Shown: positions 1-64,000 of the stretch, piece after piece
Numbering within the stretch: position 1 is the stretch's first letter
How the letters are laid out: each line of letters opens with the position of its first letter
Origin: Bacillota bacterium
GTDB lineage: Bacteria; Bacillota; JAAYKD01
Length of the DNA: 64,000 bases
Assembly (NCBI GenBank): GCA_963666425.2
Contig: OY762825.2
Span: forward strand, 2,784,001-2,848,000
Direction of reading: 5' to 3'
The notes under the pieces: model-generated
What the model was told of the DNA's origin: nothing
The model's input: the letters and a program-made list of their open reading frames with translations, nothing else
Database searches by the model: none
Position numbers and translations under genes: made by a program

Positions 1-1317
1 GTCTGTATCATGTTGCTTTATGAGCAGAAAGCCGTAAAATTGAATGATACCTTGGCACCGTATATCCCGGAATACAGTCACGCCGCGGAAATCACCATCC
101 GGCAGCTGCTCAATATGACGAGCGGAATTGTCGATTATCAAAATGACCTGCTGATGGATCGCGTCATCGCCGAAAAGAGCAGTACATCTTTATCGGAAAG
201 GGATTTCTTCGTTTATCGGGAACGCTTTCTGGCAGCTCCGCCGCAGTGTGCCTTTGCGGATATTCTGCAAATGGTCAATGATCTGCCACTGAAGGCCGTG
301 CCGGGTAAGGATGTGCAGTACTGCAATACCAATTATGTTTTTTTAAGTGAAATCGTCGCCCGGGTCAGCGGTATGCCGATCCAAGAGTTTATGGACAAGC
401 ACATTTTTCAGCCGTTAGCGATGTCGCATACAGTGTTTGGCGCCAGTCGCTCAGAAGCCGCCAGCTATCTGAAATTCCAGGGAGAACGCTTGCCGCTTGG
501 CCGCTCGACTTTTGCCAGCGGAGACGGCGCCATTTGTTCGACAGCGGAAGATCTGTCGCTTTGGCTGCGAGCCATCTTGCGCAAAGAATTACTGCAAAAA
601 GCCAGCTGGAAACAAATATTCAAGATGTTCAAAGGCGAATATGGTTTCGGCTGGCGGCAAATCGGCCCTTGGTATCATCATGGCGGCGTAGATCTTGGTT
701 ATCGCAGCTATGTCTTGCTCAATTTTGAAAAACAGCTTTCGATTGCCGTTGTGCTCAACGAGGAACCGGAAGAAAGAAGCGAAGAGGAAGAAGTTACCTT
801 TATTAAAAAGCTGCGCCAAGTGGTTTACGCCTACTACAGTTATCCCGAAAAATTGCGTTTGGCTCGCTTTTGCGAGGCGAATCTGCGGGAATGCCTGGAG
901 CTGAAGGTAAGCCGGGAGCAAAGGCAATTCGTAGCGCCGAATACTCGTTCGATTGCCCAGGCTTACGCCGACAAGAAATTAGCCAGACCGTTTGTTTTAA
1001 TGGACGGTAAAAACAGCGTTGGTTTTGTTATGTTTGCCATTGTTAAAAAGCAAGGAATTTATTATATCTGGCGCTTCATGATCGATCGCCACTACCAAGG
1101 CAAAGGCTATGGCAAAGCAGCCATGCGGCTCTGTCTTGATTATCTGAAAAAAGCAGGCGCTCAGCGGGTGATCTTATCGGTAGAACTGGAAAATGAAGTT
1201 GCGCAGAAGTTATACCGCAGTTACGGTTTTTTGCCGACCGGCGGACGCAGCGACGGTGAAATCGAAATGGCGATGCAATGGCCTGACACTGCAGCAACAG
1301 CAGCAAGACCGCTGTAA
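1..1317 (+). CDS. Serine hydrolase (beta-lactamase/AmpC-like family) fused to a C-terminal GNAT acetyltransferase; 5' end probably upstream of the window
   Basis: Frame is open from base 1. ITIRQLLNMTSGI, YCN (YxN) and HHGG motifs are present, but no SxxK is visible. The C-terminal WRFMIDRHYQGKGYGKAA is a GNAT acetyl-CoA motif. Confidence 0.8.
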   Translation, partial: VCIMLLYEQKAVKLNDTLAPYIPEYSHAAEITIRQLLNMTSGIVDYQNDLLMDRVIAEKSSTSLSERDFFVYRERFLAAPPQCAFADILQMVNDLPLKAVPGKDVQYCNTNYVFLSEIVARVSGMPIQEFMDKHIFQPLAMSHTVFGASRSEAASYLKFQGERLPLGRSTFASGDGAICSTAEDLSLWLRAILRKELLQKASWKQIFKMFKGEYGFGWRQIGPWYHHGGVDLGYRSYVLLNFEKQLSIAVVLNEEPEERSEEEEVTFIKKLRQVVYAYYSYPEKLRLARFCEANLRECLELKVSREQRQFVAPNTRSIAQAYADKKLARPFVLMDGKNSVGFVMFAIVKKQGIYYIWRFMIDRHYQGKGYGKAAMRLCLDYLKKAGAQRVILSVELENEVAQKLYRSYGFLPTGGRSDGEIEMAMQWPDTAATAARPL

Positions 1318-1350
1318 ACCGGCGATGCAAATCGCAGAGAAAGAGGAAGA

Positions 1351-1812
1351 ATGGAAAAACAACAAAAAAGAATAGCCAAAAAAGTGCGTTTGGTTTCCCT
1401 CACACCGGAGAATCTCAAGCAATGTCTTGCCCTGGAAGTAAACCCGGAACAAGAGTATTATGTAGCCTCCAATCAGCAATCTCTGGCAAAAGCTTCGGTG
1501 CATAAAACCGCCAGACCTTTTCTGATTATGGATGGTGAAACCGCTGTGGGTTTTGTGATGTTCAATGTAAAAAAAGAGAAAGACTATTATGAGATTTGGC
1601 GCTTCATGATTGATCAGGCCTACCAGGGCTGCGGCTATGGCAAGGCTGCCATGCGTCTCTGTATGGGTTATCTGAAGGCTGCCGGCGGCAATCGAGCTGT
1701 TCTGACTTGCATCGGTGATAATGAACCGGCTAAGTCGTTATACCGCAGCTATGGCTTTGTGCCAATCGCGCAAGGCGGCGATGAGATCGATATGGCCGCC
1801 GATCTCATTTGA
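1351..1812 (+). CDS. GNAT N-acetyltransferase (BltD/spermidine acetyltransferase-like)
   Basis: WRFMIDQAYQGCGYGKAA and NEPAKSLYRSYGF motifs; GAGGA RBS upstream. Confidence 0.85.
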   Translation: MEKQQKRIAKKVRLVSLTPENLKQCLALEVNPEQEYYVASNQQSLAKASVHKTARPFLIMDGETAVGFVMFNVKKEKDYYEIWRFMIDQAYQGCGYGKAAMRLCMGYLKAAGGNRAVLTCIGDNEPAKSLYRSYGFVPIAQGGDEIDMAADLI

Positions 1813-1825
1813 GTCAACAGTACAT

Positions 1826-1856
1826 AAAAAACCCCGGTACTAAACCGGGGATTTTT
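1826..1856. terminator. Bidirectional rho-independent terminator
   Basis: AAAAAA-CCCCGGT-actaa-ACCGGGG-ATTTTT between convergent GNAT and rpmB genes. Confidence 0.8.
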
Positions 1857-1876
1857 ATTTTCAAAACTGGATTTAA

Positions 1877-2068
1877 TTAGAGCGCTCTTTGCACTTTGCC
1901 GGAACGGATACAACGGGTACAAACTTGCATACGTTTAGGAGTTCCTCCTACGATCGCATGCACAGTTTGCAGGTTTGGCGCAATCGTTTTATGATTCCGA
2001 TTACCACGTTTACTGACATTATTGCCCGTGGTCATGCCCTTACCGCAAATTTCACATACTCGTGCCAT
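1877..2068 (-). CDS. rpmB: 50S ribosomal protein L28
   Basis: MARVCEICGKG...GNNVS...PNLQ...VCTRCIRSG; GGAGG RBS. Confidence 0.97.
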   Translation of the reverse strand: MARVCEICGKGMTTGNNVSKRGNRNHKTIAPNLQTVHAIVGGTPKRMQVCTRCIRSGKVQRAL

Positions 2069-2318
2069 GGTTCCACCTCCTTTGGTGTTGCCAAGTGTTG
2101 AACAGACCTAGTTTAACATAGATTGAAGGAGTTGACAAGCTGTGCTTAGAATAATTTTAAATAATTCTCTTTTCATTTTATGAAATACAGTGTAGAATAG
2201 GGTTGAGCCATTCTATTGGGCAGCCTTGTTCAAAAAGCAAGTGGCAGCAGATCCATTACAATGAAATTCATACAGTCAATTACTGAACATATGCATAGTA
2301 GAAACGGAGGAGATTCAT

Positions 2319-3992
2319 TTGGCAGAAGAGCTAACGAAAGATTTCCTGGATGCTGACGATATGTGCAGGATGTTTTTTGCCGCGGCCAATCAATTATTGA
2401 AGCAACGGGATCAAATCAACGCATTGAATGTTTTCCCGGTTCCGGATGGAGATACCGGTACGAATATGTATCTTACGCTCAAATCATCGGTCGACGAGCT
2501 GTCAGCGATGGATCATTTTACTGTGGGTAAAGTGACAAGCGCGGTCAGTATGGGTGCCTTGATGGGAGCGCGGGGAAATTCAGGCGTTATCTTATCTCAA
2601 CTGTTTCGTGGCTTCGGCCGTCAGATGGACAACAAAGAAAAAATCACCACCGGGGAATATGCCAAAGCGATGCAGGAAGGGGTCAACGCCGCTTATAAAG
2701 CAGTGATGCGTCCGACCGAAGGGACAATTCTCACCGTTGCCAAAGAAGCAGCTAAGGAAGCGTTGGCCAATGCGCGCAGTCATAAAGACTTTGTTTCTTT
2801 TTTTGAATTGATCGTGAAAAAATCAGAAGAAGCGCTGCAGAAAACGCCTTCTCAGCTGCCTGTTTTAAAGCAGGCTGGGGTGGTTGATGCCGGTGGCGCG
2901 GGTTTACTGGCAATCTATCAGGGTTTCCTGCAGGGAATTACCGGTAAAGGAGGGGAGATTGAATTGCCTGTTGAAGAAAAGCCGCAATCCTCATCTCCAA
3001 CCGCCGTTGCCCAGAGTGTCTTGCAGAATTCAGCGGAGATTGAGTTCGGTTACTGTACCGAAATGATCATTCTCGGCGAGAAGATGGATCAGGATCGCTT
3101 GCTTCAGGAGTTGACTCCTTTGGGTGATTCTCTGATGGTGGTTGGAGATCCGAAAATCTTAAAAGTGCATGTACACACCAATCATCCGGGCAAAGCGCTT
3201 GAATTCGCTTTGGCGATGGGCAACTTAAGCCGAGTGAAAGTAGAGAACATGCGGGAACAGCACCATCATCTGCTGCTGCAGAATGAAGAGCAGGCAGCGG
3301 CTGACATAGCGCCTGCCGCGGTGATAGAAACAAAACCGGTCGGCGTTGTTGCGGTGGCAGCCGGCTCTGGTCTGGTTGATATTTTCCACAGTCTTGGCGT
3401 GGATTTTGTGGTAGAAGGCGGCCAAACCATGAACCCCAGCACCGAGGATATTGTCAAAGCCATTGAGCAAGTGCCGGCTGGACAGGTCTTTGTGCTGCCC
3501 AATAACAAAAATATTATTCTCGCTGCCGAACAGGCAGTGGGGCTGACCGAAAAGAAAGTTTATGTCATTCCCACCAAGTCTGTCCCGCAGGGCATTGCAT
3601 CTTTGCTGGCCTTCAGTCCGGAATCGACTGATTATGCGGCGATGCAGCAAGCGATGCTGCAGGCAGCCAAGCACATCCGCACGGGGCAAGTCACACACGC
3701 GGTGCGCAATTCCACGGTACAGGGACAAGTGATTACCGAGGGCGATTATCTGGCACTCTGTGAGGGCGATATTGTTGGCTCGAGTTCTGATATGGAAATT
3801 GTGCTCAAACTGCTGCTGAAATCCCTACTGCGGGATCATCCGGAGATCATCACGATCTATTACGGTGAAGAGGTTAGTCAGGCGGAGGCGGAAGCGCTGC
3901 AAAAGCAGCTGCAGGCAGATTATCCTGATCTGGAAGTAGAATTGTACTTCGGCGGTCAGCCGGTTTACTATTATATCCTATCTGCCGAATAG
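2319..3992 (+). CDS. fakA: DAK2-domain fatty acid kinase subunit A (YloV/FakA)
   Basis: INALNVFPVPDGDTGTNM, GARGNSGVILSQ, VVDAGG, VHVHT and GGQTMNPS motifs; rpmB-yloV-recG synteny. Confidence 0.93.
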   Translation: MAEELTKDFLDADDMCRMFFAAANQLLKQRDQINALNVFPVPDGDTGTNMYLTLKSSVDELSAMDHFTVGKVTSAVSMGALMGARGNSGVILSQLFRGFGRQMDNKEKITTGEYAKAMQEGVNAAYKAVMRPTEGTILTVAKEAAKEALANARSHKDFVSFFELIVKKSEEALQKTPSQLPVLKQAGVVDAGGAGLLAIYQGFLQGITGKGGEIELPVEEKPQSSSPTAVAQSVLQNSAEIEFGYCTEMIILGEKMDQDRLLQELTPLGDSLMVVGDPKILKVHVHTNHPGKALEFALAMGNLSRVKVENMREQHHHLLLQNEEQAAADIAPAAVIETKPVGVVAVAAGSGLVDIFHSLGVDFVVEGGQTMNPSTEDIVKAIEQVPAGQVFVLPNNKNIILAAEQAVGLTEKKVYVIPTKSVPQGIASLLAFSPESTDYAAMQQAMLQAAKHIRTGQVTHAVRNSTVQGQVITEGDYLALCEGDIVGSSSDMEIVLKLLLKSLLRDHPEIITIYYGEEVSQAEAEALQKQLQADYPDLEVELYFGGQPVYYYILSAE

Positions 3993-4007
3993 AAGTTTTT
4001 ATGCAAG

Positions 4008-4036
4008 GAGGCCGTGATGGATGCGGCCTCTTTTTT
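4008..4036 (+). terminator. Rho-independent terminator between fakA and recG
   Basis: GAGGCCG-9 nt-CGGCCTC-TTTTTT. Confidence 0.7.
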
Positions 4037-4063
4037 AATGTTACGGTGCAAGGAGATGAAGCA

Positions 4064-6109
4064 GTGGCAAGGGAATTGAAAACAACAGACCCGATTTCTC
4101 TCCGGCAATTATCCGGCCTGGGCCCGCGCCGCTTGGCTGCCCTGCAGACGGTCGACTGCCATGATTTGCTGGATTTGCTGAATCGATTTCCGAAAACCTA
4201 TCGGCGGCAGGAAAAAATACCTGCATTTCCCCCTCAGCCGCTGCCGGAACAGGATATTTTGCTCGATGTGCAAGTTCTCGGTGTGGGCGTCATTTTGCGC
4301 AAAAAGCAATTGAATATGGTTCGTCTCCCCGTGATGGACGCGGCGGGAAACCATCTGATCGCCATCTGGTTCAACCAGCCCTACCGCAGGAATCAATTTG
4401 CTGCCGGTGAGCAGATCTGGCTCTTGGGCAAAGCGGAGCAAAAAGGCAATTTACGCAGCATCTTAGTCAAACAAACGGGTAAGGGTCCGGGCAGCGGTGG
4501 GCTGCAGGCGGTCTATGCGCTGCCGGAAGGCATTACGCAGAAACTCTACCGCAGTTGGCTGCAGCAAGCCCTGGCAGCTTTTACAGCTCTCTGGACGGAA
4601 CCTTGGCCACCGGAGTGGGATGAATTTTTACCCTGCAGCAGTAAGACTGCTTATCAGCAGGTGCATTTCCCGCAAAGCGAAGCGGAACTGCAGGCAGCGC
4701 AGCAGCGTTTATTGTTTGATGAAATGCTGATGCTGCAGTTGCTGCAGGTTGAGCCCAAAACCGAGTGCGGTTATGGCCAACCGACTCCGGACAAACGCAT
4801 GGCGGCTTGGTGGCAGAGCTTGCCATACCAGCTGACTCAGGCGCAGCAGCGTGTTATCGCAGAGATCCAACAGGATATGCAGCGCCCGGCTCCGATGCGC
4901 CGTTTTGTGCAGGGTGATGTTGGCAGCGGTAAGACGGTCGTCGCCGCCGCTGCTCTGCTGCAGGCAGTCGCGAACGGTCATCAGGCGGTCCTGATGGCTC
5001 CCACCGAATTGTTGGCCAGGCAGCATGCCAGAACCTTGCGGCAGCTTTTGCCGCCGGAAATCGATTTATTCCTGTTGACCGGTAAAAGCAGCACGGGCGA
5101 TCGTCGTCTGGCGATGGCAGCGGCTGCGGCAGGGCAGGCAGGCGTTTGGGTTGGCACCCACGCTCTCTTTGCCGAAACACTAAACTTTCAGGATTTGAGT
5201 TTGGTCGTGATTGACGAACAGCATCGCTTTGGGGTGCTGCAGCGCCAGCAGCTGCTGGCGCATCGCCTGCCGGTGCCCGATTGTTTATCCTTATCCGCTA
5301 CACCAATCCCGCGCAGCCTGGCCATGCTGCTCTATGGCGATTCTTCCTTAAGTATTTTGGATGAGCAGCCGCCGGGGCGCGTGCCGATCAAAACAGTCTG
5401 GCTGAAAGAGCAGGCCAGAGTGGAAAAACTGGTCGATTTTTGTTTAACGGAAATGCAGCAGGGGCGTTCGGTCTATTGGGTTTGTCCGAGCATTGAGACA
5501 GACGATGAATCGGAAGCGGCGATGCCTTCTATTGAGGAGCGAGCTAAGCTGCTGAACCAGCGCTGGCCTGCAGAATATTGGGCTGTTTTACATGGCAGTA
5601 TGAAACCGGCTGAACGTTTCGAGGTGATGAATCGCTTTGCCGACGGAAGCTTAAAAGGGCTCTTGGCGACGACGGTGATTGAAGTTGGTGTCGATCAGCC
5701 GACTGCTTCGGTGATGGTAGTGGAAGGGGCCGATCGTTTTGGTTTGGCCCAACTGCATCAGCTGCGTGGCCGGGTCGGGCGCGGCCAGGATCAGGCTTAC
5801 TGTGCTTTATTGAGCGCACCTAAGTTGTCCAGCTTTGCCGAAAAACGTTTGCAAGCGCTTTGTGACAGCCAGGATGGCTTCTATTTGGCTCAAATGGATC
5901 TCGAACTGCGCGGACCCGGTGAAATTCTGGGCACCGATCAAAGCGGTTTCACTGATTATTTGATCTTTCGCTGGCAGATCGACGAGGCCATTCTGCAGCT
6001 GGTCAAAGACTGCGCCGCGAAAATCAGCGGCCAGGCAGGGTTGCTGCGTCAGGAGCAGTGGCAATGGATTCGTCAATGCGTGACGAAGCGCAATTTACCG
6101 TCTTCGTAA
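4064..6109 (+). CDS. recG: ATP-dependent DNA helicase RecG
   Basis: QGDVGSGKT, DEQHRFG, SATPIPRSL, ATTVIEVGVD, QLHQLRGRVGRG and DLELRGPGE motifs; GTG start after AGGAG. Confidence 0.95.
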   Translation: MARELKTTDPISLRQLSGLGPRRLAALQTVDCHDLLDLLNRFPKTYRRQEKIPAFPPQPLPEQDILLDVQVLGVGVILRKKQLNMVRLPVMDAAGNHLIAIWFNQPYRRNQFAAGEQIWLLGKAEQKGNLRSILVKQTGKGPGSGGLQAVYALPEGITQKLYRSWLQQALAAFTALWTEPWPPEWDEFLPCSSKTAYQQVHFPQSEAELQAAQQRLLFDEMLMLQLLQVEPKTECGYGQPTPDKRMAAWWQSLPYQLTQAQQRVIAEIQQDMQRPAPMRRFVQGDVGSGKTVVAAAALLQAVANGHQAVLMAPTELLARQHARTLRQLLPPEIDLFLLTGKSSTGDRRLAMAAAAAGQAGVWVGTHALFAETLNFQDLSLVVIDEQHRFGVLQRQQLLAHRLPVPDCLSLSATPIPRSLAMLLYGDSSLSILDEQPPGRVPIKTVWLKEQARVEKLVDFCLTEMQQGRSVYWVCPSIETDDESEAAMPSIEERAKLLNQRWPAEYWAVLHGSMKPAERFEVMNRFADGSLKGLLATTVIEVGVDQPTASVMVVEGADRFGLAQLHQLRGRVGRGQDQAYCALLSAPKLSSFAEKRLQALCDSQDGFYLAQMDLELRGPGEILGTDQSGFTDYLIFRWQIDEAILQLVKDCAAKISGQAGLLRQEQWQWIRQCVTKRNLPSS

Positions 6110-6145
6110 AAACCATCGTAAAAGAAAATCAGTGAGGTGAAGGTT

Positions 6146-6721
6146 ATGCGGATTATTGCAGGTACTGCCAGAGGCAGACGTTTAAAAACTCCCAACGATG
6201 AATTAACCCGGCCGACCTCGGACCGGCTGAAGGAATCTTTATTCAGCATCCTGACTCCCTATTTGGGTGAGGCTCAGGTGTTGGATGTCTTTTCCGGCAG
6301 CGGTGCCTTTGGTTTGGAATCGATCAGCCGGGGCGCGGCTTATGCGACCATGATTGAGCTGCGGCCGGAAGCAGCTAAAGTCATTCGTGATAACATCGCG
6401 GTCTGTGGCTTTGAAAAACAGACGCAGCTGATCGAGGGAGATGCGCTGACCTGGCTGAAAATGCTGCGTTTACCGGCGGCGATCGATCTCATTTTCATGG
6501 ATCCGCCTTATCAATTAGAAATGGCGGAAGAAGCAGTGAGAGTGATGGGCGATGCCAAGTGGCTGCAGCCCACGACGCTGCTGATCATCGAACACCATCA
6601 AAAAGATGCGCTGCCACAGCAGTTTCCTGTTTGGCAGCGCTATCGTCAGCTCCGGCAAGGGGAGAGTGTCATTTCGTTTTATCGCTATACAGAGGCAAGA
6701 GAAGCGGAGGAATTGCAGTGA
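6146..6721 (+). CDS. rsmD: 16S rRNA m2G966 methyltransferase
   Basis: MRIIAGTARGRRL, RPTSDRLKESLF, LDVFSGSG and DPPY motifs. Confidence 0.95.
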   Translation: MRIIAGTARGRRLKTPNDELTRPTSDRLKESLFSILTPYLGEAQVLDVFSGSGAFGLESISRGAAYATMIELRPEAAKVIRDNIAVCGFEKQTQLIEGDALTWLKMLRLPAAIDLIFMDPPYQLEMAEEAVRVMGDAKWLQPTTLLIIEHHQKDALPQQFPVWQRYRQLRQGESVISFYRYTEAREAEELQ

Positions 6722-7722
6722 AATGGCTGCGGGAAAATAAAGCTTATCTGATCATTTTAGCGGTTTTACTGACGCTGGAGATCGCTTTCTTCTACTATCC
6801 CCTGGATTACATTGTCTATTATGATGGTTTGGCTACCGATTTGGCGCCGTATATCACAGTCTCTGCCGGTGATCCCGATGATACCGGTAGCTTTTATATG
6901 CTGAGTGTCTATACTACGCAGGCCAACGGCGCAATTTGGCTGCGGGCTCAGTTTGATCATAATTTGGATTTAAAAGCCAAAGACACCGTGATTCCCGCGG
7001 GCATGACAACAGAAGAATACGATGATCAAATGCTGAAGAACATGTCGGAAAGCCAAAAAAAGGCGGTCCTGGTCGCTTTGCCAAAAGCAGGCAGAACCGT
7101 CAGCGTTCATGGCGGCGGAGTACAGATTGCCGATTTTACACCCACCTGCACCCTCAAGGATCTGCTGCAGATCGGTGATATCATTACCGGTTTCAATGGG
7201 AAAAGGATCATCCTGAATGAGGATCTGCAGCGCGCCTTATTGCAGGTGCAGGTCAATGACAGCGTGGAGCTGCAATTACTGCGGGATGGCAACAGCCTGA
7301 CTATGCCGGTCACGGTAGGGCAGGATGCCAGCGGGGCGGCAAAACTGGGCATTTACCTCAGCCAAGTCGCCTGGGATTTGAGCTATGACGGTGAAATCAG
7401 CTTTTCCGACCAGAACATCGGCGGCGGTTCGGCCGGCATGATGATGACACTGGAAATCATCAATCGCTGTCTGCCGGAAGATCTGACACGAGGGCATCAA
7501 ATCGCCGGTACAGGCACGATCCGCCTGGACGGCAGCATCGGCCCTATCGAAGGTGTCAAGCAAAAACTGCATGCCGCCGAAAAAGCGGGTGCCGAGTATT
7601 TTCTGGTACCGCAGGAAAACTACGAGGCGGCACGCGGCTTTGCCACCAAGATTACCGTGATCCAAGTGCAAACACTGGACGATGCGCTGCAATTCCTGGC
7701 CGGTCTGAGCCCGGCTCCCTAA
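6718..7722 (+). CDS. ylbL: YlbL-like membrane-anchored PDZ and Lon-type (S16) protease
   Basis: N-terminal TM segment, PDZ-like middle, IGGGSAGMM, IAGTGTI and GPIEGVKQK; GTG start overlaps the rsmD stop. Confidence 0.85.
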   Translation: MKWLRENKAYLIILAVLLTLEIAFFYYPLDYIVYYDGLATDLAPYITVSAGDPDDTGSFYMLSVYTTQANGAIWLRAQFDHNLDLKAKDTVIPAGMTTEEYDDQMLKNMSESQKKAVLVALPKAGRTVSVHGGGVQIADFTPTCTLKDLLQIGDIITGFNGKRIILNEDLQRALLQVQVNDSVELQLLRDGNSLTMPVTVGQDASGAAKLGIYLSQVAWDLSYDGEISFSDQNIGGGSAGMMMTLEIINRCLPEDLTRGHQIAGTGTIRLDGSIGPIEGVKQKLHAAEKAGAEYFLVPQENYEAARGFATKITVIQVQTLDDALQFLAGLSPAP

Positions 7723-7735
7723 AAATGCTGCTTTA

Positions 7736-8959
7736 TTAAACAGCTACCGGCTGCTGACGCTCCCAATGCAGTTGGCTGCGCGCCTGTTCATCGGCAAGAC
7801 CGAGCCGCCAGAGATCCGCTGCCAGCAAATCATAAGCGAGCATGGCGGCGGCTGGTGCTGATAATTCACGCATTTGCTTCTGCGGCTGCGTGATCAGCGG
7901 AATGCTTGAGTGGCTGCGCCATTGACTCAAGAGAGTCTGGCCGCTGCGGTTGTAGCCCAAGACAGCGGCATACTGCGCAGGACCCTGGTAGAGCGGCTCG
8001 GCTGTTTTATCAATCTGCAGTAGAAGATGACAAAGACTGCGCTGCAAACGGCTGTAGGGATAACGTTTGGTTTTCACCTGCAGCAAGAAATCTGCTAGGC
8101 TGTCGGCATTGCGGTTGGCGTAGAAACGATTCTCCAGGCCTTCGCTGAGTTCCGGCAGCTGAGCGAGTTTTGCCGGAGAAGCGGTGCGCAGCAGCAGCAA
8201 GATGGCCTGTTCAAAAGCCTGCAGCGCATAGATGACCCGCCCGGCAGTCAGTTCCTGCTCCAGGACTGCATAACTGTCAGAGGGAAGATACTCCTTTAAA
8301 CAATCAAAACCACCTTCCGCCATTGTTTTGCGGATGGCAGTGGCGCTGGCCATCGGCTGCAGGCTGCTGTCCAAAAAACCTGCGCCTTGCCGTTGAATTG
8401 GCAAAGGAAGCAATGTGCTGTGCTGTTCTTCGATCGCCTGCAGATAACTGAGCGCCAGGGTATTATTGGGCTGCTGCATTAAAGGCGCTAAGCCGGCATA
8501 TTGTGGCAGGGAGGCGATGGCCAGCATCTGGGTCTTGGCATGGTTATTGCCGAGAGACTGCAGCTGTTTTGCGGCTGCGGCAGTGGCGTCTGCGCGGAGC
8601 GCTGCGCTTAAGTGCAGCAAATCAGCCGGATTTGCCGCTTCACAGCCAAAACTCAAGTGCGTGATGCCGGGTAATTGACTGAGCAGTGAGACACCGCCGC
8701 CGGCAAAGCGATCGGCATTGGCACTGGAATAGACGACCGGCAGCTGCAAAACCAGGTCGGCCCCCTGCTGCAGAGCCGCTTTGGCGCGCTGCCAGGGCTG
8801 AATCAGGGCGGGGATGCCGCGCTGGGTAAAAAAGCCGCTCATCACAACAATTACTGCTTCCGCTTCTGCGGCAGCCCTGGCTTGCTGCAAATGATAAGCG
8901 TGTCCCGCATGAAACGGGTTATATTCCGCGATAATACCCACGATTGCCAAATTAGGCAC
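7736..8959 (-). CDS. tmcAL: tRNA(Met) cytidine acetate ligase (YlbM/TmcAL)
   Basis: GIIAEYNPFHAGH, MSGFFTQRG, PNNTLA, SATAIR and KTKRYPYSRLQR motifs; conserved position. Confidence 0.9.
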   Translation of the reverse strand: MPNLAIVGIIAEYNPFHAGHAYHLQQARAAAEAEAVIVVMSGFFTQRGIPALIQPWQRAKAALQQGADLVLQLPVVYSSANADRFAGGGVSLLSQLPGITHLSFGCEAANPADLLHLSAALRADATAAAAKQLQSLGNNHAKTQMLAIASLPQYAGLAPLMQQPNNTLALSYLQAIEEQHSTLLPLPIQRQGAGFLDSSLQPMASATAIRKTMAEGGFDCLKEYLPSDSYAVLEQELTAGRVIYALQAFEQAILLLLRTASPAKLAQLPELSEGLENRFYANRNADSLADFLLQVKTKRYPYSRLQRSLCHLLLQIDKTAEPLYQGPAQYAAVLGYNRSGQTLLSQWRSHSSIPLITQPQKQMRELSAPAAAMLAYDLLAADLWRLGLADEQARSQLHWERQQPVAV

Positions 8960-9039
8960 CTCCTCAGTTTTATTTTCATTGTATCAAAGCTTTCCGATCA
9001 GATCAAGCAATATTCTGCAAAGATTTGCCTCGGTGCATC

Positions 9040-9068
9040 TTGACAAAATCGTCAGAAAAGGATACAAT
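9040..9068 (+). promoter_or_regulatory. SigA-type promoter for yceD-rpmF
   Basis: TTGACA-17 bp-TACAAT. Confidence 0.7.
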
Positions 9069-9096
9069 ACTTTGCAGACTATTTTGAGGTGATTCC

Positions 9097-9645
9097 ATGA
9101 TCATATCCGTTTCTGAGTTAAAAAGATTGGTCGGAGACCAAAAATCTGCACACTGGCAGGAAGAGATTGCGCATTTTGATCTGAGTGATCTGGATATGCA
9201 TTTATTGCAGCCGGTGGATGCTTCGATACTCGTGACCAATGCGGGAGATCGTTTTTTGATCACCGGTCAGGCTGTCGCGCAGTTGCAGCTGACTTGCTGC
9301 CGCTGTCTCGTGGAGTTTCAGCAGGTACTGACATTTGATCTGGCGGAACAATATTTATTTGTTCCGATGGCGGATGTGGAAGAAGATGACTCTGAAGAGG
9401 ACGAAAACTCGAAAGAAGATCGCTTTTTACCGGTGCTGGCAGCAGATCAAATTGATGTCAGCCGTTTATTGATTGAAACATTCTTCAGTCAGCTTCCCAT
9501 GAAGCCATTGTGCAAGGAAGAATGCCTGGGCTTATGTGATCAATGCGGTGCCAATCTCAATGAAGGTCCCTGTGATTGTCATCAGAATACCACAGATCCT
9601 CGTCTGGCTGTTCTAAGTCAATGGCTAAAGAAGAATGTAAAGTGA
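9097..9645 (+). CDS. yceD: DUF177/YceD family protein
   Basis: CCRCL and PMKPLCKEECLGLCDQCGANLN...DPRLA; lies upstream of rpmF. Confidence 0.9.
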   Translation: MIISVSELKRLVGDQKSAHWQEEIAHFDLSDLDMHLLQPVDASILVTNAGDRFLITGQAVAQLQLTCCRCLVEFQQVLTFDLAEQYLFVPMADVEEDDSEEDENSKEDRFLPVLAADQIDVSRLLIETFFSQLPMKPLCKEECLGLCDQCGANLNEGPCDCHQNTTDPRLAVLSQWLKKNVK

Positions 9646-9704
9646 TTCAAAACCTGCCTGTCAATCAGGCGGTGATGATAACACCGAAGAAGGAGGTGTG
9701 AAGA

Positions 9705-9890
9705 ATGGGTGCTGTTCCAAAAAGCAAAACATCCAAGGCCCGTCGTGACAGTCGTCGTGCCAACAGTTTCCGTCTAGGCGTTCCCGGATTAGCAGAATGC
9801 CCCCAATGCCACAAACCAAAACTATCCCATCGTGTATGTCCCAGTTGCGGATATTACAACGGTAAGGAAGTTGTTGCCGTGCAGGAATAA
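9705..9890 (+). CDS. rpmF: 50S ribosomal protein L32
   Basis: [17 protein letters not shown]...CPQC...[10 protein letters not shown]. Confidence 0.97.
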
Positions 9891-10018
9891 GTGAATAGGT
9901 CATTCGTGAATCACGCATGAGGGAAGCCTTTGAATACGTAAGCAGTACGTTTCCGGAGGCTTCTTTTCTTGCTTTTTAGCAGATATTTTAGTATACTATA
10001 ATTTAAGGATGTGAGCAA

Positions 10019-11023
10019 ATGAAACGAATTTCACTGGATTGTATGGGCGGGGATCATGCCCCGAAAGCGATTGTGCAGGGTGCTGTGTTAGCAGCGGCTG
10101 AATTCGGTTTGGATTTGCTGCTGGTCGGAGATGAACATGCGATCGGCAAAGAGCTTTCCGTACTGCATACAAAGGGCTTGAAAATTGAAATTGTACCAAC
10201 CACGCAGGTGATTGGTTTTGAAGACGCGCCGGCATTGGCGGTGCGTCGGATGAAGGATTCTTCCATGGTGGTAGCGCACCGCTTGGTGAAAGAGGGTAAA
10301 GCGGAAGCCGTTTTTTCCGCCGGCAATACCGGCGCCATCATGGCCTGCGGCTTGTTTATTTTAGGCCGCATGGAAGGCGTGGAACGGCCTGCTTTGGCTC
10401 CGATGCTGCCGACCGTGGATCACAAGGCTGTTTTGTTGTTGGACTCCGGCGCCAATGCCGAAGCAAAGGCGGAGCATCTGCTGCAATTCGGTTTACTGGG
10501 CAGTAAATATATGCAGCTTGCCCGTCAAGTGGAAAACCCCAGAGTCGGGCTGATCAACATCGGTACGGAAGAGGAAAAAGGCAGTCCGCTCTATCAGGAA
10601 GCATATCAGCTGCTGAAAAAAGCTAAGATCAATTTTATCGGCAATCTGGAAGCCAGAGAACTTTTTTCCGGAGCAGTTGATGTGGCCGTCTGCGACGGCT
10701 TTACCGGCAACGTGATTTTGAAGCTGACAGAAGGATTAGCCGGGACATTTTCCGAAATGATAAAACAGGAACTCTATGCGGATCTGCGTGGCAAGTTGGG
10801 TGGTATGCTGATTAAACCAGCGATGCACCGTTTTAAAAATCGTCTGGATTACAGCGAATACGGAGCCGCTCCCCTGCTTGGGGTGAATGGAATCTGCCTG
10901 AAGGGTCACGGTTCTTCCGAGACAAGAGCGATTTACTCCGCACTGCGCGCCGCCAGCGAATTTATTGAGAGCAATATCATTGAAGAGTTCCGCCAGATCA
11001 TGGCTCAGAACGAGTCAGAATAA
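10019..11023 (+). CDS. plsX: Phosphate acyltransferase PlsX
   Basis: DCMGGDHAP, SAGNTGA, LDSGAN, DGFTGNV and KGHGSS motifs. Confidence 0.96.
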   Translation: MKRISLDCMGGDHAPKAIVQGAVLAAAEFGLDLLLVGDEHAIGKELSVLHTKGLKIEIVPTTQVIGFEDAPALAVRRMKDSSMVVAHRLVKEGKAEAVFSAGNTGAIMACGLFILGRMEGVERPALAPMLPTVDHKAVLLLDSGANAEAKAEHLLQFGLLGSKYMQLARQVENPRVGLINIGTEEEKGSPLYQEAYQLLKKAKINFIGNLEARELFSGAVDVAVCDGFTGNVILKLTEGLAGTFSEMIKQELYADLRGKLGGMLIKPAMHRFKNRLDYSEYGAAPLLGVNGICLKGHGSSETRAIYSALRAASEFIESNIIEEFRQIMAQNESE

Positions 11024-11047
11024 TTACAGAAAAGTGAGGCAGCTAAT

Positions 11048-11278
11048 ATGGATGTATTTGAAAAATTAAAAGCGATCATTGTGGAAAAATTGAAAGTTGC
11101 ACCGGAGAAAGTGACGCTTGCCTCCGACTTCAAAGTGGATTTTCAGGCTGATTCCATCGATTTGTTCGAGTTGGTGATGACCATGGAGGATTCCTTCGGA
11201 GTCGAACTGGATGACGATGCCGTCGTGCAGATCAAGACAGTCGGAGATGCCGTTTCCTTCTTAAAAGCAAAAATGTAA
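11048..11278 (+). CDS. acpP: Acyl carrier protein
   Basis: ADSIDLFELVMTMEDSFG phosphopantetheine site; 76 aa. Confidence 0.93.
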   Translation: MDVFEKLKAIIVEKLKVAPEKVTLASDFKVDFQADSIDLFELVMTMEDSFGVELDDDAVVQIKTVGDAVSFLKAKM

Positions 11279-11341
11279 AACAAACGCGAAGAGGTTGTCT
11301 GATAACCGGGCAGCCTCTTTTTGACGAAGGAGCAACAAGGT

Positions 11342-12070
11342 ATGGAAGAGACCGCATTACAGCAGGTGTTAGGCTTGCCGGTCAAGGCAGCACCGCTGCT
11401 GACCAGAGCCTTATGGCATAATTCAGCGATCTATGAGGCTGGGTTGACACCGCTGCAAGGCAATGAACGATTGGAGTTTTTGGGCGATGCCGTGGTGGAG
11501 TTGGTGGTTTCCCGCTGGCTCTATGAAACCTATCCGGAAAGCGCCGAGGGAGAAATGACCGCGCTGCGGGCGGCTTTGGTCTGCGAGGAAAGCCTGTCGG
11601 CTTGTGCCCGCCGTCTCGGTCTCGGTCAATGGATCAAACTGGGACGCGGGGAACGCGAAGACGGCGGAGCGGAAAAGCCGGCGATTCTGGGTGATTTAAT
11701 GGAAGCAGTGCTGGGCGCTGTCCTATTGGAATATGGTTTCGAGCAGGCAGACGGTATCATTCGCCGCGAATTGCTGCAAAATATCAATCCGTTCTGTTAT
11801 CGCGACAGCCTGACCCATTCCTGGAAAAATCGCCTGCAGGAATTGACCCAAGGCAAAGGCATTTTATTGAAAATCATCTATACGACCGAAAAAACCGGGC
11901 CGGATCATGCTCCTCTCTTTTTATCCCATGTCTTCTTGGGAGAGGAATTATGCGGGGAAGGCGAAGGAAAAAGCAAAAAAGAATCGGAGCAGGCGGCGGC
12001 GCGTATTGCGCTGGCACGGCTGCAGCGTCAGTTGAATCAAGACGAAAACGCAGGCAGGGGAGTGGATTAG
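11342..12070 (+). CDS. rnc: Ribonuclease III
   Basis: NERLEFLGDAV signature; C-terminal dsRBD (GPDHAP, GKSKKESEQ). Confidence 0.95.
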   Translation: MEETALQQVLGLPVKAAPLLTRALWHNSAIYEAGLTPLQGNERLEFLGDAVVELVVSRWLYETYPESAEGEMTALRAALVCEESLSACARRLGLGQWIKLGRGEREDGGAEKPAILGDLMEAVLGAVLLEYGFEQADGIIRRELLQNINPFCYRDSLTHSWKNRLQELTQGKGILLKIIYTTEKTGPDHAPLFLSHVFLGEELCGEGEGKSKKESEQAAARIALARLQRQLNQDENAGRGVD

Positions 12071-12071
12071 C

Positions 12072-15000
12072 TTGTACCTGAAAGCAATTGAATTGGTGGG
12101 GTTTAAATCTTTTGCAGAGCGTGTTCGTCTCGATTTTGCCGACGGTTTGACAACCATCGTCGGTGCCAATGGCAGCGGTAAAAGCAATATCATCGATGCG
12201 GTCTTGTGGGTGATGGGTGAGCAGAATTCCCGTAATTTACGCGGGGCGAAGATGGAAGAAATCATTTTTTCCGGCAGTGAAAAGCGCAAAGCAGTCGGCA
12301 TGGCGGAGGTCACCCTGGTGATCGATAATCAAACCCGTCTGCTGCCCATTGACTATGAAGAAGTGGCAGTCAAGCGGCGATTGTTTCGCGATGGTACCAG
12401 TGAATACTATATCAACAGCCAACATTGCCGCCTGAGAGACGTGGTGGAGTTATTCATGGATACCGGCGTCGGCAAAGATTCTTTTTCCATCATCAGCCAG
12501 GGTCAGGTGGATGAGATCATCACCGATAAACCGGCCGAACGGCGCGTGATCATCGAAGAAGTAGCCGGGATTTCCAAATTCAAATACCGCAAAAAAGAAG
12601 CAGTACAGAAAATGGAGCGTCTGCAGGAACGGCTGCAGCGGGTGGATGATATCATCGCCGAATTGGATACACAGCTGGCACCCTTACGGCTGCAGGCAGT
12701 CAAAGCGGAGCAATATCTGCAGATCAAAAAGAAGCTGAATAAAGCGGAGCTGGCTTTTTATGCCGCTGAATTTGAAAAAAACGAAACGGAGCTCACAGCC
12801 GCCGAGCAGTTGTATCAGAAAACTCAGGATCATTATACAACTGCGCAGGCAAAACTGGCAGTGGAATTGGCAATTCTGGAAAAGCTAAAATTAGAGCAGA
12901 TTCAGGCAGATTCTGCGATCGACGAGCAAAACAGAAAGAGCAATGCGCTGGGTTTGAGCGCAGAACGGCTGCGCGGTGAGGAAAAAACACTCAACGAACG
13001 GCTGCAGAATTTGCAGCAGGCACGACAGCAGTTAAAAGAAACCGAGGAAAGCAATCGACTGCGCCGGGCGGAATTCGGTAAACTGAGCGAGCAAATGGAG
13101 ACTGAGATTGCCGCTTGCCGGTCAGAACAGCAGCGCTTGGAGCAGAGTTTGAGCGCTGCCAGTGAGCAATTACTGCAATTGGCGCAGCAGCAGCAGCAGC
13201 GACGGCAGCAGCGGGAGAACATCGGACGACAGATCAACCAGGCGGAGCAGAGTATCTTACGCCTGCAGCTGCAAGCAGAAAGCCTGCGTTTGGAGACGGA
13301 ATCACTGCAGCAGCGTCTGCAGGGTTGGGACAGCGAGCAAAAGCAGCTGGCCGGTAATCAACTGGCAGCCGAAGCAGCCTATCAGCAATGGCAGACCCAA
13401 ACCGATACGCTGCAGCAGCAATTGCAGCAAAGCCAAACGCTCAGCAGCCGCTTGCAGACCGAAGCGGCGGCGGCTGCGGCTGCTTATCAGCAAAGCGAAC
13501 AACAGCTGAAACTGCAGCAGGAGCAAATTCGGCTGAAAGGCGCTCGTTTTCACACTCTGACAGATCTGGCGGATCAGATGGACGGTTATCAGCGCGGCGT
13601 CAAAGCGGTGCTTTCGGCGAAGAAAAACCACGCAGCATCCATGCACGGCGTCGTGGACTCTGTCGCCAATTTATTCAGCGTGGATAAAAAATACGAAACC
13701 GCCCTGGAAGTTGCTTTGGGCGGTGCTTTACAGAATCTTGTGGTGAAAAACCCGCAGGCGGCAGAAAACGCCATCGATTGGCTGAAACAGCAAAAAAACG
13801 GCAGAGCAACCTTTTTACCGCTGACGGTGGTGCAGGGACAGCGGGACGCCAGTCTGTGGCAGCGCATCTCCGGCAAACCCGGTGTGCTGGCGCTGGCCAC
13901 GGATTTGGTGCAATGTGAACCGTCCTATCGAAAAATCGCCGATCATTTGCTGGGCAATGTGATCGTGACAGACAGTCTGGCAGCCGCCAACCGGTTAGCG
14001 GCAGAATTAGCCTACCGCCATCGGATTGTTACCCTGGAGGGAGAAATCCTCTATCCGGGCGGCGCCGTCACCGGCGGCAGCCTTTATCAGCGCGGTGTTG
14101 GTTTGCTGGGACGCGAACGCGAAATCAAACAATTAGAAGAAGAACTGGCTCAGGAAAAAACGGCTGCTCTGCAGCTGCAGACGGAGCTGACCCTGCTGCA
14201 TCAAACGATGCTGAAAAGCGCGGCAGAGGCAGAAAAACAGCAGCTGGAAACAGTACAGCTGCAGCAAACGGAAAGCCAGCAAAAAGAAAATAAAGCAGCG
14301 CTGCAATGGAAACTGGCCCAAATTGCGGAGAAGCGGCAGACCTTCAGCAAAGAAGAAGAGCAGGCACGGGCAAAAATCGACTGTTTAGCGCAGGAAAGAC
14401 AGCAAATTGCACAGCAAATGCATGTCGAGACGGCAGCAAAAGACGAATTGTCGGTCCGGTTTACTTTGGCGGATGCAGAGGAGGACGAGCAAAAACGTCT
14501 GCAGCAGGAAGAGGAGCGCAGTCAGCTCAAACTCCGTTTGGCGGTCAGCCAACAGCGCCTGAACGAACTGCAAAGGCAGCAAAACGAACAGCAGCAGCAA
14601 ACGGCAGAGCTGCAAGCAGAACAGGAAGAACTTGCTGTCCGCCTGACGGCGCTGACGGCGCGGGAAAGCGAAACTGCAGCTGAGATCAGCGCAATTCGCA
14701 GCGATTTGCAGGATACGCTGCGCCAACAGCAGACGGCCGAGCAGCATTTAACGGAGGTCAAGCGCAATCGCCTCAAGTTCAGCGAATCCTTTCAGGAACA
14801 GGATGCGCGCATCGAACAGGCGCGTCGGACCGAAGACGCAGCCCGGGAAGCTTCCTATCACAGCAATTTACGTCTCTCCCGCAGCCAAAATGACCGCGCT
14901 TACTTAGCAGAAAAACTGATGGCGGAGTATCAAATGCTGCCGACGCAATTAACGGAAATCGACCGCAGTGATTTGCCTGCCGCCGGAGAAGCCCTAACCA

Positions 15001-15641
15001 AAGAATGCAGTCGGCTGCGTGCCGCTCTCCGGGAGATGGGTGTGGTTAATCTCGGCGCCATCGAAGAAAAACTGCGGCTGGAAGAACGCCGCGGTTATTT
15101 AGACGAGCAGGGAGCGGATATCCGCGAATCCTGTCAGGGCATTTGGAAAGTCATTGCTAAAATCGACAAAGATATGCGGGAACGCTTTGAAGAAGCTTTC
15201 CGGCAAGTGGATCAGAAATTCCGGCTGGTCTTTGCGGAATTGTTCGGCGGCGGTCAGGCCCATTTGAGTCTGACGGAACCGGAGGATCTGCTGACGACCG
15301 GTTTGGAAATTATCGCGCAGCTGCCCGGCAAAAAAGCGGGCAACTTAAGTCTGCTGTCCGGCGGTGAGCATGCGCTGACCGCGGTGGCCCTGTTGATTGC
15401 CATCCTCCAGGTCAAGAAACCGCCCTTCTGTCTGCTGGACGAGATCGAATCGTCACTGGATGAAGGAAATGTCAAGAAGGTCGCGAAAGTATTACAAACA
15501 TGCGCCGAGGATACGCAGATTATCTCTATTTCTCATCGCAAAGGCATGATGGAGGAATCGGATGCGTTAATCGGAGTGACGATGCAGACTCCCGGCATCT
15601 CATCGATTATTTCGGTGCGCTTTCACGATCGGGAAGAATAA
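12072..15641 (+). CDS. smc: Chromosome segregation protein SMC
   Basis: GANGSGKSN Walker A, long coiled coils, hinge GRATFLPL, LSGGE and LDE motifs. Confidence 0.96.
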   Translation: MYLKAIELVGFKSFAERVRLDFADGLTTIVGANGSGKSNIIDAVLWVMGEQNSRNLRGAKMEEIIFSGSEKRKAVGMAEVTLVIDNQTRLLPIDYEEVAVKRRLFRDGTSEYYINSQHCRLRDVVELFMDTGVGKDSFSIISQGQVDEIITDKPAERRVIIEEVAGISKFKYRKKEAVQKMERLQERLQRVDDIIAELDTQLAPLRLQAVKAEQYLQIKKKLNKAELAFYAAEFEKNETELTAAEQLYQKTQDHYTTAQAKLAVELAILEKLKLEQIQADSAIDEQNRKSNALGLSAERLRGEEKTLNERLQNLQQARQQLKETEESNRLRRAEFGKLSEQMETEIAACRSEQQRLEQSLSAASEQLLQLAQQQQQRRQQRENIGRQINQAEQSILRLQLQAESLRLETESLQQRLQGWDSEQKQLAGNQLAAEAAYQQWQTQTDTLQQQLQQSQTLSSRLQTEAAAAAAAYQQSEQQLKLQQEQIRLKGARFHTLTDLADQMDGYQRGVKAVLSAKKNHAASMHGVVDSVANLFSVDKKYETALEVALGGALQNLVVKNPQAAENAIDWLKQQKNGRATFLPLTVVQGQRDASLWQRISGKPGVLALATDLVQCEPSYRKIADHLLGNVIVTDSLAAANRLAAELAYRHRIVTLEGEILYPGGAVTGGSLYQRGVGLLGREREIKQLEEELAQEKTAALQLQTELTLLHQTMLKSAAEAEKQQLETVQLQQTESQQKENKAALQWKLAQIAEKRQTFSKEEEQARAKIDCLAQERQQIAQQMHVETAAKDELSVRFTLADAEEDEQKRLQQEEERSQLKLRLAVSQQRLNELQRQQNEQQQQTAELQAEQEELAVRLTALTARESETAAEISAIRSDLQDTLRQQQTAEQHLTEVKRNRLKFSESFQEQDARIEQARRTEDAAREASYHSNLRLSRSQNDRAYLAEKLMAEYQMLPTQLTEIDRSDLPAAGEALTKECSRLRAALREMGVVNLGAIEEKLRLEERRGYLDEQGADIRESCQGIWKVIAKIDKDMRERFEEAFRQVDQKFRLVFAELFGGGQAHLSLTEPEDLLTTGLEIIAQLPGKKAGNLSLLSGGEHALTAVALLIAILQVKKPPFCLLDEIESSLDEGNVKKVAKVLQTCAEDTQIISISHRKGMMEESDALIGVTMQTPGISSIISVRFHDREE

Positions 15642-15655
15642 GGAGTGGTTCGAGA

Positions 15656-16639
15656 ATGGGCTTTTTTGAAAAATTAAAGCAAAGCCTGGCGAAGACCCAG
15701 GAAGCTTTTGTCGGTAAGATCGATCAGGTTTTTTCCCGCTTTCAAAAAGTGGACGAAGCGTTATTTGACGAACTGGAAGAAATCATGATTTCCGCCGATC
15801 TGGGTGTCAGCACGACGGAATTTTTACTGAACAATGTGCGCAAACGGGTTAAGAAGGAGCATATTGAAGAAGCGGCGGATGTGAAACGCCTTTTACAGGA
15901 AGAAATGTCGGCAATCCTGAACAGCGAGATTCTGCCGCTGAATATCGAGCCCGGCAGAATGAACATCATCCTGGTGGTTGGCGTCAATGGCGTTGGCAAG
16001 ACGACGCTGGTGGGAAAATTGGCCAATCGTTATCATCAGCAGGGCTTAAAAGTCTTAGTGGCTGCCGCCGATACCTTCCGTGCCGCCGCCATTGATCAAT
16101 TGGCGATTTGGTGTGAGCGCGCCGATGTGGAACTCATCCGGCATCAGCCGGGGGCGGATCCTGCGGCGGTCGTCTTTGATACGATCAATGCCGGCAGAGC
16201 CCGGCACAGCGATTTGATTCTGATTGATACGGCAGGACGTCTGCATAATAAATCGCATCTGATGGAAGAGATGAATAAAATCTACCGCATCATTCAGCGG
16301 GAAATACCGGATGCGCCGCACGAGACACTGCTCGTACTGGATGCCACCACCGGTCAGAATGCGGTGCTGCAGGCCAAGGCATTCAGCGAAGTGGCCAAAG
16401 TCACCGCTTTGGCGCTGACCAAACTGGATGGTACCGCCAAAGGCGGCATTGTGATCGCCATTGCAGAACAGCTGCATCTGCCGGTCAAGTTGGTTGGTTT
16501 GGGCGAAGGCATCGAGGACTTGCGCGATTTTGATCCCTCGGTTTTTGTGCAGGCGCTGTTTGACCGCAGCAAAACCGAGACCGAAAGCGAAGCACCGGCT
16601 GAAAAAAAGACAGGTCTGCAATTTTTCGAGAAAGAGTGA
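15656..16639 (+). CDS. ftsY: SRP receptor FtsY
   Basis: GVNGVGKTT, DTFRAAA, DTAGR and TKLDGTAKGG motifs; ATG after AGGAG. Confidence 0.96.
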   Translation: MGFFEKLKQSLAKTQEAFVGKIDQVFSRFQKVDEALFDELEEIMISADLGVSTTEFLLNNVRKRVKKEHIEEAADVKRLLQEEMSAILNSEILPLNIEPGRMNIILVVGVNGVGKTTLVGKLANRYHQQGLKVLVAAADTFRAAAIDQLAIWCERADVELIRHQPGADPAAVVFDTINAGRARHSDLILIDTAGRLHNKSHLMEEMNKIYRIIQREIPDAPHETLLVLDATTGQNAVLQAKAFSEVAKVTALALTKLDGTAKGGIVIAIAEQLHLPVKLVGLGEGIEDLRDFDPSVFVQALFDRSKTETESEAPAEKKTGLQFFEKE

Positions 16640-16647
16640 AGTAAATT

Positions 16648-17970
16648 ATGAGGCAAAGTTATCGCTGTCCGCCGCAAATTGAAACAAACCGTCTCGGTCA
16701 TCTGGAAACCCGTGGTATGGAGCTGAGCGCTCTGGCTGCCCGTTTTGGTACACCGCTCTATGTGATGGATGAAGCGCTGATCCGTCAGCACTGCCGTGAC
16801 TATTGGCGCGGTTTGGATGACTATGCCAACGGTCAGATTGTCTACGCCGGTAAAGCGCTGCTGAATCAGGCCATCTGCCGGATCATCGAACAGGAGCGGC
16901 TGTATCTGGATGTGGTCAGCGGCGGCGAACTCTATACCGCCCTCAGTGCCGGCTTCCCGGCGGAGAAGATGCTTTTCCATGGCAACAATAAAACCAAAGC
17001 AGAATTGCAATTGGCGCTGCAGTCCGGTATCGGCCGTATCGTTGTCGATAATCTGAACGAACTGCAGCTGCTGCAGCAATTGACAAAAGATTTGGCTTGT
17101 GAAGCTAACTTGATGCTGCGCATCACCCCCGGTGTGGAAGCGCATACGCATGAGTACATCCGCACTGCGCAGACCGATTCCAAATTCGGTCTGGGGATTT
17201 CCGATCTGCAGCTGCAGGACGCCATCCAGACCATCCTACAAACGCCGCGTCTGCATCTGCAAGGCATCCATTGCCATATCGGTTCCCAGATCATGGAGGA
17301 AGAACCGTACAGCCTGGCTGTGGAGCTGATGTTTGGTTTACTGGAACAAATCCGCAGCCGCTATCAGCTGACGCTGCCGGAATTGAATCTGGGCGGCGGC
17401 ATCGGCATCCGCTATACAAGCGAAGACCAGCCGTTGCAGCCAACAGCGGTGGTGCAGCATATTGCAAAACAGGTCCGCCTGCAGGCGGAAAAGCACAATT
17501 TTCCTTTGCCGAAACTGTTTGTCGAACCGGGCCGTGCCATTGTTGGTGAAGCGGGGATTTCCCTCTATACCATCGGCGGCATCAAAGAGGTACCAGGCAT
17601 TCGACGCTATGTTTCGGTGGACGGCGGCATGTCCGATAATATCCGTCCTGCTTTGTACCAGGCCGTCTACGAGGCAGTGGTGGTGGATAAGGCAAACGAA
17701 CCCTTGCTGCAGCAGGCTCATTTGGCAGGCAAGCACTGCGAGACGGGCGATATTCTGATCAAGGATCTTTGGCTGCCGGCAGTGGCGGTGGGAGATGTGA
17801 TTGCTGTTTTTGCTACCGGCGCATACAACTACTCCATGGCCAGCAATTACAATCGGGTCACCCGCCCGGCAATGGTTTTAATCAGCCCAGCCGGAGCGGA
17901 TTTGATGGAAGAACGCGAAACGTATCAGGATTTGATCCGACTGGATCGGATGCCGGCTCATCTGAAATAA
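16648..17970 (+). CDS. lysA: Diaminopimelate decarboxylase
   Basis: YAGKA, SKFG, HCHIGSQI, EPGRAIV, GKHCETGD and GAYNYSMASNYN motifs. Confidence 0.95.
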   Translation: MRQSYRCPPQIETNRLGHLETRGMELSALAARFGTPLYVMDEALIRQHCRDYWRGLDDYANGQIVYAGKALLNQAICRIIEQERLYLDVVSGGELYTALSAGFPAEKMLFHGNNKTKAELQLALQSGIGRIVVDNLNELQLLQQLTKDLACEANLMLRITPGVEAHTHEYIRTAQTDSKFGLGISDLQLQDAIQTILQTPRLHLQGIHCHIGSQIMEEEPYSLAVELMFGLLEQIRSRYQLTLPELNLGGGIGIRYTSEDQPLQPTAVVQHIAKQVRLQAEKHNFPLPKLFVEPGRAIVGEAGISLYTIGGIKEVPGIRRYVSVDGGMSDNIRPALYQAVYEAVVVDKANEPLLQQAHLAGKHCETGDILIKDLWLPAVAVGDVIAVFATGAYNYSMASNYNRVTRPAMVLISPAGADLMEERETYQDLIRLDRMPAHLK

Positions 17971-18003
17971 ACTGGAAATTTACAAAAAGAAAGAAGTAGA
18001 AGT

Positions 18004-18639
18004 ATGTTTGGTTTGGATTCGGATTTCCTCTTTTACATTCCGGGATTACTGCTTGCTTTGACGGTGCATGAATTTGCGCACAGTTGGATTTCTTATCGTT
18101 TGGGAGACCCGACGCCGAAATTGCAGGGCAGATTGTCTTTTAATCCTTTGAATCACATCGACCCCATCGGCTTCATTATGATGGTGGTGTTTCGCTTTGG
18201 TTGGTGCAAACCGGTGGAAGTCAACCCGTTTTATTATAAAAACAGACGGCAGGGGATGCTGATGGTGGCTTTGGCCGGACCGGCAGCCAATTTTCTGACT
18301 GCTTTGCTCGTCGCCCTGCTCTATGGTTTACTGACCATCATCCTGCCCACTTCCATTCTGTTCAACTCCTATTTGATCAAGGTATTGCTGGGCATCCTGA
18401 TGTATAACGTCAACCTCGGCTTATTTAATTTAATTCCGATTCCGCCGCTGGATGGCTCGAAAGTGCTGGAAGGTTTACTGCCGGTTAAAGAGTCGTTTGC
18501 TTATATGAATTTCATGAATCGCTACGGCATTCTGATTTTATTGGCTCTGATGATCACCGGCGCTTATCGCTATCTGATCAGTCCGCTGGCCAATCTGTTC
18601 TTGAATGCGTTGCTTGCCATTGTGCAAATGTTTCTCTAG
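18004..18639 (+). CDS. Site-2 protease (M50) family membrane protein
   Basis: HEFAH, AGPAAN and FNLIPIPPLDG motifs. Confidence 0.92.
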   Translation: MFGLDSDFLFYIPGLLLALTVHEFAHSWISYRLGDPTPKLQGRLSFNPLNHIDPIGFIMMVVFRFGWCKPVEVNPFYYKNRRQGMLMVALAGPAANFLTALLVALLYGLLTIILPTSILFNSYLIKVLLGILMYNVNLGLFNLIPIPPLDGSKVLEGLLPVKESFAYMNFMNRYGILILLALMITGAYRYLISPLANLFLNALLAIVQMFL

Positions 18640-18650
18640 CGTGGTTCGAG

Positions 18651-19361
18651 GTGTCTATGAGTTTTAAAACTTCCATCCCCGGGTTCGAGGGAGAAGCTGC
18701 CGGCGCGGTCGAATATCTGCGGCAGGATAAAGAAAAGGTGCTGGATCTGCAAATTAATGCCTGGATCGATGATTTTATGGCTTATTTGGAGCCAAAAGGT
18801 TTCGATTCCGAAGAGGCATCTGCTTTTATTGTACTGGCGGCCATTTTAATGGAATGGAAAATGCAGCTGCTGCTGCCAAAACCGCTGGAAGCAGTGGAAC
18901 CGGAAGAACCCTACGACAGAGAAGCGCATCTGGAAGAATATCGCCTGATTCAGGCAACCGCCAAACAATTGTCACGTTTGGCAGAACAGCGCGAATTATG
19001 GGTGGCAAGACCCGCGGATGAGATTCAGATCGGTATCGACCCGGTGGATCGTCTGCGGCATACCGGTTTATTTGACTTGCTGACCGCTTTTCAGCGCGTA
19101 CTGCAGGCGGGCGAAGAAACGCTGGATGTCGATGAAGTAATTGAAGCGGAAGAATACGAATTGGAACATCAGATGACCTACATCTTATCTCGCGTGCAGC
19201 AGAACCGGGGCCGCATTTTGTTTGAACAATTGTTCCGTCCGGGCAGCCGCCGCAATTTGCTGGTAGCCACTTTCCTGGCTTTGCTGGAATTGGTCCGGCT
19301 GCAGCAGCTGAAGATCGAGCAAATCACATCTTATGGTGAACTATGGATTGGAGAGGGTTAG
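18651..19361 (+). CDS. scpA: Segregation/condensation protein A
   Basis: FIVLAAILMEWKMQLLLP and VATFLALLELVR; adjacent to scpB. Confidence 0.85.
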   Translation: MSMSFKTSIPGFEGEAAGAVEYLRQDKEKVLDLQINAWIDDFMAYLEPKGFDSEEASAFIVLAAILMEWKMQLLLPKPLEAVEPEEPYDREAHLEEYRLIQATAKQLSRLAEQRELWVARPADEIQIGIDPVDRLRHTGLFDLLTAFQRVLQAGEETLDVDEVIEAEEYELEHQMTYILSRVQQNRGRILFEQLFRPGSRRNLLVATFLALLELVRLQQLKIEQITSYGELWIGEG

Positions 19362-19363
19362 AA

Positions 19364-19939
19364 GTGACGCAAGATAATCAGGACCTTTCCCTGACCCTGG
19401 TCAATTTACCGGCGGAGCAGGAAAACGGCATGGTGGAAGCTTTGCTGTTTGTTAGTGGCGAACCGGTTCCCTCCGAGCGTTTGGCGGAATTATTGGGTAA
19501 AACGGTGGAAGAAACCGACCTGCAGCTGCAGGAAATGGCTGCGCTCTGGACAAATGATGCCAAGCGCGGCTGCACGTTGCTGCCGGTTGCCAACGGCTGG
19601 CAGATGGTGACCAAACCGGATTATGCCAAACGGCTGCGCTATTTTCTGCAGTCGTTGAACAAACCGCGAAAATTGTCGCCAACCACCTTGGAAACACTGG
19701 CGATTGTGGCGGGCAAGCAGCCAATTACCCGCCAGGAAGTGGAATTGATCCGCGGCGTCAGCGCCGATTATGCCATCAACCAATTGTTGTCTCTGGGCTT
19801 GATCGACGAAGTCGGGAAAAAGCCGGGAGCCGGCAGAGCGAATCTATATGCCACGACTGATTTGTTTTTGAGCCATTTTGGTCTGCGCTCTTTGGATGAT
19901 TTACCGGAAAAATTGGAATTCTTAGGAAAAGGAGTCTAA
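19364..19939 (+). CDS. scpB: Segregation/condensation protein B
   Basis: EALLFVSGEP, LETLAIVAGKQPITR, IRGV and FLSHFGLRSLDDLP motifs. Confidence 0.92.
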   Translation: MTQDNQDLSLTLVNLPAEQENGMVEALLFVSGEPVPSERLAELLGKTVEETDLQLQEMAALWTNDAKRGCTLLPVANGWQMVTKPDYAKRLRYFLQSLNKPRKLSPTTLETLAIVAGKQPITRQEVELIRGVSADYAINQLLSLGLIDEVGKKPGAGRANLYATTDLFLSHFGLRSLDDLPEKLEFLGKGV

Positions 19940-19942
19940 AGA

Positions 19943-20557
19943 ATGCCTTTTATTACATTTGAGGGAATCGATGCCAGCGGTAAAACAACGCAAATTACCC
20001 GTCTGGCAGAAACATTGAAAAAATGGGGTGCCGAGGTTGTGGTCACCTGTGAGCCGCGCGGCACCGAGGTTGGCGTCGTGATTGGTAATTTGGTGCTGGA
20101 CCGCAAAGATCTGGACATTCTGCCCGCCACGGAGGTTTTTCTATTTGCCGCGGATCGCTGCCAGCATGTGCGCCAGGTACTAAATCCGGCGCTGCAGCAA
20201 GGTCAATTTGTGCTGTCCGATCGCTTTGTTGATTCCAGCATCGCTTTTCAGGGAGCAGCCGGCTTGGAATTGGATTTTATCCGCGCCGTCAATCAGCTGG
20301 CGGTCAATGATTTAAAGCCGGATCTCACCTTTTGGCTGGATCTGCCGGCAGAAGAGACAATGAAACGAATTGCCAGGCGTGGCGAAGGCGATCGTTTGGA
20401 AAGCAAAGGCTTCGTTTACGAAGACAAGGTTAGAGCGCTCTATCAGCTGCTTGCAGATCAGGAGCCGCAGCGTTTTGTGAAAATTGACAGCACCGCCGCA
20501 CCGGCGGAGATGGCAAAAACGATTGCAGCGATCGTTCGGCAGCGCTTTTCGCTCTGA
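19943..20557 (+). CDS. tmk: Thymidylate kinase
   Basis: FITFEGIDASGKTTQ, SDRFVDSS and PDLTFWLD motifs. Confidence 0.95.
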   Translation: MPFITFEGIDASGKTTQITRLAETLKKWGAEVVVTCEPRGTEVGVVIGNLVLDRKDLDILPATEVFLFAADRCQHVRQVLNPALQQGQFVLSDRFVDSSIAFQGAAGLELDFIRAVNQLAVNDLKPDLTFWLDLPAEETMKRIARRGEGDRLESKGFVYEDKVRALYQLLADQEPQRFVKIDSTAAPAEMAKTIAAIVRQRFSL

Positions 20558-20695
20558 TCGACGGTAATTTCTGCTTATTCTGACAATAAAAAAGGATATC
20601 TCTGCCTGAGGCGACATTTACCCGGAACGGTTGAAAAAATAGCTCTTGGCGAAGATGCGGGTTCATGTAGGAACATGAAACATAGGCCTTTCTGT

Positions 20696-20724
20696 TTGAC
20701 TTATGCACCGGGAAATATTATACT
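20696..20724 (+). promoter_or_regulatory. SigA-type promoter for typA
   Basis: TTGACT-17 bp-TATACT. Confidence 0.65.
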
Positions 20725-20760
20725 ATCTAATTGTAATGAAATGGAAATAATAAGTCTGCT

Positions 20761-22611
20761 ATGGAGAGTGATACCTTGTTAAGAAATGATATTAGAAATG
20801 TTGCCATTATTGCCCACGTTGATCACGGCAAAACTACTCTGGTCGACGCCATGCTGCGGCAAAGTGGTATTTTCCGCGCGAATGAAGCAGTACAGGAACG
20901 CGTCATGGACTCCAATGATTTGGAGCGCGAACGCGGTATTACCATATTATCCAAAAACACCGCTGTCATGTACCGCGGCGTCAAGATCAATATTGTGGAT
21001 ACCCCCGGCCATGCCGATTTCGGCGGTGAAGTGGAACGGATCTTAGGCATGGTGGACGGCGTCATCCTGGTGGTGGATGCCTTTGAAGGTTCCATGCCGC
21101 AAACCCGCTATGTTCTGAAGAAAGCTTTGGAACATGGTTTAAAAGCTGTGGTCGTGATCAATAAAATCGACCGCAAAGACGCCCGACCTGTTGAAGTTGT
21201 GGATGAAATCCTCGATCTTTTCCTCTCTTTGGATGCGGAAGAAGATCAATTGGATTTCCCGGTAGTTTATTGTTCAGCCCGTGCCGGCGTGGCCGGGGTT
21301 CAGCTGAATGACATGCAGGATAATATTCAGCCGATTTTTGAAATGATTGTCAACACCATTCCCGCTCCCGACGGCGACGCGGAAGGTCCTCTGCAAATGG
21401 GGATCAGCACGCTGGACTATGATGATTATGTTGGCCGCATGGCGGTTGGCAAGATTATGCGCGGCACCGCCAGAGTCAATCAACAAGTAGTGGTCTGCCG
21501 TCCGGATGGCAGCATGAACCGCGGTAAGATCAGCAAACTCTATACTTTTGCCGGATTAAAGCGCAAAGAAGAAACCGAAGTCTCGGCAGGAGAATTGGTT
21601 TCCATTGTAGGTTTGGAAGACATCAACATCGGTGAAACCATCTGTGATCCGGATTTTCCGGAATCACTGCCGATGATGCCGGTGGATGAGCCGACCCTGT
21701 CGATGAACTTTATCGTCAATAACAGTCCTTTCGCCGGTCGGGAAGGCACTTATGTCACCACCCGGCATCTGCGCGACCGCTTAATGCGGGAGTTGGAGAA
21801 AAATGTTTCTCTGCGGGTGCGGGAAACCGATTCACCCGATTCTTATGAAGTCTGCGGCCGCGGCGAACTGCATCTTTCCATTTTGATTGAAACCATGCGC
21901 CGCGAAGGTTACGAAATGCAGATTTCCAAACCGCGTGTCATCACCAAAATCATCGACGGCGTTTTAGCCGAACCGATTGAGTACCTGGTGCTGGATTTGC
22001 CGGAAGAAACCATGGGACCCGTCATGGAATTGCTCGGCCCACGTAAAGCCGAAATGAAGAATATGCATCACCTCTCGGAAGGTCAGCTGCGCTTGGAATT
22101 TACCGTACCGGCGCGCGGTTTGATTGGCTTCCGTTCCGACTACCTGACACTGACCAAAGGCTATGGCATCATGAATCATGTTTTCCACAGCTTTGAAGCC
22201 TATAAGGGCGATGTCGGCAAACGCAGCCGCGGTGTTTTAGTTGCCTGGGAAGACGGCGAAACCACCGGTTATGCCCTGCATGCCCTGCAAGACAGAGGAA
22301 TTATGTTCCTCGAACCGGGAATTGAAGTCTATCGCGGTGAAATTGTGGGTGAGAATACCAGAGAAGACGATATCGACGTCAATGTCTGCAAGAAAAAACA
22401 TGTTTCCAATATGCGTTCTTCCGCCACGGACGAATCGATGCATATGGAACCGGCTAAAAAAATGACCTTAGAGCAGGCGATGGAATATATTGAAGAGGAT
22501 GAACTGGTGGAGGTCACTCCCAAGAACATCCGCTTACGCAAAAAGATTCTTGACCCAACCGCCCGTTACCGCGTCTCACAGGGCCATTCCGCTTCCAGAA
22601 TCAAAGAATAA
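20761..22611 (+). CDS. typA: Translational GTPase TypA/BipA
   Basis: [34 protein letters not shown] and [11 protein letters not shown] motifs. Confidence 0.97.
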
Positions 22612-22621
22612 TCGGAACTCA

Positions 22622-22669
22622 AAAAGTGTGTCCCCTGATTGTTTCAACGGGTGGACACGCTTTTCTTTT
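22622..22669 (+). terminator. Probable terminator after typA
   Basis: AAAAGTGTGTCC...GGACACGCTTTTCTTTT hairpin with a U-tract. Confidence 0.6.
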
Positions 22670-22747
22670 GCCCCTGACAGGATTTTGCCGGCTGCGAAGC
22701 GAATTTTAAATCAACGAGCTGTAAGACAACGGAAGGGATGGGATCGG

Positions 22748-27986
<5,239 letters not shown>

Positions 27987-28146
27987 TCCTGCTGCAAAGC
28001 AGCTTCATCGCTGTAAGAGGGCCATCTCGTTTTCAGAGATGACCCTTTTTTACAGGAACTGCAATCGATATCAGCGGTATTGCACAATGAAGGTATCGAT
28101 TGCAGTCTCTGTAAAAACTCGGAAAAAATCAACGGAGGGAACCGTT

Positions 28147-29061
28147 ATGAAGAATCATTTTGCCGAAATACAGGAATTAATACCGGAAATCCGCCTGCTG
28201 CAAAACGCATGTCTGGCAAATTTCACCAGCTTTCAATTTGGCGGTCCGGCCGATTTGCTGGCGGAACCAAGCACAGCGACGGAGATTGTGCGCTTGGTGC
28301 AATATGCAAACCAAAACGGCTTACCGTATCTGGTGATTGGCAAAGGCAGCAATCTGATTGTGCGGGACGGCGGCATCCGCGGTTTGGTGATAGTCTTGGC
28401 CGACCGCTACAGTAGGATAGAATTGCTGACGCAAACCACAATCCGAGCGGAAGCGGGCGCGCGGCTGATTGCTTTGGCGCGCTTTGCTTACGAACAGAGT
28501 TTGAGCGGTTTAGAATTTGCCTGCGGCATCCCCGGCAGCTTGGGCGGTGCGGTGGCGATGGATGCCGGTGCCTATGGCGGCGAGATGAAGCAAGTGGTGC
28601 AGCAAGTGACGGCGTTGGATCGAACAGGACAAATCATCCAACTCAGCAATCGGGAAATGAACTTTTCTTACCGGCATTCCACCGCGCTGGAGCAGCAGCT
28701 GATTGTTCTGAACGCCGAACTGGAGTTGACAGTAAAAGATCCGGCAGAGATCAAGGCGCAGATGGATGATTTGAGCGCCAAACGGCGCAGCAAACAACCG
28801 CTGCAGTATCCCAGTGCCGGCAGTGTTTTCAAGCGTCCGCCGGGGAATTTCGCCGGACCGCTGATTGAACAGGCCGGGCTGAAAGGCTATCGCATTGGTG
28901 ACGCCCAAGTTTCCGAACTGCATGCGGGGTTCATCATCAACCTTGGCCATGCTACGGCCAGCGACGTTTTACAATTGATTCAGCACATTCAAGAGACAGT
29001 CTACCGGCAGTCCGGCATCCGGCTGGAACCGGAAATACAAATCATTGGCGAGGAGATCTAA
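28147..29061 (+). CDS. murB: UDP-N-acetylenolpyruvoylglucosamine reductase
   Basis: GKGSNLIVRDGG, GIPGSLGGA, QPLQYPSAGSVFKRP and HAGFIIN motifs. Confidence 0.95.
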   Translation: MKNHFAEIQELIPEIRLLQNACLANFTSFQFGGPADLLAEPSTATEIVRLVQYANQNGLPYLVIGKGSNLIVRDGGIRGLVIVLADRYSRIELLTQTTIRAEAGARLIALARFAYEQSLSGLEFACGIPGSLGGAVAMDAGAYGGEMKQVVQQVTALDRTGQIIQLSNREMNFSYRHSTALEQQLIVLNAELELTVKDPAEIKAQMDDLSAKRRSKQPLQYPSAGSVFKRPPGNFAGPLIEQAGLKGYRIGDAQVSELHAGFIINLGHATASDVLQLIQHIQETVYRQSGIRLEPEIQIIGEEI

Positions 29062-30519
29062 ATGGCAAAACAAAAAAACAGCTGGAGTCTGCCGGGCAAT
29101 AAACAAACGGCCGCAGCCGGCAGCATGAGCTTCAGTGTGCATCAGCAGATAGAAATCACGGCCGATAACATTGGCATCAACGGGGAAGGGGTTGCCCGTT
29201 ACCAAAACCTGGCTGTCTTCTGCGACGGCTTGCTGCCGGGAGAAACCGCCAAAGCCGAAATCAGCGAGATCCATAAAACTTTTCTCCGGGCGAACCTTTT
29301 GGAAATCTTGCTCAGCTCGCCGCAGCGGCAGCAGCCACCTTGCCAATACTATGCGCAGTGCGGCGGCTGTCAGCTGCAGCATTGGCAGTATGAAGCGCAA
29401 ACAGCCTGGAAAGAACTGCAGGTGAAAGAACAACTGCGGCGTTTGGCTAAAATTGAACCCGAACTGCAGCCGATTTTGGCAGCAGAACAGCCCTATGCCT
29501 ACCGCAATAAGATTCAGATGCCAGCGGGTCTGCAGGACGGCAAAAAAGTGATTGGTTTATACGAAAATAACAGTCATCGCATTGTCGACATCAAACGCTG
29601 TTTGCTGCAGTCTCCTTTGGGCAACAAAGTGCTGCAAATTGTACGGGAAGAAATTTTTCAGAGCAAGATATCCTTTTATAACGAAACTGCCAACAGCGGT
29701 TTGTTGCGCCATATCATGATTCGCACCAACCGTGAAGACACGCTTGCTCTGCTGACACTCGTGATCAACGGACTGACCATTCCGGATGAAAAGCAAATGA
29801 TTGAAAATTTAGTGCAGCAGATTCCGGAACTGGGCGGCATTGTCTTAAACTACAACACAGAAAAAGGCAATACCGTACTGGGCGAAAAGAGCAGATTGCT
29901 CTGGGGCTTTGATACGCTGGAAGATCAGATTGGCGAGGCGACTTTTCTTGTTTCGGATCGCTCCTTTTTCCAGGTCAATCGCTTTCAAACCGAACGGCTC
30001 TATCAAATTGTGGCCGCCTATGCTAAAAAAGCAGACGCGGTTCGCTTGCTGGATGCTTACTGCGGCATCGGTTCCATCGGCTTATTCTTAGCCAAATGGC
30101 AAGGAAACGCAGAAATTAAGCCAAGTAATCTAGATTTAAAGCAGATTATCGGGGTGGAAATTGCTGCGGTGGCAGTTAAAGACGCGGAGAAAAACGCCCT
30201 GCAAAACCGGGTCAGCAATGCCAGCTACTATACCGGCAAATGTGAGGAAGTCTTACCGAAATTGGCGCAGCAGGGGATAACATTCGATTGCGCCGTTTTC
30301 GATCCACCCCGTCAGGGCTGCCAGCCGGAATTCCTGCAGGCAATTGCCAAAGCCAAAATCAATAACCTGATCTATGTCAGCTGTAACCCAAATACTTTGG
30401 CGCGCGACGTGGCGCTCCTGCGTGAACTGGGCTATGAAGTGATCACCGGCCAGGCAGTGGACATGTTCCCGATGACAACACATGTTGAGTGTGTGGTGTT
30501 AATGGAGCGCCGGGATTAA
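29062..30519 (+). CDS. rlmD: 23S rRNA m5U1939 methyltransferase RlmD (RumA)
   Basis: TRAM domain, CGGCQLQH, SFFQVN, LDAYCGIG, DPPRQG, YVSCNP and DMFPMTTHVE motifs. Confidence 0.95.
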   Translation: MAKQKNSWSLPGNKQTAAAGSMSFSVHQQIEITADNIGINGEGVARYQNLAVFCDGLLPGETAKAEISEIHKTFLRANLLEILLSSPQRQQPPCQYYAQCGGCQLQHWQYEAQTAWKELQVKEQLRRLAKIEPELQPILAAEQPYAYRNKIQMPAGLQDGKKVIGLYENNSHRIVDIKRCLLQSPLGNKVLQIVREEIFQSKISFYNETANSGLLRHIMIRTNREDTLALLTLVINGLTIPDEKQMIENLVQQIPELGGIVLNYNTEKGNTVLGEKSRLLWGFDTLEDQIGEATFLVSDRSFFQVNRFQTERLYQIVAAYAKKADAVRLLDAYCGIGSIGLFLAKWQGNAEIKPSNLDLKQIIGVEIAAVAVKDAEKNALQNRVSNASYYTGKCEEVLPKLAQQGITFDCAVFDPPRQGCQPEFLQAIAKAKINNLIYVSCNPNTLARDVALLRELGYEVITGQAVDMFPMTTHVECVVLMERRD

Positions 30520-30604
30520 TTCATGCATGCATCGCATGCAAATCATGGCGAAGCCACTTCATGACGCGAAGCGTCAATTAATGCGCGCCTCGCGCGCAAA
30601 TCAT
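30518..30604. repeat. Cluster of four mini-hairpins joined by AATTCAT-like linkers
   Basis: AATTCAT-GCATGC atc GCATGC-AAATCAT-GGC gaa GCC-ACTTCAT-GACGC gaa GCGTC-AATTAAT-GCGCGC ctc GCGCGC-AAATCAT. Confidence 0.75.
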
Positions 30605-30669
30605 TATCTTAGTAATTGGGTAACTCCAGCATATGGAGAAGATCTATGTGAAAAGAAGGAGTGTTTTTA

Positions 30670-30966
30670 ATGCAATACTTGGTCACCGGCTATGACTACA
30701 CTGACAAAGATGCTATTAACCGCAGGCTGTCGGTTCGAGAGGCGCATATGGCTGGAGTAGAGGCTGCGGTTGCTACCGGGCAGTTTTTATACGGGTTGGC
30801 ACTTTTGAATGAGGCTGAAAAAATGATTGGTTCGATCCTGGTTGTGAACTATTCCACTCGGGAGGAACTGGATGCTTGGCTTGCCATAGAGCCTTATGTG
30901 ACGGGTAAGGTGTGGGAGCGTATCGAAGTGGTTCCATGCCGTGTGGCCCCGATTTTCATGAAGTGA
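30670..30966 (+). CDS. YciI family protein
   Basis: RRLSVREAH, MIGSILVV and EPYVTGKVW motifs. Confidence 0.85.
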   Translation: MQYLVTGYDYTDKDAINRRLSVREAHMAGVEAAVATGQFLYGLALLNEAEKMIGSILVVNYSTREELDAWLAIEPYVTGKVWERIEVVPCRVAPIFMK

Positions 30967-31079
30967 TTCAAATGCATCCCCTCTTGAAAAAATAAATAAT
31001 TCAAGCATGATTATATCATTTTTGTCTACTATAGCCATGTGGTGTGTATGTTTATTCAACAGAAAAGAAGGGTAAATAG

Positions 31080-31433
31080 ATGTTATTCATGATGATTGTA
31101 AAAGCATCTACTAATTCAGAGGGCATTAACCTCCCTCAGCGGAAACTTGAAGCCATGATGGATCAATATAATCAAGATTTAGTGAATGCAGGTATTCGAG
31201 TAATGGCGAAAGGACTTCATCCCAGTTCTGAAGGAATTCGTTTTTCTCATGTTAAATCGGGTGAAGAGCCAATCGTAAGCTATGGTCCGTTTGAACCGAC
31301 GAAAGATGTTGTGGCAGGTTTCTTCTTGATTGATGTTAAAACGAAAGAAGAAGCTATTGAATGGGCTCGAAAAGTTCCGGACCCCATGGGTAATGGTGAA
31401 GGGCAAATCGAATTAAGACAAGTGTGGGAATAG
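31080..31433 (+). CDS. YciI-related DGPF-domain protein
   Basis: GLHPSSEG, YGPFEPTKDVVAGFFLI, EEAIEWA and IELRQV motifs. Confidence 0.85.
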   Translation: MLFMMIVKASTNSEGINLPQRKLEAMMDQYNQDLVNAGIRVMAKGLHPSSEGIRFSHVKSGEEPIVSYGPFEPTKDVVAGFFLIDVKTKEEAIEWARKVPDPMGNGEGQIELRQVWE

Positions 31434-31527
31434 ATAGAAATTGACAATAGTATTCGCCTTAAAATGCGGGTTTACAATAACAGAATAAATTTACGAAATT
31501 TCAAAACTTAAAAATACAAGGAGAAAA

Positions 31528-32859
31528 ATGCAATTTAAAGAACTAAACATTATTCCATCAATCCTCAAGGCTCTGGAAAACGAAAACTACATAATGCCTA
31601 CGCCAATACAAGAACAGGCAATCACACCCATTCTGAATGGCAGAGATCTGCTCGGATGTGCACAAACAGGCACAGGGAAAACAGCAGCATTTGCTGTTCC
31701 TATCTTGCAGCTTCTGAGCGCTAAGACTGAAATAAAAACTACCTCTCGGAAAATTCGAGCTTTAATCTTGACTCCGACAAGAGAGCTTGCTCTTCAGATA
31801 TTTGAAAGCTTTCGCACCTACGGACAATATACAGGCTTGCGCTACGGTGTCTTATTTGGCGGCGTTTCTCAAAAACCGCAAGAACATATGCTGCAAAATG
31901 GAGTTGATATCTTGGTGGCAACTCCCGGCAGACTTGACGATTTGTTTAATCAGAGATTGGTTGATTTAAGATCTGTCAGCATCTTCGTGCTGGATGAAGC
32001 GGACCATATGCTGGATATGGGTTTTATCCATGACGTTAAAAAAATCATCGCGAGAATTCCTGCAAAAAGGCAGACGCTGCTCTTTTCTGCCACAATACCG
32101 CTTGAAATTTTGAAAATGGCGAACTCTATCTTAGTCAACCCTGTCAAAATAGCCGTGACACCGGAATCCCCTGCCGTTGAGATGATTCAGCAGTCTCTTT
32201 ATTTTGTTGATAAGAAAAACAAAATGGATTTACTACTGCATATTTTGCAGGATAAATCGGTTACTTCTGCCTTGGTGTTTTCCCGGACAAAGCATGGAGC
32301 AAACAAGATTGTGCAAGAATTAACCTATGCTCATATTAAAGCGGATGCAATTCACGGCAACAAGTCTCAAAATGCGCGTCAATTAGCACTGGATAATTTT
32401 AAAAGTAAATTGACGCGTGTGTTGGTGGCAACCGACATTGCAGCACGTGGAATTGATATCGATGAGCTCTCCCATGTAATTAATTATGAACTGCCCAATA
32501 TTCCGGAGACATATATCCATCGCATCGGGCGAACCGGCAGAGCAGGGCTTGGCGGTGTAGCACTTTCTTTTTGTGATATCGAAGAGAAGCCCTTCCTCGC
32601 GGCGATTGAAAAATTAACCGGTAAGAATATCACTGTGGTGACGGATCACCCGTATCCCATGCTGATTACAACGGCCCCTCCCAAGGCTGCTAAGCCCAGG
32701 TATATACCACGGGAAACGGGAGTTGCTGCGCATCCAATGCGCGCAAGAATTTCAAACGGAGTGAAAACCGAACAGAAACATACTGAAATAAAAGCGGACC
32801 AGGGTAAAAAAGGCATCGACCCTACAAAAAAGAAATTTCATAATTACTATAAAGGTTAA
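31528..32859 (+). CDS. DEAD-box RNA helicase (RhlE-like)
   Basis: AQTGTGKT, PTRELA, DEAD, SAT and HRIGRTGRAG motifs. Confidence 0.93.
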   Translation: MQFKELNIIPSILKALENENYIMPTPIQEQAITPILNGRDLLGCAQTGTGKTAAFAVPILQLLSAKTEIKTTSRKIRALILTPTRELALQIFESFRTYGQYTGLRYGVLFGGVSQKPQEHMLQNGVDILVATPGRLDDLFNQRLVDLRSVSIFVLDEADHMLDMGFIHDVKKIIARIPAKRQTLLFSATIPLEILKMANSILVNPVKIAVTPESPAVEMIQQSLYFVDKKNKMDLLLHILQDKSVTSALVFSRTKHGANKIVQELTYAHIKADAIHGNKSQNARQLALDNFKSKLTRVLVATDIAARGIDIDELSHVINYELPNIPETYIHRIGRTGRAGLGGVALSFCDIEEKPFLAAIEKLTGKNITVVTDHPYPMLITTAPPKAAKPRYIPRETGVAAHPMRARISNGVKTEQKHTEIKADQGKKGIDPTKKKFHNYYKG

Positions 32860-32879
32860 GTTTTGTTATTTATAACGAT

Positions 32880-32935
32880 CTAAGCTACGATATTACGATT
32901 ACAACTCCGGTGGAGATGTTCGCGAGGAGAAGCAT
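32880..32935 (+). repeat. Weak degenerate fragment resembling an rlmD 3' region
   Basis: Translates SYDITITTPVEMFARRS versus GYEVITGQAVDMFPMTT in rlmD. Confidence 0.4.
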
Positions 32936-33068
32936 TTTTTGTGTGCCATGCAAACCGAGCCATTATATTCGTGAAGCAAGTACTATCAGATTTTTAGACA
33001 TTTCAAGGGAGAATGAAAACCCTAGAGAGAAACGATATAATGGAATTTTAGAGAAGGAGGCAGTAGTT

Positions 33069-33938
33069 ATGATGGATTTGGAACAGTATCAACTGATTCT
33101 TGAGTCTTCACCAAATATGATATGGAGGGCTAATCTAAGTACAGAATGTGATTACTTTAATAAAACATGGCTTAGATTCACCGGACGCACGATGGAAGAG
33201 GAGTATGGATTTGGATGGGCTAAAGGTGTGCATCCGGACGATTATGACAAATGTGTAAAAATTTATCTTGATAATTTTAAACTTCAGCATCCATTTGAAA
33301 TGGATTATCGTCTGAAAAGATATGATGGTCAATACAGATGGATTAATGATCTCGGGGTCCCTTTTTATGATAAGAATAATAATTTTATTGGCTTCATCGG
33401 CAGCTGCATGGATGTTACAGAGAAAATTGAAGGTCAACTACTCAAGGAGATGGCACAAAATGACAGCTTGTGCCAAACATATAACCGGCAGTATTCTCTC
33501 CAATTACTATCAGAGGTTTTCAACGAAGCGCTCAAAGCCGGGTTGCCACTTTGCGTTTTATTGATGGATATAGACGGATTTAAAATCATTAATGATAATT
33601 ATGGACATAGTTCTGGAGATATAGTTCTCGCAAAAGTTGCAGCCATAGCAAAAAGCGAGATGCGTGAATTTGATATTCTTGGGCGTTATGGTGGAGATGA
33701 ATTTGTAATTGGGTTGGTTCATACGAATTTTGAAGCAGCACTTATGCTCGCTGAACGTATCAGGACTGCAATTGCAGATGCTGAGATAGCTGTTCTTAAT
33801 ATAGCACCCATTAAGGTTAGTGTAAGCATCGGAGTGAGGTGTCTTCAGAGTGAAATGACTCTTGATGAACTCATCAACAATGCTGATAAAAAGTTATATG
33901 AGGCAAAATCAAAAGGTAAGAATACAGTCAAGGGATAA
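33069..33938 (+). CDS. PAS-domain diguanylate cyclase
   Basis: PAS_3 (YFNKTW, VHPDD), DIDGFKIIND, RYGGDEF and SVSIG motifs; AAGGAGG RBS. Confidence 0.92.
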   Translation: MMDLEQYQLILESSPNMIWRANLSTECDYFNKTWLRFTGRTMEEEYGFGWAKGVHPDDYDKCVKIYLDNFKLQHPFEMDYRLKRYDGQYRWINDLGVPFYDKNNNFIGFIGSCMDVTEKIEGQLLKEMAQNDSLCQTYNRQYSLQLLSEVFNEALKAGLPLCVLLMDIDGFKIINDNYGHSSGDIVLAKVAAIAKSEMREFDILGRYGGDEFVIGLVHTNFEAALMLAERIRTAIADAEIAVLNIAPIKVSVSIGVRCLQSEMTLDELINNADKKLYEAKSKGKNTVKG

Positions 33939-33939
33939 T

Positions 33940-34075
33940 ATGTTCCAGGGGGACGGGGGTGTTGGCACAGAGTTTCGGTAGCCTCGTTATGCTGAAAATC
34001 GAAAACACCGTCAGTATCAAACCTACAATTTGGTTAAACATGTCTCAGCAAGAAGATTAGGAACATTTAAACGTG
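33940..34075 (+). repeat. G-rich boundary motif copy 1 plus ~105 bp extension shared with copy 2
   Basis: ATGTTCCAGGGGGACGGGGGTGTTGGCACAG begins 2 nt after the DGC stop; near-identical to 35160-35295. Confidence 0.9.
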
Positions 34076-34113
34076 CGCGTCTTCGATCAGGCTCGGCGTT
34101 TTTTAGCCAACCT

Positions 34114-34264
34114 CTGATCTATATCAGCTGCAGCCAGAGCATAAAGGTGTGCGACGTTGCCTTCTGCATGAGCCAGGTTAAAGTGGTCACCAACCATGCA
34201 GTGGTATGTTCTTATGACGACACATGCGGAGTAAGCCGTATTGATGTCAAGGGTGCAGCGATAA
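34114..34264 (+). pseudogene. Degenerate copy of the rlmD 3' end
   Basis: ctgatctatatcagctgc...gtggtcaccaaccatgcagtggtatgttcttatgacgacacatgcggag aligns to rlmD 30367-30519 (LIYISC vs LIYVSC). Confidence 0.8.
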
Positions 34265-34303
34265 TTGGCATTCGTAAAATAGATAATAAGGGTGCGGTAA
34301 CAG

Positions 34304-35157
34304 ATGGATAGATATTTTGAGATAAAGAAACGCTTATTAAGTATTTGTATTAGCGATGACAACGTTTGTGCAGTAATTGCCATTGGTTCGTCTGTCAGAA
34401 ATTATTCAAGGCAGATGAGTATTCCGATATGGATTTGATTCTTGCGTGTAAAAACCCAGATGAATGGCTTTTTGGCGAACAGTCTGCTAAACTCGGAAAG
34501 ATCAAAATATCGTTTGTCGAACCAACACTCGGTGGAGGGTTGGAGCGAAGAATATTATTTGACGGTTCACTTGATGTTGACCTAATTGTATTTACTCCCG
34601 AACAGCTTGAAACAGCAATAATAAACGGAGTTGCCTCCGAAGTTATGAACCGAGGATATTCCGTGCTATATGACAATATTGGTATTACTGAAATCATTGA
34701 TGACAATGTTGAGATATGTGTTCCTCATGCTGTTATGACCGAAAACGAGTTTATTAATATGGTAGGTGATTTCTGGTTTCATACCATATGGTCATCGAAG
34801 AAAATACTTCGTGGGGAGTTATGGGCAGCAAAAATGTGCATTGACTCATATTTAAAGAACTATCTTCTGAAAATTATCGAACTATACGAAACTTCTTCTA
34901 AACAAAGCGATGTATGGCACAACGGTAGATTTCTTGAAAAATGGGCAGGAGAAGAAATAATTGAAGCGCTTGGTGCGTGTTTTGCTCACTATGAAAAAGA
35001 AGATATTGTTTCAGCACTTATAAACACGGCAATGCTTTTTGGTAAAATTGCTCGCAATGCAGCAGAACTATGCTGTTACGTTTATCCAGCTGAGTCTGAA
35101 GATTATGCCTGCTCGCTTTTGGAAGAGTATTTTCATCATACTGTAAATATCGTCTAG
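34304..35157 (+). pseudogene. Aminoglycoside 6-adenylyltransferase-like nucleotidyltransferase (AadK/AadE family), frameshifted near 34405
   Basis: ATG at 34304 gives MDRYFEIK...AVIAIGSSVR. ADEYSDMDL, KKILRGELW and VWHNGRFLEKWA continue in another frame. Confidence 0.75.
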
Positions 35158-35159
35158 CA

Positions 35160-35295
35160 ATGTTCCAGGGGGACGGGGGTGTTGGCACAGATTTTCGGTA
35201 GCCTGGTTATGCCGAAAATCGAAAACACCGTCAGCATCAAACCCGCAATTTGGCTAAATATGTCTTAGCAAGAAGATCAGGAACATTTAAACATG
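35160..35295 (+). repeat. G-rich boundary motif copy 2 plus extension
   Basis: Same 31-mer, beginning 3 nt after the preceding stop; direct repeat of 33940-34075. Confidence 0.9.
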
Positions 35296-35311
35296 CAAGC
35301 AGAGTAAAAAA

Positions 35312-35428
35312 GCACGCGACGATGCACCTTTGCGTGGGCTTGGTTAAAATAGTCACCGGCCAGGTAGTGGGTATGTTCCCCATGAAGATATATGTGGAGT
35401 ATGTAAAATTAATGTCGACGGTAGATAA
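35312..35428 (+). pseudogene. Degenerate copy of the rlmD 3' end
   Basis: gtcaccggccaggtagtgggtatgttccccatg translates IVTGQVVGMFPMKIYVEYVKLM versus VITGQAVDMFPMTTHVECVVLM in rlmD. Confidence 0.85.
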
Positions 35429-35613
35429 CATAAAAAAAGGAATTTGCAGTCTTTAGCAAGAACAAGAACAAAGCAATATTTCGATACTGGTAAGATCGTA
35501 ACCTGTTCAGTAGTGTTCTAATGGAATCTTCTTGTACTACAGATTAGTAATGGAGGTGAAATTGAGCAGCGGTATATCGGTATTGATAAGCACAAAAACA
35601 AAGGGGGAGCAAA

Positions 35614-37251
35614 ATGTCCAATAAAGACGAATTTAACAAAAACCAACAAATTGCTGTGGATTTTTTAAAGAGCAGTGAGACCAAGGAAAAATTAGCAGAA
35701 ATCAATGATGCAATTTGGTCTTATGCGGAATTAGGATTAGAGGAATTTAATACCGCAAACCTACTCGTAAATTATCTGGAAAAAGAAGGATTCAAAGTTG
35801 AAAAAGGAATCGCCGGAATGCCAACAGCCTTCCTTGCTTCTTTTTCTAACGGCCCTGGGCCAACAATTGGCATATTGGGTGAGCTGGATGCACTGCCAAT
35901 GCTGTCTCAAGAAGCAGGCAACCCTGCGCACGCACCCATGACAGAAATAAAAGGTGCCATAGCACCGGGCCATGGTTGTACCCACAATACAATGGGTACT
36001 GCGGCTGCCGGTACGGTGGTAGCAGTTAAGAAAGCGATGGAAGCCGGCGGATTTACAGGAACGATTAAAATGTTTGGCAGCCCCGCTGAAGAAACAGTCA
36101 TCAGCCGTCCTTTCATGGTTTATGCCGGATTATTTGATGATGTAGATGTTGTCATCGATAACCATGGCGGAGATGGCTTTGGCACCTCTTTTGGAGTAGG
36201 CAGCAATACCAATTGGTCCTTCTCCGTTACCTTCCGCGGAAAAACAGCCCACTCTGCCGGAGCCCCTTGGGTTGGAAGATCTGCCCTAGACGCAGCTCAA
36301 ATCATGAACATCAGTACCGAATACCTGCGTGAACATTTACACTACACCTCCAGATTGCATTATGTCATGACCGAAGGTGGAGAAGGCCCGAACGTCGTTC
36401 CGGATAGATCAACCACCTGGTATTATGTAAGAAATTCCGATAAATTAATCAAATCCGATTTCGAAAGAGTGCTAAACTGTGCAAAAGCGGCTGCCCTTGC
36501 CACAGATACTCAAATGGAAATTACCCCCTATACTGCAATCCATCAATGCTATAGAAATGAAACTTTAGCCAATATGGTTCAGGAAAATATTAAAAGGGTG
36601 GGAATGCCTGCCTGGACTGAGCAAGAGCAAGTATTCATCAAAGAATTACAAAAAGGTGTAGGCGCAGAAGAAAAAGGCTTGCCTGATGATTCGGCAATTG
36701 AGGATAAACCCAAAGGAGAAGCCGCGGTATTTGTGGGCGGTGGCTCTTCCGACATTGGTGAAGTTTCTTTAGTTGTGCCTTTGACATCTCTGCGTTTCCC
36801 AACTTCTGCCCCGGGAGCCATTGGCCATCACTGGACGACAACTGCAGTAACCGGTTCCACGGTTGCTCATAAAGGTGTGATCGCGGGAGCCCAAGTCATG
36901 GCGATCAGTGCCATTGAACTTTTGACCAATCCTGATAAAGTAGCTGAGATCAAAAAAGATTTCAGAAAGATGCAGGAAGAGCATTTCTATAACTACAAGA
37001 ATGACGGCAAGGCTTTAATACTGGATGAGAACGGTAAGGCACAATTTGAATCTTACCTGCCCTATCTATTTGGTAAAGCAGGAAAATACGAATATGATCC
37101 TAAAAACGGAAAATTCTTTGTTGCGGAAGGCAAAGAAGTTGCTCCGCCTGTAGGATTCTTAAGTGAACAAATGTCTAAATATCGCCGTCAAATGGCGAAA
37201 CATTACCAGACACCGGCGTGGTATGATGGACCCGAGATGATAAAGGAATAG
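35614..37251 (+). CDS. M20 amidohydrolase, AbgB-like (p-aminobenzoyl-glutamate hydrolase subunit B)
   Basis: ELDALP, GHGCTHN, GSPAEE, GRSALDA and GSSDIGEVS motifs. Confidence 0.88.
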   Translation: MSNKDEFNKNQQIAVDFLKSSETKEKLAEINDAIWSYAELGLEEFNTANLLVNYLEKEGFKVEKGIAGMPTAFLASFSNGPGPTIGILGELDALPMLSQEAGNPAHAPMTEIKGAIAPGHGCTHNTMGTAAAGTVVAVKKAMEAGGFTGTIKMFGSPAEETVISRPFMVYAGLFDDVDVVIDNHGGDGFGTSFGVGSNTNWSFSVTFRGKTAHSAGAPWVGRSALDAAQIMNISTEYLREHLHYTSRLHYVMTEGGEGPNVVPDRSTTWYYVRNSDKLIKSDFERVLNCAKAAALATDTQMEITPYTAIHQCYRNETLANMVQENIKRVGMPAWTEQEQVFIKELQKGVGAEEKGLPDDSAIEDKPKGEAAVFVGGGSSDIGEVSLVVPLTSLRFPTSAPGAIGHHWTTTAVTGSTVAHKGVIAGAQVMAISAIELLTNPDKVAEIKKDFRKMQEEHFYNYKNDGKALILDENGKAQFESYLPYLFGKAGKYEYDPKNGKFFVAEGKEVAPPVGFLSEQMSKYRRQMAKHYQTPAWYDGPEMIKE

Positions 37252-37305
37252 TTTTTGGTTAATCAGAAGACCTAAAAAAAATAGCAGATTGCGAAGCAAA
37301 CAGAT

Positions 37306-37341
37306 AAAAAGACTTTTCCTCTCGAGGGAAGAGTCTTTTTT
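37306..37341. terminator. Rho-independent terminator
   Basis: AAAAAGACTTTTCCT-ctcg-AGGGAAGAGTCTTTTTT. Confidence 0.8.
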
Positions 37342-37356
37342 ATTGTGAGCGTAGCC

Positions 37357-37383
37357 AATTTATGACGCGAAGCGCCAAGTCAT
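37357..37383. repeat. Single copy of the GCGAAGC mini-hairpin unit
   Basis: AATTTAT-GACGCGAAGCGCC-AAGTCAT, matching the unit at about 30556-30582. Confidence 0.6.
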
Positions 37384-37469
37384 TCATCATCGGAGGACTG
37401 AGATGATAGATGGTATGGCATCAGATAATTTATTATGTGTTGGTCAAACATATAACGATGCATTGAAAG

Positions 37470-37590
37470 AAAAACTGAATGACCTAGTGGTAGTCGCAAA
37501 ATTCGCGACAACCCAGGGGCAAAACTTATCAAGAAGATAATTATGCTCTGGATATGATTATCTCTGTAATGATTTCCGAGTCAAGACCGG
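37470..37590 (+). pseudogene. RhuM-family remnant
   Basis: VVAKFATT, then a frameshift, then GKTYQEDNYALDMIISV; resembles the RhuM motif VVAxFATTAxDGKTYQVxYYNLDxIISV. Confidence 0.6.
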
Positions 37591-38539
37591 GAGAAAAGGA
37601 AATGATGATAAGCGTTATATGAATTGTTTGATGTAGAATAGCAAATTTGATTTTTATCTTACCAAGCACAGATTTACGAAGCAAAAAAAGAAGAAGTGGT
37701 GGAGAGGCTAAAACGAGCCTTTTTACCGCTTCTCATTATTTTGGATTATTCTGGAATTGACAAGGGATTACTAACTTTATTATAAGTGAGTTAATTTTAA
37801 AAATAAACCCGTAAATTACGCGAGTCTTCATAATGTTACAATTTTGTTAACAATACAGAACAATAAAATTTAAAGAATCGTAATGACGGTAAATTTAGAT
37901 GAAAAAGAAAAATAGTTCGCGAAATAAAGCAAAAGCACAGAGAGCACATAAGATTTAATATGCATAAATGTCGTAATATGTTGTAATGGAATGATCGTTT
38001 TGAATTACAACTAGGTTTTAATACTTATTGTTTCCTAAGGTTGAAAGGGGAAATCCTTAGTTTGTTGAAATATTTGAATGAAAATATTGTATTTCCCAAA
38101 GCGGTTGTACGTCGTGGTTATGAATAAAATTGAACTTTAGGGAACAACTGGATTTTGGAAATGTATTGGAGCCATGAGCTTGAAGCCATGGAGGCAGAGT
38201 ATTGGCTCACACTGTATAACACTGAAATCTAGATTAAAATTAATCAACCGCATAATTCGATTAAATAGGCTTCTTACAAGAATGTCAGGAAAAACAATTC
38301 ATCTTTCATATTGTTAGGTAATATTCCGCGAAATCTCATCGGTCGCAGTCAAAGGTGCGGAAAAGTTTTGTAGAAACAAGTAATCAATGCTGTTTTTAAG
38401 CCACCAAGACAATGTCTAGCTCAAATTCCTGTAGATAACCGCTAAAGCCGGAATCGAAACATTAGTACGCTTGCAATAAAAATACAATGCATATGGCATT
38501 ATATTAGTCTATCCTCAAACCAACGCTGTTAGTAGAATC

Positions 38540-38651
38540 GATATCAAATACACCTCCGACAACAATGTTAAGCTTGATATTTCATTCGTTGATCTTAGAA
38601 ATGTGGACAATAGTATTGCTAAGTTGTCGGCGGAGGTGTGGAGTTGATATC
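38540..38651. other. Imperfect long inverted repeat upstream of the RecD-like gene
   Basis: GATATCAA-ata-CACCTCCGACAAC pairs with GTTGTCGGcgGAGGTG-tggag-TTGATATC. Confidence 0.6.
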
Positions 38652-38699
38652 AAAAATAATCGATAAAACCGCTTACGAAGTTATTCGGAGGTTATCACA

Positions 38700-41459
38700 A
38701 TGTCTTTGAAGATTGATCAGCAAATAAAAATTATCGATAAAGCAATTTGCCGACACATCAGCCATTTCAAGGTTTCTGGCAGAGGTGCGGCCTCTCAAGA
38801 CATTTTAAAGGAATTAAGAGATTTTGTTGAGCATATAATGCTGAAAGTCTATGCTCAAGGTGGTGATATAAAGGATGATTGGGAGATCATTTGTGAAGCT
38901 ATTAAATATGTTAAACCGCTATCAAAATGGAAAAGCCTCACACGCTTCCACGATCTTTTGCAGATCTCTGTTTCGCATTATACACCCGATGAGGAAAGCT
39001 CAGAGCGGTTGATGTTGAAATATTATATGCATTTGCTGAAAATAAAGGACATTATACACGATAGGTTTTCGCTTGACGTGCTTACTAACCTTGATAAATT
39101 CCCATTGAATACTGATACCACCCTGCAAGAGTATTACAGTAAAATTGCCAAAAAGGTAGATGCCTATCCATTCCAGAGAAATCTGATTGCTGACAAATAC
39201 TACATCAGGAAGATTAAGCCTTTCTTTGTTAGTGGAAAAGTATACTACGAAGTTACATTTACACCTGCAAACGATTATGCGAGCAAATTTGAAAGAGTAA
39301 TTGCTTTCACAAGTTTGGAGGTAACTGATTTCTACGCTATAAGATTTGCCTTTATCAACAGTAGCATTGACATTCTTGGCAAAACAATGCCTATTCTCAT
39401 TATAACAGGCTGGGAAGTGGCTATCCGTGATTGTGAGTTTTATAACTTCACAAGACTTATCAGGGGTAACAAAGCAGAAACTGGTTATCTAGAGCAAAAA
39501 GGCATAACAAGGTTTTTAACCTCAACTGGTTTTAGTCTAGTAGAACTCATCGAATTTTCCGATGATGATTTCTTAAAGGTTAAAGCGGCCGCAACACAAA
39601 GAACTAAGGTAGCTATTTTCTTTCAAGACTTGGAACGGTGCCGAGAGATAATTAAGACGAATGCGCTAGGGAGTAATCTCTTGCGGTATTTGTTATATCA
39701 TATGAACAACAAGGTAATGAAAGCGCAATACAATTCTGAGGCCAACACTTTATTGTCCGGGCTTTTTGTCCAGTATGGCAGCATTCCTTTCGATCGTATA
39801 CCGTTTAATTTCAATCCGCGAGAATGTAAGCCGCGATTGCATGATTTGTTTGCTTGCATACCTATCAGCGGGCGTGAACACGAACTGCTTGCACGGTTTG
39901 TGAGAAATAATACTGAAATAAACGGGCAGCTTTTTACCCCAATCAGTGAGGCAAAAATGCGCTTCGGAGATGATATTGAATCATTAGTTACTGCATATTA
40001 TAACGCTTTATATTACAAACATCGCCAAAATAGCAAACTGGTAATTGAAAATGGCCACATATTCATTAATGAATACAAGAATGATGTCCGTTACATCATC
40101 GATGAATTTGCAAAGTTGGCAAAAAATGGTATTCTGAATTATTCCGAAGCGGTAAGAGTGTGGTTGAACGAGCCAAACAATGGTGTTGACTGTGAACAGA
40201 AAAAAATCGCACTTACCCAAATGTTCGAAAATTCGAGGGTTGCTCTGGTTTACGGTTCGGCTGGAACAGGTAAATCTACATTGATAAACCATATTGCACA
40301 GTTCTTTGACAAAAAGAAAAAGCTTTTTTTAGCACATACTAACCCTGCAGTTGAGAACCTTAAACGGCGAGTAAAATCTTCGGAATGCACCTTCTCAACG
40401 ATAACAAAATTTCTAAAACCGAGCCGCAACATTCTGGATTACGACATTATTGTTGTTGATGAGTGCAGTACCGTCAGCAACAGCAATATGAGGGGGATTC
40501 TCGAAAGCTTGTTCACAAAGGTGGTTACAGACGGATATAAACTCTTGGTCTTGGTCGGGGATACATACCAGATAGATTCCATTGAGTTCGGAAATTGGTT
40601 TGATATTGCCAGAAAATTTGTCCCTGATGCTTCGGTTTGCGAATTGACGATACCATGGCGTAGTAGAGAAATGGGTTTATTGCAACTTTGGGAAAGAGTC
40701 AGGGGGATGGATGGTAAGGGACTTGATGCTGTTCTTGAGTCCTTAACCCATCAAGGTTATACTGCGAATTTGGATGATTCGATTTTTTCTGCTTCCAAAG
40801 TTGACGAGATAATCCTATGTCTCAATTACGATGGGCTTTACGGTATTAACAACATCAACTGTTTCTTGCAAGAGAATAATCCAAGCACCGCGATAACTTG
40901 GGGTATTTTGCAGTATAAAGTCAACGACCCAATTCTGTTTAATGATTCAGATCGCTTCAGTCCCGTGATTTATAACAATATGAAGGGACGGATTAAGGGT
41001 ATCGAAATTCTCGATAAAAGCGCTGTCACAGAACGCATACAGTTTGACATAGAATTGGACGTGGTATTGATGAGTACTGACACCTTTGGACAATCCTTTC
41101 AGTTGCAACCTAATGCACCTAGCGGGAACTCTGTTATTCGTTTTGTAGTAACTAAAAGAAAAAGTGCGGATGAGGATAATCCCAGAAGTCGTTCTTCAAA
41201 AGAAGATATTGTACCTTTCCAAATTGCTTATGCCGTGTCTATTCATAAAGCACAGGGCTTAGAATATGATTCGGTTAAAATTGTCATCACAGATGAGATT
41301 GATGAATTGATAACACACAATATTTTCTACACAGCAATTACCCGTACGAGAAACAAGCTAAAAATCTACTGGACACCAGAAGTGGAAAAGAAAGTGCTTG
41401 AAAGCATAAAGCCTAAGGATATTAGTAGAGATGTATCCCTACTGCGGAACTATCTGTGA
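38700..41459 (+). CDS. SF1B RecD-like ATP-dependent helicase with a ~500 aa uncharacterised N-terminal region
   Basis: GSAGTGKST, LAHTNPAV, VVDECS, LVGDTYQ, AYAVSIHKAQGLEY and YTAITRTR motifs; GGAGG RBS. Confidence 0.85.
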   Translation: MSLKIDQQIKIIDKAICRHISHFKVSGRGAASQDILKELRDFVEHIMLKVYAQGGDIKDDWEIICEAIKYVKPLSKWKSLTRFHDLLQISVSHYTPDEESSERLMLKYYMHLLKIKDIIHDRFSLDVLTNLDKFPLNTDTTLQEYYSKIAKKVDAYPFQRNLIADKYYIRKIKPFFVSGKVYYEVTFTPANDYASKFERVIAFTSLEVTDFYAIRFAFINSSIDILGKTMPILIITGWEVAIRDCEFYNFTRLIRGNKAETGYLEQKGITRFLTSTGFSLVELIEFSDDDFLKVKAAATQRTKVAIFFQDLERCREIIKTNALGSNLLRYLLYHMNNKVMKAQYNSEANTLLSGLFVQYGSIPFDRIPFNFNPRECKPRLHDLFACIPISGREHELLARFVRNNTEINGQLFTPISEAKMRFGDDIESLVTAYYNALYYKHRQNSKLVIENGHIFINEYKNDVRYIIDEFAKLAKNGILNYSEAVRVWLNEPNNGVDCEQKKIALTQMFENSRVALVYGSAGTGKSTLINHIAQFFDKKKKLFLAHTNPAVENLKRRVKSSECTFSTITKFLKPSRNILDYDIIVVDECSTVSNSNMRGILESLFTKVVTDGYKLLVLVGDTYQIDSIEFGNWFDIARKFVPDASVCELTIPWRSREMGLLQLWERVRGMDGKGLDAVLESLTHQGYTANLDDSIFSASKVDEIILCLNYDGLYGINNINCFLQENNPSTAITWGILQYKVNDPILFNDSDRFSPVIYNNMKGRIKGIEILDKSAVTERIQFDIELDVVLMSTDTFGQSFQLQPNAPSGNSVIRFVVTKRKSADEDNPRSRSSKEDIVPFQIAYAVSIHKAQGLEYDSVKIVITDEIDELITHNIFYTAITRTRNKLKIYWTPEVEKKVLESIKPKDISRDVSLLRNYL

Positions 41460-41792
41460 GATATTAAGAGGTTAGGATTTTAACTCAATCATTTATGTGC
41501 TCTTTCCGGGAACAGGTTGAGTTATATTACTACAACTTGGACGTTTTAACGCACCAGTGTGCCCATAAAATCACGTTCAATCTATTACATTGCACGGAAA
41601 ATCAGTATAAACATACCAAACATCGTCTGCACCCCCACTGGTCAACATTTAGATTAGCATATACAACGAATTGAAGAAAACTATTTTCATTATGCTATTC
41701 TTATCATAATTCAGCAAGAATTGCCAGCATAATGAGGTTGTGTTCAAGAAATATACAAGCTGATAGATATGTTTAAAAATAATCCGGAGATA

Positions 41793-41819
41793 AATGCAAA
41801 ATATACTGTATTTTGCATT
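41793..41819. promoter_or_regulatory. Palindromic putative operator upstream of the nuclease-STAND gene
   Basis: AATGCAAAATA-tactg-TATTTTGCATT, followed by TATAAT at 41825. Confidence 0.5.
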
Positions 41820-41853
41820 ATCAGTATAATTTACTCTTTTGTGAGGTGAAAAT

Positions 41854-44800
41854 ATGCCCGACTATGATTTCCAAAATTTACTTGAACCAATGGAGTTTCA
41901 AGATTTAGTTTGTGATATTGTCCAACTGCGAGACAGTATTTTTTTAGAAACTTATAGGGAAGGCAGAGATTCGGGTATTGACGGTTCATATACTGACAAT
42001 ACCAAAAAGATAATTGTTCAGGCTAAACGTTATCAACAGGATTTTAAAAAACTATACTATGATTTGCAGCATATTGAGTTACCTAAAGTAATAAAATTGA
42101 AACCTGATCGATATATCCTGGGCGTTTCATTGGATTTTGAACCTGAGCAAAAAGAGAAAATCGTAAGTCTTTTTGAGGGGTATATTACTAATACTCGTGA
42201 TATTCTAAGTAGAAAGGATATAAATCGTCTTCTACGGGAACCAGCATATAAACGAATCGTGCTTGCATATACGAAACTCTGGATACCCAATCTTCCTGTA
42301 TTTGAAAAAACACTAAAAGAATCTGTTAATCGGGCTATCTACAAAGAGTCAGCAGAGGAACTTAAAGAAGCTCTTAGAACATCGAAGGTATTCGTCCAAA
42401 CGAGAATTTATCGCAAGGCATTACATGCGTGGTCCAGGAATAATGTAATTATAATCTCAGGGGAGCCTGGTGTAGGAAAGACAACAATGGCCTACCTTCT
42501 GGCATTGGCGTATTTACAACCAGATAATTTGGAAGGGTTTATTTGGGCGAACTCACTTAACGATGTATATACTTTGTGGGAAGAAGAGCAAAAACAAGTT
42601 ATAATATTGGATGATTTTTGGGGAAGTGTCTTTAATGATGACTATACACGAAGAAATGATGAAAATCGATTGGATAAACTAATAAAACGTATTATAGAGC
42701 TGAATGGAAAAAAGCGTTTAGTTCTCACGACGAGAGAATATATTCTTCAACAAGGTTTATTTAGACATCCTGCACTAAAAGAAACATTGGATCGATTTGC
42801 GCTAATTTGTACAATGGACGATTATGGAGAAGATGAGAAGGCTAGTATTTTGTTTCGCCATCTCTATGCATCAAATCTTGAATATGAATATGTTGCTTAC
42901 TTGTTTCGTAATTGTGATTGGATTATAAAACATGACAATTATAACCCCCGGGTATTAGCTATTTTTCTGGACAAGGGGCTCGATAAAGAATATTCTCCGC
43001 AGGAATATCTTAAGAAATTACGCAACTATTTTGATAGCCCTGGTTCTTTCTGGAAATCAATCTTTATTGATTTATCTCGAGAAGCGCAGATTGTAGCGAT
43101 CCTATTGTTAATTTCGTCGACACCTATGAGTTTTTCAGATATGAATCGCTGTTATGAAAAATATATGCATTGTAATCCTTATCAAACAACAGTAAAAAAC
43201 TTAAGTAACATTCTGATAGAACTTGAAAAAACGCTGATTAAATCATTTAGTAATTTAGGAAAAGAAGAAATTCTATTAAAATTCAGCTTTCCAGCTGTAC
43301 AGGATTTTCTATATCAATACATTGAAGAAAATAGTGAGCAATGTATTCCGCTGATTTTACAATGCTGTACTTTCTATAACCAATTGCAATTTCTTTTTGA
43401 GCATCAATCATCGAAATGCAGTAACAGTGTTTTGAATCTTATAGTGGAGCAATGCATTTTACATTATCAAGATTATGGTGATAGTTACCTCGATAACGAT
43501 GGCAGTTGGAATTGGGATATCGATATATTTGAGAGATATAGGCATGGATATCTTGACAGGTTTTTCCATTTGGTTAACTGTTGCGTACCTGATAGGCATC
43601 CTATGCTTTTTCGTTTTTTAGATACAGAAATAAAGGAATATTGCTTAACAATGGGCGATGGGGATATGGTGGACCAATATACAGATCTTCATAATTTACC
43701 AGACATCATTGTTCGATGTATAAAAAAAGGAATGAGTTTCAATGGCAAAGATATTATCAGCAAGTATTATGAAGAAGCTTTCAGCGCTTTACATTACCTA
43801 GCAATGGAAGAATTTCGAGAAGTGTTTCCAGAAGAGTATGGTGTATTCTATGAAACATATTATCCACAGGTAAAAAAAAGTATAAGAAGTATTATCCTTT
43901 CTGAGTTAGATTTCCTTGAAGAGTATTCGATGGACTTCGAAATGGATATATTGATTGATTCCATACCAGAAATTCTTGAAAAATTCGATTTGCGTTATAC
44001 AAAGGGATTCGGTCAGAAAATACTAGACTTATGCGGCAGAAAACCGATCGTTTTTTTTGATAAAAAAGCATATAAGTATGAAAATCCATCTGATGATGAA
44101 GTTGAACAAGAAGAACGGGAAATCGGCGCTGTTAAAGAAGATGCTGAGAACTGGCTTTTTGGGCAAAACGAAACATATTTGGATGATGATCAGATTACTG
44201 AAATAATCGCTAAAAGTAACCTTAATTCGGAACTGAAAACAGAATTAGTAAGAGTAGTTGATACTAGTATTCCACATTACATCTATGATTTTCTGCAGAT
44301 AAAAAAATCCAGTAAAGTACTGATTACAGCATTATACGATCCAGAGAATAATATTCTCAAATCGGAAAGCAGCCTTTATTTAATAGCATTATGGCAAATG
44401 AGCCATGGTGATCAAGAATTAATGAAAAGACTTATAAGTTTTTGTTCTGAAAACTTTACCTTGTTCATGTATCGAGAAGAACCCGTGCTGCGCACAAATC
44501 AATTTTTATCAAGTGATGTATATACACGTTATTTGAAATGTGATGCTGAATTTTGTAAAGTTATTAATGAAAATTTCATTGCACGAGATGAACAATGGAT
44601 ACGATTTCTTAATATACCCATATTCATTTTCTGTTATGTCTTTACTATGATTATGGGGCGTGAAGATAGAGAAACAGAAGAATATTATCGGAATATATGG
44701 GGTGAAAAATTTAACAAACTTAAGCAAATATTATGGTGTGATCAGAAGAATTATTACAATGTTTATTTTGCTGATATCGGGATATACAATTTTAAAAGGT

Positions 44801-45291
44801 ATGAGTGGGAAGGGTGCATGTATAGGGTTTTTGAAGAGTTGCACCCAAATCATTTTAACCGGTTCTATGTAGAACCTATGTTGAAGAGTTATCTGGATGA
44901 ACTAGGTAATGGGAATGATGATAGTAAAGTACTAAAACATATATCACTTTGTAGAGTTGAGATTGAATATACTTATGAAGGTATTCTTGGAACTACGAGT
45001 TACCAGGTTCATGATGGTTTGTCCATGATTGAACATTTATCAATTGCCGAAGATTGGAATGTATTCTCAAATTCGATAAAGATGAGCAGATTAAAAAAAC
45101 TTCAAAAAGATGAAACAGTTTGCCGAGAAGCTAATGGTAAATGGAGTATACTATTATATAAAATTGAGGATGTTATACTGTTAAAAGAACTTGGGATTTA
45201 TAATAGTGTATTAAAGTTTATAAATGATGTTAAAAGTACATACTCGAATTTTTTGGAAGCAAACTATTCGCAAATAAAAAAGTTCAAATAA
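41854..45291 (+). CDS. Mrr-like PD-(D/E)xK nuclease fused to a STAND (nSTAND3-like) NTPase and a long C-terminal helical region; putative antiphage protein
   Basis: EFQDLVCD..GRDSGIDG..IIVQAKRY; GEPGVGKTT Walker A; ILDDFWG Walker B; VLTTREYI; YNPRV. Confidence 0.8.
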   Translation: MPDYDFQNLLEPMEFQDLVCDIVQLRDSIFLETYREGRDSGIDGSYTDNTKKIIVQAKRYQQDFKKLYYDLQHIELPKVIKLKPDRYILGVSLDFEPEQKEKIVSLFEGYITNTRDILSRKDINRLLREPAYKRIVLAYTKLWIPNLPVFEKTLKESVNRAIYKESAEELKEALRTSKVFVQTRIYRKALHAWSRNNVIIISGEPGVGKTTMAYLLALAYLQPDNLEGFIWANSLNDVYTLWEEEQKQVIILDDFWGSVFNDDYTRRNDENRLDKLIKRIIELNGKKRLVLTTREYILQQGLFRHPALKETLDRFALICTMDDYGEDEKASILFRHLYASNLEYEYVAYLFRNCDWIIKHDNYNPRVLAIFLDKGLDKEYSPQEYLKKLRNYFDSPGSFWKSIFIDLSREAQIVAILLLISSTPMSFSDMNRCYEKYMHCNPYQTTVKNLSNILIELEKTLIKSFSNLGKEEILLKFSFPAVQDFLYQYIEENSEQCIPLILQCCTFYNQLQFLFEHQSSKCSNSVLNLIVEQCILHYQDYGDSYLDNDGSWNWDIDIFERYRHGYLDRFFHLVNCCVPDRHPMLFRFLDTEIKEYCLTMGDGDMVDQYTDLHNLPDIIVRCIKKGMSFNGKDIISKYYEEAFSALHYLAMEEFREVFPEEYGVFYETYYPQVKKSIRSIILSELDFLEEYSMDFEMDILIDSIPEILEKFDLRYTKGFGQKILDLCGRKPIVFFDKKAYKYENPSDDEVEQEEREIGAVKEDAENWLFGQNETYLDDDQITEIIAKSNLNSELKTELVRVVDTSIPHYIYDFLQIKKSSKVLITALYDPENNILKSESSLYLIALWQMSHGDQELMKRLISFCSENFTLFMYREEPVLRTNQFLSSDVYTRYLKCDAEFCKVINENFIARDEQWIRFLNIPIFIFCYVFTMIMGREDRETEEYYRNIWGEKFNKLKQILWCDQKNYYNVYFADIGIYNFKRYEWEGCMYRVFEELHPNHFNRFYVEPMLKSYLDELGNGNDDSKVLKHISLCRVEIEYTYEGILGTTSYQVHDGLSMIEHLSIAEDWNVFSNSIKMSRLKKLQKDETVCREANGKWSILLYKIEDVILLKELGIYNSVLKFINDVKSTYSNFLEANYSQIKKFK

Positions 45292-45311
45292 TAAGAGCTA
45301 AGAGGACAGGG

Positions 45312-47055
45312 TGTTTGCAAGATTGGGGATTATATCGATATTTATGACATGACTAGAGCGGTGGAAGATGGAACAACGGTTAAGATCTATTATGAAAGCA
45401 GAATTGCGAAACTGGAACTGCCGGAGGAACTGAAACCCAAAGTAGATAAAGAATACGATGAGATCACCGAATATCAGGAATACAGCCAAAAAGAAAAATT
45501 GAAGAGCAAATGGGCCAGGCTGGAAGCAATTGTAGGTGCGCGCGAACGAATCAAGCAGATTGCCAAGGACATTGTTGAGCATTTTGAAAAACGAGATCAG
45601 GCACAGGAATATGAAGGCGGCAAAGCGATGATTGTTGCCATGAGCCGAAGGATTGCAATTGATCTCTACAAGGAAATTGTGGTATTGCGTCCAAACTGGC
45701 ACAGTGATGATTTGCAGGCAGGGAAAATTAAAGTCGTCATGACAGGAGCATCTTCCGATCCGGCTGAATGGCAGAAGTTTATTGGCACAAAGGCAAGCCG
45801 CGAAGCATTGGCAAAACGGATGAAAGACAAAAATGAGGAGTTGAAACTTGTCATTGTGCGAGACATGTGGCTGACCGGTTTTGATGTACCTACTCTGCAT
45901 ACCATGTATCTGGATAAACCGATGCAAGGGCATAATCTGATGCAGGCGATTGCCAGAGTCAACCGCGTATTCAAAGACAAACAAGGCGGCTTGATTGTTG
46001 ACTATATCGGTATTGCTGAGAAATTGAAAGAAGCACTTGCGCAATATACTGAAAATGATAAGAAAACAGCCGGTATTGATACGGAAGTCGCAGCAGAGGT
46101 TCTGCTTGAAAAATATGATCTGGTCAAAGAATTGCTGTATGGGCATGATTATAGCAAATTCTTCACGGGTAAACCGAGTGAGAAAATGTATGCAATTGTG
46201 GAAACCATGGATTATATAATCGGTCTTCGTGATCATAGAAAGAACGACTACATTCAGCTGGTAACCGAAATGACCAGAGCCTATTCTCTCTGTGCAACAA
46301 CGGAAGTGGCAGAAAGCCTGAATGTTGAGGTTGGTTTCCATAAAGCGGTGAAGGCAAGCCTGATTAAAATAGCCAGTGATGACAGCAAGAAAAAAACAAC
46401 TTCACAACTTGACAGCGAATTGAACCAGTTGATTTCAAGATCGATTTCTTCGAATGAAGTAATTGACATCTTGGGTTCGGTTGGACTTTCCAAGCCGAAT
46501 ATCGCCATCCTTTCGGATGAGTTCCTGGAAGAAGTAAAAGGGATGAAGCAGAAGAACCTTGCGGTTGAACTCCTGAACAGATTACTGAAAGGCAGTATCA
46601 AGACTTTTTCCAGACGCAATCTTGTGCAGTCAAAAAAATCCTCGGAGCTATTGGAAAATGCGCTCAGAAAATATCAGAACCGCGCCATTGAGACAACGCA
46701 AGTGATCATGGAGCTCATTGAACTGGCGAAACAAATTAGTAAAGCAGCAAAGCGCGGAGAGAGTTCAAGCTTAACACCGGATGAATTGGCCTTTTATGAT
46801 GCCCTGGCGGATAATCAATCCGCAAAAGAAATTATGGGTGAAGAGATCTTGAAGCAGATTGCGCGCGATCTGACACGGTCCATAAAAAATAATATTAGTG
46901 TGGACTGGGCAATTCGTGATAGTGTTCAGGCAAAGATGAAAATGACGATTAAACGTATGTTAAAGAAATATGGCTATCCGCCCGATAAGACGGCGAAAGC
47001 GATTGACACTGTAATGGAACAGACCAAATTAATGTGCCAAAACGAGGACAGGTAA
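45312..47055 (+). pseudogene. hsdR: 3' half of a type I restriction endonuclease HsdR (DUF3387-type C-terminus), 5'-truncated
   Basis: [37 protein letters not shown] and KKYGYPP are present; the nuclease domain and Walker A/B are absent. Confidence 0.88.
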
Positions 47056-47060
47056 CCAAT

Positions 47061-47090
47061 ACGGGGTTGAGTAAATGAACTCAACCCCGT
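47061..47090. terminator. Hairpin after hsdR
   Basis: ACGGGGTTGAGT-aaatga-ACTCAACCCCGT, a perfect 12 bp stem. Confidence 0.65.
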
Positions 47091-47171
47091 TAACCGGAAC
47101 GAGAAAGAAACGAGATACGTTTATTTATCATTTTACGGAATTGATTATAAGTAGAAGACAGAGGAAGAAAT

Positions 47172-47849
47172 ATGAGAATTGTTTCATGGAATTGCAACGG
47201 AAAATTTCGAGAGAAGTATAAGACCATAAAGGAGTTGGATGCGGATGTTTATGTGATTCAGGAATGCGAAGACCCAGCGTTCAGCAAACAAAGTGAATAT
47301 AGAGAATTTGCTTCAAATTCGCTTTGGGTAGGTGCTGCTCCCAATAAGGGATTGGGGATATTTGCGAAAGAATATGTTGACTTAAGAAATAATAACTAGG
47401 ATGCCTCTAAGCTAAGAAATTTTCTCTCAGTCAATATCAATGGTAAATTTGATCTATTAGGTGTTTGGGCAATGAGCCCTTATATTGAAGTGCACTATGA
47501 TTATCAGACAATCAACATAGATAAATTACGAGAAAATTCTGTAATCATCGGGGATTTCAACAGCAATGTCATTTGGGATAAAAAGAATAATGAACGGAAT
47601 CATTCATCATTAAATAGGAAATTCAATGATATCGGTCTTCATAGCGCGTATCACTGTGTGAACAATGAACCGCAAGGTCAAGAAAGTGCAGCAACATTTT
47701 ATCTTTATCGTAAAATAGAAAAGCCATATCATATCGATTATTGCTATATAGGCAGAGACAATTTGAGGCGCTTTGCGATAGGAGATTATGAGAAATGGAT
47801 CAAGTACAGTGACCACATGCCGCTGCTTGTTGAAACAGCCAAGATTTGA
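47172..47849 (+). pseudogene. Endonuclease/exonuclease/phosphatase family gene with an in-frame TAG at 47397-47399
   Basis: MRIVSWNC and IQEC precede the stop; GDFNSN, HIDY and SDHMPL follow in the same frame. Confidence 0.85.
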
Positions 47850-48447
47850 ACAAAGATGCTAGCTGTGGTAGGTTTATTTGTCAGGTAGGTTCTTTCGTTG
47901 CCGGCAAATGTCATAATCCGCATCAACGGAGGCGTGCCAAGAGTCTGCAATAAGATTAGAGGAGGATACACCATGCCATGGGAAGACCGTAGTGTAAACC
48001 TAGCACAGCCGCAGAGAATTTCCGCTTTGCTTTGCGCATTCAAGAGGTGGACGAGAACGAGGTTAGCCTCACAGCCTATTTTCATCCCGAAGTCTATATG
48101 CCCGAATTATGCGCCTTGATTTCTTCATAGAAGAGGAATGCATTGCCATTGTTGCGCAAATGGAAGACGAATTTAAGGTTTTTATGGAGCTGATCGCAGA
48201 AAGAACGCCGGAACTCTTTGGGCGTGATGACAGAAGCATGCGACCCGGTAAAATATATGAGAAAAATCATGGCACATATGATTAACAAAATATTATTAAA
48301 TACCTGTGCCACCATAAGCCTAGGCGCTAGAGTGATAGACCAAGTCAAATAAGCCAAATAATGCTAAGATTACTTGTACGTAAGTATTTTTTATGGAATT
48401 GTTTAAGGGGTGTTTTGATATTAAAACAGTAGTCAATTATTTTTCGG

Positions 48448-48531
48448 ATCATGATTTTTCCAGGGATTTTTCTATGATAATAACCGGACTTTCTGATGAT
48501 TTTTCCTGATACTTTTTGTTTATATTAAGCA
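48448..48531 (+). mobile_element. Possible orphan IS21-family terminus
   Basis: Spaced TGATTTTTCC-like repeats ending in CA; similar in style to the reverse complement of 57681-57760. Confidence 0.4.
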
Positions 48532-48672
48532 GCCACCGATAGTCAGTTTTTATGAATTAATATCGTCGTAACTTTCTGACACCAAAAGGTGTCACAGGGA
48601 GCAGCTTTAAAAATAGCTTGTTGAGGAACATATTAATAATAAGATTTACTCACGGGATTGGAAGGAGCTTAA

Positions 48673-51063
48673 ATGATTACAAAAATCAAAGCAATTAGTA
48701 ATTTTGCAGTTTTCGACAATTTTGCCTGGGATACCAGCGTCCTTGATAAAAACGGACAACCTCTGGTGTTTAGTAAACTCAATATTTTATATGGCCGTAA
48801 CTATTCTGGAAAGACAACTTTATCTAGGATTTTTAGAGCATTGGAAACGCACCTACTACCTGAAAAATATGATAGTCCGCAGTTTGAGGTTGTAACTGAA
48901 AACGGTCAAAGTATAAAGCAAGATAATCTTGCTTCGATTAATTTAAGCGTTCGTGTTTTTAACGAGGATTTTATCCGTGCAAACCTGCGTTTTCTTATTG
49001 ACCCTGATAGTGAAATTGCGCCTTTTGCAATACTCGGTGCTGACAATGCTGAAACTGAAAAAGCTATTAAAGATTTAGAAGTTGAGATTGGTTCTGATAT
49101 AGATACGCATGAAACCGGATTATACAAAAAGCTGAAAGAATTAAAAGCGGCAGCACAAAAGGCGCAGAAAGACTATTCTACTGATTTTAATAGTTTGGAA
49201 TCCAAGTTATCTGATAAAGCGACGAATAAGCGTACGGGAATAAAGTACAATGTCAACAGATATGGTGACCAGAACTATAACATTGCAAAAATAAAACAAG
49301 AAATCGCCGTGGTGACTGCTTCAACATATACTCATCTTTCTGCCGATAAAAAGGTCGAATACGAGAGCACAATTTTAGAGCAAGAAAAATCGGACATTCA
49401 ATCTTTAAGCATTCCATCGCTATTATTAAATAGTTATTGTCAAAGAGCATCTGTATTACTTTCGCAACAAATCGGAGCATCAAATAAAATTCCAGAATTA
49501 TTGCTAAATGTAGCATTAAACGATTGGGTAAAACAAGGCGCAAATATCCTTAAGGGACAAAAAATATGTGCTTTTTGTGGTAGTCCGATTACCGATGAGC
49601 GATGGGTAGTTATTCATGCGCACTTTGATGAAGAATCAAAGAAGCTCGAAAGCGAAATAGATGATCTTGTTTCACAGATAAATTTGGAAAAGGCACTATT
49701 GCACAAACCTTTACAAATTGATAAAAGCACGTTTTATACAAAATATTGCCAAAAAATAGATGATTATTTAAAAACATGGGAGGAGGCGGTTCAACAATAT
49801 TGTCAATCGCTTGATAAAATCTTTGAACGACTACAAGATCGTAAATCTCAGATTACTGTTCCGATCCAGTTTATATTTCCAGAAGATAATTCAGCAATAC
49901 TGAGAAAAGCAATTAATGAATTTAATGCAATTATTAAGGAGAACAATGAGTTCTCAAGTAAATTGGCTTCAGCAAAAACAGTAGCTTACAAAGCGTTAAG
50001 ATTGCAAGAAGTTGCTGATTATTGTGCCACAATTGAATATGAAAAAATAATTAAACAAATATCCATTTTGGAAAGCAAGCATGACAAAGCCAACGAGACT
50101 GCCAGTACGGAAGAAGAGACGCTTAGTATTAAAAAGCAGAAATTGCAGGAAAAACGCCGTCAACTGAATGATGAAGAAGAAGGTGCACGGCGTGTTAATA
50201 AATATCTTAACGACTATTTCGGACATAATTTCGTTACATTAGAGGCCGAAAAAGTAACCGAAGGTGAAAAGCGTATTAAGTTTAAGATTATGCGTAACGG
50301 GAAACCAGCGTACAATCTGAGTGGCGGAGAATGCAGTCTTATTTCGTTCTGCTATTTCATGGCAAAACTTGATGATATAAACACGCAAGGAACTAAGCCA
50401 ATAATTTGGATTGATGACCCAATTTCGAGTTTAGATGGAAATCATATTTACTTTATGTATAGCTTGATAGTTGCACGAATTGCGAAAACGGGAAACTTTG
50501 AACAATTATTCATTTCAACGCATAACCTTGATTTCTTGAAATATTTGAAACGACTAAATTCGTATCAACCTAATACAAAAAATGAAATGAAGGCTTTATC
50601 TAAGCAGTACTTTCTCATTGAACGAGAAGGTAAACTCTCAAAGCTTCTCAAAATGCCGAATTATCTTGCGAGGAATGCCACCGAGTTTAATTACTTATTT
50701 TCAATCATCTACAAATGCTCAAAATGCGAAAATGTTACAGATGATAATTATGATATGCTATATGGTTTTGGAAATAGCGCAAGAAAATTCTTGGAAATGT
50801 TGTTGTACTTTCAATTCCCTGATGATTCAGAGGAACTGTTGCCGAAGCTGAAACGCTTTTTTAAAGACGAAGAAATACCCCCTATCCTTATGGATAGAAT
50901 GTTTAATGAAGATTCTCATGGTTCATCGCCAGAGCGATCATTAAAAGTGGATGTTGACCCTGAGACAATACCAGTTGCGAAGAAAGTCATTGAAAAACTT
51001 CAAGAAAATAAGGCTCAATTCAATGCTTTACTAAATAGCATTGGAGAAACACCATCGCCATAA
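48673..51063 (+). CDS. RloC-like protein (AAA_13 ABC-ATPase, zinc hook, C-terminal HEPN-like domain)
   Basis: GRNYSGKTT, coiled coil with CAFC hook, LSGGE, IDDPISSLD, STHN, and C-terminal GNSARKFLE...RMFNEDSH. Confidence 0.8.
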   Translation: MITKIKAISNFAVFDNFAWDTSVLDKNGQPLVFSKLNILYGRNYSGKTTLSRIFRALETHLLPEKYDSPQFEVVTENGQSIKQDNLASINLSVRVFNEDFIRANLRFLIDPDSEIAPFAILGADNAETEKAIKDLEVEIGSDIDTHETGLYKKLKELKAAAQKAQKDYSTDFNSLESKLSDKATNKRTGIKYNVNRYGDQNYNIAKIKQEIAVVTASTYTHLSADKKVEYESTILEQEKSDIQSLSIPSLLLNSYCQRASVLLSQQIGASNKIPELLLNVALNDWVKQGANILKGQKICAFCGSPITDERWVVIHAHFDEESKKLESEIDDLVSQINLEKALLHKPLQIDKSTFYTKYCQKIDDYLKTWEEAVQQYCQSLDKIFERLQDRKSQITVPIQFIFPEDNSAILRKAINEFNAIIKENNEFSSKLASAKTVAYKALRLQEVADYCATIEYEKIIKQISILESKHDKANETASTEEETLSIKKQKLQEKRRQLNDEEEGARRVNKYLNDYFGHNFVTLEAEKVTEGEKRIKFKIMRNGKPAYNLSGGECSLISFCYFMAKLDDINTQGTKPIIWIDDPISSLDGNHIYFMYSLIVARIAKTGNFEQLFISTHNLDFLKYLKRLNSYQPNTKNEMKALSKQYFLIEREGKLSKLLKMPNYLARNATEFNYLFSIIYKCSKCENVTDDNYDMLYGFGNSARKFLEMLLYFQFPDDSEELLPKLKRFFKDEEIPPILMDRMFNEDSHGSSPERSLKVDVDPETIPVAKKVIEKLQENKAQFNALLNSIGETPSP

Positions 51064-51447
51064 CTATATAAGCGAATGCGCTGTTACCTCAGAGATTGAT
51101 GAAAATGTCCTTTTACTTTTTACTGAGATGGTGTAGATTACATCTTTAGAACTCCGCACCCTCGGTTAGCTCAAACTGCTCCAGTATACTCAGAGTTTTA
51201 TTTTGATTAGCTATAAGAATGAAGTCAATATTCATATGCTTCTTAAGAAGGGATCTCAACTGAAAACATGTAGAATTTTCCAATAAAATGCGGTATACTG
51301 CGAATAATTGATAATAAGCAATAGTACCTTAGGTCATTCAAACATGAGAAGATAAGAGATGGGCGTAGCCAAATGTTATGCCTATTGGTAAGACGACTAA
51401 ACACTAAATTATGACACGGTTAAATTTCAAAGGAGGCTCTAAAAAAA

Positions 51448-52332
51448 GTGAATAGCAGCATGAATATTCAAAAACCTAATGATATAGATCCCCTGAAAAA
51501 AAACGAACGTGATCGGTCTAATTTCGTCCGAGAATTGGTACAATCCCAACTCAATAAACCAGTTCAAGCGTTCGCCACGCACATAGTGCCACCACCTAAA
51601 CGTATTGTACAATTCTGGGATGACCTTGATCGATTGCCCCTGGATGTTAAGGAGTGTATGGCTTCATGGAAAATACTCGAACAATCGGGATTCGAACTCC
51701 AGGTTTTTGATGAAAACTCAACGAGGGAATTTATACGAGTTCATTTGGGTTCAAGATATGAAAAAGCTTTTGACAAGTGCTATCACCCCTCTATGAAGTC
51801 AGATTATTTCCGTTACAGCTACATTTATATAATGGGTGGCTTTTATATTGACGCAGACGACATATATCATGGCGAGAGAATAGATAACCTCTTCATTGAT
51901 GGAAGGTTGAAACTTCAACCGTTCTGCTACGACATTGTAACTGCCCAAATGGTTCCACCTTCAGTTTTTGTCAGTATAGGGGAAGTCAACCTTAACTGGA
52001 TTCATTATTTCAATACCACGCCTATGATAGCAGGTCCCAATCACCCTATTATAGAGCGTGCACTACGGAACGCGACGGAAGCCCTTGAACAGGAATTATA
52101 CGGAGAATTGCCTGAAGTCCAAGCAACCACAGGCCCAGGTAATCTCACAAGGTCTATATTTGAGGTAGTCAGCGAGGGATGTTGCTCTGAGGAAACGATA
52201 ATGGTTGTGCACGATTGGGAGAAAATTTCTACGAGTAAATGGCCACTCAGTTATCGAAATGATAAGAGAAACTGGAGACTGTCAAATCAGCAAACCTATC
52301 AAGTGTCACGGGATACGGAGGAGGAGAAATGA
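51448..52332 (+). CDS. DXD glycosyltransferase (GT32/Och1-like)
   Basis: PKRIVQFW, KSDYFRY, GGFYIDADD and TTGPG motifs. Confidence 0.82.
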   Translation: MNSSMNIQKPNDIDPLKKNERDRSNFVRELVQSQLNKPVQAFATHIVPPPKRIVQFWDDLDRLPLDVKECMASWKILEQSGFELQVFDENSTREFIRVHLGSRYEKAFDKCYHPSMKSDYFRYSYIYIMGGFYIDADDIYHGERIDNLFIDGRLKLQPFCYDIVTAQMVPPSVFVSIGEVNLNWIHYFNTTPMIAGPNHPIIERALRNATEALEQELYGELPEVQATTGPGNLTRSIFEVVSEGCCSEETIMVVHDWEKISTSKWPLSYRNDKRNWRLSNQQTYQVSRDTEEEK

Positions 52333-54518
52333 ACCTAACGCCCCCATCGAAAGCAATAACCACAAGTATTTTCCGATTCTGGTTGACTCTTCGACGGTTA
52401 CTACCTAATCGGAAGTGTAAAACATTTTCTGTCCAAAGTTCGAGTAAATTCCCTGCAATTGATAAAATCTATGTCATCAACCTTGATCGTGAACAGGCGC
52501 GCTGGTCTAGAATGAAGCAAGAGCTTAAGTACATTTTGGACTCATCGGGAGCTGAAATACTAAAACTCACTGAGCGCTATAGTGCGGTCGATGCCAAACA
52601 ATTCTCCTATGAGCGAGAGAAGGATGACGAAATTGATCCGTATTATACGCTTAGTGATCAACTTTTTGTAGAACCCCAACCCTTAGCTATCCCAACCCAT
52701 CTCGAGTTAAACACCCCAATTCGGATGAGTCGACCGGAGATTGCAGTCGCTCAGTCACATATCAATGTCTGGAAAAAGATTGCAACAGGTAATAATGAGC
52801 AAGTACTTATTCTAGAAGACGATACATGGTTTCATTCTAGTTTTGCTAAACAAATGGATCAGGCATGGACGGAAATTGTAGAAGAAAATAATGTGAAAGA
52901 CGAATTCGATGTTCTTTATGTATCGTATCTTGAAGTAAAACACGGTGCTCCCAAAAGTTTCCTATCGAATAATCTATTCCGACCAGTGCGTGGACTCTGG
53001 CATATGTCCGGATATGTTCTATCACGAAAAGGTGCAGAAAAGCTTCTTCGCCTGCTTCCTTGTCGTGGTCCTATCGACCTTTGGATAAATCATCATTTCG
53101 AAGATTTAGATGTATTTGCAACAAAAAACTCACTTATAAGCCAACGACGTGATATAACATCATCAAATTCATATTCTATCCTCCCTGCACTCACTAAAAT
53201 TGGTGCAATTAATAGTGAAGGCGCATCCTTATTCAATATTCGCCCAATTGAGTATCCTGTGTTTGCCTTTGGTCCGGAAGGTTCCGGTCAAACATCGCTT
53301 GCGATGGCATTGTCTATGCTAGGATACAGATGCTGCAGTGATTTTGATAATTTACCCGCTTCTGAGATGGAACGGCTTCTTGCAGGAAAAAAAGATCGGG
53401 TTTTTAACGCGTACGTAAACATCGGATCTTTGAGGGCAAAGGTCAAGATACTCAAAAGTTGTTACCCCAAAGCCAAATTCATTATTACCGCTATGAACGA
53501 TACTACTGTAGATCACGCAGTCCATAGTCTTGAGGAGGATTTGAATGGTGCCGATATCGTTGTACTTCACTTAAATGAACTAAATAAGTGGAATGTCATT
53601 TGCCAACATCTTAGGAGTGCTCCGCCTACATGTTGTTTCCCGGTACTTAAGGACCTGAGTCAAAGACCAATTCTTGCTGAAATTACCAAACTAGATCATG
53701 TTAATGAATTAAAAATACCAAGACATGATAATTCACCATGGTTAGTTAAATCTCGGAGTTGGTGGAAAGGTATTAGTGTTGTCCAACAAAAAGATGAGCA
53801 GAGAGAAAATGAAATGTTAGTTAAGATCTCCGACCGTTTAGAACATCTTGACACTCACCGCTGGCTATTGAGGAGTGATACTTTTACGGACAATTTAGCG
53901 TTATTTTGTCCGACTAACGTTGAGTTCTGTCCAGGAATCGGGGCATTATTTTCAATTAAAAAGGAATCACTTGGCGTTCGAGACTATTCCGCTGCATCTC
54001 TGTGCAGTCAAGATCAATATTTGTTCGGTAAATTCGAAGCATCCATTCAAGCCTCAAATGTGCCTGGCGTTGTAACTGGAATGTTTTTGCATCGTAATTC
54101 ACCGAGACAAGAAATAGATATCGAGATTGCGGGTAATCACACAAATCGCATTTTAGTCAATGTTTTCTATAACCCAGGTGACGAAGGAGCGAATTTTGAT
54201 TATGGTTATAGAGGTTCGCCAACCTATATAGAGCTTGGGTTTGACGCATCTAAAGAATGTCATCGTTTTACAATTGAATGGAGTCCATGCGAGGTTCTAT
54301 GGTTAGTTGACGATAAGATAGTTCATAGACGTGGGATTTGGGATCCGACACCAATTCCGAATCTTCCAATGAAATTCCATATCAACAGTTGGCTAACTCG
54401 TTCGATTCAACTTGCTGGACGAATTAACGACAGACGGCTTCCTACAATGGCAATACTAGGTGGCATCACTTTGGAGGCAAATTTCGTTGTTGGTTCTTCC
54501 AGACCTGATGAACAATAA
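52329..54518 (+). CDS. Fusion of GT25 glycosyltransferase, sulfotransferase-like P-loop domain and GH16 glycoside hydrolase
   Basis: IYVINLDREQARW, SHINVW, ILEDD and GYVLSRKGA (GT25); FGPEGSGQTSLAMALSMLGY (sulfotransferase-like); GVVTGMF, EIDIE and IEWSP (GH16). Confidence 0.8.
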   Translation: MNLTPPSKAITTSIFRFWLTLRRLLPNRKCKTFSVQSSSKFPAIDKIYVINLDREQARWSRMKQELKYILDSSGAEILKLTERYSAVDAKQFSYEREKDDEIDPYYTLSDQLFVEPQPLAIPTHLELNTPIRMSRPEIAVAQSHINVWKKIATGNNEQVLILEDDTWFHSSFAKQMDQAWTEIVEENNVKDEFDVLYVSYLEVKHGAPKSFLSNNLFRPVRGLWHMSGYVLSRKGAEKLLRLLPCRGPIDLWINHHFEDLDVFATKNSLISQRRDITSSNSYSILPALTKIGAINSEGASLFNIRPIEYPVFAFGPEGSGQTSLAMALSMLGYRCCSDFDNLPASEMERLLAGKKDRVFNAYVNIGSLRAKVKILKSCYPKAKFIITAMNDTTVDHAVHSLEEDLNGADIVVLHLNELNKWNVICQHLRSAPPTCCFPVLKDLSQRPILAEITKLDHVNELKIPRHDNSPWLVKSRSWWKGISVVQQKDEQRENEMLVKISDRLEHLDTHRWLLRSDTFTDNLALFCPTNVEFCPGIGALFSIKKESLGVRDYSAASLCSQDQYLFGKFEASIQASNVPGVVTGMFLHRNSPRQEIDIEIAGNHTNRILVNVFYNPGDEGANFDYGYRGSPTYIELGFDASKECHRFTIEWSPCEVLWLVDDKIVHRRGIWDPTPIPNLPMKFHINSWLTRSIQLAGRINDRRLPTMAILGGITLEANFVVGSSRPDEQ

Positions 54519-54561
54519 ATACAAGATAGATAGAGAATATCAATTCAAGCGAGGTGGAATA

Positions 54562-56172
54562 ATGAAAATATTGTCATTCAATCCGGGTCATGACGGAGCA
54601 TTTGCTTATATTGAGGATGCACATTTAATTACTTCCATTGAAGCCGAAAAACACTCTCGTTATCGTTACTCACCGCTGTCTATTCCAGATATGTTTAGCA
54701 TTCTTGGCGAACTCAAAGAAGTTCCTGATGTGGTTTGTAGAAGTGGCTGGTGGCCGAGTGATGCGAATCAGTCTGAGCAGCGTCTTAATGCTGGATATCA
54801 TGGTGTCAGTTACAGTGACATAATCGTTGGAGAACAACGGCTTTTAGGGAAGACTCCTAGATACTTCTCATCTTCTCACGAACGTTCACATCTTCTCTGT
54901 GCATTTGGCATGTCGAATTTACCCAAAGGCACACCTTGTTATGCATTGCTTTGGGAAGGGGTAATCGGATCTTTTTACAAAATAGACGCTACGTTAAATT
55001 TGATTAAGCTTGCCGATGTCATGCCCGAACCTGGTCATCGTTATGCCCTTCTCTACGGTCTAGCAGATCCAACTTTTGACAAAAGAGTTGCTGAATTCTC
55101 AAGATTTTCTGATGCTGGAAAACTCATGGCTTTGGCTTCATTTTCTAAGCGGTCCAAGCCGTCGGATGAAGAGGAGAAAATAATCGCGTTTCTAATGCAG
55201 GACTGCCTGCACCTTAAGCCCAAGGAGTGTGAAATCCTAAAACATAGCAAACACTACAATGTAGGACTTGATGATCAAGAGTTTCGAAACTTCGCAGGTA
55301 TCGTCAGTAATAGAATATTCGATCGCTTTTATCAATATGCAGAGTCAAATATGACGAGAGGTATGCCGTTGTTGATTTCAGGAGGATGTGGATTAAACTG
55401 TGACTGGAACACTATGTGGAGGGAAACTAATTTTTTTTCAGAGGTGTTTGTACCACCAGTTGCCAATGATTCAGGATCGGCTATCGGAACAGCAATTGAT
55501 GCCCAATTCTATTTTACAGGAAATCCAAAGATAGATTGGAGTGTCTATTCTGGTCAAGAATTTATTACCAATGACGCGTTCGATATATCTTTGTTTGATA
55601 CATACGAAACGAATTACGCGATGATTGCTGACATGTTGGCTAACAATTTAATCATCAGCTGGGTTAATGGAAAATATGAAATAGGACCTCGTGCTTTGGG
55701 GAATCGTTCGATTCTTGCTTCCCCATTTCATGAAAAAACGAGAGTGCGACTAAATGAGATTAAACAGCGCGAACAGTTTCGACCAATAGCGCCTGTTTGC
55801 CTGGAGGAAGATGCCAAAAGATGGTTTGGCTGTAATCAGCCAAGTCCATTTATGCTATACACTCAGCTCGTTTCTACGGATGCACTAGCTGCGGTAACCC
55901 ATATCAATGGGACAGCACGCATTCAAACAGTGTCCTCGGCAAGTAACAACCACCTGTATAAACTACTTGTAGCATTCAAAGCGCGTACCGGTTACGGCGT
56001 TTTGTGTAATACCTCCCTGAATTTTAAGGGACGAGGATTTATAAACAGTATAGGGGATCTGTCTGCTTATACGATAGAGCGAAATTTAGATGGTTTTGTA
56101 ATTGAAGGCAAAGCCTATTTGTTGAAATCATCTCCTAATTACCAAGCGTACTTGAGCATACAAAGTCTATAG
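54562..56172 (+). CDS. O-carbamoyltransferase (NodU/CmcH/TobZ family)
   Basis: HDGA, HERSH, GKLMALA, GGCGLNC, NDSGSAIG, EIGPRALGNRS, REQFRPIAP and NTSLN motifs; GAGGTG RBS. Confidence 0.9.
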   Translation: MKILSFNPGHDGAFAYIEDAHLITSIEAEKHSRYRYSPLSIPDMFSILGELKEVPDVVCRSGWWPSDANQSEQRLNAGYHGVSYSDIIVGEQRLLGKTPRYFSSSHERSHLLCAFGMSNLPKGTPCYALLWEGVIGSFYKIDATLNLIKLADVMPEPGHRYALLYGLADPTFDKRVAEFSRFSDAGKLMALASFSKRSKPSDEEEKIIAFLMQDCLHLKPKECEILKHSKHYNVGLDDQEFRNFAGIVSNRIFDRFYQYAESNMTRGMPLLISGGCGLNCDWNTMWRETNFFSEVFVPPVANDSGSAIGTAIDAQFYFTGNPKIDWSVYSGQEFITNDAFDISLFDTYETNYAMIADMLANNLIISWVNGKYEIGPRALGNRSILASPFHEKTRVRLNEIKQREQFRPIAPVCLEEDAKRWFGCNQPSPFMLYTQLVSTDALAAVTHINGTARIQTVSSASNNHLYKLLVAFKARTGYGVLCNTSLNFKGRGFINSIGDLSAYTIERNLDGFVIEGKAYLLKSSPNYQAYLSIQSL

Positions 56173-56285
56173 CTGGGTAGATACGAATAATGTTGATATC
56201 CATACTGAAGATATTTTGAATAAATCGATTTTCCGCCAAGGGGGGTAGCAGAGTAACACGACCTCTTTTTTACTGCTACAAGCCG

Positions 56286-56316
56286 CATGGAGACTGCCGT
56301 GTTGATGTGTGCATAA
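56286..56316 (+). mobile_element. attR-like junction: displaced rlmD C-terminal codons
   Basis: C-ATG GAG ACT GCC GTG TTG ATG TGT GCA TAA is identical to the end of the rlmD copy at 62774-62804; upstream sequence is unrelated to rlmD. Confidence 0.7.
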
Positions 56317-56345
56317 GTGATTTTTTATGCAGTAAGGAGAAACAA

Positions 56346-56825
56346 ATGGAACAAATTTTTATGAGCTTTCTAAACACGGTTCCCGAACACTTAAGACCTT
56401 TCGTGAGCGAAATCGACGCTTATCTGCTAGACAAAAACTGCAAAAGAAGCATTAAGCCCGCGGCAAAAGGATACCTGGTTTCCTATGCGTTGCCGGTTTC
56501 AAAGAAAACGCTGCTCAATTTTGTATTTAGGAAAGGCTGTGTCAAGGCAAGAATTTATGCGACGCATGTAACAGAATATGAAGAACTGGTCAGTGGATTT
56601 CCCGAAGCAACAAAGAAAGAGATAGCGGCCGCCCTTGAATGCAAAAAGCTGACCGGACTGACCTGCAGCCCGACCTGCCCTGCCGGATATCAATTTGTGA
56701 TGGACGGTGTGGAATACAAGAAATGCCGCAGTATGGCTTTTCTTCCCATACTGAATGAGGAAAATAACCCTTTCATAAGAAAAATGATCGAAGCAGAAGT
56801 TTGTTGTTCAATGACGGACAGATAA
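56346..56825 (+). CDS. Hypothetical protein with Cys cluster, copy 1
   Basis: AAGGAG RBS; differences between copies are mostly synonymous; CKKLTGLTCSPTC...KKCR. Confidence 0.75.
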   Translation: MEQIFMSFLNTVPEHLRPFVSEIDAYLLDKNCKRSIKPAAKGYLVSYALPVSKKTLLNFVFRKGCVKARIYATHVTEYEELVSGFPEATKKEIAAALECKKLTGLTCSPTCPAGYQFVMDGVEYKKCRSMAFLPILNEENNPFIRKMIEAEVCCSMTDR

Positions 56826-56857
56826 ACCTTAATTTGGATTATGCCGAGGTGCAGAGA

Positions 56858-57406
56858 ATGGTTATTTACAGAGAGTTGACAGAGTGTGATATCCTTGATG
56901 CTGCCATGTTGAAAGCATCATGCTGGGATGAAGAAACTGCAGGCACATCAAGCGAAAAACCTGATATTGTTAAAGAGCATACTTCATTTGTTAAGTGGAT
57001 GAAGACAGCGGATGAAAATGCTGATGTCCGTTTGTTATATGGTGCTTTTGATGACGAAAAGATGGTTGGCACAGTTTTTGCCAGCTTTGTCGAGTCTAAA
57101 GATGCTCCCGAACACGGATTTGAGTTGAATGGACTCTGGGTGGATCAGGGGTATCGCCGTCGGGGGATAGCATTGACTTTGCTGAAAAAAGTATGCGAAG
57201 AGTTTAGAAAACTAGGAGCAAAGAAAATGATTGTCTACAATTATCACATTGCTCCGTCAAACAGTTTTTACCTTAAATTTGGGTGTAATGTCATCTCTAC
57301 GGAATATCAAACAAAAGATAGGCTGCAAACCGATATCATCGAAGGAAATATTGAAGATCTGATCACGAGATTATCCGTGTCGCTTCAGAAAGTGGTCTCG
57401 AGATAA
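56858..57406 (+). CDS. GNAT acetyltransferase, copy 1
   Basis: LWVDQGYRRRGIA and NSFYLKFG motifs. Confidence 0.85.
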   Translation: MVIYRELTECDILDAAMLKASCWDEETAGTSSEKPDIVKEHTSFVKWMKTADENADVRLLYGAFDDEKMVGTVFASFVESKDAPEHGFELNGLWVDQGYRRRGIALTLLKKVCEEFRKLGAKKMIVYNYHIAPSNSFYLKFGCNVISTEYQTKDRLQTDIIEGNIEDLITRLSVSLQKVVSR

Positions 57407-57455
57407 TTGTTCCATCGAAAACAATGCGATAAGTCCAATTCGCCTGGCCATCAGT

Positions 57456-57485
57456 ATGTTCCAAGGGGACGGGGTGCTGGCACAG
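57456..57485 (+). repeat. G-rich boundary motif copy 3 (variant)
   Basis: ATGTTCCAAGGGGACGGGGTGCTGGCACAG. Confidence 0.85.
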
Positions 57486-57680
57486 ACTCACAAATTATCG
57501 ATTTATTCTCCGGATAAGGTTTCGTCTTACTTGCAGTAAAACTTTGATCTGATAAGCAAAAACATAAATTTTTTGACAAACCCAAGAATGCAGATCATTG
57601 GTTTATTGCAGCATTGCACATTCTAAATATCATGGACAAATTAGATGTCATCGAAAGCTTTTCACCTCCGGGTAGTCAAC

Positions 57681-57948
57681 TGTATTTTATCAAGAAGAAA
57701 TCCCTGAAATTATCAAGATAAATTCCCGAAAAGAATCAAAGGTAATCCCGGGAAGAATCATAGAGGTTATTTTGTAGTTTGGCGCATCAAAGCATGAATT
57801 ATTCGGTAGCTTTGGCCCTTAAAAATCAGATGATGACCATTGTGACCAAACGGTCAGTCATGGCAGCGGCCATCCACTCATCAGTGAAAATACCACCCCA
57901 TTTGGAAAATTCGATGACCGTTGTGAGAATCAAGCTCTTCTTCTCGTA
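57681..57948 (-). mobile_element. istB: IS21-family remnant: istB 3' fragment and right end
   Basis: Minus strand YEKKSLILTTVIEFSKWGGIFTDEWMAAAMTDRLV, frameshift, GHHLIFKGQSYRIIHALMR; followed by a multi-repeat end finishing in ACA. Confidence 0.8.
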
Positions 57949-58359
57949 GTTGTGCTTTTCCCATGAGTGCCAGTTCTTCCATCTCTCCATTTAGTTATAC
58001 ATCGATTGATTTGGATTAGCAAAAGCGCAAACTATTTTACAATACCTTCTTGCTTATGCAAAGAAGATTGTCAGTTCAAACCTGCTTACCTAAAAGCCTG
58101 TAATATTTGCTGTCAAATTACGGCCAAAAATTCCTGTCAGTTTGCGGCCAAAGCACTTGGCAGCAACGAAATGGTCTGGACGCATTCAAGATTGGAAGCA
58201 TATTCTCTTACAATTATCGATTTATTTTCCGTATAAGATTTCATCCCACTTGCAGTAATGCTTGTTCTGGTAAGCAAAAGCACAAAACTCTTGACAGACC
58301 CAATGCGGCAGCTTTCAGAACAAAAAAATAAACAAGTGGAAGTTTGATTTGGAGGATTT

Positions 58360-59247
58360 ATGGGAAAGAACATTTTCAAAAAAAGAATAATATTGTACTT
58401 AGCTCTTATTTATTCCTTTCTTTTTATCGGGTGGTTGTCAATATTGGCATTTTCAAATGCGTATATAATAGTATGGGGACTTTTTAGTATATTTCCAATT
58501 ATAGCAACTATTATTACCAAGAAGATTACCAAAGATCAATTCCCATGGCTTCTAAAACCAAATTTTAAGAAAAATCGGAAAATCTATTTGTTTTCAGCGT
58601 TTGCTCCGGGACTTGCCATATTCATTGGAGCAATGGCGTTTTATTTGTTATTTCCAAATGATCTGGATTTCAGTGGCAGGTATATAGTTGAAAATTATTC
58701 ACAGTATGGAGCTCCTGCTGCTCTGCATCTCACGATTGGGAATATAGTTACTATTGGCATTGGCGCAATAATAATTTCACCTTTCATTCTGCCAGTACAC
58801 ATTTTTGCTTTAGGAGAAGAAATCGGTTGGAGGGGATATTTATTACCACTTCTTCTGCAAATCACAAGTACAAAAAAAGCAGTTTTACTTCATGGATTCC
58901 TTTGGGGGATTGCTCATGCTGCATTGATATACTTTGGTTTTAATTATTCTATGGATTACTGGGGAGCTCCTTATTCTGGCATGATTATGATGATATTTGT
59001 ATGCGTGGTGTTAGGTATTTGGCTTGCTTATGTTACCATAAAATCAGGAAGCATTATTCCAGCGACCATACTACATGGAGCATCAAATGTTATTGGTGAG
59101 TTACCTATAATGGTATCCTTATTAAGTGTGAGCCGATTACTAGGCCCTAATCCAACAGGGATTATTGGTTTGAGTGGTTTGATATTGGGAGCAGTGCTTT
59201 TATTACAGAGAATGCCAAAAAATAATGATAAATTCGGAATGCCATAA
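58360..59247 (+). CDS. CPBP (CAAX/Abi) intramembrane glutamic endopeptidase
   Basis: GEEIGWRGY, WGIAH and HGASN motifs; multiple TM segments. Confidence 0.9.
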   Translation: MGKNIFKKRIILYLALIYSFLFIGWLSILAFSNAYIIVWGLFSIFPIIATIITKKITKDQFPWLLKPNFKKNRKIYLFSAFAPGLAIFIGAMAFYLLFPNDLDFSGRYIVENYSQYGAPAALHLTIGNIVTIGIGAIIISPFILPVHIFALGEEIGWRGYLLPLLLQITSTKKAVLLHGFLWGIAHAALIYFGFNYSMDYWGAPYSGMIMMIFVCVVLGIWLAYVTIKSGSIIPATILHGASNVIGELPIMVSLLSVSRLLGPNPTGIIGLSGLILGAVLLLQRMPKNNDKFGMP

Positions 59248-59487
59248 ATCAAGATAGCAACGTTGAGTGAAATTGATACTTACTCTCTAGAATGGGCATT
59301 CCGGTTTTCAGCGAAAATCCGATAAACCGCTCTGGTTTCAACCCTCGCTGATGCAAAACGAAGCCAAGCTGTGGTAAAAGTTCTTTCCTTACAATTTTTG
59401 TATGCATACGATGGACGAGTGCAACGAGATTCTTACAGTGAAAGGCTTTGACAAACTAGTCGGTAGAAACAAAGGGGGTTTGATATT

Positions 59488-61671
59488 ATGACGCAAGAGG
59501 AATTTTCTGAGAAATTCCTGTCACATCTGAATAAACAGCAAAAAGAAGCGATCCAGGCAGTCGATGGTGCAGTACTTCTGCTTGCTGTTCCCGGGAGCGG
59601 AAAAACGACAGTGCTGGTGACCCGGCTTGGTTATATGGTCTACTGCCGTGATATTGCCCCGCGTAGCATTTTGACAATGACATACACTGTAGCCGCCACC
59701 AAGGAAATGCAGCAGCGTTTTTCCTCTATGTTCGGCAGTGAATACGCCGAGATTTTAGAGTTTCGCACCATCAACGGCTTGTCCGCAAAAATCATAAATT
59801 ACTACAGCCGGAACTACGGAAAAGGGAGCCCTTTTGAATTGCTCGATAATGGTGGCGAATTGGCACGAATGGTAGGACGGATTTATCAAGAAATTAATGA
59901 CGAGTACGCTACCGAGAGTACAATCAAAGATATCCGTTCTAGCATCACCTACATCAAAAATATGATGCTCACAAAAGAAGGAATAGATTCTCTCGATGTA
60001 GGCATTCTGCAGATGCCGCAGATATACAATCAATACTGTTCGGAACTTAAGCAGAGAAGACTCATGGATTACGATGACCAGATGTCGTATGCGCTTAACA
60101 TTCTCAAATCAGTCCCTGCAGTCCTTGAGCACTTTCAAGAAAAGTATCGCTACATCTGCGTTGATGAAGCTCAGGACACATCAAAAATACAGCATACCAT
60201 TATCCACCTGTTAGCACAAAAATACAGCAACATCTTTATGGTCGGTGATGAGGATCAGAGTATTTACGGTTTCCGTGCTGCCTACCCTGATGCACTAATG
60301 AGCTTCAGCAAGAACTACCCCAAGGCAAAGGTGCTGCTGATAGAGTATAACTATCGCTCTACAAAAGAAATCGTGACTGTGGCGAATGCGTTTGTGTTAA
60401 AAAATAAATTTCGCTATAAAAAAGTCATCAAACCAACCCGTGGCAACGGACTCCCAATACAGGTAATCCAGGCCGCTGATCGTTCAACGCAGTATAAATA
60501 TCTTTTTACTGTTGCACAGACCTGTGAAACCGAAACCGCTGTCTTGTTCCGCAATAATGACAGCGCCTTACCGCTCATTGATATGCTTGAGCGCAACAGC
60601 ATTCCTTACAATTACAGACAACTTGATGGAGTCTTCTTCTCCAATCGTATCGTTGTCGATATAACAGACATTATAAACTTTGCATATAACCCGCATGATG
60701 CAGATGCCTTCATGCGTGTATACTATAAATTCGGCAAGTATTTGAACAAAATAGCGGCTATCTATGCTTGTGAACAGAGCAAACGCTCTGGAAAGCCGAT
60801 TCTTGACGAACTGATCAATTTTCCGGAACTGAGCAGCTTTGCCAAGGAAGGTGTAATCAGTCTTCTGGCACTTCTGCCGATGATAACAAAAAGCAACGGT
60901 ATTAAAGCCGTCCAGCTGATATGGAATACGTCAGGTTATGGCCAGTATGTAACTGCCAATAAGCTAGATGCAGGAAAGTTTGCAACCCTATGTATGCTCG
61001 GTGAAAACGAGGCAAGCCCACGCGACCTACTTCGTAGACTAAAAGAGCTGCGAGACATCATCCAAAATCATAAAAACAGCAACTCCAATCAATTCATACT
61101 GTCCACGATTCACTCAAGCAAAGGGCTGGAGTATGATCGAGTGTTTCTGCTCGATATCTTTGACGGAATATTGCCGTCAAAGGCTGACCCGGACGTGGCA
61201 TCCCAAGAGGAGATCAAACAATACGAGGAAGATCGCAGGCTCTATTATGTAGGTATGACCCGTGCCAGGAATGAGTTGTATCTCTTCAACTGCCGCAATA
61301 CCAATTCTGCTTTTACGAGCGAAGTGCTGCGCTCTCTCCCAAGGGTAATCAAAGCCGCAGGCAGCGCTAGTTCTATATCTAAACGAAGCTTTGGTGATAA
61401 AACCTATACACACAAAGATGAAGCCGCTCCCAAACGAAAGTCCACGAACTTGCAGGGACACATAGAGGAAAAAGAGAAAGCGCGCCAAACTCAAGAACTA
61501 GAAAGTTTGCTGTTGAAGATGACCGCTGGCGGGGCTGTAACGCATAGAGTATTCGGCAAAGGTGTGATTACGGAAAATGACGGAACTTATGTTACCATCC
61601 GTTTTAGATCAGTTGGAGAAAAGAAATTCAACCTGATAATGGCAGTGCAGCATGGAGTAATTGAGATATAA
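59488..61671 (+). CDS. UvrD/PcrA-family SF1A helicase (accessory paralog)
   Basis: AVPGSGKTT, VDEAQD, VGDEDQSIYGFR, STIHSSKGLEYD and YVGMTRAR motifs. Confidence 0.92.
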   Translation: MTQEEFSEKFLSHLNKQQKEAIQAVDGAVLLLAVPGSGKTTVLVTRLGYMVYCRDIAPRSILTMTYTVAATKEMQQRFSSMFGSEYAEILEFRTINGLSAKIINYYSRNYGKGSPFELLDNGGELARMVGRIYQEINDEYATESTIKDIRSSITYIKNMMLTKEGIDSLDVGILQMPQIYNQYCSELKQRRLMDYDDQMSYALNILKSVPAVLEHFQEKYRYICVDEAQDTSKIQHTIIHLLAQKYSNIFMVGDEDQSIYGFRAAYPDALMSFSKNYPKAKVLLIEYNYRSTKEIVTVANAFVLKNKFRYKKVIKPTRGNGLPIQVIQAADRSTQYKYLFTVAQTCETETAVLFRNNDSALPLIDMLERNSIPYNYRQLDGVFFSNRIVVDITDIINFAYNPHDADAFMRVYYKFGKYLNKIAAIYACEQSKRSGKPILDELINFPELSSFAKEGVISLLALLPMITKSNGIKAVQLIWNTSGYGQYVTANKLDAGKFATLCMLGENEASPRDLLRRLKELRDIIQNHKNSNSNQFILSTIHSSKGLEYDRVFLLDIFDGILPSKADPDVASQEEIKQYEEDRRLYYVGMTRARNELYLFNCRNTNSAFTSEVLRSLPRVIKAAGSASSISKRSFGDKTYTHKDEAAPKRKSTNLQGHIEEKEKARQTQELESLLLKMTAGGAVTHRVFGKGVITENDGTYVTIRFRSVGEKKFNLIMAVQHGVIEI

Positions 61672-61888
61672 ATTTACTGACCATGTTGCGGGCATACGCC
61701 AAGCGGCAGTAATGAAAACCGGATGTCAAGGTGACCGATATGCGGCACAGATAGGCCATCAGATTCTGTTCTCTGAGCGGAACGCTTCGCTGACCGAGAA
61801 CAACATAGGGCATTGATTCGTGGAGCAGTACACAGCTTATATGGACGTTACCCCAAAACACACGCGACAATCAAAATAAATAACATGC

Positions 61889-61935
61889 TTGATTTTCACC
61901 ACTTAAAGCATTATAATTGCTTTAGGTGGTGAAAA
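61889..61935 (+). promoter_or_regulatory. AbiE-type promoter with overlapping inverted-repeat operator
   Basis: TTGATT-17 bp-TATAAT; imperfect IR TTTTCACCACTTAAAGCA / TGCTTTAGGTGGTGAAAA. Confidence 0.75.
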
Positions 61936-61936
61936 T

Positions 61937-62539
61937 ATGATAAAGACGATAGCGATGTTAATGGCTGAACTGAAAGAGTATGTGAATCCAACAGCTAAGA
62001 TCCGGCGGCTCGTGGATGAAGGGAAATTGATTCCCGTTGTCAGAGGTTTGTACGAAACAGATGGGAGCATACCAGGATACTATCTTGCTCCAATTATTTA
62101 CGGACCTTCATATTTGTCTTTTGAATTTGCATTGGCATACTACTCGCTTATTCCAGAAGCGGTATACAGTTTTACATCAGCAACTTTTGAAAAGAAAAAA
62201 GCAAAGCAATATACAACACCCTATGGTACATTTACTTATCGTGATGTTCCAAGCGAAGCATATCCTGCTGGTATTGTTCTGCATTCTGAGAACGGGTATG
62301 GGTTTCAAATTGCGACTCCTGAGAAAGCCATCTGCGATGAACTCTACAAAATTTCTCCTCTAAAGAACAGTGGCGATTTGGAACGCCTTTTATTCGAAGA
62401 CCTAAGAATTGACAAGGAAGAATTCTATCATCTGAAACTATCGGATTTACTTGAAATAGCGGCTCTTTATCACACGCAGAATCACAAGCTGCTGCAGGCT
62501 TATCTCAGAAGGGGAATAAAAAATGGATCAAATTATTGA
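61937..62539 (+). CDS. Type IV toxin-antitoxin AbiEi-like antitoxin
   Basis: wHTH LVDEGKLIPVVRGLY, PSYLSFEFALAYYSLIPE and IATPEKAICD motifs. Confidence 0.85.
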   Translation: MIKTIAMLMAELKEYVNPTAKIRRLVDEGKLIPVVRGLYETDGSIPGYYLAPIIYGPSYLSFEFALAYYSLIPEAVYSFTSATFEKKKAKQYTTPYGTFTYRDVPSEAYPAGIVLHSENGYGFQIATPEKAICDELYKISPLKNSGDLERLLFEDLRIDKEEFYHLKLSDLLEIAALYHTQNHKLLQAYLRRGIKNGSNY

Positions 62540-62558
62540 GCAAATGTTGACGCAATAG
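62523..62558 (+). pseudogene. Probable 5' stub of an AbiEii-like toxin, cut at the G-rich motif
   Basis: MDQIIEQMLTQ-TAG overlaps the antitoxin 3' end, has an AAGGGG RBS, and the motif starts at the next base. Confidence 0.65.
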
Positions 62559-62588
62559 ATGTTCCAGGGGGACGGGGGTGTTGGCACG
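62559..62588 (+). repeat. G-rich boundary motif copy 4
   Basis: ATGTTCCAGGGGGACGGGGGTGTTGGCACG. Confidence 0.9.
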
Positions 62589-62667
62589 GAGTTGGATAAT
62601 CCAGTTTTACTGAGATCCCAAAACGCTTTATGTATCATATGCGCAACTTGATCAGATAAGTTACTTT

Positions 62668-62804
62668 TCAGCTGTAATCCGAACACCCTGATGCGCGAGG
62701 CTGCCTTTCTGCGTGAGCTGGGCTCTGAAGTGGTCATTGGTCAGGCAGTGGATAGGTTCCCCATGACAATGCACATGGAGACTGCCGTGTTGATGTGTGC
62801 ATAA
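62668..62804 (+). pseudogene. Degenerate copy of the rlmD 3' end
   Basis: SCNPNTLMREAAFLRELGSEVVIGQAVDRFPMTMHMETAVLMCA* versus [46 protein letters not shown] in rlmD. Confidence 0.92.
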
Positions 62805-62833
62805 GTGAATTTTTATGCATTAAGGAGAAACAA

Positions 62834-63313
62834 ATGGAACAGATTTTTATGAGCTTTCTAGACACGGTTCCCGAACACTTAAGACCATTCGTGAGCGAAA
62901 TCGACGCTTATCTGCTAGACAAAAACTGCAAAAGAAGCATTAAGCCCGCGGCAAAAGGATACCTGGTTTCCTATGCGTTGCCGGTTTCAAAGAAAACGCT
63001 GCTCAATTTCGTATTTAGGAAAGGCTGCGTGAAGGCAAGGATTTATGCGGCACATGTAACAGAATATGAGGACCTCGTCAGTGGATTTCCCGAAGCAACA
63101 AAGAAAGAGATAGCGGCCGCCCTTGAATGCAAAAAGTTGACCGGACTTACCTGCAGCCCGACCTGCCCTGCTGGATATACATTTGTAATGGACGGTGTGG
63201 AATACAAGAAATGTCGCAGTATGGCTTTTCTTCCCATACTGAATGAGGAAAATAACCCTTTCATAAGAAAAATGATCGAAGCAGAAGTTTGTTGTTCAAT
63301 GACGGATAGATAA
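62834..63313 (+). CDS. Hypothetical protein with Cys cluster, copy 2
   Basis: Near-identical to 56346-56825. Confidence 0.75.
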   Translation: MEQIFMSFLDTVPEHLRPFVSEIDAYLLDKNCKRSIKPAAKGYLVSYALPVSKKTLLNFVFRKGCVKARIYAAHVTEYEDLVSGFPEATKKEIAAALECKKLTGLTCSPTCPAGYTFVMDGVEYKKCRSMAFLPILNEENNPFIRKMIEAEVCCSMTDR

Positions 63314-63345
63314 ACCTTAATTTGGATTATGCCGAGGTGCAGAGA

Positions 63346-63894
63346 ATGGTTATTTACAGAGAGTTGACAGAGTGTGATATCCTTGATGCTGCCAGGTTGA
63401 AAGCATCATGCTGGGATGAAGAAACTGCAGGCACATCAAGCGAAAAACCTGATATTGTTAAAGAGCATACTTCATTTGTTAAGTGGATGAAGACAGCGGA
63501 TGAAAATGCTGATGTCCGTTTGTTATATGGTGCTTTTGATGACGAAAAGATGGTTGGCACAGTTTTTGCCAGCTTTGTCGAGTCTAAAGATGCTCCCGAA
63601 CACGGATTTGAGTTGAATGGACTCTGGGTGGATCAGGGGTATCGCCGTCGGGGGATAGCATTGACTTTGCTGAAAAAAGTATGCGAAGAGTTTAGAAAAC
63701 TAGGAGCAAAGAAAATGATTGTCTACAATTATCACATTGCTCCGTCAAACAGTTTTTACCTTAAATTTGGGTGTAATGTCATCTCTACGGAATATCAAAC
63801 AAAAGATAGGCTGCAAACCGATATCATCGAAGGAAATATTGAAGATCTGATCACGAGATTATCCGTGTCGCTTCAGAGAGTGGTCTTGAGATAA
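63346..63894 (+). CDS. GNAT acetyltransferase, copy 2
   Basis: Near-identical to 56858-57406. Confidence 0.85.
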   Translation: MVIYRELTECDILDAARLKASCWDEETAGTSSEKPDIVKEHTSFVKWMKTADENADVRLLYGAFDDEKMVGTVFASFVESKDAPEHGFELNGLWVDQGYRRRGIALTLLKKVCEEFRKLGAKKMIVYNYHIAPSNSFYLKFGCNVISTEYQTKDRLQTDIIEGNIEDLITRLSVSLQRVVLR

Positions 63895-63943
63895 TTGTTC
63901 CATCGAAAACAATGCGATAAGTCCAATTCGCCTGGCCATCAGT

Positions 63944-63973
63944 ATGTTCCAAGGGGACGGGGTGCTGGCACAG
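63944..63973 (+). repeat. G-rich boundary motif copy 5 (variant)
   Basis: ATGTTCCAAGGGGACGGGGTGCTGGCACAG. Confidence 0.85.
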
Positions 63974-64000
63974 ACTTGCTGTCACCCACTCAACTCAATT

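Follow-up and report, generated by a model that had tools for sequence, protein, structure and literature searches.

Copies of the rlmD 3' end and a REP element in an accessory region of a Bacillota bacterium

Downstream of the rlmD gene of this Bacillota bacterium, small genes alternate with copies of the rlmD 3' end and of a short G-rich motif. The first-pass annotation of the window (the entire 64,000-nt stretch analysed here) read this arrangement as an integron-like cassette array, in which both repeats serve as recombination sites for an enzyme supplied in trans. Do the two repeats belong to one gene-capture device? On balance, we favour the view that two unrelated repeat systems overlap at this locus: a REP/RAYT system, and an accessory region that arose by serial site-specific insertions into rlmD.

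The rlmD gene and the copies of its 3' end

The intact rlmD gene (29062-30519, + strand) encodes a 485-aa 23S rRNA m5U1939 methyltransferase with the Pfam domains tRNA_U5-meth_tr and TRAM, and its product scores 398.8 bits on the NCBIfam model TIGR00479 (rumA; cut-off 183.55). The segment that is repeated downstream is its functional tail, which runs from the Y-V-S-C-N-P codons to the stop (30367-30519, +), as defined by alignments and translation. BLASTN within the window identified three copies, all on the + strand: tail A (34114-34232, 72% identity, E 2e-9), tail B (35312-35404, 73%, E 7e-9) and tail C (62668-62795, 76%, E 3e-20). With an nhmmer tail profile, of which the sequence of tail A itself forms part, tail A extends over 34095-34262 (positions 2818095-2818262 of the contig, C1) and tail B over 35294-35426 (2819294-2819426); tail C occupies 62638-62804. 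Two further copies had been proposed. The one at 56286 is truncated to the terminal ~30 nt (56278-56311, +); it has no direct BLASTN match to rlmD and was recognized by its similarity to the tail C unit (95% identity between 56278-56577 and 62766-63065). The other, a weak copy at about 32880, was found neither by BLASTN nor with the tail profile (E≤0.1).

The clear tails start at the catalytic SCNP codons and are 130-150 nt long, and the starts of tails A, B, C and D agree within about 10 nt of one rlmD position. On C1, the profile matches only the + strand, between 2,814,330 and 2,880,981, and detects eight non-rlmD copies, all within 67 kb 3' of rlmD. It also matches the corresponding strand of C4, a contig representing an alternative haplotype, and gives zero matches elsewhere in the 3.2 Mb genome. 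Four of the C1 and two of the C4 matches lie outside the training set of the profile (E 5e-15 to 7e-4).

The tails differ in their state of preservation. Tail C is an unbroken in-frame alternative C-terminus of 45 codons plus stop, free of indels. Tail A is decayed: it carries four deletions whose total length, 5 nt, is not divisible by 3. One of these, 2 nt long, also occurs in tail B, which lacks its 5' end compared with the C4 haplotype. Tails C and D are 75-80% and 62-68% identical, respectively, to functional rlmD ends, and only 59% identical to each other, as would be expected of independently displaced gene ends; together with the open frame of tail C, this argues for three or more independent origins. 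Between tails A and B, both decayed and out of frame, identity is 77-83%, against 61-74% with any functional rlmD end. Their closeness and common deletion indicate that at least this pair arose by copying of an already dead module, and that a live end was not displaced twice.

A GC-rich hairpin segment shortly after the rlmD stop codon (30548-30582, +) recurs at 37349-37383 (+). The two are 83% identical and are the sole occurrences genome-wide (2 matches versus 0.07 expected). Near the second copy, at 37309, a block common to the C1 and C4 haplotypes comes to an end.

The G-rich motif and its cognate transposase

The G-rich motif, previously taken for a second dedicated cassette site, is a REP element of the genus, that is, an ordinary genome-wide repeat and not a site specific to the array. 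Its 29-nt core, in which an imperfect 7-nt inverted repeat flanks a G-rich centre, is ≥95% conserved at most positions. Allowing up to 2 mismatches, 105 copies were found in this genome (G000) and 28 in its congeneric sister species G001, with none in 29 other relatives; the reversed control also gave 0. A regular-expression count yielded 109 copies on both strands, 45 of them within 60 nt of another copy, in doublets or runs. Thirty of these 109 cores abut (≤25 nt) the stop codon of a co-oriented ORF, while a divergent gene start is never abutted. By BLAST (E<0.01), 86 of 108 copies lie outside the stretch of C1 from rlmD to the contig end. The cognate RAYT gene is situated at C1:435.4-436.1 kb, 2.4 Mb from the array and between inverted REPs (two on the + and one on the - strand); the Y1_Tnp gene identified there (C1:435734-436066) reaches 78.1 bits, with a cut-off of 80, on the 'REP-associated tyrosine transposase' model NF047646. 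Dispersal of the REP would be the work of this HUH/Y1 transposase.

The five copies reported in the window were all recovered, on the + strand. Those at 33940-33969 (copy A, beginning 1-2 nt past the stop codon of a diguanylate cyclase gene), 35160-35189 (copy B) and 62559-62588 (copy C) are exact over 28 nt, with 0 expected from 100 shuffles, and those at 57455-57486 and 63943-63974 carry a 1-nt deletion. By eye, a degenerate REP-like remnant can be discerned at about 56226-56255, before the truncated tail. The array runs on past the window end, beyond the last of these REPs, and 21 of its 22 copies are on the + strand.

The reported alternation of motif and tail also holds: each clear tail sits 79-156 nt after a motif copy. 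Six of the eight non-rlmD tails of C1 come after a REP-spacer-terminator block, with a REP, or its 3' half, lying 50-156 nt before the tail. Terminator-like hairpins are present in the spacers. Copy A is followed by a class-1 spacer (33970-34094, +), and REP plus spacer at 33940-34076 is 92% identical to the corresponding segment at 35160-35296. Spacer type partly tracks tail type (class 1 for tails A and B, class 2 for C, D, F and I), a pairing that a module copied whole would explain better than would a crossover at the spacer-tail boundary.

REP and REPIN sequences mobilized by RAYTs (TnpA-REP, HUH/Y1) have been described by Bertels and Rainey (2011; PMC3116915, PMC3337134) and Di Nocera (2013; PMC3733652). 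The element studied here resembles them in being a short, conserved, imperfect palindrome, extragenic and lineage-specific, with about 100 copies and frequent inverted doublets, and in having a low-copy Y1 transposase gene between inverted copies. Unlike the two superfamilies delineated there by a GTAG or CGTC tag (PMC3733652), its 5' end is TGT. It is further set apart by its distribution: when C1 is divided into 59 50-kb bins, just six of them, located to either side of the terminus, contain 61 of the 87 copies on this contig. In addition, one REP subtype is part of a longer module, after which comes an rlmD tail.

Cargo, haplotypes and recombinases

The accessory region behind rlmD starts within the 3' end of that gene and spans about 92 kb, of which the window covers the proximal third, and its GC content is 0.42-0.43 versus 0.47-0.50 nearby. 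Its first block (30661-33938) holds two YCII genes, a DEAD-box helicase gene and the PAS-GGDEF diguanylate cyclase gene (Pfam). There follow an ANT(6)-like nucleotidyltransferase gene (34303-35157; Pfam Adenyl_transf), which reaches 72 bits on the NCBIfam AadS family, far under the cut-off of 450, and is frameshifted by eye in C1 while a 247-aa frame is open in C4; an M20-type amidohydrolase gene (35614-37251; TIGR01891, 195 bits); and a defence-type block (38700-51063; Pfam) encoding an SF1 helicase, an Mrr-nSTAND3 NTPase, a truncated HsdR C-terminus and an AAA_13 ATPase, part of which is replaced in C4 by type I R-M hsdS/hsdM genes. Glycosyltransferase genes and a carbamoyltransferase gene (51448-56172; Pfam) precede the first copy of a hypothetical gene plus GNAT gene (56307-57406; Pfam); the second copy of this pair (62795-63894) lies beyond genes for a CAAX protease, a UvrD helicase and an AbiEi-like antitoxin without its toxin (58360-62539; Pfam, NCBIfam), the AbiEii gene being retained in C4. 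The duplicated unit is 1211 nt long and 97.7% identical, and stops at the 3' edge of the REP at 57455-57486. Further partial duplications occur inside the array; two internal duplications stop exactly at a REP 3' edge. All this cargo is on the + strand because of the leading-strand bias of the whole replichore, which the gene and REP strand bias of C1 equals.

Farther along, among the 51 ORFs of C1 2.848-2.903 Mb, eight encode GNATs, and NUDIX, HAD, APH, methyltransferase and TetR genes are also present. REP-to-REP spacing is mostly 0.7-5.9 kb (C1 2.846-2.899 Mb). The units are indeed small, as had been noted, down to one gene and 1.2 kb. Array genes have upstream regions of 100-400 nt, which, with the terminator-like hairpins of the spacers, argues that the cassettes are not promoterless.

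Cassette content differs between the co-assembled haplotypes and between species. C4 and C1 are colinear and 95-99% identical, apart from three blocks that are replaced in C4; three of the six block boundaries are at a REP or tail (including one at 62557, beside REP copy C), and the other three lie in the defence and R-M block, with no REP. Scattered genome-wide, the motif is nevertheless linked, within the array, to tails and to three of these six breakpoints. The array is missing from G001, although rlmD together with the DNA upstream of it is 90.8% identical there: 40 kb of it gave just two short matches (75 nt and 490 nt). Both haplotypes recur unchanged elsewhere, that of C1 in a second sample (X19) and that of C4 in a contig from an independent run (X18, side 255), which has the same joint, 37309 to 45323. 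No excision or circle junctions were seen in the Logan contigs, which display repeat-type short-side joints only, plus one weak record (X20, depth 4.5) in which rlmD is joined to the end of tail A. A related metagenome contig from another species (L023) carries a gene, a REP variant, a spacer and an rlmD tail, in this order.

For the families searched, the window lacks a recombinase, as the first-pass annotation had stated. Genome-wide searches with Resolvase, Recombinase, Phage_integrase and Y1_Tnp gave no match inside it, and Pfam scans revealed none in the 23 + strand ORFs scanned downstream of rlmD (one long - strand ORF, 45298-46341, overlapping the HsdR fragment, was left out), among the 51 more distal ORFs or among the 23 C4 ORFs scanned. 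IS21 and DDE transposases are the sole mobile-element enzymes among the scanned array and C4 ORFs. In the entire genome (98.5% complete), Resolvase and Recombinase domains have zero matches and Phage_integrase has one full match, an Xer-like protein scoring 92.5 bits on the integron-integrase model (cut-off 265). Since no recombinase of these families was found in the array or, the Xer-like protein aside, in the genome, an enzyme, if there is one, would need to be supplied in trans, as had been supposed.

Origin of the accessory region

Serial site-specific insertion at one rlmD site is the most likely origin of the region, as the first-pass annotation had suggested from the copies of the gene end. 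The crossover would fall in or close to the SCNP codons, some 150 nt ahead of the rlmD stop; each arriving unit would bring a substitute gene end and shift the earlier end downstream. The units would be CIME-like, devoid of a recombinase, with a common right-end module of REP, spacer and terminator, and would later have been remodelled by module duplication, deletion, IS insertion, block replacement and decay. As no capable recombinase is present, we infer this mechanism from its scars, the enzyme acting in trans either now or in the past.

The target itself has precedents. Elements that encode a single serine integrase use rumA as an insertion hotspot, and tandems and CIMEs arise by accretion (PMC4701971, PMC4120198, PMC5704250); the recombinase site is a GA within the 11th codon, counted from the gene end (PMC4120198), and the junctions have 2-21-bp repeats, with the recombinase gene at the element end (PMC4701971, PMC4120198). 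The vanG elements, ICE-r, ICE_..._rumA and IME_SpnAP200_rumA, as presented there, share with our locus the target gene, insertion near its 3' end, tandem arrangement and a replaced gene end (PMC4701971, PMC4120198). The locus differs from them in its 130-150-nt repeats, which begin at the SCNP codons, and in having no serine recombinase; the published site alone does not explain tails of this length. Similarly, the tandem accretion of ICEs, IMEs and CIMEs outlined by the Guedon group (PMC5704250) involves repeats of the target-gene end between units, one growing site and, for CIMEs, units without integration and transfer genes. Going by that outline, the differences are at least eight junction relics over 67 kb, units down to one gene, a genome without an integrase-bearing member and a host REP at the junctions.

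Several observations speak against serial insertion: the copying of a dead module seen in tails A and B, the partial pairing of spacer and tail types and the lack of excision or circle junctions in the Logan contigs. Further, the published rumA crossover is 11 codons from the gene end and here it would be about 48, the L023 tail starts about 80 nt further upstream than those described here, and G001 has no extra tails.

In staphylococci, SCC and pseudo-SCC elements form composite islands at the 3' end of rlmH (orfX), with direct repeats of that end between elements. The repeats are short, and many units have no recombinase of their own and are served in trans by Ccr serine recombinases. An rRNA methyltransferase gene end as anchor, stacked elements and recombinase-less units are common to both cases, but no Ccr-type enzyme was found here.

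It is unlikely that the locus is a working gene-capture platform, in which the REP-spacer-tail module would be an attC-like site on each small cassette and excised cassettes would re-insert at rlmD or at any module copy. The enzyme, provided in trans, would be either a recombinase from other strains or elements or the RAYT, with single-stranded hairpins as its substrate. Small co-oriented genes in a row, often directly followed by a species-specific repeat, and acetyltransferase-rich cargo do recall chromosomal integrons and CALINs, and the short REP spacing, REP cores next to co-oriented stops, 21 + strand array REPs, boundaries at REPs or tails and duplications ending at REP edges could be read in this way; the deletion common to tails A and B would imply that the module travels as one unit. 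However, the REP is not array-specific and forms doublets or runs like ordinary REPINs, and the confinement of tails to the array leaves the REPs elsewhere without cassette behaviour. The cassettes are not promoterless, the strand bias is that of the replichore, the stable haplotypes give no sign of rapid shuffling, circle junctions are not seen in the Logan contigs and half of the breakpoints lack a REP. attC sites have an R''-L''-L'-R' layout and a length of 57-141 nt. The genome-wide 29-nt core has neither, each unit seems to bring a terminator and an upstream region of its own, and neither IntI nor an attI with Pc was found.

We regard as improbable a single ancestral insertion whose REP-spacer-tail junction was then multiplied by homologous recombination with no site-specific enzyme. 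The copies would stem from unequal crossing-over, or from circles that bear a module copy and integrate in the Campbell manner, and ordinary transfer would have brought new cargo into this permissive, terminus-proximal region. A length of 150-300 nt, that of the modules here, suffices for RecA-dependent exchange, and the 92% identical REP-spacers and common deletion of A and B, the duplications and the absence of dedicated recombinases of the searched families would all agree with it. It does not account for the closer similarity of both C and D to live rlmD ends than to any other tail, the open frame of C, four coinciding left boundaries, the tail in another species or the differing cargo between copies. 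That the unit order is an artefact of a strain mixture, with repeats collapsed or chained, is hardly credible: the assembly includes alternative-haplotype contigs (C2, C4, C6, C8, C16, C17) and 6.85% contamination, and short-read unitigs break at REPs, but C1 and C4 agree independently on the order, from the cyclase through module A, the ANT(6)-like gene and module B to the amidohydrolase, a 14.6-kb contig from another run crosses module B into the next blocks, and the GC-skew profile of C1, 2.9 Mb in length, is regular.

Serial insertion remains our preferred reading. The coinciding starts of the clear tails, their clustering on the + strand behind rlmD and the order of the REP blocks are most likely the signature of serial insertion at the rumA/rlmD hotspot.

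Copies of the rlmD 3' end

In the window (G000:C1:2784001-2848000) the rlmD gene occupies positions 29062-30519 on the + strand. A BLASTN comparison of its 3' end with the window recovered three further copies (tails) on the same strand, at 62668-62795 (76% identity, E 3e-20), 34114-34232 (72%, E 2e-9) and 35312-35404 (73%, E 7e-9), all three of which had been noticed in the first-pass annotation. Another copy, proposed at 56286, is reduced to the final ~30 nt of a tail, a remnant revealed by the repetition of 62766-63065 at 56278-56577 (95% identity). Nothing tail-like was found, by BLASTN against the window or with a tail profile, near 32880, where a weak fifth copy had been suspected.

The profile was based on nine tail or rlmD-end sequences and was run against the whole genome, matches to the training sequences being expected by construction. 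All matches were confined to the + strand of the main contig C1 between 2,814,330 and 2,880,981 and to the corresponding strand of C4, a second-haplotype contig; no rlmD tails were detected elsewhere in the genome by this search. New matches, outside the training set, were located on the + strand of C1 at 2859835 (E 5e-15), 2880901 (E 2e-5), 2866407 (E 4e-4) and 2851618 (E 7e-4), and on the corresponding strand of C4 at 8845 and 169. Downstream of rlmD and on its strand, C1 carries eight tail matches, and the units of the array are therefore bounded by target-gene 3' repeats, as in CIMEs (integrase-less elements stacked by accretion).

The start points of tails A (~34095), B (~35294), C (~62638) and D agree within ~10 nt and fall at the Y-V-S-C-N-P codons, which contain the catalytic cysteine motif of rlmD and from which the tails extend to the stop region. 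On translation, tail C gave an alternative C-terminus that runs for 45 codons without interruption. In all copies the tail residues are typical of RlmD of this genus and not of other genera. Tails C and D each resemble live rlmD ends more closely than they do any other tail. Tails A and B are decayed, out-of-frame copies and mutual closest relatives with a common 2-nt deletion, which indicates that the A/B module was copied when already dead.

Two other repeats were observed in the region. A 327-nt repeat (84% identity), consisting of a tail end plus ~270 nt, is present at C1 2851617-2851942 and C1 2855211-2855533 (3617-3942 and 7211-7533 of the fetched locus L046), upstream of two unrelated genes encoding an amino-acid permease and a DUF1003 protein; it could represent a leader or promoter sequence common to both genes. 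Directly after the rlmD stop codon lies a GC-rich hairpin segment of 35 nt (30548-30582) with exactly one other copy in the genome, 6.8 kb downstream (37349-37383), adjoining the end of a block common to both haplotypes. This segment could be an att-like repeat of a second kind.

Searches for extra tails gave none in the sister species G001 (DNA search), at the rlmD loci of 12 relatives (L024-L035) and eight further genome or metagenome loci (tblastn with the G000 protein, from the genome under study), or in nine other genomes of the order. A tail-only match in genome G008 was rejected because it was cut by a contig end. RlmD searches of genome and metagenome contigs returned mostly distant homologues (34-39%), with no extra tails, the only close ones being on L022 and the related metagenome contig L023. 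An RlmD match was obtained in 27 relatives, and in five of them (G005, G012, G022, G025 and G029) the rlmD stop lies within ~260 nt of a contig end, so assemblies often break just downstream of this gene.

The sequencing runs were consulted as contigs only, and stretches left uncovered in some runs were kept out of the interpretation. These contigs contained no reliable excision or cis-mobilisation junctions: joints between copies of the repeat described below were artefacts with sides of 24-36 nt, and one record (X20) joining 30470 to 34237 had a depth of 4.5, too weak to count. Within the G000 assembly, for which a marker estimate gave 6.85% contamination, contigs C3, C7, C10, C12 and C13 are probably contaminants, given their GC content of 0.56-0.63 and the lack of any match to C1. 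Contigs C2, C4, C6, C8, C16 and C17 represent regions of C1 in alternative haplotypes.

The G-rich motif and its transposase gene

All five copies of the G-rich motif reported in the window by the first-pass annotation were confirmed, each on the + strand; three are exact over 28 nt (versus none in 100 shuffles) and two have a 1-nt deletion. The adjoining spacer is also repeated, 33940-34076 being 92% identical to 35160-35296. The reported alternation with tails also held, since a motif copy precedes every clear tail by 79-156 nt, and the motif or its 3' half occurs 50-156 nt upstream of six of the eight non-rlmD tail matches on C1. At a density of ~1 motif per 4 kb in the tail stretch, this linkage is far beyond chance.

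The motif is not the locus-specific site that had been inferred: copies are found genome-wide on both strands, with a transposase gene of their own. A 24-nt pattern with up to two mismatches gave 105 matches (46 forward, 59 reverse; reversed control 0), and a regular-expression count gave 109. The repeat is thus a short palindrome in high copy, with a 29-nt core made up of a 7-nt inverted repeat and a 15-nt G-rich centre. The core is at least 95% conserved at nearly all positions, with base 4 of the left arm as the exception; the fourth pair is mismatched in 60 of the 109 copies. In 45 of the 109 another copy lies within 60 nt, typically head to head. Among 31 genomes the repeat was present in two, both of the same genus (28 copies in G001), and was not found in the 29 more distant relatives. 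A Y1 (HUH) transposase gene at C1:435734-436066 (PF01797, 47.9 bits; NF047646 'REP-associated tyrosine transposase', 78.1 bits against a cut-off of 80) lies between inverted copies of the repeat, at 5299(+), 5337(+) and 6260(-) of locus L051, and is predicted from its sequence to be a RAYT acting in REP cleavage and joining. Since these traits and the flanked Y1 gene correspond to the defining features of REP/RAYT systems as presented in the abstracts of PMC3116915, PMC3337134 and PMC3733652, we identify the motif as a REP element. In this respect the region is a new case of an already known type of system.

The REPs are clustered: when C1 is divided into 59 bins of 50 kb, 61 of its 87 copies fall into only six of them, at 0-100 kb, 400-500 kb and 2.80-2.90 Mb, which flank the replication terminus, as inferred from GC skew, on both sides. 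A second, weaker RAYT-like gene was observed at C1:532979-533518 (L057:680-1219, - strand; NF047646, 68.8 bits). Four REPs are arranged head to tail with a period of ~33 nt at C1:469063-469183, with similar runs at C17 22117-22217. At C8:10924-12783 a multi-copy insertion sequence (DDE_Tnp_1_6 type, at least seven copies) starts 8-12 nt from a REP, and it is absent from the C1 haplotype at C1:442161-442195.

Folding of the REP and of the modules (REP, spacer and terminator followed by a tail) as single-stranded DNA was not significant, including the array subtype (z -0.98 to +0.21), the 12 pairs given by RNAalifold for ten modules lacked compensatory changes, and no Rfam family was found in window positions 28000-64000 at gathering thresholds. 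A second hairpin seen by eye in the spacer received no support from folding or RNAalifold and was dropped. The idea that REPs in general are accompanied by a duplicate of the end of the gene before them was rejected, because similarity between the 200 nt on the upstream side and the 500 nt on the downstream side was seen for only six of the 109 copies, all six in tandem-repeat tracts.

Recombinases, cargo and haplotype variation

The locus does not appear to contain an integron-like array, as first proposed. No IntI gene was found, and the repeat is a genome-wide 29-nt REP, within a module holding an rlmD fragment, that does not appear to be an attC site. The units may not be promoterless: by eye, the spacers show hairpins of terminator type, with runs of T immediately ahead of the tails, and the genes have upstream regions of 100-400 nt. 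The sole full tyrosine recombinase of the genome, ~680 kb away, is Xer-like and not an integron integrase: it scored 218 bits with the XerC model and 190 bits with XerD (both under their cut-offs), compared to 92.5 bits with TIGR02249 (cut-off 265). Resolvase and Recombinase domains (PF00239, PF07508) had no match in the genome, which is 98.5% complete, and so no large serine recombinase gene of the rumA-associated type stands at an element end (rumA is an alternative name of rlmD). The reported absence of a recombinase from the window was borne out by Pfam scans of 23 window ORFs, and none was found among 51 ORFs beyond the window on C1 or 23 in C4. In these scans (ORFs of at least 90 aa outside the window) the units lacked integrase and transfer genes, as CIMEs do. 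No integrase-bearing relative was found.

Beyond the window the array continues as a run of small accessory genes; the 51 crude ORFs, 43 of them on the + strand, include eight GNATs as well as HAD, NUDIX, APH, methyltransferase, SDR and TetR genes and two insertion sequences. The + orientation of all recognisable intact cargo, noticed in the first-pass annotation, is not special: the leading strand of this replichore is + and nearby REP-free bins are equally biased (38:8 and 42:3). Whereas rlmD and 1.5 kb upstream are 90.8% identical to G001, the 40 kb of array tested showed just a 75-nt and a 490-nt match to it. Partial synteny resumes at ~C1:4.1 kb, which gives a variable region of ~92 kb if C1 is circular. 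The GC content of the region is 0.42-0.43, compared to 0.47-0.50 nearby.

C4 is colinear with C1 at 95-99% identity except for three replaced blocks. The proposed tie between the motif and gene-content breakpoints was upheld in part: three of the six block boundaries lie at a REP or tail and three lie elsewhere. Inside the array a 1211-nt unit (hypothetical gene, GNAT and REP) is duplicated at 97.7% identity, and two array duplications end exactly at the REP 3' edge.

Several local differences between the haplotypes were also observed. Window positions 38700-47055 and C4 19418-25270 form a defence-island style swap, in which C1 carries an SF1 helicase and an Mrr-nSTAND3 NTPase and C4 a type I R-M hsdS/hsdM/hsdS set, and in both haplotypes these genes are followed by the same truncated C-terminal fragment of HsdR; the joint of this swap recurs in an independent run, on a contig of 14.6 kb. 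At 61937-62539 (C4 1508-2972) an AbiEi-like antitoxin gene is directly followed by a REP in C1, and in C4 by an AbiEii toxin gene and then the REP, with the haplotype breakpoint at the REP edge. An ANT(6)-like nucleotidyltransferase gene (34303-35157) is frameshifted in C1 and forms an open frame of 247 aa in C4 (L050:7626-8369, - strand); its score of 72 bits is far below what NCBIfam requires for known resistance enzymes (cut-off 450).

Origin of the array

Site-specific insertion with gene-end replacement classically leaves, as its scar, repeats of the target gene's 3' end between one block and the next. Stacking of recombinase-less units (CIMEs) by accretion is described in the consulted part of PMC5704250, and rumA/rlmD is documented as an insertion hotspot in those of PMC4701971 and PMC4120198. 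On these grounds we consider it most likely that the locus was built by serial insertions into rlmD, of units sharing a REP-spacer-terminator right end. The closeness of tails C and D to live rlmD ends fits their independent displacement. Against a clean picture of serial insertion stand the copying of the dead A/B module, a partial correspondence between the classes of spacers and those of tails, and the tail of L023, which starts further upstream in rlmD than those of G000. On this reading the rlmD part of the region is accretion at the rumA hotspot, and what is new is the absence of a recombinase, the long tails and the REP-bearing junction module.

The position of the crossover may differ from that described. 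The portions of PMC4701971 and PMC4120198 concerned with rumA-targeting serine-integrase elements place it at a GA, 11 codons before the end of rumA, compared to a putative ~48 codons here, and give repeats of 2-21 bp, whereas the tail repeats here are 130-150 nt long. However, divergence between the rlmD genes of G000 and G001 starts at the codon after a conserved GAG, and the start of one duplicated unit is no more than ~12 nt away from it. The conflicting points would agree if the crossover lay within the tail or on its 3' side, or if modules recombined with one another in the Campbell manner.

It is also conceivable, although we consider it improbable, that rlmD anchors a host-level gene-capture system with the REP-spacer-rlmD-tail module as its recombination site, in which recombinase-less cassettes of 1-3 genes would be inserted, excised or copied as single- or double-stranded circles by a domesticated RAYT or an enzyme supplied in trans. 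If this were true, REP/RAYT would do in this genus the job of IntI and attC in integrons.

Our literature search, which covered papers without their supplementary files, returned none on recombinase-less or integron-like cassette rows at rlmD/rumA. For annotation, the locus illustrates that a repeat at cassette ends need not be cassette-specific, and that a whole-genome scan is needed to see this. The tight linkage of one REP subtype to the junctions provides a concrete, testable case for REP/RAYT elements taking part in genome flexibility and not being mere passengers. Should the tails indeed stem from serial insertions, this lineage would have assembled an accessory and defence region of 90 kb at a single codon-level site while keeping no recombinase, which raises the questions of where the enzyme comes from and whether anaerobes generally store genes in rows of this recombinase-less kind.

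Follow-up and report, generated by a model that had tools for sequence, protein, structure and literature searches.

A horizontally mobile three-gene cassette of predicted glycosyltransferase, GT25/GH16 fusion and carbamoyltransferase genes, frequently located near defence genes

The window analysed here is a stretch of 64,000 nucleotides from the genome of a member of the Bacillota. It contains three consecutive open reading frames on the forward strand, framed by short conserved segments:

51354..51447, forward strand: cassette leader, about 85-95 bp, conserved, where blastn similarity to the closest copies begins
51448..52332, forward strand: gene A, 294 aa, predicted GT32-like glycosyltransferase
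52329..54518, forward strand: gene B, 729 aa, predicted GT25 / sulfotransferase-like / GH16 fusion
54562..56172, forward strand: gene C, 536 aa, predicted O-carbamoyltransferase of the TobZ/NodU type
56173..56219, forward strand: cassette 3' tail, short and conserved, where blastn similarity to the closest copies stops

The three genes are tightly coupled, as a preliminary description of this DNA had proposed. The stop codon of A and the start codon of B overlap by 4 bp (ATGA), and the ribosome-binding site of B, GAGGAG, lies within the 3' end of A; a gap of 43 bp separates the stop of B from the ATG of C at 54562, ahead of which stands GAGGTGG, and the leader carries AGGAGG before the GTG start of A. 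A longer GTG start of C at 54460 was rejected in favour of the 536-aa form, with which the homologues align right from its first residue. No significant sigma-70 match was found in the leader, nor any terminator-like site after the stop codon of C.

The limits of the cassette were set by comparison with its closest copies. The nearest, in another metagenome-assembled genome (MAG) of the Bacillota (L003), is 93% identical at the DNA level from 51354 to 56219, and a second (L002), 91% identical, aligns from 51368 to 56201, its similarity starting at GTTATGC. DNA identity to these copies extends from about 90 bp before A to about 30-47 bp after C, and the whole mobile unit measures about 4.87 kb (51354-56219). 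An integron gene cassette was considered and rejected for the copies examined, although copies in other hosts may differ: shuffled sequences fold as well as the 138 nt that follow gene C (z +1.17 and +0.62), in which no attC-like hairpin is formed, no integron integrase occurs among the window ORFs scanned, and nine recombinases adjoining other copies score at most 75.4 against an integron-integrase cut-off of 265.

Relatives of B were found in 187 stretches from a collection of 185,579 species, and 80 of these, with B protein identities of 53-91%, were kept for locus comparison. A protein search returned 2113 relatives of B at E<=0.001 among 8000 scored candidates, the best 120 of the 2113 being 66-100% identical over 77-100% of the length. 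Gene A adjoins B in 78 of the 80 loci (tblastn) and a match to C is present in 71, so that the expected co-occurrence of the three genes holds closely for A and B and less strictly for C, which is missing in two clades; since C is dispensable there, the core of the system is A plus B and not carbamoylation. When 1157 ORFs of 81 loci were clustered all against all, only A, B and C were conserved, the next family occurring in 7 loci, and the flanks differ among all 80 loci. Conservation across taxa, a check suggested in the preliminary description, was borne out: the unit occurs in many phyla, including Bacillota, Bacteroidota, Acidobacteriota, Planctomycetota and Actinomycetota. The tree of B requires 28 or more changes of phylum where 14 would be the minimum, and it contains near-identical cross-phylum pairs, although many loci are MAG contigs, in which binning errors can inflate apparent phylum jumps. 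The GC content ranges from 34.8 to 56.4% in the cassettes and from 31.0 to 64.2% in their flanks (54 loci). Furthermore, conjugative plasmids (IncC and IncFII) and Aliarcobacter plasmids carry the cassette, as does an integrative and conjugative element (ICE) of Escherichia coli, with copies in 5 of 5426 complete genomes. The triad is thus one self-contained, horizontally mobile unit that brings along a short leader and is accompanied by no other conserved gene.

Gene A is predicted to encode a cytoplasmic GT-A glycosyltransferase of the GT32 / DXD type. It matches PF04488 (Gly_transf_sug) with 31.4 bits against a cut-off of 23, and also PF05704, a family of capsular polysaccharide synthesis; its motif IDADD occupies residues 134-138, and both Asp-rich positions are invariant across 62 homologues. 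A search of the PDB by Foldseek with the AlphaFold2 model (mean pLDDT 88) retrieved the GT32 mannosyltransferase Och1 as the best solved fold (9n3s, 2.9e-9), followed by the protein-glycosylating toxins YeGT (8ovs, 2e-8), PaToxG (4mix, 1.4e-7) and SetA (8x4j, 3e-6), and by glycogenin. With all of these A has in common the GT-A DXD fold and the PF04488 region, but the TM-scores are only 0.42-0.53 and the identities 12-17%, and A lacks the toxin delivery or targeting domains of PaTox, YeGT and SetA. The resemblance is one of fold and not of role.

The product of gene B combines three domains:

52461..53057, forward strand: GT25 domain (PF01755), B residues 45-243
53238..53678, forward strand: small P-loop domain of sulfotransferase fold, B residues ~304-450
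53967..54404, forward strand: GH16 domain (PF00722), B residues 547-692

The union of a sugar-adding domain with a hydrolase bearing an intact EIDIE motif, reported earlier, is well supported, both families scoring above their cut-offs (PF01755, 67.3 bits against 24; PF00722, 84.9 against 22). In the GT25 domain the motif LEDD lies at residues 162-165, its EDD aligning onto the EDD (FEDD) of procollagen galactosyltransferase 1 (COLGALT1), and all 76 homologues compared keep E163, D164 and D165. This domain and the conserved EDD are common to the GT25 enzymes, both COLGALT1 and those of bacterial lipooligosaccharide (LOS) synthesis; unlike them, B has its GT25 domain fused to two more domains and located in a mobile cassette, outside any LOS/LPS context, and its similarity to the solved COLGALT1 amounts to only about 30 bits. 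The GH16 domain, which probably starts near residue 490, is assigned from its sequence to the lichenase / transglycosylase type and is predicted to fold as a beta-jelly-roll. Its catalytic strand EIDIE (595-599) retains E595, D597 and E599 in 76 of 76 homologues, and EIDIEIAG sits on EIDIEFLG of the lichenase 3i4i (PDB match 5.5e-13). Lichenase-type GH16 enzymes are the best sequence matches in both the PDB and NCBIfam; orthology to BglS (E 1.5e-24, 86.8 against an equivalog cut-off of 300) or to ExoK (E 2.3e-10, 40.4 against 350) is ruled out by scores below both equivalog cut-offs, which leave the domain a member of GH16 nonetheless. The lichenases (3i4i, 1gbg, BglS), ExoK and the transglycosylases XTH and Crf1 belong to the same fold family and have the same EIDIE strand without a beta-bulge, whereas the domain in B has no evident secretion signal and follows a glycosyltransferase in one polypeptide.

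The middle domain of B had been called sulfotransferase-like, a label to which several weak but consistent signals point. PF17784 (Sulfotransfer_4) matches all 74 homologues compared, weakly (best E 1.2e-7), and the window copy, with 16.2 bits, falls under the cut-off of 22.8. The core of the model (pLDDT 84-94) gave fold matches by VIA-align to the caprazamycin sulfotransferase Cpz8 (9kf2, Z 10.3), 5tiv (Z 9.5), 3-OST-5 (Z 8.1) and Stf1 (Z 8.1), with kinases at 7.5 or less; Foldseek found no match for this domain at E<=0.001. In sulfotransferases the loop that binds the 5'-phosphosulfate carries a basic residue, and the enzymes use a catalytic base. The corresponding loop GPEGSG (315-320) has no Lys or Arg in the window copy and varies at positions 316-318, and the domain, of about 145 residues, is shorter than solved sulfotransferases, which have at least 200. 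C335, C336 and C425 are invariant among the homologues compared. The domain may be a relic or a binder of another ligand. B begins with a conserved basic, amphipathic stretch of about 30 residues. In the cassette proteins the hydropathy of 19-residue windows stays at or below 1.36, in agreement with the earlier statement that they have no evident transmembrane segment, and on these grounds they are read as cytoplasmic.

Gene C matches PF16861 with 182.7 bits (cut-off 27) and PF02543 with 69.9 bits (cut-off 24), a Kae1-like N domain being followed by a YrdC-like C domain. Its matches include 7xb6 (1.8e-44), GdmN, NovN and TobZ in the PDB, and PHROG 1601, 'Nol-like carbamoyltransferase', over the full length (1.6e-77). 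Residues H10, D11, H106, H110, D303, GPRALGNR (375-382), NTSLN (483-487), K401, R403, E404, R407 and P408 are invariant in 58 homologues, and the C-terminal motifs GPRALGNRS, KxRE..RP..AP and NTS(L/F)N align with those of 7xb6 and GdmN. We take H106 and H110 (HxxxH) with the aspartate D303 to be the metal site, and the C-terminal motifs to be those forming the carbamoyl-adenylate, roles that were reportedly assigned by Parthier et al. (2012). The best NCBIfam model is NodU (NF041651), whose equivalog status is ruled out by a score of 252.8, far under the cut-off of 1000. Both Pfam domains, the HxxxH and Asp site and the motifs of the YrdC half are common to TobZ, NodU, GdmN and NovN, from which C differs in its divergent N domain (only residues ~240-520 align to solved structures) and in its location outside any antibiotic or nod cluster. 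A precedent cited in the preliminary description, carbamoylated hydroxymethylcytosine in phages, is real: according to PMC8670742, a phage enzyme of the TobZ family makes 5-carbamoyloxymethylcytosine, carbamoylating 5hmC in DNA and RNA, and phage DNA-carbamoylating enzymes are accompanied by a thymidylate-synthase-like hydroxymethylase. In the flanks scanned with Pfam (209 ORFs of 42 loci) no such hydroxymethylase (PF00303) adjoins C, which sets the cassette apart from that phage pathway. Macromolecular acceptors have precedents around all three proteins, since the nearest solved relative of the GT25 domain glycosylates a protein side chain, the folds nearest to A after Och1 are those of toxins and glycogenin, and the phage enzyme just mentioned acts on 5hmC.

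The same Pfam scan of 42 loci bears on the possibility that the cassette is a stray piece of an ordinary LPS, capsule or EPS locus; for 31 further loci the scan was by PADLOC only. Only the family names in databases speak for such an origin; among the 209 flank ORFs there is no Wzx/Wzy/Wza-type protein, glycan ABC exporter, sugar-nucleotide gene or further glycosyltransferase, and the cassette is an insertion foreign to its surroundings, which vary from locus to locus, so that we consider this explanation largely refuted and of very low probability. Likewise, no flippase, polymerase, exporter or sugar-nucleotide gene is present among the neighbours in the window, and the placement of the triad outside capsule/EPS and antibiotic clusters, on which the preliminary description depended, is upheld by the 209 ORFs.

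A different connection with the cell surface would be the masking of the envelope, in which a lipid- or nucleotide-linked precursor would be altered on the cytoplasmic face and exported by host flippases, changing a receptor for phages or conjugation; this would be exclusion at the surface rather than an intracellular immune mechanism. Prophage-encoded glycosylation of wall teichoic acid or O-antigen is known to alter receptors. Carriage on prophages, ICEs and plasmids fits superinfection or entry exclusion, the bacterial GT25 family is named by Pfam after LOS/LPS core transferases, homologues are labelled by JGI 'GR25 family glycosyltransferase involved in LPS biosynthesis', the match of A to the capsular family PF05704 points the same way, and the basic N-terminus of B could touch the membrane. 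But cassettes with 53-91% protein identity occur in hosts with very different envelopes, for which masking would need a universal acceptor; no membrane protein, flippase or undecaprenyl-phosphate transferase belongs to the cassette or is conserved beside it, and a cytoplasmic glycoside hydrolase would have no obvious role. We regard this explanation as quite unlikely.

Unlikely as well, though slightly less so, is a small-molecule pathway producing in the cytoplasm a soluble decorated glycoside or a short, possibly cyclic or branched, oligosaccharide that would serve as antibiotic, signal or protectant. The two transferases would build the molecule, with GH16 transglycosylating or cyclising it and C adding the carbamoyl group; the genes would spread because the trait is useful alone. 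All solved relatives of C (GdmN, NovN, TobZ) carbamoylate natural products, and NodU heads the NCBIfam matches of C; the nearest relatives of the GH16 domain are glucanases and transglycosylases (lichenases, XTH, Crf1), the top fold match of the middle domain is the caprazamycin sulfotransferase Cpz8, two Rhizobium loci have a second, stand-alone GH16 gene adjoining the cassette, and three genes without sensor or effector resemble a biosynthetic operon. By analogy, the scheme parallels the decoration of Nod factors and the cyclic beta-glucan synthases, which couple a glycosyltransferase to a glycoside-hydrolase-type domain (GT2 and GH17 in NdvB, GT84/GH94 in Cgs). The logic that B may have in common with these is that of one cytoplasmic polypeptide adding sugars and cutting or transferring the chain, whereas NdvB and Cgs are large membrane proteins with export partners and B is a GT25/GH16 protein predicted to be soluble, on a mobile unit. 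Against a metabolite pathway stand the lack of any exporter, regulator, precursor-supply or resistance gene conserved with the cassette, the absence of polyketide, NRPS and aminoglycoside families from the 209 flank ORFs, the dispensability of C in two clades, and a prophage position and defence neighbourhood that would not be expected of it.

This neighbourhood is visible in the window itself, where three genes upstream of the cassette are related to defence:

41854-45291, forward strand: Mrr-nSTAND3 NTPase (PF20720 and PF04471; PADLOC PDC-S73, 7.8e-103)
45349-47055, forward strand: type I HsdR without its N-terminal half (REase_I profile positions 470-1024 of 1029 only)
48673..51063, forward strand: RloC/PrrC-like AAA_13 ATPase (PF13166, 1.9e-132; PADLOC PDC-S06, 7.7e-276, and PrrC weakly, 4.6e-16)

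The operon had been placed between an RloC-like gene and an att junction. The AAA_13/PDC-S06 gene is indeed upstream, as context only, its adjoining position not being conserved at other cassette loci. The att junction was not confirmed: no tRNA gene was found in the window and no integrase among its scanned ORFs, the low GC runs on to the contig end, about 62 kb further, and the DNA behind the cassette has a gene pair present twice (a 300-nt direct repeat at 56278 and 62766), along with members of a repeat that occurs throughout the genome.

Across the family, a link to defence was defined as a PADLOC match at E<=1e-12 within three ORFs on either side. Such matches concern 70 of 355 ORFs, in 38 of 71 loci, compared with 3 of 79 ORFs, in 3 of 16 loci, around the housekeeping gene MurB, the only control, which is small and restricted to Clostridia (Fisher test: p = 2e-4 when ORFs are counted, 0.014 when loci are); with generic matches removed, the loci number 32 of 71 and 0 of 16 (p = 3e-4). 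The enrichment near defence genes that the preliminary description proposed to look for is therefore present, while about half of the loci (33/71) have no PADLOC match within three ORFs and some (L012, L071, L073) lie among housekeeping or transport genes. The neighbours include Gabija, with GajA and GajB together in L039, L042, L058, L060 and L072, GajA alone in L009 and GajB alone in L037, as well as Wadjet, Shedu, CBASS, SIR2-HerA, Bil, AbiE, Dsr2 and type I/II/IIG restriction-modification systems.

The triad itself lacks the parts that usually serve as effectors or sensors in defence systems, such as a nuclease, a protease, a pore or an NTPase sensor, and we know of no defence system based on glycosyltransfer, GH16 or carbamoyl chemistry. 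No paper on the triad was found in the literature searched. In one locus (L117) a P2-like prophage carries the cassette right after its portal gene, on the cos-proximal side; this is the same side as the defence hotspot that P2-like phages keep between gpA and gpQ, as described in PMC9122126 and PMC13586616. A term search in the supplementary data of PMC9122126, within the part available, gave no occurrence. With the systems of defence islands and P2 hotspots (PADLOC families; Rousset et al. 2022, PMC9122126) the cassette has in common its habitat, sporadic distribution, spread by horizontal transfer, compact operon and occasional decay, whereas no model of PADLOC-DB 2.0.0 matches A, B or C at E<=0.001. 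The original proposal of an undescribed defence or modification system thus keeps its basis in a conserved unit with defence neighbours, absent from PADLOC and from the literature searched, while the central place given to carbamoylation is lost with the absence of C from two clades.

Mobile carriage can also be read from the side of the carrier, if plasmids, ICEs and prophages used the cassette to modify their own DNA or a host factor, thereby escaping restriction or stabilising the element. On the E. coli ICE, the neighbours of the cassette are an ArdC family gene and a decayed integrase; on the Klebsiella michiganensis IncFII plasmid the cassette is about 5 kb from psiB/psiA and between two 200-aa recombinase genes, 93% identical to each other, and a related recombinase (60% identical) adjoins the copy of Thiobacillus denitrificans. 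The glycosyl- and carbamoyl-DNA modifications of phages are anti-restriction devices. Most copies, instead, are chromosomal, beside defence genes and not in leading regions, no base-hydroxymethylating enzyme, which glycosylation of DNA would require, occurs in the 209 flank ORFs scanned with Pfam, and phage genomes hardly ever carry the cassette (none of 50,697 phage records contains it, and 2.9 million viral contigs yielded 3 loci), a scarcity that argues against a phage-side role and is no proof of a role in host defence. Taken as a whole, a benefit to the carrier appears improbable to us, even if the vicinity of ArdC and psiB/psiA would also fit element benefit or anti-defence.

This preferred reading is that the cassette is a conflict system, directed against phages or mobile elements and acting by glycosylation; we infer it from the neighbourhood and give it a little less than an even chance. 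The cassette is regarded as a probable, undescribed player in the conflict between bacteria and viruses because it is mobile across phyla and usually located beside anti-phage genes. In the proposed mechanism the GT25 domain would add a beta-linked hexose to an acceptor hydroxyl. The acceptor would be a molecule that all bacteria have or one that the invader supplies, the candidates being a hydroxymethyl-pyrimidine or an already glycosylated base of phage DNA, or a protein side chain. Gene A would attach a second sugar, and C might carbamoylate the sugar or the hydroxymethyl OH at the expense of carbamoyl phosphate and ATP. The fused GH16 domain would cut or transfer the beta-linked glycan, acting either as an eraser, by which self would stay unmodified, or as a transglycosylase handing on the completed glycan. 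As a result, a molecule of the invader could be blocked or unmasked, or a host factor could be turned off during infection.

A more specific form of the conflict reading, advanced only tentatively, is that the cassette could be the first immune, or counter-immune, module that writes and erases glycans inside the cell, with A, the GT25 domain and C decorating an invader macromolecule and GH16 removing or transferring the same beta-linked sugar. If so, the most attractive target would be phage DNA bearing hydroxymethyl groups or sugars; a protein of the phage or of translation would be another, and the state of modification, not cleavage, would decide the fate of the infection. Because A and B alone persist in two clades, this transferase/hydrolase pair would represent the minimal engine, and carbamoylation would be the lock that makes the mark irreversible.

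The cassette consists of three plus-strand genes, and the open reading frames are found exactly where the preliminary description of this DNA had placed them:

51448-52332, plus strand: gene A, 294 aa, GT32-like glycosyltransferase (Pfam DXD 'Gly_transf_sug', GT32)
52329-54518, plus strand: gene B, 729 aa, fusion protein (Pfam GT25 N-terminal, GH16 C-terminal)
from ATG 54562, plus strand: gene C, 536 aa, TobZ/NodU-type O-carbamoyltransferase (Pfam two-domain carbamoyltransferase family)

The tetranucleotide ATGA contains both the end of gene A and the start of gene B, and 43 bp separate the stop codon of gene B from the ATG of gene C, which is preceded by a GAGGTGG ribosome-binding site. A longer GTG frame for gene C, from 54460, was rejected because homologues begin to align only at residue 1 of the 536-aa protein. 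As had been proposed, the proteins have no evident transmembrane segment, no 19-residue window being hydrophobic enough for a membrane span. The promoter scan found fewer promoter-like sites than in shuffled sequences, the conserved leader being free of them, and the terminator scan detected no site after gene C. Runs of a predicted complex of A with residues 30-729 of B scored 0.39, 0.00 and 0.00; a fused A-B frame of 1030 aa at another locus (L017) was left out as evidence for a complex, being on a MAG contig where it may have arisen by misassembly.

The catalytic residues of these enzymes are strictly maintained. The EDD of the GT25 domain and the E-x-D-x-E of the GH16 domain show no variation in 76 B proteins, distant two-gene forms included; the former aligns with the EDD of procollagen galactosyltransferase 1 and the EIDIE of B, already recognized as intact, with the EIDIE of a lichenase. 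The Asp-rich motif IDADD of gene A (134-138) is invariant in 62 homologues. Equally invariant, in 58 homologues of gene C, are HxxxH and Asp in the Kae1-like half of the protein, and GPRALGNR, K-x-R-E..R-P and NTSLN in its YrdC-like half; the C-terminal ones can be aligned with those of solved carbamoyltransferases, and the roles given to the gene C motifs are those described in the TobZ literature. Judged by these residues, the cassette enzymes look active. The predicted fold of A (pLDDT 88) is nearest to the GT32 mannosyltransferase Och1, followed by the bacterial protein-glycosylating toxins YeGT, PaTox and SetA and by glycogenin, and giant-virus and some phage glycosyltransferases fit gene A better than the Och1 and toxin matches.

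Between the GT25 and GH16 domains of B lies a small P-loop domain of about 145 residues, shorter than real sulfotransferases and with a phosphate loop without a basic residue. The Sulfotransfer_4 model matches all 74 B homologues weakly, the window copy falling under the cut-off. The core of the domain is modelled with confidence; Foldseek gave no matches at E<=0.001, and the ranking, which comes from VIA-align only, places Cpz8 (Z 10.3) and a Schistosoma sulfotransferase (Z 9.5) first, ahead of nucleotide kinases. The domain is treated as sulfotransferase-like by fold. Cysteines 335, 336 and 425 of B are invariant, and the ESM Atlas matches were the protein's own family clusters only.

Relatives of B are very numerous: 2113 proteins were found at E<=0.001 among 8000 scored candidates, the best 120 listed being 66-100% identical, and 187 stretches of a one-genome-per-species collection encode one. 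Conservation of the triad across taxa, a check suggested together with the original proposal, is evident in the best 80 of these 187 stretches, which cover at least 15 phyla. In fact, A adjoins B in 78 of the 80 loci, the two misses being cut by contig ends, and C follows in 71; among the nine loci without a match to C, three have enough sequence beyond B yet no C, one offers 1.6 kb only, and five end within B or shortly past it. Clustering of 1157 ORFs from the loci revealed that only A, B and C are conserved, the next family occurring in seven loci.

The DNA of the window is 93% identical to that of the closest Bacillota MAG copy over 51354-56219 and 91% identical to that of a Desulfosporosinus MAG copy over 51368-56201, and the flanks are unrelated between the window and both copies. 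These limits of identity therefore delineate a mobile unit of ~4.87 kb, in which the three genes have ~90 bp of leader before them and ~30-47 bp of tail after them. The host is a Clostridia-like Bacillota, whose LigA is 65% identical to those of Eubacteriales MAGs, and in its genome the cassette is single-copy, with a GC content of 41.3% versus 51.6% in the genome core; over 54 loci, cassette GC is shifted toward, yet short of, host GC. The B tree requires at least 28 phylum changes against a minimum of 14, the window B and two other Bacillota proteins falling, with full support, inside a clade of Bacteroidota, and near-identical copies join Bacillota with Verrucomicrobiota and with Acidobacteriota. 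MAG binning errors could explain some of the phylum jumps, not the whole pattern. Carriers include clinical plasmids, of the IncC and IncFII types, as well as an E. coli ICE. A service rendered to the carrier element, anti-defence included, is an improbable explanation of the cassette.

Some cassette copies are decaying: gene C is in pieces or shortened in L014, L025, L032, L052, L054 and L059, and in L025 and L059 A and B are separated by inserted genes; long-read MAG errors may contribute. A short (~200 aa) Xer-like tyrosine recombinase recurs beside the cassette (L062, 7918-8532; L082, 6687-7289 and 11346-11948; the E. coli ICE copy L099, 14317-14718). On a K. michiganensis plasmid the two-gene form lies between two copies of this recombinase that are 93% identical; in Thiobacillus denitrificans a 60%-identical one is directly upstream of the cassette, and on the E. 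coli ICE a decayed integrase lies upstream of it. This recombinase may move the cassette in some hosts. An integron cassette was also considered and rejected: in this window and these loci no attC-like fold follows gene C and none of nine neighbouring recombinases is an integron integrase; the left boundary, GTTATGC, fits the integron core site at 6 of 7 positions, which we take to be chance.

As to the co-occurrence of the three genes, the pairing of A with B holds, whereas C is not always present. A and B occur without C on an IncFII plasmid of Klebsiella michiganensis and on Aliarcobacter plasmids (48% and 43% identity, respectively) and on the E. coli ICE (L099, 15001-18012), the last form being present in 5 of 5426 complete genomes, and also in an internal clade of four loci from Nitrospirota, Nitrospinota and Actinomycetota (one of which, L074, has only 1.6 kb past B). 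The presence of gene C changes three times on the B tree. Since C is absent from the distant forms and from an internal clade, the engine is taken to be the two transferases and the hydrolase fused to one of them, and carbamoylation, judging by gene content, is an add-on. Two Nitrospirota copies without C have a conserved 267-aa ORF directly upstream of A (L068, 8324-9124; L079, 2487-3287), without Pfam or PADLOC matches, which may be an alternative accessory gene. At two Rhizobium loci a stand-alone second GH16 gene, matching SKN1/KRE6 too, is right after the cassette on the opposite strand (L075, 7917-8858; L078, 13968-14858).

An enrichment of the cassette near defence genes, also suggested as a check, was found when as many as three ORFs (>=100 aa) from each flank of the cassette in 71 loci were compared with PADLOC (E<=1e-12; three very long ORFs omitted for size) and the same procedure was applied to MurB in 16 Clostridia-type genomes.

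PADLOC matches in the flanks of the cassette and of the MurB control
Sample; ORFs with match; loci with match
Batch 1; 32/148; 17/28
Batch 2; 27/149; 16/31
Batch 3; 11/58; 5/12
All cassette loci; 70/355; 38/71
MurB control; 3/79; 3/16

The difference between cassette and control is significant for both ORFs and loci (Fisher, p = 2e-4 and 0.014, respectively), its size being rough since the control is small and taxonomically narrow. The control matches are generic only (DEDDh exonuclease, and 'mad3' twice); once loci whose sole match is mad3, TniQ, a group II intron reverse transcriptase, an RtcR-like regulator or a subtilase are dropped, 32 of 71 cassette loci remain against 0 of 16 (p = 3e-4). 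Gabija is represented by GajA and GajB together in L039, L042, L058, L060 and L072, by GajA alone in L009 and by GajB alone in L037. Its genes are the commonest immediate neighbours of the cassette and are found on either side; this pairing could reflect a preferred partner or chance within defence islands. Further neighbours are Wadjet, Shedu, CBASS, SIR2-HerA, Bil, AbiE, Dsr2, OLD/PARIS-like ATPases and restriction-modification genes of type I, II and IIG. Among 209 flank ORFs from 42 loci, Pfam detected integrases, IS110/ISL3 transposases, TniQ, TraG and a group II intron, and no genes for polysaccharide export, polymerase, sugar-nucleotide synthesis or further glycosyltransferases. The capsule/EPS setting that had been named as contrary to a defence role was thus found in 0/209 ORFs, and an ordinary surface-glycan fragment, largely excluded by this survey, is extremely improbable.

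In the window, the cassette is preceded by genes for an Mrr-nSTAND3 NTPase (PDC-S73), for a type I HsdR reduced to its C-terminal half and for an AAA_13 ATPase resembling RloC/PrrC (PDC-S06), the last being the RloC-like neighbour noticed before; a UvrD-type helicase is 3 kb downstream. The first of these proteins (41854-45291, 1145 aa), with an Mrr-type nuclease N-terminus joined to an nSTAND3 NTPase, a PADLOC candidate, is by its domains a candidate single-gene STAND-type defence protein. The type I R-subunit gene (45349-47055) is without its N-terminal half, covering only positions 470-1024 of the 1029 of the REase_I profile, and is probably a remnant because no HsdM or HsdS was seen among the window ORFs scanned. 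The att junction of the preliminary description was not recovered: the window has no tRNA gene, no integrase was seen among the scanned ORFs, and the low-GC stretch extends to the contig end.

The triad is followed, instead, by two copies of a gene pair and by copies of a repeat that recurs across the genome. The pair, a 172-aa protein weakly matching DUF3788 and a GNAT acetyltransferase, occurs at 56307-57406 and 62795-63894, 6.5 kb apart, with a 300-nt stretch 95% identical, and encloses a CAAX-protease-like gene, a UvrD/GajB-like helicase and a 200-aa ORF; it may be what was taken for an att junction. The repeat is up to 137 nt long and comes immediately after several genes (33940-34076, 35160-35296, 62559-62700, 63943-63977); it begins with ATGTTCC and in two full copies ends with GGAACAT; it flanks on both sides a 263-aa ORF of the streptomycin adenylyltransferase family (34366-35157; PF04439, 3.5e-20). 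Its 29-nt G-rich core has 97 genome copies (<=4 mismatches), grouped in a few clusters, with tandem copies spaced by 33-35 nt as well as inverted pairs. As a cassette boundary the repeat was rejected, since it folds no better than shuffles and its core is genome-wide; it looks like a REP-like extragenic element unrelated to the triad.

Carriage by phages is rare. None of 50,697 phage records matches the cassette, and viral contigs provided 3 loci out of 2.9 million. In one of these three loci (L117), the capsid, scaffold, terminase and portal genes of a P2-like prophage are followed by a DNA methyltransferase gene (7906-8724, between portal and A) and then by A, B and C. In P2-like phages an anti-phage hotspot is described between the portal gene gpQ and gpA, by cos (PMC9122126, PMC13586616). 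The far side of this locus is not on record, so the cassette can be placed only on the hotspot side of the portal gene. None of five family names occurs in the supplementary tables covered for PMC9122126; under these names, the E. coli P2/P4 hotspot arrangements given in those tables do not include the cassette.

Going by their domains, the cassette proteins are soluble enzymes predicted to attach two sugars, to break or move a beta-glycosidic bond and to place an O-carbamoyl group on a hydroxyl. Its portability across very different cell types suggests that the acceptor is universal in bacteria or invader-borne. Macromolecular acceptors are plausible by analogy, given COLGALT1, a GT25 relative that glycosylates a protein side chain, the protein-glycosylating toxins among the fold neighbours of A and the phage precedent in the TobZ family, in which an enzyme carbamoylates 5-hydroxymethylcytosine in DNA and RNA (PMC8670742). 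A soluble decorated glycoside would be a different kind of product, and is a rather unlikely one; a modification of envelope precursors that masks receptors is less likely still. We tentatively favour a candidate conflict system that would mark or unmark a macromolecule of the invader or the host with a short, often carbamoylated glycan, the GH16 domain fused in B possibly acting as eraser or transglycosylase. Against a conflict role, however, the cassette has neither a sensor or classical effector nor a hydroxymethylase partner, and about half of the loci are without a recognised defence gene within three ORFs.

Although each enzyme comes from a known family, no described system of defence, modification or biosynthesis corresponds to the whole. 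None of A, B and C has a PADLOC model, the NCBI name for B is only 'family 16 glycosylhydrolase', and a search of full-text literature, with subscription journals and bioRxiv supplements outside its range, found no paper on the cassette. To our knowledge, no described immune system uses glycosyl transfer, glycoside cleavage and O-carbamoylation. A role in the conflict between phages and bacteria, if true, would represent new chemistry for bacterial immunity. The cassette is also unusually portable and would work unchanged from Bacillota to Acidobacteriota, which implies a universal or invader-borne target and would make tests in laboratory strains easy. Even if it is not defence, this is a very widespread family with a strongly conserved glycosyltransferase/hydrolase fusion.
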